A DNA stretch of 63,875 nucleotides, filler included, from Octopus bimaculoides (Eukaryota): the NCBI RefSeq assembly GCF_001194135.2. It is 8 parts of 8 records of this genome, joined end to end, with 100 filler letters (N's around TTAATTAATTAA, not from the genome) between each part and the next. Parts side by side here need not be neighbours in the genome. Positions count along the whole stretch, not along the records: positions 6,091 to 21,279 come from NC_068989.1; positions 21,380 to 27,401 come from NC_068993.1; positions 27,502 to 37,152 come from NW_026302627.1; positions 37,253 to 54,481 come from NC_068983.1; positions 54,582 to 60,462 come from NC_068996.1; 3 more parts are not named here. The stretch is one strand, 5' to 3'. A program made the translations under genes and the position numbers. How positions within the stretch are numbered: position 1 is the stretch's first letter; every line of letters starts with the position of its first letter. Positions 1 through 63,875 of the stretch are shown here, one piece after another. The notes under the pieces are model-generated. The model made no database searches and was not told where the DNA came from. It worked only from the letters and a program-made list of their open reading frames with translations.

Positions 1-53
<53 letters not shown>

Positions 54-204
54 GTATATATGTATGTATATGTATGTGTATATGCATATATGTGCATAGA
101 TATTCACATGTACATATATATAAATATATACACACGCTCACACACACGCATATATATGTATATATAGCTTCTTTATATGCCATGTCTCTCAATGATTATT
201 ATTA

Positions 205-257
<53 letters not shown>

Positions 258-301
258 CTTCGTAATGTCCACATTTATCGCCCTTGTGGTCAATAAAATA
301 A

Positions 302-352
<51 letters not shown>

Positions 353-446
353 GGGATGTTGTTGCTGCTATTGTCATTTGTTGTTGTTGCTGTTGTTGTT
401 CTTGTTCTTGTTCTCTTCTTCTTCTTCTTGCTATTATTATTATTAA

Positions 447-505
<59 letters not shown>
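1..505. repeat. Compound microsatellite block (TA)n, (TATG)n, (ATT)n, (GTT)n, (CTT)n
   Basis: Directly visible simple repeats; source of the poly-Y/poly-L/poly-I ORFs at 50-592. Confidence 0.97.
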
Positions 506-506
<1 letters not shown>

Positions 507-968
507 GTCAAAGTTTTTCTCTATACAGTGTAGGCACTAGATATTGGAAAATAAAAGAAAAAAGAATAGTTTCTTTGATTCAACATCGATGATAGACTGT
601 GGTTAGCTTATTTAGGAGAACACAAGTTCTACATGACGTTCAAACTTTTCTCCTCCCCCTCCTCCTCCTCCTCCTCCTCCTCCTCCCCGTCGTCGTCGTC
701 GTTGCCGTTGTTGTTCTTCTTCTGCTTGTTGTTCGAGATGTAGATTTGGCAGAATCGTTAGAGCACCGAACAAAATAATTTATGAGATCTTGTTCCGACT
801 CTACGTTCAAGAGTTCAAAAATGTCAGATCTTGTGCCTATCGAAGAAAGCATTCCGCCGATGTCGACTTTGCCTTTCATCCTTTGGTGGTCAATGAAAGT
901 ACTGGGTTTGGCGTAATTGAGTAGCCCCACCCCTCAAATTTCAGGCGTTGTGTCTAGAATAGGAATAC

Positions 969-1002
<34 letters not shown>

Positions 1003-1154
1003 GAACGGTGAGCTGGTAGAAACAGCACGCCAATATGTAGTAAAACAGTATATGAACAAAATACTAAATGAATAAAAGATATAGATACCAGCTTAACATA
1101 ATATAAATGAATTGCTAATACGTTATGTCCCTGATTTCCTTCCATAGTTTATCA

Positions 1155-1351
1155 GTCAAGGCCTGAAATTTTGTGGAAGGGGGCTGGTCAATTACATCGA
1201 CCCCAGTGCTTGTCTGGTACTTATCTTATCGACCCCGAAAGGATAAAAGGCAAAGTCGACTTCAGCGGAATTTGAACTCAGAACATAAAGACGGACGAAA
1301 TGAGCTCAGCATTTTTCCCGGTGTGCTAACAATTCTTCCAGTTAGCCGCCT
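1155..1351 (-). mobile_element. tRNA-derived SINE, family A
   Basis: Reverse complement matches the recurring unit ggcggtgagctggcagaa...gagttcaaattccgccgaggtcgactttgcctttcatcctttcggggtcgataa...agtaccag seen more than 15 times in the window. Confidence 0.88.
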
Positions 1352-1379
1352 TCATAATGCTTAATATTGGTTTCAAAGT

Positions 1380-1562
1380 TTGGCACAAGGCCACCAATTT
1401 CGGTTGAGGGATAGCATCAACCCTAATGCTCAACTGGCACTTATTTTATCGACTCCGAAAAGATGCAAGGCAAAGTGGACCTCGGAAGAATTTGATCTCA
1501 AAACATAAATGCCACTAAGTATTTTTCCCGGCGAGCTAACAATTCTGTCGCCTCAGCTTCTT
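1380..1562 (-). mobile_element. tRNA-derived SINE, family A (tandem with the previous copy)
   Basis: Same consensus as 1155-1351, more diverged, same orientation. Confidence 0.82.
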
Positions 1563-1759
1563 AGCAATGCTTAATATTAAATTCCACAAATACTTATGCT
1601 GTGAATGATTGTCCCATTTGTTTGTGTTAATAAGGAAAGATTATATTTTATTTACATCAACATCGAGATATCCTGCATCAGAATTAGCGACTGTCGAACG
1701 TAACGGCCTGCAACGAAAATTAGAGATGGCGATATAATGGATTATTAAATTAAACACAA

Positions 1760-1800
<41 letters not shown>

Positions 1801-2310
1801 CACACATATTCACACACACACTTGGAAACGCACGTCGCATAGACATATGTATACAAGCTAGCATATACATACACATATGCATAAATGCGCATATACGGAT
1901 ATATCTATATCTATCTTTACCTTTTACTTGTTCAGTCACTGGACTGAGACCATGCTGGGGCACCGTCTCGTAGGATTTTTATTTGAACAAATCGATCACA
2001 GTACTAAATTTCCACCACCATTTCCATCTCCAGCACCAACATTACTACCATCGCCGCCGCCGCGACCGATTAGTGTAATTTTTCTTAACATTTTAGATTA
2101 AGAAAAATGGCAATAATTGTTCCTTCTATTTATCAGTATTATCCAAAATCGTCCACCTCGAAATAACTTATTAAATCTATTTGAATCTAAACGTTTTATT
2201 TTAAGTGGAAGATTGAAATTAGTTAGAATGACCAACAAATTTTAATGGAGTCTAAATGATGTTTTTAAATATTATTTTTAATTTAAAAAACATACCGTAT
2301 TTGAATGGTA

Positions 2311-2608
2311 CATTGTTGGGAAAAATCTTAAGACCAGTGAAAACCTGCCGAAAAGAGCTCTTTGATGACCGATATATTCGATTATTTTTCATTATAGATT
2401 CATTATAGGCAAATAGAAAAAGATACACGAAAACCTAAAGAAATGTTTAACAGTCAATGCACAAAATATGCATTGTATGTAAACGAACAATAATTTGCTG
2501 ATCAAAGTTTAAATCTGGTCAAAGTTTAAATCTGGTACAAACTATAAACAAAGCTTTTTCTTTGTCAACAACTACCGGTCACTGGTCTTAAGATTTTGTC
2601 CAGCAGTG
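2311..2608. mobile_element. Tc1/mariner-type MITE (298 bp)
   Basis: ~30-bp TIRs cattgttgggaaaaatcttaagaccagtga / tcactggtcttaagattttgtccagcagtg flanked by TA at 2309-2310 and 2609-2610. Confidence 0.85.
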
Positions 2609-3023
2609 TAAGAAGCAGGGTCTCAAAAAGTACCCCCGGGTCCTTTATGCGGAGTTACTTTAATGCAATAAAATCTTTTATTCCTAAACAAGTGCTTCTG
2701 AAATCGGCGTGTGTCTAATATGGCATTGTATCTTATATGCCATCGAATGCGATATTTTATATTGGAACTAAACTAAAATTTTGTATGAAATTATCAACGA
2801 CATTTTTAATAAAGTTTTTCTCTAAAAGTATAAAAAAAGTGAGGTATGGCTAGCTGCACAGAGAAACGGAAAATGATTCCGTGCGAATTATTTAATAGAT
2901 TTCTTTTCGTTCTGGTTACTGTTGAAATCTCCCATGTCCTCAGCCTCTCTCTTCCGTGAAGCTGAGACGAAAAAGTCGTTCCCGAGGAAAGGACCCTGTA
3001 ATATAAAATGGCAGATACAGTGA

Positions 3024-4130
3024 ATGTTGCTGGTTGTTCTTTGTGGTAACTGTTTTTCTATTTTATCCTCAGAGTGTAGTTAAGTCGAATTATTCAACAG
3101 GAAATACAGAATTGGTTTATTTCAATAAATCGCGTAATGCAAATTTTATAATACAAATTGAATTAATTGAATAATAATAAAAAAGCTAATAATAACATCC
3201 TTAATTCTATTAACTCTGAATCTAAGGAAGTTGTAACCGAGTTAGAGATAAATGATTGTACTGAATGTCTAGTTTTACGATGGCCTAATATAACTTAAGA
3301 ACCTCAATAGAATTTTATTCATAACCTAACTGGTAGCTTAATAAATCCGAGGAAAACTTGAATTAAGAATACTGAATAAAATGTGTCTTAGGTCCTGTTA
3401 TTGTAATTCATATAATTAAATAAATAATTAATTTGCCATTATTGAATAACGACATTACACATATTAATTAGTTTAATGATATTAGGTAAAAGCATCTGTA
3501 GAAATTTACTCAGTTTGGTATCAATGAATTCTATTCCTCGAGAACGGAATTTTTGTTCCAAAAGGCATTAATTATCGCTTAAATTATATCTCGGCCAGTG
3601 ATTCTGATCTCAAAAGCATAGAGATGCATGAAAAGCGTTGTTTTCTTTTGATGCCGATCTGATTGGAGAAGAATGATTCTAATTCGTTTGATATAACAAT
3701 GGATGAGCATGGTTCTGCTGAAATCTGTGACGCTATTGGGCTTTCTATTTTTAGATCTTTTACCAAATTAACTTATTAACATGGTTTATATAGAAATCAT
3801 GGGATATTATCATGCGGAATGTATATACTTGACAGTTAGTGAGATTTATCAAAAATCTTTTTAAAAATTATCTAAAGAATTACATACGAAAATTACAGTT
3901 GATGATTTTATTGCTAATTGTTTAAATAGCATCTAAAATTTAGAGGCAAACAAACGTACTTCAGAAAGCCATATTGAAAGTTACTGCATATAAATATCTC
4001 TTCAGATCACGCACTACTCATTATAAATAATTTGGTGTAAAATATTTGTATACCGTTATCCATTTAGAATATGTTGTTTTACGAAAACGGCTCCGTTTTA
4101 TAACGGAAGGATGAAGCAAAATCTTTGAAA
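3024..4130 (+). pseudogene. Possible decayed intronless gene for a secreted/receptor leucine-rich-repeat protein
   Basis: Hydrophobic start (MLLVVL..., FVVTVFLFYPQ after a frameshift). Stop-poor stretches contain LRR-like phrases LNNDITHIN (3442-3468), LNYISASDSDLKSIE (3579-3623) and FRSFTKLTY (3750-3776). Multiple stops and frameshifts; family assignment by eye only. Confidence 0.3.
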
Positions 4131-4699
4131 ATATAGTTCATTATATAAAAAGTGGTTTTAAGGTAAGAATTTTTAGGAGATCAGGAATAGTAAATGTAAT
4201 CGACCCCAACGCTCAATTCGTATTCATTTTATTGACCTCGTAAAAATAAAAGGCAAAGTCCGCGTCGGTGGAACTTGAAATCAGAACGAAAGGAGCCGGA
4301 AGAAATACCACTGAGCATTTCGTGTGTCGTGCCAACGATTCTGCCAGATTCACGCCTTGATTGGTGGCCCAACAATATTTTTCAAACACCGAAAAATAGA
4401 AAACGTTAATTTGTCTAATTCTGTATGAATTTCATAAGCGAATAATAAGTATAGCGAAACATGTCTTGAGCTAATTAATTAAAGATGTCCCGAGGAATTA
4501 TTCGTATTTTCAATACAAATAATGGTAAATTAAATTTTAGTTATGAACACAATTCTGCTAAAGAAATAGCAAGCAATGATGATAAAAGTCTTAAATGGTT
4601 ATCTGCATCCAGTTCTTGTTTTAATTTTCTTAATTACATGAATTAAATAAATTGTCTTTCAAAATCGATAGCATATCGTGCGAAAGTACTTCGAGTTGA

Positions 4700-5035
4700 T
4701 AATCCAACACAGTAACGAACTTCTTATCCGGCTTTCATGAATCCGACCAAAGCCTTGTGAGTGGATTTGGTAAACAGAAACTGGAAGAAGCCCGTCGTAC
4801 ATGTATACATATGTATATGTATGTTTGTGTATATGTTTTTGTGTCTGTGTTTGTTCCTCAACGTCGGTTGACAACCGATGCTGGTGTGTTTACGTCCCCG
4901 TAATCTAGCGGTTCGGTAAAAGAAACCGATACAATAAGTACTAGACTTGCAAAGAATAAGCTCTGAGGTCGATTTGCTCGACGAAAGGTGGTGGTCCAGC
5001 ATTGTCGCAGTCAAAGGACTGAAACAAGTAAAAGA
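4700..5035 (+). mobile_element. SINE family B, 5'-truncated
   Basis: ccgaccaaagccttgtgagtggatttggta...gaagaagcccgtcgta, internal (TG)/(TA) microsatellite, then acaaccgatgctggtgtgtttacgtccccgta...gactgaaacaagtaaaaga as in the full copy at 9968-10385. Confidence 0.88.
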
Positions 5036-5112
5036 GTATATATAAATACATACATACATACAAACATACACATAGACGCACACACACCCACACCCACACC
5101 CACACACACACT

Positions 5113-5143
<31 letters not shown>

Positions 5144-5990
5144 GCACACATATACATATATAGAAATGTNNNNNNNNNNNNNNNNNNNNNNNNNNNNNNN
5201 NNNNNNNNNNNNNNNNNNNNNNNNNNNNNNNNNNNNNNNNNNNNNNNNNNNNNNNNNNNNNNNNNNNNNNNNNNNNNNNNNNNNNNNNNNNNNNNNNNNN
5301 NNNNNNNNNNNNNNNNNNNNNNNNNNNNNNNNNNNNNNNNNNNNNNNNNNNNNNNNNNNNNNNNNNNNNNNNNNNNNNNNNNNNNNNNNNNNNNNNNNNN
5401 NNNNNNNNNNNNNNATATATATATATATATATATATATTTGAATGCGTGTTTACTATTAATAACTATATATTTGCAGTTTATAATATCCTCTCTGTGAAC
5501 GTATGAACAAATGTAAATATATACATATATCCGCACCATACATAAAAGCAAATGAGATTATATTTACAGCTGCTTCACCAGACGGGATGCGCCCTCATTT
5601 TCAGCCTACAAAGAGAACTAATGCTTAATAGCTCTCTGCACTAATAAGTACCCAGGAGGATACAGCCACAATGACCAGACTAATTTCCGTACCGTGATAT
5701 TGCTAGCAGTGCTATTAATTAAATAACAAATAGTCGTACACATCACAGAGAATATTAGCGAAACAGAGACCAAATATAATGCAAAAAATGCTTGTAATCA
5801 TATGAACTTAGGTAAATACAGTTAGTGTTTTTCTGCTTCATACAAAGGAAAATAAACGAGTAAATGTATGTGTGTGTGTGTGTGATTGTATGCATTTGTG
5901 ATAGTAGGTGTGTGTGTGTGTGCGTATTCATAGCTGCCCATTTATCAGTCTTTTTGTGTGTATGTATGCATATATATATATATATATATA

Positions 5991-6090
5991 NNNNNNNNNN
6001 NNNNNNNNNNNNNNNNNNNNNNNNNNNNNNNNNNTTAATTAATTAANNNNNNNNNNNNNNNNNNNNNNNNNNNNNNNNNNNNNNNNNNNN
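5991..6090. other. Assembly spacer: 44 N + TTAATTAATTAA + 44 N (also at 21324, 27446, 37197, 54526, 60507, 62619)
   Basis: Identical palindromic 12-mer with TAA in all six frames, centred in ~100-bp N blocks at 7 sites; artificial scaffolding linker. Confidence 0.95.
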
Positions 6091-6370
6091 GGTTTTTGTC
6101 TCTCTCACCAAGGTCAGCAGCTATCGAACGCCGACGAAGGGAAATAACCCTGAAATCCGGATCCGTTCGTGCTGCAGATCGTGGTGAGAGGGATAACTTC
6201 CCTTGGCAAACAGGACACAGTCGTGTGTCGATAAGCCAGCTGGAGGAGATGTCCTCCTGGGGCTAAAAGCAACAGTAACATCCACCCCTAGGGGTCAGCC
6301 ACACTTAAGTGGCAATATACTACACTTTATCGTGCAGTTACTGTTAATACTTCATTTAGAGAATTAACAT
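6091..6370 (+). mobile_element. Penelope-like pseudo-LTR / retrozyme-like structured element
   Basis: GC-richer island carrying the HHR motif plus four short hairpins and a 12-bp palindrome, ending in a (TA)n tract; 5' side lost in a gap. Confidence 0.6.
6125..6169 (+). ncRNA. Type I hammerhead ribozyme motif (minimal, palindromic stem III; U4C core variant)
   Basis: Stem I CGAACG(6125-30)/CGTTCG(6164-69); core CCGACGA(6131-37); stem II AGGG-aaataa-CCCT; GAAA(6152-55); palindrome TCCGGA; cleavage triplet ATC, predicted cut after 6163. Confidence 0.8.
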
Positions 6371-6374
6371 TGCT

Positions 6375-6407
<33 letters not shown>

Positions 6408-6424
6408 ATGTCTGTATTATGAAA

Positions 6425-6560
6425 GCCCCTGGCCCAGTGGTTAGAGCGTCGGGTTCACAGTAATGAGGTAGTGAGTTCGATTTCTACATCAGGTTGTGTG
6501 CTGTGTTTTTGTGCAAGACACTTTCTTTCATGTTGTTCCAGTTCACTCAGCTGTAGAAAT
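6425..6560 (+). mobile_element. tRNA-derived SINE, family C
   Basis: A-box TGGCCCAGTGG (6430-6440), B-box GTTCGATTT (6475-6483), then CORE-like gtgtttttgtgcaagacact and tcactcagctgtagaaatgagt. Confidence 0.75.
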
Positions 6561-6755
6561 GAGTTGTGACGTTACTAGTTGTGACGTCATTTTGCTTTTC
6601 CTTTGAATAACATTGGTGGCGGGGAGAGGGGAAGCTGGTATGCATGAGCGACTGCTTGTTTTCCATAAAACAACCTTGCCCGGGACTGTGCCTCGGAAGG
6701 TAACTTTCTAAATGCAATGCATTGGTCATTCATAACTGAAGGGCGTCATATATAA

Positions 6756-6792
<37 letters not shown>

Positions 6793-7253
6793 TGAATAGA
6801 CAGCACTCGCAATCAATGCATTCATTTGGTGTCTTAAGTATTTAATATGTGGTTAACACACCATCATATTATTTAAAACATCGTGGGTTTGCAAGACGTC
6901 CACATTATAAGCAGCAACGTATCAAGATGGAAGCCTGGAAACATGTGGTTAGGAAGCTAGCTTCTTACTACCCACAAGCTCCTCTGAGTGTATTGTATCT
7001 TTTCCTTATTTTCATATAAGGAAAAGGTTCACAATCACAATGAACGAAATCTAGTTACTGCTCCAATGAGCTGAGGGATTGTTTAAAAAGCATGTCTGTA
7101 AGATGGAAGCAGGAAAGACTCTACGAGTGATTGCTTTCGGTTCGACAACGTAGCGTTTTATTGAAAATTCGTCACCATCGAAATGTTCAATTCCCTGAAT
7201 GAAATTTGTTAGACAGAAAGGATAAGGAAGTCCGCATAAATACAAAATGCATG

Positions 7254-7326
<73 letters not shown>

Positions 7327-7394
7327 ACTATATATATATATACGATACACACACATACACACACACACACATACATACATACATCATACATACA

Positions 7395-7456
<62 letters not shown>

Positions 7457-8254
7457 NNNNNNNNNNNNNNNNNNNNNNNNNNNNNNNNNNNNNNNNNNNN
7501 NNNNNNNNNNNNNNNNNNNNNNNNNNNNNNNNNNNNNNNNNNNNNNNNNNNNNNNNNNNNNNNNNNNNNNNNNNNNNNNNNNNNNNNNNNNNNNNNNNNN
7601 NNNNNNNNNNNNNNNNNNNNNNNNNNNNNNNNNNNNNNNNNNNNNNNNNNNNNNNNNNNNNNNNNNNNNNNNNNNNNNNNNNNNNNNNNNNNNNNNNTAT
7701 ATATAGTATATATTGTGTGTACAAATAGATGTACGCCTGCTACCCTTATGATTAGAGCTCCACGTAGATTATCATATTCCGATCTGCTTCTACTATAATG
7801 GTTAAGTAAATCCTATGGTAAATAGTATTACTAGTTGTGAAATACGGACCAAATGCAAGAGGGATTAAGATAAACACAAATTTATATTATTAGTATCTAG
7901 GTATGTTTCACCAATATGGTTGCTTGGAATCTTGCATTGGGTAATCCAATGGCATTTTTAGGCTTAAAGAGAATGCATCTTTATGGAACTTTTTATTGTA
8001 TTACGTTACAGTTAACCAGATATCTAGTGTACTTAGTGTAATCAAATGCTAGTTTTGTGTGACTTAAAACAATAAAGTATTTCCTGATGATCCGTTCTGT
8101 ATAAGAATACATATGCCCTTGGAACACAAAATGCAGGGTTCCAAGCAGCATGGATTGTTGAATCTACGTAGAAACTTATTGTGTAAATATGTTTTTACCT
8201 TACCTACACATACACGCACACAGATGTATGCATATATGTATGTATGCATGAATA

Positions 8255-8340
<86 letters not shown>

Positions 8341-8772
8341 TGTCAATATGTATATATATATATATGTATGTAGATAGATAGATAGATAGATAGATAGATG
8401 GGGATATATATATATATAGATAGATTGGGATAGATAGATAGATAAATAGACAGACAGTTATAAAAAATTTGGAAAATGTGTTCGTTTATGCATTAGGGAG
8501 AGTGTATATTTAGGCTTATGCCGTGTAAGCGCAATGGTGACAATGCGTCATAACTTAATAGTTTAAGAAATGCATATTCATAAAATAAGTACTAAAGTTT
8601 ACAACAATTACGGCGGTTCATATTCTTGTTCATATTCTTGTCTACATTATTGAAGATCGTATGCCAGCATGACCGTAATTCAATAATACAAGAATAATTG
8701 AATGCAAATATATACTAAATTTAATTATTTATATAATCATAATCGTAAAAATTACCATATCATAAAAACTGA

Positions 8773-8990
8773 GGCGGTAAGCTGGCAGAATCGTTAACAC
8801 GCTGGGCAAAATGCTTAGCGGCATTTGGTCCGCCTTTATGTACTGTATTCATATACCACCGAGGTCAACTTAGCCTTTTATCCTTTCCGAGTCGGTAAAA
8901 TAAGTATCAGTTGCTCACTGAGGTTGATGTTATCGCCTTACCCCATCCCACGAAATTTCTGGCCTTGAACCAAAATTTGAAATTAATGTT
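8773..8990 (+). mobile_element. tRNA-derived SINE, family A
   Basis: Near full-length copy: ggcggtaagctggcagaatcgtta ... gccttttatcctttccgagtcggtaaaataagtatcag ... ggccttgaaccaaaatttgaaa. Confidence 0.88.
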
Positions 8991-9089
8991 TGAGATAACT
9001 GACTCTTTACTTACACATTGACTCCACTTTCGCTTAGTATTTGCAAGTTCACGCATACAAATACAAACATATGCTCTAGAGTATAACTT

Positions 9090-9600
9090 TAGACTGCAAC
9101 CGGTGGTGGGTCCCTGGTTCGGCAACTCGTGGGTTTTGTGGAACTTTGAACTATTGTTACTCTTAGCTACTGTTTTGATCAAGTCTACTCCGACTCTGAT
9201 TAATAGTATCTCTCAGTGTTCATCCCAGGTATGGTTTAATTAACATGAAATGGAAAAAATGTTTAAGCACAATCCCTCACTATGCTGTGAGTGCCTCAAA
9301 AAGGGTAAAAGTTAGTGCAGTCAACCTTGACTCCAAGAGTAGTTCCCCCTCAGGAAGTCTGGTGCCCTCTTTGATACCCTTCGGCAACTCCAGAGTAAGT
9401 AGAGCCCTCTAGCGCCTAAGAAAAGGCTACTACAATGTAAAACATGCAGCTTACTGGTCACTACAGGCGTCTTAGCCTGTTGAGCCATTGTGGTCAGATC
9501 TCAAAGTCTAAAGTGTGAGATCCAATGGAACGGATCAACTCTCACTTTCACACTACTAAGCGCGAAAAGAAACAAAGCCCTGCTGTGTCAAGTGTCGGTT
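9090..9600 (+). mobile_element. Probable 5' UTR/start of a LINE (RTE-like), truncated
   Basis: GC-richer non-coding island ending in ATGGAACGGATCAACTCTCAC..., which resembles RTE 5' regions from memory; no RT present. Confidence 0.3.
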
Positions 9601-9967
9601 TACATACATAAGTATATACTTATCTATATTCATAAGATCTTAGAATTCATTTCATTCTGGTAGCGAAATAATTAATTCATTTACTATTGTTTAAGTAGTT
9701 TTACAGTTTTATCTGAGTTTATAAATTAATTATCAACTGATTCAAAATTAATAATTGATATATGCAACGAAACAAGTAATTAATATACTAAGATACAATT
9801 AAAAGTGTTCAACCAAGAGCAGACAAAGCAAGAGAGAAAGAGACGGTAAAACAGCTAAAAACATTGATGTGACAAACTTTGCTACCTCTTGAAATACTTC
9901 CTTTCCCACCTCATTGTGTTTAGATCATCACTTTCAAATTTATCTTGTTAGACAAATTTAACTTATA

Positions 9968-10385
9968 GGCGCAGGCGTGGCTGTGTGGTAAGTAGCTTGC
10001 CTACCAACCACAAGATTCCGGGTTCTGTCCCACTGCGTGGCATCTTGGGTAAGTGTTTTCTACTATAGCCTCGGAGTGGATTTGGGCAAGTGTCTTCTAC
10101 TATAGCTTTGTGAGTGGATTTGGTAGACGGAAACTGAAAGAAGCCCGTCGTATATATGTGTATGTATGTATATATGTGTGTGTTTGTGTCTGTGTTTGTT
10201 CCCCCAACATCGCTTGACAACCGATGCTGGTGTGTTTACGTCCCCGTAACTTAGCGGTTCGGCAAGGAGGCCGATAAAATAAGTGCTAGGCTTACAAAGA
10301 ATAAGTTCTGGGGTCGATTTGTTCGACTAAAGGCGGTGCTCCAGCATGGCTGCAGTCAATTGACTGAAACAAATAAAAGAAAAGA
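9968..10385 (+). mobile_element. SINE family B, full-length
   Basis: tRNA-like head ggcgcaggcgtggctgtgtggtaag...ccgggttctgtccc, CORE-like cttgggcaagtgtcttctactatagc (duplicated internally), internal microsatellite ~10150-10195, tail ending gactgaaacaaataaaaga. Confidence 0.92.
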
Positions 10386-10822
10386 AAATAATAGAAAGAA
10401 TATAAATACGCCTCTCTCTCTCTCTCTCTCTCTCNNNNNNNNNNNNNNNNNNNNNNNNNNNNNNNNNNNNNNNNNNNNNNNNNNNNNNNNNNNNNNNNNN
10501 NNNNNNNNNNNNNNNNNNNNNNNNNNNNNNNNNNNNNNNNNNNNNNNNNNNNNNNNNNNNNNNNNNNNNNNNNNNNNNNNNNNNNNNNNNNNNNNNNNNN
10601 NNNNNNNNNNNNNNNNNNNNNNNNNNNNNNNNNNNNNNNNNNNNNNNNNNNNNNNNNNNNNNNNNNNNNNNNNNNNNNNNNNNNNNNNNNNNNNNNNNNN
10701 NNNNNNNNNNNNNNNNNNNNNNNNNNNNNNNNNNNNNNNNNNNNNNNNNNNNNNNNNNNNNNNNNNNNNNNNNNNNNNNNNNNNNNNNNNNNNNNNNNNN
10801 NNNNNNNNNNNNNNNNNNNNNN

Positions 10823-10890
<68 letters not shown>

Positions 10891-10954
10891 TTATTTGTTT
10901 TATAAAAGGCAGAAGGTCTGAAACTTGAGCGGTAAGAGGGCGCTACGCGGTTAC

Positions 10955-11172
10955 ATCAACCATTTTGCAACTCGCCGCCTTGGATTTGAAATTTTGAGTC
11001 CTTGTACGATATTGGATTGATCCAAAATCTAATCCGTTCGTGCCAGTCAGAAGGCCAAATATCCCTGAAAGTTTCATCCAAATCCATCCAGCGGTTTTTG
11101 AGATATCTCGTCCATGGACAAACAAACACGATTGAAAACAATACCTCCGCTTTCGATAAGGCTGAGGTAATT
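10955..11172 (+). mobile_element. Helentron-associated (HINE/DINE-like) non-autonomous element, 3' part
   Basis: aaagtttcatccaaatccatccagcggtttttgagatat...acaaacaaac...tgaaaacaatACCTC-hairpin-GAGGTaatt (11143-11168), the typical subterminal hairpin end followed by TT. Confidence 0.6.
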
Positions 11173-11247
11173 AAAACAAACTTATCGATAGCCTGGATAT
11201 ACTATAAAAAAAGCTTTTAATACTCTACAACATAGTTGAATTAAGAA

Positions 11248-12215
11248 ATGTCTGAAATGTATAAAATGGCACTTATTCTGCGAAACTTCTTGTCTGTATG
11301 TATGAGATCATGGAGAAACACACTGACATTGAACAGTGGCAATGAATCTCTCAATGCTGGAGATGTAAGAATTACATGCGTCATTTTCCAGGGTGACTTT
11401 CTATCACCACTCCGTTTTTGTCTAGCCTTAATACCTCTCTCGAAATTGCTCGATGAATACAATATGGCTGTAAAATGTTTGATAAACATATAAATCATCT
11501 CTTTTACATGAATGATTTAAAGTTCTTTGCAAAAAATGACCAACAGCTACAGGGCTTACTAGTAATAGTTAAACAATTCAGTGATGACATCCGGATGCAA
11601 TTTGGCCTCGATAAAAGTGCAAAGAAAAACTGACAGAAACATCCAATGTTAATCTTGGTCAGTAGAATGTCGTAAAGGAGTTAGAACCAGCGGAAAACTA
11701 TAAATACTTAGGGGTATTTGAAAGTGATGGAATCAAACATTCAATGATGAGGGAAAGGATCAGAGAGAACGTTATCACAGGGTAAGGTCAATACTCAAGA
11801 CAGTGCTGAATGCAAGAAACACCATCGAAGCGATCAATACTTGCGTGATTTACAGTTTCAATATCATTAACAGGTCAATTACTGAAATAAGTAATCTTGA
11901 CAGAAAAATATGAAATTTGTTGACATTACATAGAATGCACCACCTTAAGGCAGATAGAGAACGACTTTACCTGCCAAGAAAAGAGGGTAGCCGTGGAATT
12001 TTACAACTGGAATTAACAATGAAGATTGCCACAATTGTCCTAAACACCTACCTGAAAAACTCTGTTGACTGGATGTTAAAACTTGTCTTAAAGCAACAAA
12101 ATAAGAAAACATCATACTCAGTAACAAAACAGGCAAAGAAATATCTAAGTGAATTCCAAATACAACAAATCCAAGAATTAGATGTACTGGAAACAGTGTG
12201 TCACCTGAGACCTAC
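11248..12215 (+). mobile_element. Non-LTR retrotransposon RT fragment, R4/Dong-like (RLE class), inactivated
   Basis: Across frameshifts: IFQGDFLSPLRFCLAL, INHLFYMNDLKFFAK (YMDD decayed to YMND), MQFGLDK, YKYLG, HRMHHLKADRERLYLPRKEGSRG. Confidence 0.85.
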
Positions 12216-12244
12216 TTTCCATTTCTTCATGCTACAGCTAAGTA

Positions 12245-12355
12245 ATTCTTCTTCTTTTTCTTTTTCATTTCTTCTTCTTCTTCTTCTTCTTCTTCTTCTT
12301 CTTCTTCTTCTTCTTCTTCTTCTTCTTCTTCTTCTTCTTCTTCTTCTTCTTCTTC

Positions 12356-12398
<43 letters not shown>

Positions 12399-12424
12399 TT
12401 GTAGTAGTAGTAGTGATGGTGGTG

Positions 12425-12484
<60 letters not shown>

Positions 12485-12485
12485 A
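12245..12485. repeat. Compound microsatellite (CTT)n(ATT)n(AGT)(GGT)n(AGT)n
   Basis: Directly visible. Confidence 0.97.
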
Positions 12486-14201
12486 CGGTGGTGTCGTGGT
12501 TTTGTATTGTGGTTTGTAACTTAGACATGTGGCCAACGAGTTGCCAGAGAGGGTGTTAGTCGATTGCACTAACTGCAGTACTTGACCGCTTCCTATATTT
12601 CATCGAACATCAAAGGGATGAAAGGCAAACTTAACCAAGGAGAGGTTTTGAAGGTGGAATATAACAAAATGGAATTAATACCTCAGAGTAATATGACCAT
12701 CATAATACGGTGTTATTTACTACCGCCCGCTAAAACACAGGTGTCTGAACTAACTTCATTTTCGGAGCTCACTGCTTTCTGTGTCTCTGTGTGTGCGGTA
12801 TATTTCGTTATGGAGAGGCAAATAGAGAGATGATAACATTGTTACACATATGTATGTTTGGAAATTCTGTCTTAGTCAAAGTGACAGGAAAAAAAAACAC
12901 GCGCTTCATATAATATAGATAAAGATAAATATGATAGCCACGTTTTCCTCGTCATATATTATTGTTTTATCAGAAATGCTAAATATTTTCTTTTGTCTGT
13001 TTGTTATTTGTTTTCTTGTATTTTTATTTTAACTTTGCTGTGTTTTTATGCAGCTACATAACGTAAAGTTTTGTGCAGAGAAAAATATATTCCTGGACAA
13101 TTCTTTCTGGATTTATCTTTATCAGCAAAATGGTGACAAAAAAAAAGAAAGAAAAAAGCAAACTGATCGATCATTGATAACACCAAATCGATAAAATTCT
13201 ACTACTTTCTATCTTCCGGCGCTAGATAGAAATAGAGAATGAAATGTTTCGTTCAATCTTGATATCAGCTGAGTTTTAAAGAATTTATTCTTTCTAGGCG
13301 TGTAATTTCTGAAGTCAATACGACCTCGTATTTTGCCTATGCTTTTTGTGTGTGTATTACAAGCCATGCATTTGAATACAATGTAAACATTTCAAATTAT
13401 TTATGTGCATATCAGTTTCTCTAACCGAAGCAGTTACCACTATTTCATTATTTCCCATTTATAGCCGTTTTAGATAGCTTTAGCCGTTTTGTATCGTATT
13501 TCTCTTGATATACGCAGTTTTTTGTTTCAATAAATTTTGAAAACAATAATTTATTGAAATATCTTTGTTATTATTTTAGCTGGTGTTTGGAACATAAATT
13601 AGTAAAGAATTTTGACAGAAACTATTAAGATGACTTTAAATAGGGAGGCTCGTATCATAGGACCAGGACCGGTTTCCGGAGGGTTGATAACAAAAGTGTT
13701 AATCATTTTGTCACTAATATTCATATCACGAATATCTAATACAGGACAACATCGATTTTCCAGAACCTTTGGTGCCAATGTCCTTCTGATTACTGATTTT
13801 TCCAAACCAATGGAGGTCGCTTCAAAATTAAACAAATATTGAATTTATTTAAATGATTAAATGTAATACAGATACATGTAAATTAGTGTAAACTACACAA
13901 ACTATTATACAAATATATTTATACTGTACTCTGTAACATGCTGTGTGACAGAGCCGCGCAGTATCTCGTGGCCGTGTTGATTTGATATTTCAGCTCGTAA
14001 ATAAGGGTTTATAGACGATCAAATATAAGCAGCCAGTTTAAAACAATGTGCCGCAGGTGTGCTGATATTTGAAAAACAATTTAAGCTTTTAGAACATCCA
14101 TTCCTTGGCTAGCGCACGTTGAAAAACGTTCTAATAAAAATTCTTTACGAAGAGTTCCCGTGTTCCAGTAAATTTTTCATTAGATCGCTTGTGTGTCACG
14201 A

Positions 14202-14278
14202 TGTAAAGACCATTGCGTGATCTGATACATAGTCGTTTTGTAAAGACCATTGCGTGATCTGATACATAGTCGTTTTGT
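14202..14278. repeat. Perfect 37-bp tandem duplication
   Basis: tgtaaagaccattgcgtgatctgatacatagtcgttt at 14202 and 14239. Confidence 0.9.
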
Positions 14279-14296
14279 GAGTGTTTATGAGTGTGC

Positions 14297-14372
<76 letters not shown>

Positions 14373-16574
14373 GAACTTCGGAAAAAAGTTCCCATACATA
14401 GGATAGAGTAACGTTATGCTGTAAGTGCCCAACTAATAGAGTCATTAAAATGCCCGCTCAATGAGCTCTGAGTTACATCTCACTGAAATCAACCTAGCCT
14501 GTTATCCTTGCTGGGTCGATAAATAAAGTCTTAACTATGTATTTGGGGTGATTCTTGTCTTTCTCTTTCCCTAAAATTGTCATATCTAGAGTGGGATGTG
14601 GCCCATCAATCTAAATACTCAAGAAACGCCGTATGTCGCCACAGTGCTCCTACGATACCATTTAGCGTCTGCGACTGAGACAAGGCGAGTTAAAAGGCTA
14701 TATATAACCCAAGGAGAATAGCTTAAGCAAGAATTTTAATGAAATTTAATGAACATAACCCTAAAAGTAAACAAACACTTTTGCATGTTATCGTATCTTC
14801 ATAGTTTACGTATTTTTCTCGACTACTTTATGAAAAATGTCCTGGTTAATGAGTTGACATATTGGAGGAAAACTTCAACAATTACTAACTATCAAAAAAA
14901 ACATTGTATAAGTAAGCTGACATTCAAAATTAAACTAATAATTCGAATTATTTACTGCATGGGTCATCTAGTATCATGATTATATATCCTACTTATTTGT
15001 TCACTTTACGTAAACATTTTGTTTTATTCCCGTAATAATGTTGCTTGAAATATTTGCTACCAGGATGCAATAATTTTAAACATAATGTAATTTATATTCA
15101 TATATCTTCATGAATAGATAAACTGTTTCTTCGTTCTCTTAATATAAACATTGTTTAATTCCCATCATGCAGTAAGCATTAAGCCTGAAATATTGGACAC
15201 AGAGTGTTCCGGCAAAATTTGACGGTTTTTAATGTCTTTTATTCGGGAAGAGCTTGGTATGCTGGTGATCAGTTAACGGTGTTGGAGAGCATAAAGATTA
15301 AAATTATGGTTGAGAAAAAGTTAGCTGACATGGAGGACAGAAAGCCGTTGGGAGCGATAAAATAAGTACCAGTTGAGCACTGTGGTCGATGTAATTGACG
15401 CTTCCCCGAAATTGCTGGCCTTGTGCCAAAACTTGGACTCAGCATAAATCACCTGATTGTGACTCGTGTTCTGTGCTATCAGAGCTCATGGCAGAGATGT
15501 CTTTTTGTGTGTATATCCACATGGTTATGGTCTCAACGAAATAAAGTAGAGGAATGGCTGAGAGTTCTAAGCAGAAAGAGCTACATTTTAAGGAATGGAG
15601 AAGTAGACGTGATAGCTTTAACTTTTCCATAGGATTTAGAAACAAAGGTAAAAGGTACTTTCACGGGGGAAACGAAACTATGGCGCATCTCAGCTTGCTT
15701 GGTGCATAGCTTTTACTAAAGAAAACACCTTAGAGAGTAATATAAAATGAGTGATCCACTGAAGAGAAATGTATGTTTTATCACAAATTCAAACGTTCAG
15801 AAATGTTTCAAAAGATCGATAAAATTCCGAAAAAATTAACCCCTTCTCGCCATCCCCCTTTTCTGCTTTTATAGAAACATAAAACGGAAGGAAGGATGAA
15901 TTTGGAAACTTTCATTCATTTTTTTCTTTTTAATGCGAAATTGATATCTTTGTATAATGGTTAAAAGACGGGAAACAAAACGAGAAGATGAAAATCCCTC
16001 TTGATAGTATATTTTGTGTCCCTGTTTTTATAGTTCTTTATAAAACCCATAATTACAGAGATAATTTCTATTTCAAAATACATAGATTTTACATTTTACT
16101 CTCCAAGTGTTTATGTATTTGATTAATTTCTTCAGTTTCTTTTAAGTTTATATTTTAGCAGCTGCTGGTAGAGGAATATCACTTAGGAGATATCACGCTA
16201 AGCAATAAGTGATCCATGAACATTTAAATAATCTGTAAGAGTAAATTCTCTCAGGATATAGTTATTTCTTAAATGTTATGGTATATTTACTGATGTATAT
16301 ACGCACAACCCTTTTTCGTTCGCAATTTCATACTGATGTCAGTGATTTCCGTTTAAGAAAGAAAAAGAATACTGAATTCTATAAATGTTTATATATTCTG
16401 TTAAATGGCAACCAGAAATAATGCAATTAATTGCTTCTTCAGAATTTCTACATATTCTTCAGGTACATTTCGATATTCAAATAAACTTTATATTTTCATA
16501 GTTTTTCGTGAATCGTACTTTGATCATTCGCAGCGATCAAAATTCCCTAGAGATATGATCAAATAATAAATCAT

Positions 16575-16760
16575 TTGATCATGCACTTCTTTTGCTCTCA
16601 CTACCGATAAATTTACCAATGGAAAGGCTTACAGTAGGTCGCTTGACTACTAGAAATAGCAATTGTATCTCATACAAATACTACCTCTCCATTTTAAGAA
16701 AAGAGTGCACATATGATGATAATGTCGTCACTGATGCACTATGTCTGAAACAAAAAGAAA
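16575..16760 (+). mobile_element. Possible Gypsy-type RNase H remnant
   Basis: FDHALL...GRL...DNVVTDAL resembles TDH..L...RL.RW...DNVVADALS; heavily decayed. Confidence 0.22.
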
Positions 16761-17170
16761 TCGACAAATTGCTCTGTCAGGATAGACCTGGAGTTACACA
16801 ACAACAGCCTCACTAAGTATGTATATGTATAAGAAGCCTTTTACTGAATTTAAGTAGTAAAGTTTTGTCGGTAGACTCGGGTTAATGCAATGTAGCGAGA
16901 TAACGGAACGTGTAAAGTATTGATAACTACTTTTATGTCACATATTTGATTTGAATCGTCTAGTTCTCAATAATTAGGCAAGCTTCTGTACAGATTTAGC
17001 GTTTCAAATATCACTTATGTTTGATGTATTGGTCAAATGAAGGCGGAAGTAGAAAACACAGTCTCACTCTGCTACACAATGCGACCGAACCTCATGTTTA
17101 GGAAGCAAATTTCCTATTAGCATAACTACATTTCCAGCATGTTTTTCATTATTTTTATACCTTCGTAATA

Positions 17171-17419
17171 CAGTAATCCCTAGCCATATCGCGGTTCACC
17201 CATCGCGGTTCACCCATCGCGGTTCACCTATTGCAGTGTATTAATTAAGCTTACGTCGAATCCTCCGTGGTGTTGTTTTGTATTTTTAATAAAATAGATA
17301 TATACAATTTATAATAACAATAAAAGAAAATACAGTACAGTACTATTTTTACTTCGCGGATTTTCACCTATTGCGTGGGGTTTTGGAAAGTAACTTCCGC
17401 GATAGTCGGGGGTTTACTA
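17171..17419. mobile_element. Tigger/pogo-type MITE
   Basis: TA-CAGTAATCCCT...atatcgcg left end; cgcgatagtcgggggtttacta-TA right end; homologous to 52830-53149. Confidence 0.8.
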
Positions 17420-18144
17420 TAAATACATTAATTGAATTATCTGTTGATGTATTTTTCCGAGCAAAGTTTCTTAAACAGGTTATTACGCTGTTTCTGCAGT
17501 ACCCAGAAAAAGTTTTAAAGGGGATCGCGACGCATCGGATAAATGCTTAGTGGCATTTCTGCCGGCTCTTTACATTCTGAACTGAAATCCCTTCGCCCAC
17601 AACTTTGCTTTCGTCATTTCAGAGTCGATAAATTAAAGTGCCAGTGAGGCACTGGAGTCGGTGAAATCTGCTTGACGGATGGACATCTCAAAACTGCTGG
17701 GTATAAACCAAATCTTGAAACAAATATTAATGTTTAAGGTCTATATCTATGCGAAAGAATGGTTAGTTATATTCACCTAGAGGCTTTAACGTTATATGGA
17801 AAAGCAATGTTGTAACGTATTAAACAACAAAGATTGTATTTGATTTCAAAACACAATCATTTGTCTGAACCGATACAGATTTCCAATGTTCTCTCGACAA
17901 TTTGATGACGCAGGCTTATGCACGAGATTAACATTTTCGGAAGTAGTGAGCAGAGAGAAATTTATGGGAGGAAAATGCAAACCCTGACATTTCAGATTCT
18001 TCAACTCTTTATCTTGATCTTTCGGTTACTCGAATTTACAGAGCGTCAAATTTTAAAACTAGTCCATATCTCTCTCAGTAGATGATTTCCAAAGACATCA
18101 AAACGATTTTCAGAAGGAATAAGATAATAATAATAATAATAATG

Positions 18145-18208
<64 letters not shown>

Positions 18209-19520
18209 TAATAATAGCGACAACAGCAATATGTTCTGTGTTTAGTAAAGAGTACGCCTGAATTGTCTTTAAAGTTATCTTGTTAGAGAAAGGCATTATA
18301 ACATGTTTTATCAATGTCGCTCGAAAGTCACAGAAAATTCTTCTGAAATATTTACAAAATTATGGATGATGAGGGAATATATGGGTATATACGTAGACGT
18401 GTGGTTAAGCAATTTTGTTCTATAACCGCCTGTTTCTAGGTGCGTTCCTGTAATATGCCACATTGGGAAAATGTTTTCTTATTCTGTTTTGTGTTGACCA
18501 GTTGACCATTAAGCGAATATTAGTACGGGAGCCCATTGTTTTCATACATTAATGTCAAGTTACGTCCCTTTATGTTAATAGCAGATAACATAACTTGTCT
18601 ATAAATGGTGATTACAGTATTATATTTAAGAAAGAAAAAAACTGAACAAATACTGATGATGTAATCGGCAAAAACACTTGGATAATGTGATCATCTATGG
18701 AAACAGTTCAATGACAAAAACAAATAAAAGAAAGAAAAAGAAGGAAGTGCGTGTATGAAAGTATATATATATATATATAGGCAATATATGTGGATATATG
18801 TGTATATCCATATATACACATATATCAATTAATATTTATCAGAAGTAACAGAGTGGCACAACGAAAGAAACTGTCGGACTTTAATTCACTCTTTTAGTTC
18901 TACTTTTCACAGACATACGCTTATTGATGTGCTGAAAAAAGACATTTACAGGAAAAAAAAATAAAATAAAAATAAACAGACGTGAAGTCACTTATCTCTC
19001 ATCAGTGGACGACCGATATCATCATAATTTCGATACTTTCCGGTAATATTATTGTGTTTGGTGGTACCAGGCTCTGTTCAGGCTTGGATATACCTTTTCC
19101 CTTGTTTTCACCAGCCTTTTCAAAGCTACCCAAAGTGGCAGTTCTGAGGAAGAAAGGTATTCTCAACCAAATTCTTGATACATTATGGATTCTGCTGAAG
19201 ACACCCGAGTTCCAATGTTGTGGTGTTTAAATGAGAGATTGATTAAGCCTTCCATCCAAATAGACTATGGTGAGATTTGATAACGCATCGCATATGGAAG
19301 GGCATTCTTACAATTGCGTCAATTCACCCCACAGATTGGTATATTTCATATCCACCTTCAAAGTTTGAAATGCAAAGATTGGCTCGGTGTGATTTGATAT
19401 CAAAGTGCAGAAAGTGGCATCAACGACTGCAAGGCATTTTAGATGCCATTCTAAAGAGTCTGCCATTACTAACGTACTTGCATATATACAAAAATACATA
19501 CATACATTCATGCATACATA

Positions 19521-19562
<42 letters not shown>

Positions 19563-19685
19563 TATACATATACATGTATATATATAAACATCTATAGATA
19601 TACACATACATAGAAGCATGTATGTATGTAAATATATATCTATTTGTCTAGCAAGCTATCTATATACACATACATATACATACAG

Positions 19686-19730
<45 letters not shown>

Positions 19731-19759
19731 CATATCTATACACATATGCATACATGTAG

Positions 19760-19793
<34 letters not shown>

Positions 19794-21243
19794 GACGTGG
19801 ACAGAGAATAATGAATAGCCTAGGTAGTAAGGTCGATAGTACATCGTATTTACCAATGTCTTTGAAGTCGTTAATAACTGGATACGATAGAAAGACGCAA
19901 TGCCTGTCTATAGGTATGCTTCGACAAAAGACTACTACCTTAGTATTTCCGGTATGGCTACTGGCACTTTTTTGTTTTCTATGATGATTTCACTGGAGAT
20001 CCTCTGAACGCTATGATAGTTATTTACCTTTGAATGTAAGTAATCTCTTTGAAAAATATCTTCAAAGAGATTTCAAGTACTCTAAAGTAAATTATACAAA
20101 ATAAATACGAACTTAATTCTATTAAATTTTACATATATTTCCGTAATTTTTAAAGAACTTTTAGATTTGATCGCATTATTTATATATATATATATATATA
20201 TATATTTGTATTTTTTGTAGCTATATTTTTTGTTTTCTAAGATATAATCTAATCAATATTTGAACTGATAAAGAACAGAGCTGCTCTTTTTGTTATTTTT
20301 TCCTCCATCTTTTTCTCAAGATATAATTTATCTGCATTAAGCATAAGATATAATGTTTTTTTCTTATCTTTGATAGTAAATATCTGGTTGGGAAAATATT
20401 AATTCATTCTTGAGAAATTATGGAGAAATAATTTGAAATAGTTCTCCAGATTTTGCGAGAACATTGACAAAATGCCTGTTAGATGTAACTAAATGAGAAT
20501 CTCTCTTATTATATACATTTTGAAATTCGGTGTAAAATTCCATTGTTGCATGGCTGCTTGGTTAAGCGTATCGTTCCTCAAGAATATGCTTTCGCATTTC
20601 AATCCAATGCCCAGAACATTGGGTAAATGTCTTCTAGCATAACTTCAGGGTGATTAATATATATTAGTGAGTCCTGTGGAAATTCCACATAACGAAAAAG
20701 ATTAAGAGAAGCTATTTAAAAAAGAAAGAATGATTTTTATTTTTATTTTGCTAAGTTATTTCACATCCAGTCACAATAAAGTGTTAAGCATTTTATATTT
20801 CTCTCTTTCTCTCTACCTATTCAACAAACTTTTTAACCATGTACTTCTCCTGTTCATGTCTGTAGCGTTTCTCTCTTTCTCTGAACCTTTCCCTCCCCAG
20901 CCTACAGCATATCATTAACACATTTCTCTCCCGCTATTCTCTCACCTTCTTTTTCTCTCGCTCTTCGCCTCTCCCTTCAACTAACCACGAGATGCATTTG
21001 TCCTTAATATATTATCATACTCCTTTCGTTTTTTACTTACAGTTCTCTCCACCTCGCTCTCACTTTTACTCCACCTTTCTAACTAAAGTATAACGGGCAA
21101 ATGAACACGATTATTGTATTGATGTGTATATACGTATGTAGGTAGGTATGCATATGTACACATACACATACACCACACACAGCTGCGCGCACGTCTGTTT
21201 ACGTGTGCGCGTGCGCATAGTATGAGTAAAAGAATGCTCTACA

Positions 21244-21279
<36 letters not shown>

Positions 21280-23209
21280 NNNNNNNNNNNNNNNNNNNNN
21301 NNNNNNNNNNNNNNNNNNNNNNNTTAATTAATTAANNNNNNNNNNNNNNNNNNNNNNNNNNNNNNNNNNNNNNNNNNNNTATACATATATATATATATAT
21401 ATGTGTACGAGTGTATGTGTGTGAGGGTTTGCACTGCAGCACTCAGAATAAAACAGTATGAAACGCATTTCAGTGCAAATGTAATCTATCAAAATCTTCT
21501 GAGGATGGCATAATGTCTCAGAAATTATTTTTCATTTCCTCTATATCCCCATTCTCATTTGATGAACGTAGCTTATTTAACCCACAATCATTCAGTAGGG
21601 ATACTTTTCTTCTAGATAGATGTTTGACTGCGGTATTGTGGACAATAGTGTCCATATGGAGATAATCCGCTTTATGGATATTTCTTCGAAATCATTTCCA
21701 CTCACCTGAAGTAACACTTTGAAATAGACAGATTCTGAAGCGCTCACAAAGATTATTTTAATCATACGTTTAGATACAGTTATTCATTAGAATAATCTAA
21801 TGATATATACATATGTATAAATGTGTTTGTGCGTATGTGAGCATCCAATAATTTAATTCATGTGATAGTTTCTTTAGGAAGTGGACACAGCTATATAGAC
21901 CAAATAAAGAGGCCTCTTTGACGGAGACTACACTTCATAAGGAACAGATTTGTTTCCCATTATATAGATGATAACCTTAAGCGAACACATACAGTGAATT
22001 GTAGGGAATCTCCGACCAAACATCTCTGTGTTCCCCATCTACCAGCACAGGAAACAATCGCTACATAACAGCGATTAAATAAAGGGGATAGTTTTATTGA
22101 AACGTATAAACCACGCTTCAATATGAACACAATCTATTGTGGATTTGGGAAATGTTTTATTACTAATTTTGTGCATATTTCAATTCATTATTTTGATTCA
22201 TGAATGAATATTGTCATATTACATATACTATAAATGTACCCTCCAAGAAAGCGTACCTCCACAAAAATGTACTCCGCCAAAAGTGAAATTACCTCCCCTG
22301 TTTCTAACACTATCAAAAACCACTTATCTTCAATTAGATTTAGTTACATACTGATTCATTTACAATTAAACTCTCATGCAACCAAGATAGACTAAAAACA
22401 CCTTAAGATACTTCGTTATTCTAATATTTTCACCAATTTCCCAGTCATGATTGTAAAACGTGAAAACGGTAGATTATATAAACATTATATCGTATAAAAT
22501 ATATATACGATATTACGATATACATATTGTGTGCGTTTTCACTGCTTTGATATAGACTTTATTCTGTGTGGAAGTGGGAGGTTAATGTCTGCAAGTTTCA
22601 AATCCCAGTATGAACAAATTTACAGTTCAATAGTACGGTAACGATATCACCATAGGACCAGTCAAATACTGGAGTATATGGTATCGACAAACTACATTTC
22701 AGTATTGCCTAAATTAGAAAATATGAACGCCTGTTTGTGCATGTGTACATGGGTAGATTTGTTAGAGTGATCGAAATGTAAGTAGATTTGATAGGTAGGT
22801 AGAGAGAGAGAGAGAGAGAGAGAGAGACATGGAGCAATGGGGAGAGAGCGAGAGATGTCAATGGTGTGGCACTGCTACACTTTATAACTTTCTGCAGGAA
22901 TAAATTTAATCTATATTCAAAATCTCAGCTCCTAATCCAGGAGAAACCCGTGTTGATTTTGTAATGAAACAATGTAAATCTTTAGTAAGTATTTTATACA
23001 TATAAAAGTTGACTAACATATCTAAACATTAAATGCTTTGTCCACATATCCAATAGCGTACTGCAGACTCAACAAGACAGAAAAAAAAGCTTTTAGTAAT
23101 TGTGATACTTTAATATTTAATTATTCTTATTCATTGCTTCAACAATGTTCACTATAGGAATTTGTTTTTTGGTTGTAAATTAACGAGGAAGCTCAGTTCA
23201 AGGGTACGA

Positions 23210-23600
23210 CGATAGAAATATAGAAAACAAAACAGTAGAGTATATTCTCTCTGTTAACAAATTATGGGCCTTCTACGAATTCATTGGAAGATATAACAAC
23301 CACATGTCTTTTCAGTAAAAATAACATTCGACAATCTTAAACATTCGAATAACACATTGGAAAGTGAAGTCATAGATATAGAACCAAATATAGAAAATAT
23401 TTTGTGCAGAATAATTCAGTGAAATTGAATATTCTACGTTCTATAATAGCTTGGAACAAACTATAATAGAACTTGCAAACAAATTATCCATTTACATTGA
23501 AACAAGAATTATAAAGACTCTTGTTGGCAAGTATTAGTTAAAAAGAAATTTTTCATCGCAAATCTTACAGTCATTAAACATGCATACATGAAATCAGGAA
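23210..23600 (+). mobile_element. Penelope-like element GIY-YIG endonuclease remnant
   Basis: KTVEYILSV, G..STNS, GRYNNHMSF (23286-23312), HST, WKVK, CIH across frameshifts resemble the PLE endonuclease pattern VYKATV..YIG..F.RYNNH.SF..HST.LS..IW.LK..C.H. Confidence 0.5.
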
Positions 23601-24158
23601 TATACAAAAATACTTGTAATTGTATACATATAGAAATCTTACAAAAAAATAAAAAAATAAAATATCTAGTTAATAGAAAAATATTCCTTAACAGTCCGTG
23701 TTTTATAACTGGATAACAAAAGCACCACGGGCGGGTATGCACATAGGACTAATCAATAGATTAAAACACAGATTATATGTTTATTTAACTTACACTTATC
23801 GATTAAAAACTCAGCATGGTTTAGAAATAAAATATATAGTAAAAAATACAACAAATGTTTTTACCAAAACAAAAATATTTTATAAACTTTTTATTAATTA
23901 TAAACAACAAAGTTTCTAATTAAACTACCAGACTTCCTCAACAATAATAAATAAATTATGGAGGTTGCAAATTTGTATTTTGTGTGTTTTCTTTAATTTT
24001 CAAGATTATATATTTATATATATTTCTTCGTATTTTTAATGTTACTACACTGTATAGTAATTAGTTTTTTCTATAATTTATATTATATATGTGTGTGTAC
24101 ATACGTGTATACGTCGCAAACACACATACGTACGACCATAGACGTATGCATATGTGTG

Positions 24159-24230
<72 letters not shown>

Positions 24231-24288
24231 TGTGTGTGTGTGTAAATATATATGCATACACATATATATTTATACATGCGCGTATATA

Positions 24289-24321
<33 letters not shown>

Positions 24322-25679
24322 NNNNNNNNNNNNNNNNNNNNNNNNNNNNNNNNNNNNNNNNNNNNNNNNNNNNNNNNNNNNNNNNNNNNNNNNNNNNNNN
24401 NNNNNNNNNNNNNNNNNNNNNNNNNNNNNNNNNNNNNNNNNNNNNNNNNNNNNNNNNNNNNNNNNNNNNNNNNNNNNNNNNNNNNNNNNNNNNNNNNNNN
24501 NNNNNNNNNNNNNNNNNNNNNNNNNNNNNNNNNNNNNNNNNNNNNNNNNNNNNNNNNNNNNNNNNNNNNNNNNNNNNNNNNNNNNNNNNNNNNNNNNNNN
24601 NNNNNNNNNNNNNNNNNNNNNNNNNNNNAAGAAACCATGAGAAGTTTTTTTACTTTGCGTTTTTACATATAATCCAAGTACTTTCTTTTCAAAATTACTT
24701 TGTCCATGGCACAGCAATCTCTTGCAGAACAGAAATAAGATTCATACTGTGTACCTAGTAATTGCGTTTCCATGGAACACTTCTCGCCATTGAAAACCAA
24801 AATACTACTGTCGGTACTACTCTTGAATTGTAAAAGTATCTAATCTTTCCTGTTCAAATTTTACGTACGCTATATTGTGCACTACTTTTTAAACAAGGTA
24901 TAATATTGTGCTCTCAACTGAAACATATAAATTATAAATTAAGAGCCTGCATTTGGGCGGGTATTCGGAAAGATTACGTAATTATGTGCGCTGAGTTGCC
25001 TTCATCTTTCTGTGAAATGTATATTATCTAGGAATACGTCTGTCGTTGGCGAACATTCTTGTGAAACATTAATATATTATCTGCGTGACAGCATGAAAGC
25101 AGAGTTTAATGCAATTCATTCAAATATTCCACTGATATTCAAAAGATATGTTGAATATTATTTAATACGCTATGATATGGCAAAAAAGTGAAAATGATGA
25201 TTTTATTTCCACGTCGCAGTATATGAACTGTTTCTATGAATCACACATGAAATAAGTTTCGACTAATATATTGTGGCGACAATAACAACACAATAATGAT
25301 TAACTTTGCCGCTTAAGAGAGTACTATGTATATTTAATGCGTTTGTATTTACAGACAACTAGATGGGTTCCTAATCTCTGTGGGGTAATGTATTGTTTTT
25401 TTTTTCCAACAATTCCTACCGAAAACAAATCACACGGAAGAGGTGAAACTGTAGATTGGTAGCCCGGGCTGGTTTTATTGTTTTTGTTGCTGTTGAGTTT
25501 CAGACCAAATCGTCTTGATCAGGTTTATGATAAAATGGCATGCCAGCCGTGAAGATTCTGCGTATGTTTTTCAGAGACAGCATATCTATCACAGCACTAT
25601 GAGAGGAAATCTAGGACAGTACATATTGAGTTACTATTGTAATTGTGTTGAATAACAGGCCATAGTAGACTATATCTTT

Positions 25680-26023
25680 TGGAGAGTCCTGCCCCATTAT
25701 AGAGGAAAAAGGCCACTCAACTTCATCGATTACATCGGCAGCGAAAGGATATGAAATTTGAAGAATGCAGAAACCGATATTCCTAACGCAGCTGGTGAAT
25801 CTCATCTTGGTTGGAACGGTTTGAAGAAGAATATTTAGGACAGCGTTGCCACGCATTTTAAAACTTGGGACATGGTTTTCAAGAACATCAATAAATACGT
25901 ACGGGTAACCTTATTGGTTTCTATGTATCACTAATTGAACAGCGATGTATTGAGTTTGCAATAGGTGAACCGCGATGTACTGAGTGCGCGATAGGTGAAC
26001 CGCAATATGGCGAGGAATTACTG
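25680..26023 (+). mobile_element. Tigger/pogo deletion derivative: CENP-B-like HTH remnant plus TIR
   Basis: ESHLGWNGLKKN resembles ASxGWFxxFKKR; ends in gcgaggaattactg-TA, the same TIR family as 17171 and 52830. Confidence 0.5.
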
Positions 26024-38648: not shown

Positions 38649-40119
38649 TTAATATATATATATATATATTAATGACAATAAATTTCTTGTTACATTAAAA
38701 CTTAAGAAGAAATCAGAAGCTTCATAACTTTGAGTACAACCACGTGATACTTGAAAAGGATATTTATTTAGATATCCATTTAAACCTGTGCACACATATG
38801 AGTTGAAAGAAGTCTTTGAAGACAGTATCCACTGTACGCTAGGTGGTTATCTTGCATAAAATCAATTAAAATATCATGTGATGTACGCCTGCGTAAAGTA
38901 ACATTAATAAAGCATTCGCCAACAGTGTGTGGTTAAAAGCTCCCTTTGCTGTCACATGGTATCGAGGTCAACGAAGTTGCTAATTTCATGAAGATAGTAT
39001 TGTCATATAATAGTGAAAAATAGATATTAGTAGAAATGCTAGCGGAAGGTAAGGGGCTCTCTTTCACGATTTGCACTTGAAATTTATTTGCCAAAACTAA
39101 TTGGAAAACTAATTGACTTTATCAGTACTTCAAGTTCAAAATGTAAATCTTGAGTGAACATGGTTCATTAAGATATAACTTCTGCTATTCATTTGGTCCA
39201 CACAAACAAAACCACACAAGGTTGTAAATGGCATAAATGTTATAAGCTGCAATATCAGGTTTAATGATGATGCTGAGGTGTGGCGTGGATAGTTTAAAAT
39301 GGCCGCGTTGGAATAGTCAGTACGATGTACACATTTCTGATATTGTGCACCACTTCTTGAAGACGGAAAAGAAAAACAGGAATGAAGCTCTGTAGTTGTC
39401 TTGCTAAGCATAAACGAGTTGATACTTCATTAGCCGTATGATGCTAATATACAAGAAAGACTATGTGCATGTGAATATGAGACCTTCCCACTGCTGTGAT
39501 CGAGATGTATAAAGTACGAGTGAAGTACAAGGGTCAACGTAATCAACTTTCCCCCAAATTGCTGGTCTTTCGCTAAAATTAGGCAAACCTGTAGTAGTTA
39601 AGCCGCTCGAGGTGTGGTGGTTTAATTCACTTGCTAAAATATCAAGATTTGTTTCTGATTTAAACCCAATAAATTTGAAGGAAGTAAGTCAGTACTTATC
39701 ATAAATTTCAGCACTGACGAGTACTTTATTTTATCGACCACAAAATGATGAAAAGGTGAGATTTAAACAGGCACACGGTCTCAATGAGGAGGGGATTTAA
39801 TCGATTACATCAACCTCACTTCATGAGTGGTATTTTATTTTTTTCGACCCTGAAAAGGATGAAAGGTTACTTCAGTAAGATTTGAAATCAGAATGCATAC
39901 AGCTGGAAGAAATAATCCAAAGTATTTTTCCAATGCTCCGACAGTTCTTCCAGCTCACAATTTCTTTAAAAAACATAAGGAATAAAAGTAAATATGTCAC
40001 GAAATAAACAGATATAATCGTTTGTGGATGACAATGGCTGAAAAGTTGAATATTTCTATCTTCAGAATGCATATATGCCTGTCGAGTTTATAAGTTTTTT
40101 ATAATGCTCATAGCCCACT

Positions 40120-40400
40120 TCATGGTTGAATTAGTTATTTTGTTAGTGATTTAGTTAATTATTTAATTTCTTCGTGAATTAGTTAATTAGTTTTGATTTA
40201 ATTAGTTTATGAAATAATTAGTGAAATAATTAGTTAATTAATTAGATGAATAGTTAATTAGTTACTTAGATAACTGGTTAGTTATAAGTTCATGAATTAG
40301 ATAATTTATTAATTAGGGAGTTAGTTTATTAATTAGTTAGTTAATGAGGTAGATAATTAGTCAATTAGTTGATAATATAAAAAATTAGTTAGCTAGCTAG
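40120..40400. repeat. Degenerate TTAG/TTAA-rich low-complexity tract
   Basis: Repeated attagtt/taatta motifs. Confidence 0.8.
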
Positions 40401-40429
40401 ATAGTGCTTTAGACCCCCTATTCACGGGA

Positions 40430-40870
40430 CATGGGACTGCCAGAGCCTCTCTGTCTTCTCCGTCAAGTGCCAGGTCCCAAATCTCATCTCAGCTCTCACC
40501 ATCACTCCTGAGATCTTTCACTCCTGAAAGGCACTTGTCCATCGAACGCCCTTACATTCTGAGACTCTACAGAGACTCTGGTGATACTGGAGACTCTGGT
40601 GAAAAAGAATTGGGTGAGTTACGGTAAATGTGAACAGAAAAGACCGATGCGTAGTTAAAGATATTATTTGATGTACTAAAACGTGTTGTATCAAATGATG
40701 TTGATAAAGCTAAGAACATGCGAAATATGGGGTACAAAGTAGTGCAAAAGCGATTTGACGAAGAGAAGTGAGATCTCATCACAAAATATTGAAACGAATA
40801 TTGAACAACAAGAGCACTCAGAGAGCGCAAACCTCCGCGAAGGCAACTCCAACATCCTCTCAACGATTAG
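40430..40870 (+). pseudogene. Unassigned decayed coding-like segment (probably mobile element)
   Basis: One frame reads Ser/Pro-rich RASLSSPSS...ERPYILRLYRDSGDTGDSGEKELGELR, then LKILFDVLKRVVSNDVDKAKNMRNMGYKVVQKRFDEEK, with few stops; family not recognised. Confidence 0.3.
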
Positions 40871-41324
40871 CAAAAGATGATTTTTAAAAGGTGTAGATAA
40901 AGTACGGGCCACATATGTTCCATAGCGATCGGAAGCTCGGAAGTAGCAAATATCCAGGCGAATTGTATACCGCAGGCTACACTTCAGGACAATATTCTTC
41001 TCATCAAACGAGATTTTAACTTGTCGTTAGGAGGCCCATATTAACACACACAGGAATACACATTATGTATTTAATTTCATTATTTACAGAACATTTCAAG
41101 CAAGATTCTTGTATGTGCTCCATTTTAATATCACAGATGTTTCTATCGTGGTGGTAGAAATTTATTGATTTTTCAGACAGAGAAATTATTTCTTATTTGA
41201 AATAAAACTCAATCAACCATTGTTATTTACTTAGACATCAAAGATAAACTTTAGAACATTTTCTTTCAATCCTCTCCATATTTTAACTAAAATGATAATT
41301 ATATTCGGTTACTGCTTCTACTTC

Positions 41325-41338
41325 TAAACACCACCACC

Positions 41339-41381
<43 letters not shown>

Positions 41382-41382
41382 T

Positions 41383-41420
<38 letters not shown>

Positions 41421-41514
41421 ACACAACAACTAACACATCTCCTACTACGACTACCACAACCAGCTCCCCAACCGCTACTGTCACCATCACTAATACTACT
41501 ACCACTACCACTCT

Positions 41515-41569
<55 letters not shown>

Positions 41570-41600
41570 GCTGCTGCTGCTACTGCTGCTGCTGTTACTG
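41325..41600. repeat. Compound (CAC)/(CTA)/(CTG) microsatellite
   Basis: Directly visible. Confidence 0.97.
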
Positions 41601-41606
41601 CTCGTG

Positions 41607-41790
41607 AGGACGCATGGCCTAGTGGTTAAGGTGTTGCACTTAGGATCACGAGACCGTGGTTTCAAATACTCGACCGAGTGGTTCGTTGTTTTCTTGAGCA
41701 AAACAATTCATCTCTCGTTGCTCTGCAGTCACTTCAACACCTGATGCTTGGTACACCGTGCACAAGTTCAGGCAATGCCGTTTTAGTAGA
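41607..41790 (+). mobile_element. tRNA-derived SINE (family C/D)
   Basis: A-box TGGCCTAGTGG (41615-41625), B-box GGTTTCAAATAC (41658-41669), CORE-like gttttcttgagcaaaaca. Confidence 0.72.
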
Positions 41791-42071
41791 GGCGAGTGGG
41801 AGTCAGCTAATACACAGCACACATATTCGGTTGGTGCATAATTGCTGCTTTTTTCCAAAAAATTTATTCAACAAAAAAAAAAACATGTAACAAAAACATC
41901 TTTAAATGATTATTCCGGAGCATATTCACAATCTACTTCAATTGCCGCTTCCCATTTGCTTGTTTTTGTTGAATAAAATTTGTTGCAATTATTATGCACC
42001 ATACAAATCATTTATTTTTGTCGTTCAACAAGAATTTGCAGAGCCATCTTTCTCAGATTTCGTGAGACTAC

Positions 42072-42168
<97 letters not shown>

Positions 42169-42701
42169 TTCAACAATCTCTTTTGCTGCTGCATGCTTTT
42201 ATTAACTACTGGATCCTGGGTGTGTCCAGTGTTTGCTATTTGTTTTGTATTTACTAATTGTTCACTGTATACAACATAGAAAATACACGTCCTTAATTTG
42301 TTTTTGTGTTATTGTTTGCATGTTATAACAGTGAATATTTATTTTCATTTCCTTTTTAGTCCCCATATTGTTTCTCAATTCCTACGATTCATGAGCTGTG
42401 TTACCCGCCTTCGATGACATATAAGCGACCGAAACCACAATCCCATCCAGTAAATGGTGCGCCGGTCTGTTGTAGTGTTAAAGGCCAAGAATTTTGTGGG
42501 AAGAAGTCAAGATTATAACAGCGTCCCCAGTATTTGATTGGCACTTTATTTTATCGATCCTGAAGAATGCAAAGCAAAGTTGGTCTCACCGGGATTTTAA
42601 CTCAGAGTGTGAAAAGTTAGAAGTACGGCTTAGTATTTTGTGCAACTTGCTAATAATTCAACCACTTCGTTGCTTGGTTTACCTCCATTTTCAGGTATTT
42701 A

Positions 42702-42950
42702 GGAGGTACATTCAAAAAGTATCTGACTTTATTTTTTACCGCCAAAACTAATACTATGTGGTAAAAATCTTTTTGGTGGAAGGTGACGCTACCTTTTCTG
42801 CGCATGTATGGAAATTTTCGCACCGCTAAGCCGCGTCAGTTCTCGACTGCAATGCCTTGAGTACAGAAATATATTGCGCTCTTATCGGAAATTTGCTGTC
42901 ACGCAAGAAGAGCGATTGCATTGAACAGAGATATAAACCCATGCTGCGTC
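42702..42950 (+). mobile_element. mariner 5' end (TIR, 5' UTR, start of transposase)
   Basis: TA-ggaggtacattcaaaaagtatctgac TIR-like start; downstream EQRY-like codons. Confidence 0.5.
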
Positions 42951-45193
42951 ACCAGTGATAATAGTCATCATGAAGTCTTGTTCGTGATTTTCTCAGTCCA
43001 GCATATCTTGAGCTGATGAGTAGGCTATAGCAGAGGACAGGAAGTCCCAAAGACTCTAGAAAGCGTACATCGATCTTTGGTATGGTAGCATTACATAAAA
43101 AAATAACTGTCTGTGATAAATTCTGCTGACATGTGGAACTATGTGTAACAGATGCCATCGCACATAGGACGGATCAGACTATGAGTTGGATCCCTTTAAA
43201 CTTTGTCCCATTGGATTCCTTCGGAAAATCAGAACACGATTCTTTTCTGTATTTGTAGGTAATTCAAAAGAAGCAGTGAACAGCTGAAAGCAACCCCTAA
43301 ATAATGTTTTTAAATATCGGCTGCGGTAGAATTTGAGGGCAGTTAGAGAGGTGCAGCACCCAAGCAAATTTTGAGACTGTTAGTACCAAGATGTGAAAGT
43401 TATATGTATAAGAAAATCAATGGTTCAACTTTATCAGCTATTTGCAGTCGAGACATGGCGAGTGCTGGCAGTAGAAGGCTTTAGGCTTCTTGAGGAACTT
43501 TGATTATCCCTTTGGTTGCCATTCTCATACCACTGTCGGTGCTTTTATGCTGTCATGTCATAAATATGTTTTTCTTCATTGGACATTAAGTTTTCGTTTT
43601 TCCGTTGCTTCTCATATATATAAAAATAGCACAATATACTTCATTGTAATAATTTTAGAGAATACAAATATATATATATATATATATATANNNNNNNNNN
43701 NNNNNNNNNNNNNNNNNNNNNNNNNNNNNNNNNNNNNNNNNNNNNNNNNNNNNNNNNNNNNNNNNNNNNNNNNNNNNNNNNNNNNNNNNNNNNNNNNNNN
43801 NNNNNNNNNNNNNNNNNNNNNNNNNNNNNNNNNNNNNNNNNNNNNNNNNNNNNNNNNNNNNNNNNNNNNNNNNNNNNNNNNNNNNNNNNNNNNNNNNNNN
43901 NNNNNNNNNNNNNNNNNNNNNNNNNNNNNNNNNNNNNNNNNNNNNNNNNNNNNNNNNNNNNNNNNNNNNNNNNNNNNNNNNNNNNNNNNNNNNNNNNNNN
44001 NNNNNNNNNNNNNNNNNNNNNNNNNNNNNNNNNNNNNNNNNNNNNNNNNNNNNNNNNNNNNNNNNNNNNNNNNNNNNNNNNNNNNNNNNNNNNNNNNNNN
44101 NNNNNNNNNNNNNNNNNNNNNNNNNNNNNNNNNNNNNNNNNNNNNNNNNNNNNNNNNNNNNNNNNNNNNNNNNNNNNNNNNNNNNNNNNNNNNNNNNNNN
44201 NNNNNNNNNNNNNNNNNNNNNNNNNNNNNNNNNNNNNNNNNNNNNNNNNNNNNNNNNNNNNNNNNNNNNNNNNNNNNNNNNNNNNNNNNNNNNNNNNNNN
44301 NNNNNNNNNNNNNNNNNNNNNNNNNNNNNNNNATATATATATATATATACATACATATGTTACTTTTTTGTTTGAACTAGTGACACAGTAAAACACAACT
44401 GAAAATAGATTACATCTAAGCACATCCGCATCACAAAAGATTAATTTTTGAAAGATATTATCGAAATCAGAAAATAAAGAGAAATACTTATTTGCAACTT
44501 ATAATCAGCAAAAAACACAGTTTTCAACAAAAACATGTTAAATACACACCCACCCATATACTTATATATATGTAAGTATTCATGTATGTACGTATGTATG
44601 TATAAATTTCGAAACCTATAATCGACAGTGTTATGAATAATAAAGAATAAATACTTCCCCCGAAGGACTTTGCAAGACATGGGAACTGCTATATTGGCTA
44701 TTATATAAAATCTATATTCATTGAAGTTAAAAACAGTATTATAGTAAAAAGTCATCTTACATACAGACAGACAATTTTCAGATTCATTCGAGTCCCGCGT
44801 GCAAACGTATTGTTCGATCGTGAATGACTTTTTCTTATAAAAAAACACCCAACTGTTTCTCATTGTTTTCTTATAATGCAGGATGGCGTACAGACACACT
44901 CTCACACAAGCAGACAGTCGGACACGCACCACACACACACGCAAACATTTCTGACCTTTTTAATAATCATTTTTGGTTTCGTTAGGGCATTAGATTTGAG
45001 CTACTGTAGGCTGCAACGCAAGATGAAGATATTCTGAGATCAAATTCCGTTGAGCTCGGCTTTGCCTTTCATCCTTTCAGGGTCAACGAAACAATTACCA
45101 CCTGACCAATGAAATCAAAATTACTAGTCCCGCCCCATACAAAAAAAAAAAAGATGCCAGTCCTTGTGCCTAAAGTGGAAATTATTATTGTCA

Positions 45194-45267
<74 letters not shown>

Positions 45268-45409
45268 TAAGACGTCGTACAGCAACCAATATCGTGGTGT
45301 TGTTGATTGAAGACATTTTGTCTAGCCGGGGTTTGTAATGTCCGGCAAGTCACAACAAGGACCCCAGACGGACAGGACTTTTCGCAATATGCCTGCAGTT
45401 TCAGTTTAA

Positions 45410-45645
45410 GGCGGTGAGCTGGCAGAAACGTTAGCGCGCCGGGCGAAATGCTTAGCGGTATTTCGTCTGCCGTTACGTTCTGAGTTCAAATTCGGCCGAG
45501 GTCGATTTTGCCTTTCATCCTTTTCGGGGTTTATTAAGTAAGTACCAGTTATGCACTGGAGTCGAAGTAATCGACTTAATCTCTTTGTCTGTCTTTGCTT
45601 GTCCCCTCTATGTTTTGCCCCCTGCGGGGAATATAGAAATAAATA
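45410..45645 (+). mobile_element. tRNA-derived SINE, family A head with alternative tail
   Basis: ggcggtgagctggcagaaacg; B-box GTTCAAATTC (45484-45493); tail ctctttgtctgtctttgcttgtcccctctatg differs from other A copies. Confidence 0.88.
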
Positions 45646-45872
45646 TGCGTGCAGTTCCAAGTAATGCTGATTTTTGCAATACGCCTAGATTGTAGGATAT
45701 TTTAAAAAGTTTCCAGGTGTTTTTACAGATAGAGTGGGTATTGAACTCAATGCTCTGGTGACAATAGGGACAACGTTTAAGTTTGATTCTCGTAGCTGGT
45801 ACCTCTTAGGGATCTCAATTCTCAGGTCTCCATACTTATCAATCGTTTCTCTTTCTTTCACGAGAATATTTT

Positions 45873-46090
45873 AGGCGGCGGCTGATTGAATCGTTCGCAC
45901 GTTGGACGAAATGCTTAGCAGTATTTCGTCCGTTCTCCATTCTGAATTCATATTCTGCCGAGGTCGGTTTTACCTTTCATTTTTGCCGGGCTTGATAAAG
46001 GAAGTACCAGTTGAACACTGGGGTCATTGTAATAGATTCATCCCCGCCCTTAAAATTACTCTCCTTGAGGCAAAATTTGAAATTATTATT
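45873..46090 (+). mobile_element. tRNA-derived SINE, family A
   Basis: Diverged full-length copy. Confidence 0.82.
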
Positions 46091-46139
46091 GTAGGAAGTT
46101 TGTTGAAAGGTGGTTGAATGTTGGAAGAATGGCTAGTAT

Positions 46140-46406
46140 GAAAAGGCCAATTCTGAGCATGCACCTGTAAACAAAAGGAGAAGAGCTATTGCCCTGTTGT
46201 TCAGGCACCCGTGGCTTTTGTGGGTTTTTCCACGAGGTCCTTAAAGTGCCTCCCCTATTGGGAGTTTTAAATTGTTTAATGTTTAATTGTTATTTATATT
46301 GTTTACACATTGTAAAACCCATTGTATCATCCTGTTTTTGTCTTTTATGTTGTTGCATGTCAATTAATATTTTGTATGTGAGCCCTTGTGGCCAATAAAA
46401 GAATAA

Positions 46407-46410
<4 letters not shown>
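46140..46410 (+). mobile_element. Probable LINE 3' UTR with AATAAA and (TTA)n tail
   Basis: T-rich UTR ending gagcccttgtggccAATAAAagaataaa(tta)n. Confidence 0.45.
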
Positions 46411-46445
<35 letters not shown>

Positions 46446-46455
46446 ATTATTATTA

Positions 46456-46492
<37 letters not shown>

Positions 46493-46989
46493 CATATTAT
46501 TATTATTATTATTATTATTATTATCATAAGATATTGCACATACATTCAAGCATAACCAGATGTTCACATATGAATAAAGAGAATAAGAGCGAAGGGGTGA
46601 GGAAGAGACGAAGGAAATATAGAAGTGCGTGATACACAAAAGCTTCTAATGTCAAGTAAATCAGCGTCTAATCTGTGACGCCAAGTTGGCGGCGAGTAAA
46701 CTACTGTGCTAAAACGCCCCATGTGGTAATATATAAGCTTAAAATTACATATCTGCTATTAATATAATTATGTATTGAAATGGTTTACAAAAAATTGTAA
46801 TAGAATTATGATATAACATCAATGGTAACGGCGCGAAACCACTATGATGTTTGGGAAATACTAAGGGCAAACTCAGCTGCGAATATTCCGTGTTAAGTTT
46901 TCGTTTCGTTTCCCGTTTGCTTTGCTTTTGTCTAACTTTTTCTCCTTGTTATGTTCTTTCTGTTCAACCTGTGATGTAATATATCTATG

Positions 46990-47300
46990 CGTTACTACCT
47001 ACAAACGATTTGTCTGCCTAATGCGGACTTCCATAATAAGTCTGCTTCAGTGATAAGTGTTAATAATTCGACAGCTGTATATTGAGTGGATGTGAGTAGT
47101 GAGTTGGAAATAATGAAAACGTGTCTCTCATAACTTGTCATAAAAATGATGCATGAAGTACCTGGTGATATTTGGTTCGGAGAAGTAAAGCCGAAATTAT
47201 CTCTAAGAGCGGAAAGCATAAGATAGCTACGCATTGATGAGGGTAGAAAAGAAACATGAATTAAACAAGTGATAGACATAGAAATATTTAGAAATTAATG
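46990..47300 (+). mobile_element. LINE ORF1 PHD-finger remnant (CR1/L2 type)
   Basis: LQTICLPNADFHNKSA ... MMHEVPGDIWFGEVKP resembles C..C..WFH..C ... WFC..C with Cys residues decayed; several stops. Confidence 0.4.
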
Positions 47301-48044
47301 AACAAGACAGTTGAATATTTAGGAAAAAGTTTGGGTGGTATCTAGAAATACTTCAAGCAAACAATTATAAGGAAATGAACTCCTAACACTAAGATATACG
47401 GTTGTTCTAATTGCTCTAGTTTGGCACCAGTTAAATGAATTCAATTAGAAACGAAGCAGAAAAGTGAAACTTGAAAACGAAAATAAATGAAAGCCAGCAT
47501 AAGTTGAACTTTGTAATTATTTTAGAAACAGGCGAAAGAAAAATGCTTCTTTCTCGTTATGATAAAATAACTGTAGCGCCAAAACAAAAATACCTAAAAT
47601 AAGAAATTATGCACAAATTCCTAAATGCACAAATAATTAGTAACAACGACTGGTTAATGAATAAATAATGAATGCGGAGTAAAACATGTGAATCGTTATG
47701 TAACATGCATAATTAGAAAAAGAGTTAGAAAATAGGAAGAAAATATCAAACACTTATCATCTCTTGCTGCAATAAAATATAATATGAAGAGTCTCATAAA
47801 AAATGTAAAGTATATGAGAAAATATTTAATAAAATGATATAAGTGGGTAGATACTAAAATCAAAGTGATATTAATTAAATCACAAGACCTTGGTTTTTCC
47901 TTGCGATGCAAATTTGGAAATAGATACGGAGTATATACTGTGCCAGTAACCCCAAACTGTACATTATATTGTTTATAGTTCCTTATTTGAAACACAGCAC
48001 ATCCACCCACTCATACCCACGCTGATGCTTATATCTATGTATCA

Positions 48045-48090
<46 letters not shown>

Positions 48091-48391
48091 NNNNNNNNNN
48101 NNNNNNNNNNNNNNNNNNNNNNNNNNNNNNNNNNNNNNNNNNNNNNNNNNNNNNNNNNNNNNNNNNNNNNNNNNNNNNNNNNNNNNNNNNNNNNNNNNNN
48201 NNNNNNNNNNNNNNNNNNNNNNNNNNNNNNNNNNNNNNNNNNNNNNNNNNNNNNNNNNNNNNNNNNNNNNNNNNNNNNNNNNNNNNNNNNNNNNNNNNNN
48301 NNNNNNNNNNNNNNNNNNNNNNNNNNNNNNNNNNNNNNNNNNNNNNNNNNNNNNNNNNNNNNNNNNNNNNNNNNNNNNNNNNNNNNNNNNN

Positions 48392-48435
<44 letters not shown>

Positions 48436-48885
48436 GTATATATGTATGTGTGTATATATATATATATGCGTATGTGTGTGTGAGAATGTATGTATGTATA
48501 TCTTACAATCACAAAACAGCACATTACACACACAGGCACACGCACACAAGTGAGTGTGTAAGTGATGTACAGTTCCATGATGGTAAAATGAAGAAAAGTT
48601 TACTCCATCTTTTGAGAGATAACTATTATTTAATAGACACAATACAGGTTGTTACGTACCACCAATATTGTTTTTATGCTGATAACATGCCAAGTAATGA
48701 ATTATAGCATGTGTGATAGCCCAACATAGTCATCAGACACAAACCACATAGTATAACGAACTAAAAATTGAATGATCTGTGTTGGGATGTCACTTATTTT
48801 ATAATTCATTATTTGGCATGCTCTCTGCATAAGATACTATCAGTAGTACATAGAAACATTATCGCGTTCATTAAATAATATATAT

Positions 48886-48918
<33 letters not shown>

Positions 48919-49296
48919 GTTATAGTTACAGTATATTCTGTTAAGAACGTGGTAGAGTACAGTATAAAGCTCATCCACCTTCAATTTATCTTGTGTTGTC
49001 CAATACCAATACTCTACGCACTTCCAGGTTTGAGTTTGAGCATCTGTCATGTGTGAATAGAGAATTGAAAAAATTGGAATCGGCAAGAGGTGGGTACAGT
49101 CGGACATTTATTTTTTTAATCACTACAATTGTTTCCACACAACGTAGTTCTCCAGGCATGCAGGTACTTGATTATACAACTGTTTCCCTGCATTATGAAA
49201 TCTAGTTGTGTTTCTTCAGGTGATATGTAAATATTGTCTCCGTAAATTTAAAATCCTCGGCTTCAAATCTACAGTTTTACCTTGTATGTATGTATG

Positions 49297-49327
<31 letters not shown>

Positions 49328-49356
49328 GTAGGTAGGTAGGTAGGTTTGTAGGTAGG

Positions 49357-49413
<57 letters not shown>

Positions 49414-50289
49414 TGGTTGATTGATTCATTGACTGATTGATTGATTGAGTGATTGATTGATTGAGTGACTGATATAACCGCATGGCTTTCAACAACCCAG
49501 TTACTTGTCAAATAAACGACGGAAAATAGAATCCGAAACCAATGCTTGGTAGAATAAACCACCAAAGAGCTGAGAGAAATTCTGTTATTTTCCATTGTTA
49601 ACAATTTTATGATACCGTTAAAATACAAAGAAAGTAGGGAAATACAAAATGTACAAAAACGATAGGTTTTGATCAAAATCGTCAATGAAAGCGTGGCTTT
49701 TATTTCAAAACTGACATGATGCGTTTTCCCACCTTTAGTCTAGTTCATTTTGGTTGGCAGTAAAGAAGAAATATATCAGAAGAAACTTTCAATTTGAAAG
49801 CTTGAAAAGAGGTGATAGGCCTTTCAATAAATAAACAAATAAATAAAGTCTCGCTGAGAATAAACTCAAAAAGCTAGAAGAGAAATGTTGTACCATCCAG
49901 GAGCGGAATAGTACAAAGGGCTGGATAAAATAGTCAAGACAGCAGTATAAATGCAAACATCATACAGGTGAAACTAAAGTTGCGTGTGAGAGGGCTGAAA
50001 AAATAATAATAGTTTACAGCTTTTCAAGTACAATGTAATAAAAAAAAATCTGTACCATTCGCACAAACACAGCTTATATACTTCAATATTTGGAAAATCC
50101 TTTCAAAGAAAATATTAAAACTAAACCCCCAAGCAGCCCTCCAGCAATATCTGCTGTTATGGGGATTGATAAATTAAATATTAGTGAAATACTGCGAGCG
50201 ATTTAATCGCCTGTATCTCTTAACCAAATTTCTGACTATTTTCCAAGCCAGAATTTATCATTTATATTATTATATGAAATCTTACATTG

Positions 50290-50645
50290 TCTGAATGGAG
50301 ATGAAACCAAAATTAGATAACTACAATTACTTTGGAAGTCATATCTCCAAATCCAAAAATGATACAGAAATGAAAATTGGTAAAGCTTGGTAAGTGCTTA
50401 ATTCTTTGAATGCTTGGGTAAGATATAGAATTCTAATCTTCCACGTAAAACTGAAATAATCGTTTCCAGAGGTGCAGCTGAATCAATTTTAGTTTATGGT
50501 TCGATAACAGGGACATTTACAGCTTCCATGAAGAAAATATTGAATAACACGTACAACGCCAGAATGCTTCATTCAATTCTAAACATCTCATAGCGTTAAC
50601 ACAAAGTGTTATACCAAGACATCCCATCTATATCATACAGGATTC
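50290..50645 (+). mobile_element. RTE-clade LINE fragment (post-RT region)
   Basis: NYFGSHI...IGKAW*VLNSL, then NLPRKT...AESILVYGSITGTFTASMKKIL...RMLHSILNIS*. Confidence 0.8.
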
Positions 50646-51210
50646 GAGTTCTGTCTGGAAAACATTAGTGCTGTATTTGATTTCTTAATGTGCTTTATAT
50701 TGTTTTAAGCTTACTTTGAAAATCGTGATTATATTAACGTAATCTAATTTACTTTATTAAATCTGCAAGGTCAGATTTGTGTCATGTTATTATCGAGTGT
50801 CTGTTTGAGGAGCAACTTTCCTATCTCATAAATGTTCTAATTTCGTCTGAAAAAATTAGGGCGTTATAAGATTTCTTGAATTTGTTTATATCATATTTAA
50901 GAGTAGTTTGGAAGGTATTATTGCGTTAACAAAATATAATATTCGTTATTATATTCAAAAGGCTAGATTTTATGTCCGTTATTAAATTGAAGAGGCTGGA
51001 TTTAATGTTCGTTATTAAATCAAGACGGTCGAAGGTTAGTTCCATGTTTTGCTACCATGGTTGTTTGATGTTGTATTATTTAAGTTAGAGTTGATGAAAT
51101 GCGCTTTCAACTACATGCGCCTAACTACATCCCCGGTTTTCTCTTGTCGATTCCCGATCCAGAGATCATTTGAATTATTTAGAATGCTTTTTGGCAGAGT
51201 GGTCTGTGTG
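50644..51210 (-). mobile_element. Penelope-like element ORF N-terminal region (DKT/DKG-motif domain), two tandem remnants
   Basis: VVRRM*LKAHF (51096-51128), LITNIK, NTFQTTLKYDINKFKKSYNALIFSDEIR / NIYEIGK; second copy DLIK*IRLR..DFQSKLK..IKKS..LMFPDRTR (50644-50780). Confidence 0.78.
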
Positions 51211-51420
51211 ATATATTTATATATTTAGTAAAGTCTCATTTTGCAATATTACGAGCGCTCGACTATAATGGGTCTCTCTATATCTCAACATATCTCAATC
51301 CATTTGAACGATTGTCTGACAAGTAATGTATATGTTGCATGGCGCAACCAGTCATTAAACGATGACGAGAATATCATAGGAGGGAGCTGTCTCTCGTGTC
51401 AGTTTTCAGCGTCTGTCTTT

Positions 51421-51480
51421 CCAGCCTCTGTAACTGATGAGGTGATAACTACTCCGAAATGGATGCATCTAACAGTCTGG
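51421..51480 (+). ncRNA. Type I hammerhead ribozyme motif, canonical core
   Basis: CTGATGA (51434-40); stem II GG.G/C.CC; GAAA (51456-59); stem III ATG-gatg-CAT; ATC cleavage triplet, cut after 51469; stem I CTGTAA/TAACAG (5/6) extended by CCAG/CTGG across an internal loop. Confidence 0.75.
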
Positions 51481-51849
51481 TTAGGGTAACTGTGAGCTGA
51501 CTCGGTGTATTTACATTTATCTGTCTACTCCGAGAAATTTCTTCCATGACAAAATATAGTGAATTACATCCTTACGAGTCCGAATACGCTTCAGATATAT
51601 TTGAAGTGGTAACAAATTTCTGTTGCAAATCTTTGAAACTATGTCTGGATACATAATATGAATATTGTGATTGCTGAAACAACCTCTTCATATACGCTAT
51701 GTGCGCGTTTGTAAATTAGAAATCGTTCAAACGTTATCATAGTATAAAGTGTGTAATATAGAAACGAGATTATGTTGTATCCATTTAGTAAATAATATCA
51801 AAAACATTAAAATATATCAATCGATAGAAATATATAATACAATATATAT

Positions 51850-52060
51850 TTAGAAAACCATACAGAACAGGTATCTGGTGGAGCTATCAGAGGTTTCTTG
51901 CATAGAACTCATTCAGACTGTATGTTCAGAAGTATTAAACAAATATACTTCGAAAATATGTAAGAGTACTTCTGCTTCTTTGATGAAGAAAAAATATTTC
52001 GATAATACTTGTTACATATTCTTCAGTATCTCAATATACATGTTCTTGTTGGAAAACTAG
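51850..52060 (+). mobile_element. Penelope-like RT thumb remnant
   Basis: GAIRGFLHRTHSDC (51880-51921) resembles the PLE thumb motif (V/I)xxxxHRA..IC. Confidence 0.45.
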
Positions 52061-52189
52061 GAAGAATAAATATGCTGTATAAGATCGAGGAAGCTACATG
52101 CAAAAAAAAAATAAAAGAAACAAAAGTAGCCATTTTCTTCTGGTAATGAAAAACATTAATTCAGACAAATAGTACCAATGTGAAAATAA

Positions 52190-52360
52190 CCAGAAGCTCT
52201 GAACTCTCTAAAATTTGAAGAAACTTCATTTTCTTTACACGGTAGATAACAATAACAGAGCAAAAACGTTTATAACCAAGACTTATAATATATAAATACA
52301 AGATCGGAAATATTCGTAAAATAACAGCACTTCGGAAAACATACTCTAGGAAACTTGGGA
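52190..52360 (+). mobile_element. Penelope-like GIY-YIG C-terminal remnant
   Basis: SELSKI*, NRAKTF, INTRSEIFVK*QHFGKHTLGNL (52292-52357) vs the pattern LNKRSE..SKCRH.NK..L.NL. Confidence 0.55.
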
Positions 52361-52829
52361 TTGTTAATATCTTCTCGAACAAAGCCGTAGTATGGCCATC
52401 TGAAATTGATTCATTGTATATTTTTTTCATTTCACCTTTGACATCATTCGGTCGTCTGTCATGCCACTACTTTATTTCTTCAACCAAATCTCCTCACCTT
52501 CCTCCACGGCTCTTATATTCTATTTTCTATTGATGTTGCATCAATCTAATTCCACAATTGTGTTGCGACAATTTTCCAAAAAAATAGTTCTTTCATCACA
52601 ACATTTCCGACATTACCGACTGACCTAATAATGTGGAAATAAATTACATATACTAAGATTTTTTTCTTAACGGATTTCATTTTAAATATATTGCTCTTTT
52701 ACAACATAAGACGGAGGCGTGACGGCGAGCTAAGAAGCTTGCTTCTCAATCACATGGTTCCTGAGCCCGAAAACCCTAACCGCTAAACCACACGAATTCA
52801 CAGAATCAAATATATATGAATATGCAATG

Positions 52830-53149
52830 CAGTAATCCCTCGCTATATCGCGTTTCAGCTATCGCGGTTCTTCTATTGTGGTTCATCTATCGCAGTTTAT
52901 TATTTAAGCTTACGTTGATTCCTCTGTGATCTTGTTTTGCATTTATAATAAAATATAGATGTTTTCGATCTGGTTTGGATTCTTTGCCATTAAATTTGAT
53001 GGCAAAGAATCCAAACTAGATCGAAAACATCTATAAATATATACAAATTATAAATTACTAAAAAAAAATATATATTCAATACAGTACAGATTTTAACGTA
53101 TCGCGGGGGATTTCGGAACGTAACACTCGTGAGAGTCGAGGGATTACTG
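52830..53149. mobile_element. Tigger/pogo-type MITE carrying a nested palindrome
   Basis: CAGTAATCCCTCG / cgagggattactg-TA TIRs; colinear with 17171-17419 except for the insert. Confidence 0.85.
52954..53035. repeat. 82-bp loopless palindrome (41-bp arms, 2 mismatches)
   Basis: tatagatgttttcgatctggtttggattctttgccattaaa | tttgatggcaaagaatccaaactagatcgaaaacatctata. Confidence 0.95.
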
Positions 53150-53673
53150 TACAATGATTTACATTTCTGCTGGTGTATGATGTTTCCCTGTTTAAATACG
53201 TATATCTTTATATATCCTTCATGGTTGCGTTATTTTATTCATATCAGCGTATCAATGTTTATTTGTCTGCTCGTTTATTTATTTACAAGCATGGGTATAT
53301 AACAAATACTGGCTGTTAAGATTGATTCAGAATTCATTATACATACACAATGCTTTAATTTTTGTTTTCGTAATCACGGATAACAGGCATTTATGACACA
53401 TCACGTTCTGTCTTACCGTAATAATATTTTCGTAAATACGGAATACACAATTTCAAAAGTATCTCCTTAGTATATTTTCTTCAGCGTGATTCATCATAAT
53501 CTAGAAACTTCTAGTTACAAAATAATGTTCTCAATTTCAAATTCCATATATATATATATATATATATATACCGGAGTAAGCACATGCAATGTGCAACAAG
53601 GTGGAAAAAAGAGTACTCAAATACCAGAGGTAGAGTAATATGCTTTATTTAAAAGCAGCAGAAATATAACAAA

Positions 53674-53719
53674 AAAACCGTTACTCTGAGTTTCACGTTC
53701 CCGTTCATCGGACAGTTTT
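53674..53719 (-). ncRNA. Type I hammerhead ribozyme motif, mirror copy on the minus strand
   Basis: Exact reverse complement of 53735-53780. Confidence 0.83.
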
Positions 53720-53734
53720 GTTAGAAAATCTAAC

Positions 53735-53780
53735 AAAACTGTCCGATGAACGGGAACGTGAAACTCAGAGTAACGGTTTT
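53735..53780 (+). ncRNA. Type I hammerhead ribozyme motif (U4C core variant)
   Basis: Stem I AAAACTGT/ACGGTTTT (8 bp, one G-U); core CCGATGA (53743-49); stem II ACG-GGAA-CGT (GNRA loop); GAAA (53760-63); quasi-palindromic CTCAGAG; GTA triplet, cut after 53772. Confidence 0.85.
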
Positions 53781-53854
53781 TTTGTTNNNNNNNNNNNNNN
53801 NNNNNNNNNNNNNNNNTATACATGCATATATACGTACATATATTCTTTTCTACT

Positions 53855-54306
53855 CTAGACACAAGGCACGAAATTTTTTTTTGAGGGGAGGGGCAGTCGA
53901 TTAAATCGACCCAACTACGCAACTGGTACTTAATTTATCAACCCCCTCCAAAGAATTAAAGACAAAGTCGACCGCAGTGGAATTTGAACTCAGAACGTAA
54001 GGGCAGACGAAGTGCCGCTAAGTATTTCCCCCGGCGTGGTAACGATTCTGCCAGCTCACTACCTTAAAAATATCCCTACAACCTTCTAAATATTCTTTTC
54101 TACGATAGCCACAAGGCCCGGAATTTGTGGGGAGGGAGCCAGTCGATTAGATCGACCCAGTATGCAACTGGTACTTAATTTATCGACCCCGAAAGGATGA
54201 AAAGAAAAATCAACCTCGGCGGAATTTGAACTCAGAATGTAAAGACAGACGAAATACCGCTAAGCATTTCGCTCAGCATGGTAACGTTCGCGCCAACTCG
54301 CCGCCG
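53855..54306 (-). mobile_element. Two tandem SINE family A copies (53855-54063; 54110-54306)
   Basis: Both match the family A consensus in the same orientation. Confidence 0.9.
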
Positions 54307-54581
54307 TAAATGAAAGCAGATGTTACATGTTATTGAATATTTCATATCGGAAATCCGAAATAGGTGTGGCTGCAATAAATTCCGCAATCGGTCAGTGGAT
54401 GCAAATCATATGTCTGAAAGCTACCAGACCGAATATAGGATGACCAGATATTGAATGATCGATAAATCCCAACACTGAGAANNNNNNNNNNNNNNNNNNN
54501 NNNNNNNNNNNNNNNNNNNNNNNNNTTAATTAATTAANNNNNNNNNNNNNNNNNNNNNNNNNNNNNNNNNNNNNNNNNNNN

Positions 54582-54629
<48 letters not shown>

Positions 54630-54633
54630 CATA

Positions 54634-55473
54634 CAGAGTGCAATGGGTAAATAGTTGCCGTTTTATATTCTTAATTTCGCACATGCGCATTGTTTGTTTT
54701 CGACTTTGTCTGCTACACAGTGTAGTAGGGTCCGTTGGGCACTCTCTGTGGGAAAGACAACACCATGACACAATTCATTCTGTCATAAATTTGGAAACGA
54801 CATGCTGCACTACTTGGTATTCGCACCGGAAGGCCCAATACGAATATTTGAGAGTGTTTGGGTGTTAATCTGAAATCCGAGGACAGTGCAATATGAGGAC
54901 ATGTACCGTGAGTGATAAAATTCAAACATCCAGTGAACATCATGGTGTTTTGTGTGATCACTAGTGATGGCGACATTATGCCTCCATTCATTCTCCGACA
55001 TGGCCTCGGACTCAATACGGCGGCTTACATCAATGCCTGGATGAGGTAGTGCTGCCTTGGGTCAAGAGGGTGGCTGCCACACAAGCACGAGCACCCAGTC
55101 ATGGCTGCCAGACAATTTCTACGTCCATATCATCGCTAACATCCGGCCACCTAATTCCCCAGTCTGCAACCCTCTTTATTATTATATGTAAGGCGCAGTT
55201 GAGTAAGAGACCAATAAAAAAACCTTGTAACACCAAAGATTATGGCAGCATTCACAAACTTAAACAGGGAGACCATCGAGAAGATGTGCAGGAGATTCCG
55301 AAGTCGTTTGGCGGCGGTGATTGAAGCCAATGGTGGTTTTATTGAACAATATTACTCTTTAGTATTTCCACATATTTTTATACAGTTTTGGTAAATATAT
55401 CTCTTACCATGAGATGTCAGTGTTATTTTCATTTTTGCGTAATTAAGACGATAGTTTAATTCACCGCACCCTG
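54634..55473 (+). mobile_element. Tc1/mariner transposon, maT (DD37D)-like, internally deleted
   Basis: TA-cagagtgc... / ...gcaccctg-TA ends; remnants KFKHPVNIMVFCVITSDGDIMPPFI, VLPWVKRVAA, PPNSPVCNPL, RRFRSRLAAVIEANGGFIE. DD37D assignment is from family resemblance; the spacing cannot be counted in this deleted copy. Confidence 0.82.
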
Positions 55474-55485
55474 TACACACACACA

Positions 55486-55565
<80 letters not shown>

Positions 55566-56245
55566 CATACATATATACATACATAGATACATAGATACAC
55601 ACACACACACACAATACGAGTGCATGTGGTCATGTATAAGTGTTTGGCCCCGAAATGTGTGTGGCACAGACTATGTCGTTCGTAAACAACAACAAAATCA
55701 TATATACTTCGAGAAATTCACCAATCACAGCTCAGACCATCGTTTTCTCATTAGGTAAAAATTATCAAATTTTAAACCCCCCGTTAAATTTTTCTAAACT
55801 TCTGGAATAAACGAATCCCAAACTCGGATTCAGTGCGAAAAAGTACATCAATATACCAAATTTGAGAAATTTCACTTCATTTTAAAATTTCAGACTCTGT
55901 GTTACAGCAACAGAAAAGCTTTCCCTATTCATCTCTACCACTTTTCGCTTCACTCATGGTAAATTTTTCTCCGTATATATATATTCATCACACTTTCTAT
56001 TTCTGTCTATAAAGGTTTGTCGCTCACGCTGAGGGTAGGTGTGTGCGTGCGTGCGCGTGTGTGTGTATGCGTGTATGCAGGTGTGTAAGGAATTTCATTA
56101 GGGCGACAGAGTGATTTATATATTAAAAAAAAAACGGTTTATAAAAAGTGATTTATTTTAAAAGCACACTTTTCTGTTAGTAAATGTCTTTTATTACACA
56201 CACACACACGGACTCGGCTAATACAGAGTGGAGGTTAAAAATTTT

Positions 56246-56277
<32 letters not shown>

Positions 56278-57029
56278 NNNNNNNNNNNNNNNNNNNNNNN
56301 NNNNNNNNNNNNNNNNNNNNNNNNNNNNNNNNNNNNNNNNNNNNNNNNNNNNNNNNNNNNNNNNNNNNNNNNNNNNNNNNNNNNNNNNNNNNNNNNNNNN
56401 NNNNNNNNNNNNNNNNNNNNNNNNNNNNNNNNNNNNNNNNNNNNNNNNNNNNNNNNNNNNNNNNNNNNNNNNNNNNNNNNNNNNNNNNNNNNNNNNNNNN
56501 NNNNNNNNNNNNNNNNNNNNNNNNNNNNNNNNNNNNNNNNNNNNNNNNNNNNNNNNNNNNNNNNNNNNNNNNNNNNNNNNNNNNNNNNNNNNNNNNNNNN
56601 NNNNNNNNNNNNNNNNNNNNNNNNNNNNNNNNNNNNNNNNNNNNNNNNNNNNNNNNNNNNNNNNNNNNNNNNNNNNNNNNNNNNNNNNNNNNNNNNNNNN
56701 NNNNNNNNNNNNNNNNNNNNNNNNNNNNNNNNNNNNNNNNNNNNNNNNNNNNNNNNNNNNNNNNNNNNNNNNNNNNNNNCTGCGTTTCATTTTCTGTTTG
56801 AAAACAAAGGAAATGGAGATTTATTTATTTTTAACTTTCAAGGCTTTTCACATCGTTTTTAAATGCGTAGTGAGAAATAAATAAATGAATGAAAATAAAA
56901 AATAAAAAAACTTGACCGAAATCTACACTGTTTGTGGAAGTGGGGTTTCAAAATTCATAAATTTTCCTTTTTGTTTTTTTTTTCCATTTCTAAGGCAGAG
57001 GCGTCTCCCATTCTTTTTGAGTGTATAGT

Positions 57030-57077
57030 GGGGGCGGGGGCATCGGTCCGGAAGTGGGGGAAGGAGGGTTATATAAA
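57030..57077 (+). promoter_or_regulatory. Promoter-like cluster: GC box, ETS site, TATA
   Basis: GGGGGCGGGGG (57030-40), CCGGAAGT (57048-55), TATATAAA (57070-77) in canonical order; no downstream gene identified. Confidence 0.25.
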
Positions 57078-57494
57078 TTTTCAATATTTTGTCTTCTTAA
57101 AAAAATCCTCCTCTATCATTTGCAAAGGTGTGGTTAAAGAAAAGTCATTTGCAAAAGTGTGGTGAAAGAAAACAAAAATTTGAAACATCCTCGTCAAAAC
57201 CCATTCATGTGGGTGTGTTATTCTAAAAATACCACTAATGCATTCTATTCTATTATGAAGATTACCCAGCAACAACGGGATGCTAAGTTAGTGCGCGCGC
57301 GTGTGTGCAGATATATTTATATATGTACGTCCGTAAGCATATGTATATATACACACGCATGTGTGTGTGTTAGTTCATTTATGCATATACACTTGAAAAG
57401 ACGTGTGGCATATATATATTCATATATACGCATAACTACGTATAAATTTATAAAATGCACACATATTTATATATCCAAATGTAGAATATATATT

Positions 57495-57840
57495 GTGGCG
57501 TGGCTGTGTCGTCAGTAGTTTGCAACCCAACCACACGGTTCCGGGTTCAGTCCCACTGCGTGGCACGTTGGGCAAGTATTTTCTACTATATACATCAGCT
57601 CGCCAAAGCCTCATGAGTGGATAATAGAAAATACAAGTGTGTGTGCAAGCGCGCGTGTTAGTAATTTTGTGCGTGTCCCGCTATCGCTTGACAACCGGTG
57701 TTAGTGTGCTTACGTCCCTGTAATTTAGCGGTGTTCGTCAACAGAGCAGTTCCGGGGTCAATTCATTCGACGAAAAATTTAAGACGGTACCCCAGCTTGG
57801 CCGCAGTCCAGTGAGTGAAACAGGTAAAAGTTAAAAGGCA
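57495..57840 (+). mobile_element. SINE family B, diverged full-length
   Basis: gtggcgtggctgtgtc...ccgggttcagtcccactgcgtggcacgttgggcaagt...gaaacaggtaaaag. Confidence 0.85.
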
Positions 57841-57846
57841 AAAGAC

Positions 57847-57881
<35 letters not shown>

Positions 57882-58570
57882 CGTTTATGTATGCGTAGTG
57901 CATACATCCGTATGTACGTATGGACTTATCTTCGACGCTGATCGCGAGGATTCAGCGAGTAAATGGATGCCTAAATGGTTGAGTATTCCACAGACAAGTG
58001 TACTCTTAAAGGACCTCTCAGTGACAATCGGTGACAGTACGTCTGCCCCTAGTTATATTTGAAATACGGGTACGTATTCGGTCTACCTAATTTCATTCTG
58101 AAGATAGGAGTTGATCCGGGGTTGTGACAACGCGCAACACTCACTCAAAATCCGACACAGTGGAGCCGAACATACCAATTCATGCTCATACAATTAGTCT
58201 ACACATAGCACTTGATGGGTACACACGCATGTGTGTGTGTGAATGATGGGTACACACGCATATGTGTGTGTGTGAATGCATATATCATAGATAACTTTCT
58301 TTCTTTCTTTCCTTATTATTTATTTATTTATTATTTAGATACATACATTATATATATATTGGTATGTATACACACATACATATATCCCATGTATATATTT
58401 ATCTTCTTTATATATACCTGTATCACGTATATATATGTATTATGAATATAGTATAAATACATTATATATAACACACACACAATCACACACATGCAATTAT
58501 ATGTAATATAATAAATGTATTATATATGTATATATATAATAAAGAAAATATATTCTTTTATTGTTGTTAA

Positions 58571-58944
58571 TCTTTTACTTGTTTCAGTCATTAGACTGCG
58601 GCCATGCTGGAGCACCACCTTTAGTCGAACAAATCGACCCCAGGTCTTATCCCTTGTCAGCCGAGTACTTATTCTATCGGTTTCCTTTTGCCGAAACGCT
58701 AGTCTACGAAGACGTAAATACACCAACATCGATTGTCAAGTGACGGTGGCGGGGACAACAAAGACACACAAACATATATATAAATATATATAAACGATGG
58801 ACTTCTTTCAATTTCCGTCTACCAAACCCACTCACAAGGCTTTTGTCGGCCCGAGGCTAAGACACCTGTCCAACGTGCCACGCAGTGGGACTGACCCTAG
58901 AATCATGTGGTTGGGAAGCAAGCTTCTTACCACACAGCCACGCC
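58571..58944 (-). mobile_element. SINE family B, full-length
   Basis: Reverse complement of the 9968-10385 unit. Confidence 0.9.
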
Positions 58945-59112
58945 AATATTAAATACGTTTTATATACTATATTACAATATTACACGGATACATAAATTAA
59001 TCTTTGTTTTCATGTTTAGTTATAATAAAAAAACAATATTACATAAATAAATCTGATGGGTTCTCTCTCCTTAAGTAGAATACAAATTTATTTTTAAACA
59101 AAACATTCTGTT

Positions 59113-59157
59113 GATAGTGACTTCGAAGTTTCAGCGGTAAACTATCGTCAGACTGCC
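59113..59157 (-). ncRNA. Type I hammerhead motif, canonical core, weak stems
   Basis: Minus strand: agt CTGACGA t-agt-ttacc-gct GAAA CTTCGAAG(palindrome) TC act; GTC triplet. Confidence 0.55.
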
Positions 59158-59444
59158 GAAGATAGCTTAGCTGGCCGAAACTTTGAAATTACCGTCAGTA
59201 ATATTTTTGTTTCAGAATATATATGTTTAAATATATATAATATATACATACTACATATGCATTGTGTGTGTGTGTTTATGTTTGTGTGTGTGTGTGTGTG
59301 CATGCGCGCGCACGCAGGCGACGTGCTGGCAGAATTGCGAGCACAACGGGCGAAATGCTTAGAGGTATTGAATTCTGATTTAAAATTCCGCCGAGGTCGG
59401 CCCTCTCCCCCAAAATTTCAGGCCTTGTGCCTATAGTAGAAAGA

Positions 59445-59480
<36 letters not shown>

Positions 59481-59583
59481 CTATATAATATAAATAATGT
59501 TGCATATCATATTTTATAAACACATAATATATCGATATGTATATCTATAATTACATAAATATATATTGTATGTATATAAACAA

Positions 59584-59620
<37 letters not shown>

Positions 59621-59723
59621 TTGCCTTTCCTTCTTTCAGGGTCTATAAGTACCTATCGAGTACGGACTGCCTCAATGTTATGGAGTTTCCCCTTTCCCGG
59701 AAACTGCTGCCTTTGTAATCAAA

Positions 59724-59756
<33 letters not shown>

Positions 59757-60418
59757 TATTTATTTATTATTTATTATTTCTATTATTACTATTACCATCA
59801 TCAATGCGACGAAATGGCAGAAACGTTAGCATGCCGTGCAAAATACTTATCGGCACTTCATCCCTCTTTGCGTTTCAAGTTCAAATATGCTCCCCGTTCA
59901 CTTTCCTAATCTTTCATACGAACTGCCTTACCCTGTTGTCTTACTTAAACTACACTCTCCATGTATATACAAAAAATCACGTAACGTAAACCTATATGCG
60001 AAAAGTTACGTAACGTAATCCTAACAAGCTGTCTATAGACTGAGCTAGCATCTTTGAAACATTAACTTAACAGTTATACAGCAGCAGGCGAGTTTCAATG
60101 TAATTTTCATCTATTACACTTCACATGAGAAGAAACACCGTGTCGCACACAAGTGTTATGTTTATGCTAGAAATAGTAGCTAATTATACATAAAATCCCA
60201 CACTATTCCCTTGAAAAATAAACCAAGCACTACTCTGCGGCCATGCTATGACATTGCCTTCAAGAATGTTTTAGTTGAACGTTTCGATGCCAAACTTGGT
60301 ATATACTCAGTCGGCTTCCCTTGCTGAACCGCAAGATTACAGGGACGAAAACACACCAACACCGTTTGTCAAGCGGTGGTTGAGGGACAAATACAGACAC
60401 AAAGAGACACATACATTG

Positions 60419-60462
<44 letters not shown>

Positions 60463-60691
60463 NNNNNNNNNNNNNNNNNNNNNNNNNNNNNNNNNNNNNN
60501 NNNNNNTTAATTAATTAANNNNNNNNNNNNNNNNNNNNNNNNNNNNNNNNNNNNNNNNNNNNATATACAGAGAGAGAGCGAGAGAGATCTATACATATAC
60601 ATCTACACATATACATATATATGTTCATACATATATATATATATATACTTATATACACATGCATATATATATTTATACATATAACGTACAT

Positions 60692-61845
60692 GCAAAAGCT
60701 TTTGACAAAGTTGATCATGGCTTGATATGTCACAAGCTGCGAATCCTTGGCATAGCTGGTAAACTAGGAGAATGGCTGCATGACTTCCTGAATAGTAGAA
60801 GTCAGACAGTTGCAGCCAATGGAAAACTATCTAGGGAAACGCAAATATTGAGCGGAGTTCTACAAGGAACTGTTCTGGGGCCACTACTGTTCATAGTGGA
60901 CCTTCTGGACATGCCCACGGTCACTCGGAGAGCCACTGTCACTAGCTACACCGATGACACAAAACTATCTCAGACAATAAAGAATCATGATGCTATCATA
61001 AGCCTGCAGGATGACCTAAATGCAATATACAAGTGGTCAGAGCAAAATAATATGCAGTTCAATGCAATAAAAAATTCAAGTACTGCGCTACAAGGTGACA
61101 AGTGCCTCCCAAATGGCAACACAGGACCTGGAGGTACTGCAATACGAGTACCACAAACAGTAAAAGACTTGGGCATCAACATGTGTAGTGATGCATCATT
61201 TCACATGCACATTGTCAAGTTGGCAGCAAAGTCCAGACAACTGGCAGGGTGGATACTGAGGACATTCCGAACAAGGGATCAAAAAGTCATGTTGACTCTA
61301 TGGAAGACGTTTGTTCTGAGCCGCCTAGGCTATTGCTCTCAGTTGTGGTCACCACACAGTGTCCAGCGGACAGCAGAACTCGAGGCAATTCAGCGTCACT
61401 ATACAAAAAAAAAAAAATCGCCACAGCCTAACAGATGAACTACAGGGAGCGACTGAAGGCACTTGGTCTCTACTCCCTTGAGCGCAGCCGGGAGATATGT
61501 AATAATATACATACGGAAAACGCTGGAAGGACTGGTACCAAACTTTGGGATCAATTACTACACGAATGCCCGCACAGGTCGCCACTGCATGGTACCAACG
61601 CTACCGTCCACTGCATCTTACATAAGAACATGGTACTGCAACAGCCTCGGTTTCAGAGGACCTCAGCTCTTTAATGTCCTGCCAAAACAGTTGAGAGACC
61701 TGCAAGACATGGATATAGAGTTCTTCAAAACAAAACTCGACCGTTTCCTCTCTACGATACCAGACGAACCAATGGCTCGAAATGAGACACAGTTTAGGGC
61801 AGCGATGTCAAATTCTCTTATATACCAGATGTGCCATCAGATACA
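60692..61845 (+). mobile_element. CR1-clade LINE, 5'-truncated (RT domain + C-terminal region)
   Basis: AKAFDKVDH, GVLQGTVLGPLLF, YTDD (60947-58), KDLGI, YCSQLWSP, ELEAIQR, YRERLKALGLYSLE, RGPQLFNVLP, FKTKLDRFLSTIPDEP; frameshifts near 61404-61490; followed by (GATA)n. Confidence 0.93.
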
Positions 61846-61859
61846 CGCACACATATATT

Positions 61860-61873
61860 GAGATAGATAGATT

Positions 61874-61943
<70 letters not shown>

Positions 61944-61945
61944 GA
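61860..61945. repeat. (GATA)n microsatellite
   Basis: Directly visible. Confidence 0.97.
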
Positions 61946-62689
61946 AAGAGAGACAGTAGGAGAGAACGAAATATTTTGTGTCTAGGGAAGTCAAATGCAG
62001 AATGCAAATCGGAAGTAGATATATATATATATATTCATGTTCGTGTGTGTCTGGAATGTTTAGATGTGCGTGTGGTATGAATGTTTTCGTGTGTGTGTAG
62101 CATGAATGTGTACGAGTGTGTGCGACGATTTATGTATGTGTTATAATACATGTAAACATTTATATAACTCATATAACATAACGGCATATTAGTGTTGTAA
62201 GATGTCAGAAATAAATGTACAGGAAAATGCTAAGTTTAAAAGAATTCGTGAAATAACGTCCGTCTATTGACCTTGTTTACAATTCGAAACCAAGTTGTTT
62301 TTATATCCGTCATGTACAATGCAATCAACATGGGGCCATGCCGAAGTCAAATATATTACCGTAAGAAGTGTATGAAGAATGATTTAACATTTTGAACTAT
62401 AAAAGTCACTGAGTAAATTATGTATGAATAGAAGACACACTTGTACATACATATATACGTACATACATATATGTGTGTATGCATGCATGTATACACACAA
62501 ACATATATATACACATACATGTTTTTTTATACATATTCAAATATATATACCCATATATATATATATATACATATNNNNNNNNNNNNNNNNNNNNNNNNNN
62601 NNNNNNNNNNNNNNNNNNTTAATTAATTAANNNNNNNNNNNNNNNNNNNNNNNNNNNNNNNNNNNNNNNNNNNNTATTATTGCTTTATA

Positions 62690-63560
62690 TATATGATTCA
62701 CTTCTTTCAAAAGGTTTTTCAATATCAACTTCCGCTATAGACGTAGCAATGGAGAATTTTTCGTTTTCATTTGCAAACCCTCTCACTTTCTCTTTGAATG
62801 TTTTCATTTCAAGTTTTAATTCACTATTTGCAAGCAACTTCGATAACTTACTGAAAGAAGTAACAACCTTGGGAGGAGCCTTTTCAGTAAAAAAAAAAAT
62901 AAATAAACATTTTAATATTTTCCGAGGAAAAGGAGTACGATTCAAGGGAGATTTGGCTGTTGTTTCTAACACATCCCAAACCACCCTCCATTTTCACACC
63001 CGCAATTATTTATTGAAAAACATCAATATATTACGATGAACTTGCATAGCAAGTGACTTGATCTGAGATCGTTTGCTGAAACAAAAACAATTGCAGCGTG
63101 GAAGATATTTGTAAGTTTTTTAATAACATACAAAAACCGTTAGTTTCACTTCACTTAAATTTCATTTGTATCAAAATATTTTCGTCACTTTGAAACCGCG
63201 ACATTCTCGCTAACAAAACTTCGTGAAGTTTTGTCAGTGATAAATATCTTCCACGCTGCAATTGTCATCAATGCATTCGACAGTGAGGAAGAAACGATAA
63301 TCGTAATTAATGCCGTTTAAAAGGTATTTGTATTAAATTTCATTAAAAGCTATCCATTTTCCTGAGAGTTATGAGGGAAGAAAATTCGGATCGTGTGAAT
63401 TTTCCAAGACTCTTCTCCTCACCCTCTGGAAAAATCTTCCCCATAAATCCCTATATACTCTGCATTCACAGCATTTAAGCGGTATTTGTTGAAAATTTCG
63501 TTAAAAAGTATACATTTTTCTGGAAGTTATGAGGCAACAAAGTCGGGTTGTGGTATACAT
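62690..63560. mobile_element. Unclassified non-autonomous repeat with internal inverted repeats
   Basis: 24-bp perfect IR (63087-63110 / 63242-63265) enclosing a 10-bp hairpin (63213-63234); no recognisable protein. Confidence 0.4.
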
Positions 63561-63584
63561 CTGTAGATATGTCGCTATATCTGT

Positions 63585-63621
63585 CTCTCTCTATCTATCT
63601 ATCTAACTATCTATCTATCTC

Positions 63622-63677
<56 letters not shown>

Positions 63678-63705
63678 ACTATCTATCTATCTATCTATCT
63701 ATCTC
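63585..63705. repeat. (CTAT)n microsatellite
   Basis: Directly visible. Confidence 0.97.
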
Positions 63706-63875
63706 TATGGACGGACGGTAGACGTGTCGGCTCCGTAAGTTTTGCCTTTTTCATGTTTTAAAAAGTTTGTTTGTAAAGTTTATTTTATATACAAAGTTGT
63801 ATAACAACTTGTAGACTCTCTGGTGCAAGTTTTTTGCGACGGAAATCTGCCCTGTGTGGCACATTTCCAGGATAT

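Follow-up and report, generated by a model that had tools for sequence, protein, structure and literature searches.

Four CCGANGA heptamers lie in a window of 63,875 nucleotides joined from eight parts of the Octopus bimaculoides genome (GCF_001194135.2). An earlier note had read each of them as the core of a hammerhead ribozyme in which U at position 4 is replaced by C (U4C), and the question raised is whether these are hammerheads and whether C4 is the settled state of a repeat family or decay in single copies. Hammerheads of Penelope-like elements (PLEs) cut poorly in vitro and are dispensable for insertion in the single system reconstituted. A high-copy family that has fixed a core substitution with a recorded slowing effect on cleavage, and whose relatives in other animals have U4, is a natural experiment. 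Should such a family retain cleavage, U4 would be less essential than supposed, and genome counts based on CUGANGA would overlook entire families; should it lack cleavage, a ribozyme that is dead but conserved in shape would have spread with a PLE family, which would point to a noncatalytic role.

Hammerhead folds in the window

CCGANGA heptamers were present at 6131, 33784, 53743 (with its mirror at 53711), and 59156. The window contained 42 CYGANGA words where 27.75 +/- 4.68 were expected, so bare heptamers are weak evidence. Using a strict descriptor that allowed any base at position 4 and a stem I of at least 3 bp, only three window sites were matched: 6131, 53743, and 53711. No site with at least 4, 3, and 3 bp in stems I, II, and III arose in 100 block-wise dinucleotide shuffles, and the relaxed fold scores of 6131 and 53743/53711 were reached in 0 of 200. 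CCGANGA sites scoring at the level of 33784 and 59156 arose in 91 and 129 of 200 shuffles, respectively. The proposal of U4C hammerheads at four unrelated loci therefore held at 6131 and 53743/53711 but failed at 33784 and 59156, where fold scores are at chance level, and as the 53743 and 53711 copies are one insertion, the independent loci number two. The features were as follows:

6092..6375, plus strand: structured element of approximately 285 nt containing the 6131 hammerhead (folding)
6096..6196, plus strand: stem I in extended form, interrupted by an internal loop and about 30 bp overall (folding)
6125..6169, plus strand: type I hammerhead fold (descriptor scan and shuffle control); stem I 6125-6130 with 6164-6169 (6 bp), C4 core 6131-6137, stem II 6138-6151 (4 bp, 6-nt loop), GAAA 6152-6155, palindromic stem III to 6162, AUC site with predicted cut after C6163
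33784..33810, plus strand: degenerate minimal-hammerhead-like motif (layout against the minimal hammerhead consensus of PMC4209133, shuffle control); C4 core, extra A, 4-bp stem II, GGAA for GAAA, CG-UC, stem I of 1 bp
53571..53725, minus strand: putative 3' end of a Hydra-clade-like Penelope element (descriptor, public-run contigs, by-eye comparison with File S2 of PMC8557442 and consensus tails); hammerhead core 53711-53705, C4 at 53710, predicted cut after A53682, then a tail of about 100 nt past the hammerhead with AATAAA, ending in (TA)n
53729..53786, plus strand: inverted second copy, running into an N gap (descriptor, arm alignment, public-run contigs); stem I 53735-53742 with 53773-53780 (8 bp), core 53743-53749, C4 at 53744, stem II 53750-53759 (3 bp, GGAA loop), GAAA 53760-53763, palindromic stem III, GUA site with predicted cut after A53772
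59116..59157, minus strand: canonical U4 hammerhead; core 59151-59145 (CUGACGA), 3-bp stems I and II, GAAA, 10-nt palindromic stem III, GUC site
59156..59215, plus strand: diverged counterpart of the 59151 copy in inverted orientation (arm alignment)

At 6131 and 53743/53711 three helices surround the core, with stem I open-ended as in the type I layout, and the core bases C3, G5, A6, G8, A9, G12-A13-A14, A15.1-U16.1, and H17 are all present. The intact stems I to III, GAAA, and NUH site described earlier for these loci were confirmed (AUC at 6131, GUA at 53743/53711), and the 8-bp stem I, 3-bp stem II, GAAA, palindromic stem III, and GUA also occur in the mirror copy at 53711(-). Position 4 is C instead of U at each of these sites, which class as variant, not canonical, type I hammerheads with predicted self-cleavage. 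Both intact C4 folds have A-U as the basal pair of stem II.

Three helices with GAAA were found neither at 33784 nor at 59156(+). The latter is without a stem I or III of its own, and its two C's at 59156-59157 double as the 5' stem I strand of the partner at 59151; the leading CC may be junction sequence from that stem. Both loci are degenerate and contribute little. Reading frames at 33.8 kb, taken as a proxy for a family consensus, gave no protein match. The canonical hammerhead at 59151(-) had been absent from the earlier note. Searches of Rfam returned no hammerhead match at an E value of ≤10 for 6090-6380, 53640-53727, or 59090-59210, and none was among the 150 of 226 matches listed for the whole window. 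As the U4 copy at 59151 was also missed, C4 is not the cause of the Rfam result.

The hammerhead at 6131 is a second one, unrelated in sequence to the 53.7-kb motif, with the same U4C change. Its extended stem I (6096..6196) folded at -53.9 kcal/mol (z = -7.0), with equal stability in 0 of 200 shuffles. For the approximately 285-nt element, whose left end is hidden by an N gap and whose right end enters (TA)n, z was -6.5, compared with -3.0 for the portion without the hammerhead. An association with minimal PLE hammerheads was not borne out in shape here, as 6131 has a canonical layout of 6-bp, 4-bp, and palindromic-loop helices and a long extended stem I. With the canonical type I hammerheads that metazoan non-LTR retrozymes carry (Cervera and De la Pena 2020, PMC7229834), it shares a 6-bp helix I, a 4-bp helix II, a helix III of 2 bp closed by a palindromic tetraloop, and a place within a highly paired unit of 170 to 400 nt. 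However, it differs from them in its C4 core and in the tandem copy, of which none is visible: the window holds no second copy of the unit, and the N gap on the left flank could hide one. The element may be retrozyme-like or pLTR-like, and C4 at 6131 is an observation on this single copy. A reading frame at 6.1 kb, used as a family-consensus proxy, gave a single match to a repetitive leafhopper protein, which was rejected as chance.

Folding models predicted self-pairing of the stem III strand at -10.9 kcal/mol for 6131 and -7.4 kcal/mol for 53743, with open-core monomers making up <1% of sampled folds. A trapping of the monomer in an inactive conformation by C4 was also considered and discarded as not general, since in the models C4 adds 2.2 kcal/mol to such a fold at 6131 but not at 53743.

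Position 4 in the 53.7-kb family

To sample the family, contigs of four public runs (three DNA and one putative RNA) were aligned on 228 bases of the 53.7-kb element, with variants listed at a 3% threshold; two small-share insect-metagenome runs were left out. Between 2,620 and 6,504 contigs aligned per DNA run, and 244 in the putative RNA run. In all four runs T at position 4 was below 3%, as neither T at 53744 nor A at 53710 was listed, and C4 accounted for at least 97% of aligned depth. By contrast, positions that hammerheads tolerate did vary. N7, three bases from position 4, showed 12 to 22% variation in the DNA runs, and in the three DNA runs the unpaired stem III centre had two alternative bases at 17 to 22% and 10 to 11%, while a G-U to A-U change in stem I reached 28 to 36%. 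These were the only hammerhead sites varying by more than 10%, and no conserved core base was among the variants listed for the three DNA runs. A fourth variable site, the distal stem I pair 6, carried a pair-breaking variant at 9 to 10%. The changes that keep pairing are one-sided, and no two-sided compensatory change was seen. For every one of the three variable sites to land on a tolerant position, the chance was 0.007, a post hoc figure that excludes the stem I pair 6 site.

Since T stayed below 3% in four of four runs while tolerant positions varied, U4C is fixed in the 53.7-kb family and is not decay. The deciding check named in the earlier note, the family state at position 4, thus came out as C and not T. 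Its wider argument against random decay holds for 53.7 kb but is not established for four independent loci, of which two remain. A supporting argument, that C4 creates a CpG whose usual decay would restore the canonical base, proved weak: 5mC is reported to be virtually absent from octopus transposons (PMC9476566), the observed/expected CpG ratio of the window is 0.88, and C>T at the CpG within stem II of the 53.7-kb element is just 1 to 3%. C-to-U editing that would restore U4 was also sought, with nothing at ≥3% in the one putative RNA run. An A-to-G change at the cleavage site was present in that run.

The two arms of the 53.7-kb insertion, 58 nt each, are 100% complementary, and their identity marks the insertion as young. 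A transcript of the inverted copy is predicted to fold into a 58-bp hairpin, so this particular copy would itself be inert. Directly 5' of the core, public-run depth drops steeply. Many junctions occur among the aligned contigs, along with unaligned ends lying in (TA)n.

Relation to known hammerheads

The 53.7-kb family shares with Hydra-clade PLE hammerheads (Craig et al. 2021, PMC8557442) the type I layout, a short stem II, and a place about 100 nt from the 3' end. Its palindromic stem III (ACUC-N-GAGU) recurs in 5 of the 26 Hydra-clade rows, (TA)n insertion in nearly all of them, and the tail (similar by eye) and inverted 5'-truncated partner are likewise shared. These likenesses support the Penelope-like context proposed previously. 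No PLE reading frame or domain was found in the 138 of 550 candidate window ORFs scanned. The copy breaks off at the hammerhead and has no RT/GIY-YIG frame attached, so its likely placement in the Hydra clade is drawn from the RNA motif and tail. Position 4 sets the family apart, being U in 26 of 26 Hydra-clade rows, and the octopus element Hydra-1_oBim also has U4 (PMC8557442). The metazoan minimal PLE hammerheads (Cervera and De la Pena 2014, PMC4209133), whose layout 33784 fits, resemble the window elements in having a palindromic stem III and a predicted cleavage as dimers, and in occurring mostly as truncated solo copies and in opposite-strand pairs. In contrast to the C4 seen here, 56 of 56 representatives have U4, which the descriptor used there required, and the core variant noted there is U3-A8.

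The U4C change itself is known. A viroid variant carrying it had much lower activity in vitro that was sufficient in vivo (Ambros and Flores 1998, via PMC3088659), and CYGANGA has been used by at least one published descriptor, with virome matches (PMC13481778). Those natural cases are minority variants, whereas at 53.7 kb the bulk of a high-copy genomic family carries C4. The contention that canonical-pattern searches miss C4 elements thus applies to PLE-focused searches, which required CUGANGA (PMC8557442), but not to every descriptor in use. A family with fixed C4 was not found in the open-access literature searched, although C4 families could already be among the short-stem-III PLE hammerhead variants surveyed by Lunse et al. 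in 2017. Patterns for the family motif had 0 matches in metagenome contigs, prokaryote genomes, and viral contigs; looser viral scans gave 4 (C4) and 9 (U4) stretches, none of the 13 with hammerhead stems, and these were set aside as chance. Five CCGANGA-type words were found at eight places in the PMC8557442 supplement, none in a hammerhead context as displayed (line breaks could hide matches), and the notion that Naiad elements hide C4 hammerheads was dropped.

Competing explanations for C4

We favor, at a probability of about 0.5, the view that the 53.7-kb motif is the hammerhead of high-copy short inverted repeats, likely 3' ends of Hydra-clade PLEs, in which C4 is the normal family state and the ribozyme is likely down-tuned, with a predicted cleavage that is slow, dimer-only, and probably protein-aided. 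The fold, C4 in ≥97% of depth, and the concentration of variation at hammerhead-tolerant positions are direct observations. A U4 ancestor would have given rise to the C4 family, with selection acting on the fold in master copies. Cleavage would be weak and conditional: slow, limited to pairs of copies joined by their palindromic stem III, and probably helped by the element's own protein; a PLE hammerhead has been found to cleave only with PLE protein (PMC11167929). A weak ribozyme may let the family reach high copy number because its insertions would cut host transcripts less.

A less probable but substantial competitor is that a master element gained U4C, lost cleavage, and amplified anyway, leaving a passenger or binding structure. 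Amplification would have continued because insertion needs no cleavage, and the fold would persist because the family is young or a protein recognizes its shape. Consistent with this, hammerhead mutants leave PLE insertion in vitro unimpaired (PMC11167929), Naiads spread without canonical hammerheads (PMC8557442), all single CUGA-turn mutants had low activity in deep mutagenesis of one hammerhead (PMC9901934), and the identical 53.7-kb arms indicate a young insertion. However, subfamily variation leaves every conserved core base untouched and lies at N7 and in the centre of stem III, sites whose definition comes from catalysis and dimer pairing, and the same change occurs in a second, unrelated intact hammerhead. 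It is improbable that most octopod families are C4 and fully active through a host factor or compensating contact. Both unrelated intact folds in 64 kb are C4 and share the A-U pair at the stem II base, yet U4 is found at 59151 and in Hydra-1_oBim, the putative RNA run lacked C-to-U at position 4 at ≥3%, and sampling covers one family; the lineage-wide variant proposed in the earlier note is not established on these grounds. Private mutation in dead copies, or chance heptamers, would fit 33784 and 59156, with scores common in shuffles, and might fit the single 6131 copy, but for the 53.7-kb family this is refuted by T at <3% in four of four runs, making it a very improbable general account.

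More speculatively, and in our judgment unlikely, several unrelated octopod retroelement families may have independently fixed U4C. There would then be a very large uncounted set of throttled hammerheads that cut only as dimers or with protein, with A-to-I editing at A17 lowering activity further, a convergent attenuation tied to cephalopod RNA editing.

Counting against the favored view, a primer for an Aedes hammerhead with CCGAUGA is given in PMC3088659, where Aedes is shown among the inactive RNAs and is missing from the legend that covers the active variants, although the two may not be the same construct.

Hammerhead folds and chance expectation

The earlier note had placed CCGANGA heptamers, with C instead of the canonical U at hammerhead core position 4 (C4 and U4, respectively), at 6131, 33784, 53743 (with a mirror copy at 53711 on the minus strand) and 59156, and these coordinates were all correct. 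PMC3088659 is the source of the hammerhead numbering and of the NUH rule used here. A strict type I descriptor allowing any base at position 4 matched the window at three places, each of them carrying C4 (6131(+), 53743(+) and 53711(-)), and had no match in 100 shuffles of it; 53743(+) and 53711(-) are the arms of a single 58-nt perfect inverted repeat. The same sites ranked highest (19.6, 19.6 and 18.7) among the 213 core-like window sites of a relaxed scan, followed by 4125(+) (15.8; AT-rich, its core of the U3-A8 type and its GAAA mismatched at one base) and a canonical CUGACGA at 59151 on the minus strand (14.6). CCGANGA sites, the type counted in the control as opposed to the U3-A8 core type of 4125, reached 14.6 in none of 200 shuffles, while sites scoring at least as high as 33784 (7.7) and 59156 (6.7) occurred in 91 and 129 of them, respectively. 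On these scores, two of the four proposed C4 loci (6131 and 53.7 kb) are real folds, and 33784 and 59156 are indistinguishable from chance by structure alone.

At 6131, helices I, II and III comprise 6 bp, 4 bp with a 6-nt loop and 2 bp with a palindromic tetraloop, the layout of the canonical metazoan hammerhead of PMC4209133 rather than the minimal form. Stem I continues beyond an internal loop and totals about 30 bp (fold z = -7.0), and the surrounding element of ~285 nt, which resembles the non-LTR retrozyme unit of PMC7229834, folds stably both whole (z = -6.5) and minus the hammerhead (z = -3.0). No tandem copy of it was visible in the window. The motif at 33784 has GGAA instead of GAAA. 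In this and in a stem I of 1 bp it differs from the minimal hammerhead of Penelope-like elements (PLEs), whose layout it shares (PMC4209133, Fig. S3 consensus).

The site at 59156 overlaps the following feature.

59116-59157, minus strand: hammerhead with a canonical core and a palindromic stem III of 10 nt

This hammerhead was not matched in an Rfam search; its stem III is like those of several elements of the Hydra clade of PLEs. Over about 65 nt, 59156 aligns with the 59151 copy read in reverse complement, making it a real homologue of that copy, which is intact and carries U4. Since 59152-59157 doubles as the 5' strand of stem I in this partner, the two C's at 59156 may belong to the junction and not to the core.

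Variation and relatives of the 53.7-kb family

Half or more of the sampled words of the 53.7-kb element, which holds the inverted copies at 53743(+) and 53711(-), were present in 18 of 24 listed runs. The GGAA loop on stem II of the 53743(+) copy is of the GNRA type. Four runs from four studies, three of DNA and one of putative RNA, were compared with it at an 80% likeness cut-off, with differences reported from 3%. The family is very abundant: contigs on 228 bases of the element numbered 2,620, 6,504 and 6,102 in the three DNA runs, and summed depth at the core, which is no copy number, in two runs reached 4-7 x 10^5 on each arm (23-53 for single long pieces there). Depth drops several-fold directly 5' of the core (53712-53735), so most copies seem to start within or just before stem I, and their inverted junctions are many and varied.

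None of the four runs listed 53744 C>T or 53710 G>A, placing T at position 4 below 3% in each; C4 is thus the family state and, as the earlier note had supposed, not decay. In the DNA runs N7, three bases away, varied visibly on both arms (17-22% on one and 12-15% on the other), indicating that detection works near position 4. The comparison took in only copies at least 80% alike, is limited by the loss of rare variants from contigs, and included 801-2,026 contigs per DNA run that fitted both arms. Further variants in the DNA runs were at the stem III centre (17-22% and 10-11%), at a stem I G-U pair changed to A-U (28-36%), in distal stem I, breaking pair 6 (9-10%), and at a stem II C>T (1-3%), with no conserved core base among those listed. 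All three sites with variation above 10% lie where a hammerhead tolerates it, at 8 of its 38 positions; the chance of this, 0.007, was calculated post hoc and with the distal stem I site left out. The argument that a CpG at positions 4-5 should have decayed to the canonical base is weak: as methylation (5mC) is reported to be virtually absent from octopus transposons (PMC9476566), CpG observed/expected in the window is 0.88 and the adjacent stem II CpG scarcely decays, persistence of this CG needs no special explanation, although its fixation in the master does.

U4 is present in 56 of 56 listed PLE motifs in PMC4209133 and in all 26 Hydra-clade hammerhead rows of PMC8557442 (File S2). Five of these 26 rows share the ACUC-N-GAGU stem III of the 53.7-kb element, with Hydra-2_aMil also having the same core-adjacent stem I bases and cut-site A, and the tails of Hydra-2_Amil and Hydra-2_Ajap look similar to its tail when judged by eye. 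Hydra elements use (TA)n as an insertion site, and PLEs typically have inverted 5'-truncated partners (PMC8557442); the 53.7-kb element likewise sits in (TA)n, and contigs of its family showed numerous distinct junctions and loose ends in (TA)n. From these likenesses in RNA motif, tail and context, it is likely a Hydra-clade 3' end in which C4 is likely derived; no PLE reading frame turned up in a scan of 138 of the window's 550 candidate ORFs. Not every octopus element shares C4: the published Hydra-1_oBim, unlike this family, carries U4. PLE surveys required U4 (PMC8557442) and would miss such a family. U4C itself is already known as a rare natural variant (PMC3088659), and a CYGANGA descriptor has been published (PMC13481778). 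Neither a genomic repeat family with a C4 consensus nor an octopus hammerhead survey was found in the open-access literature covered.

Possible activity of the C4 hammerhead

The fold, the fixation of C4 and the pattern of variation in the 53.7-kb hammerhead are direct observations. We infer, with a probability of about 0.5, that it would act as a slow ribozyme that needs a dimer and a protein and that selection in master copies would retain. PLE hammerheads cleave weakly and do so as dimers (PMC4209133); one cuts only with its PLE protein and is dispensable for insertion in vitro (PMC11167929). A viroid U4C variant was far slower in vitro but sufficient in vivo (PMC3088659). In our computed folds, the stem III strands self-pair (-10.9 kcal/mol at 6131 and -7.4 kcal/mol at 53743) and open-core monomers made up <1% of those sampled. 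The main rival, a possible but more doubtful reading, is that the ribozyme is dead and has been retained as a passenger or a binding shape. Deep mutagenesis found CUGA-turn mutants to be weak (PMC9901934). Also against activity, the primers of PMC3088659 include one for a CCGAUGA hammerhead from Aedes, and Aedes is among its inactive RNAs, though the RNA shown there may be a different construct and canonical Aedes monomers were inactive as well.

In the putative RNA run, which is RNA by the tool's guess only and is a single run set against unmatched DNA runs, five sites showed A-to-G differences, on either strand, far above DNA (53667, 53674, 53675, 53681 and 53682). Frequencies were 20% at the cut-site A17 (≤0.04% in DNA), 27% at the first stem I base (1-2%), 16% at 53667 (about 0.1%) and 3-4% at two antisense sites (≤0.23%). 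This looks like A-to-I editing of a long hairpin that inverted copies would form, the alternative being an expressed divergent copy. Cephalopods are known for heavy RNA editing. A G at position 17 strongly impairs minimal hammerheads (PMC3884650).

Other features of the window

The window consists of animal DNA rich in AT and in microsatellites (N = 8.4%). Its only clear protein domain, at 60563-61435, is a LINE reverse transcriptase whose best named relative is from Argonauta hians (55% identity), which makes an octopod source likely.

60563-61861, plus strand: broken LINE reverse transcriptase (Pfam RVT_1, E 5e-11)

Frames at 11245-12210(+) resemble, by eye, fragments of another non-LTR retrotransposon; a Pfam search of them gave no match. 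A near-perfect 40-bp hairpin at 52953-53036, matched only by miRNA models and always below thresholds, is probably a small inverted-repeat element. One short palindrome of the TTAATTAA type recurs in the middle of several N gaps (e.g., 6036-6047), splitting them, and is probably an assembly gap marker.
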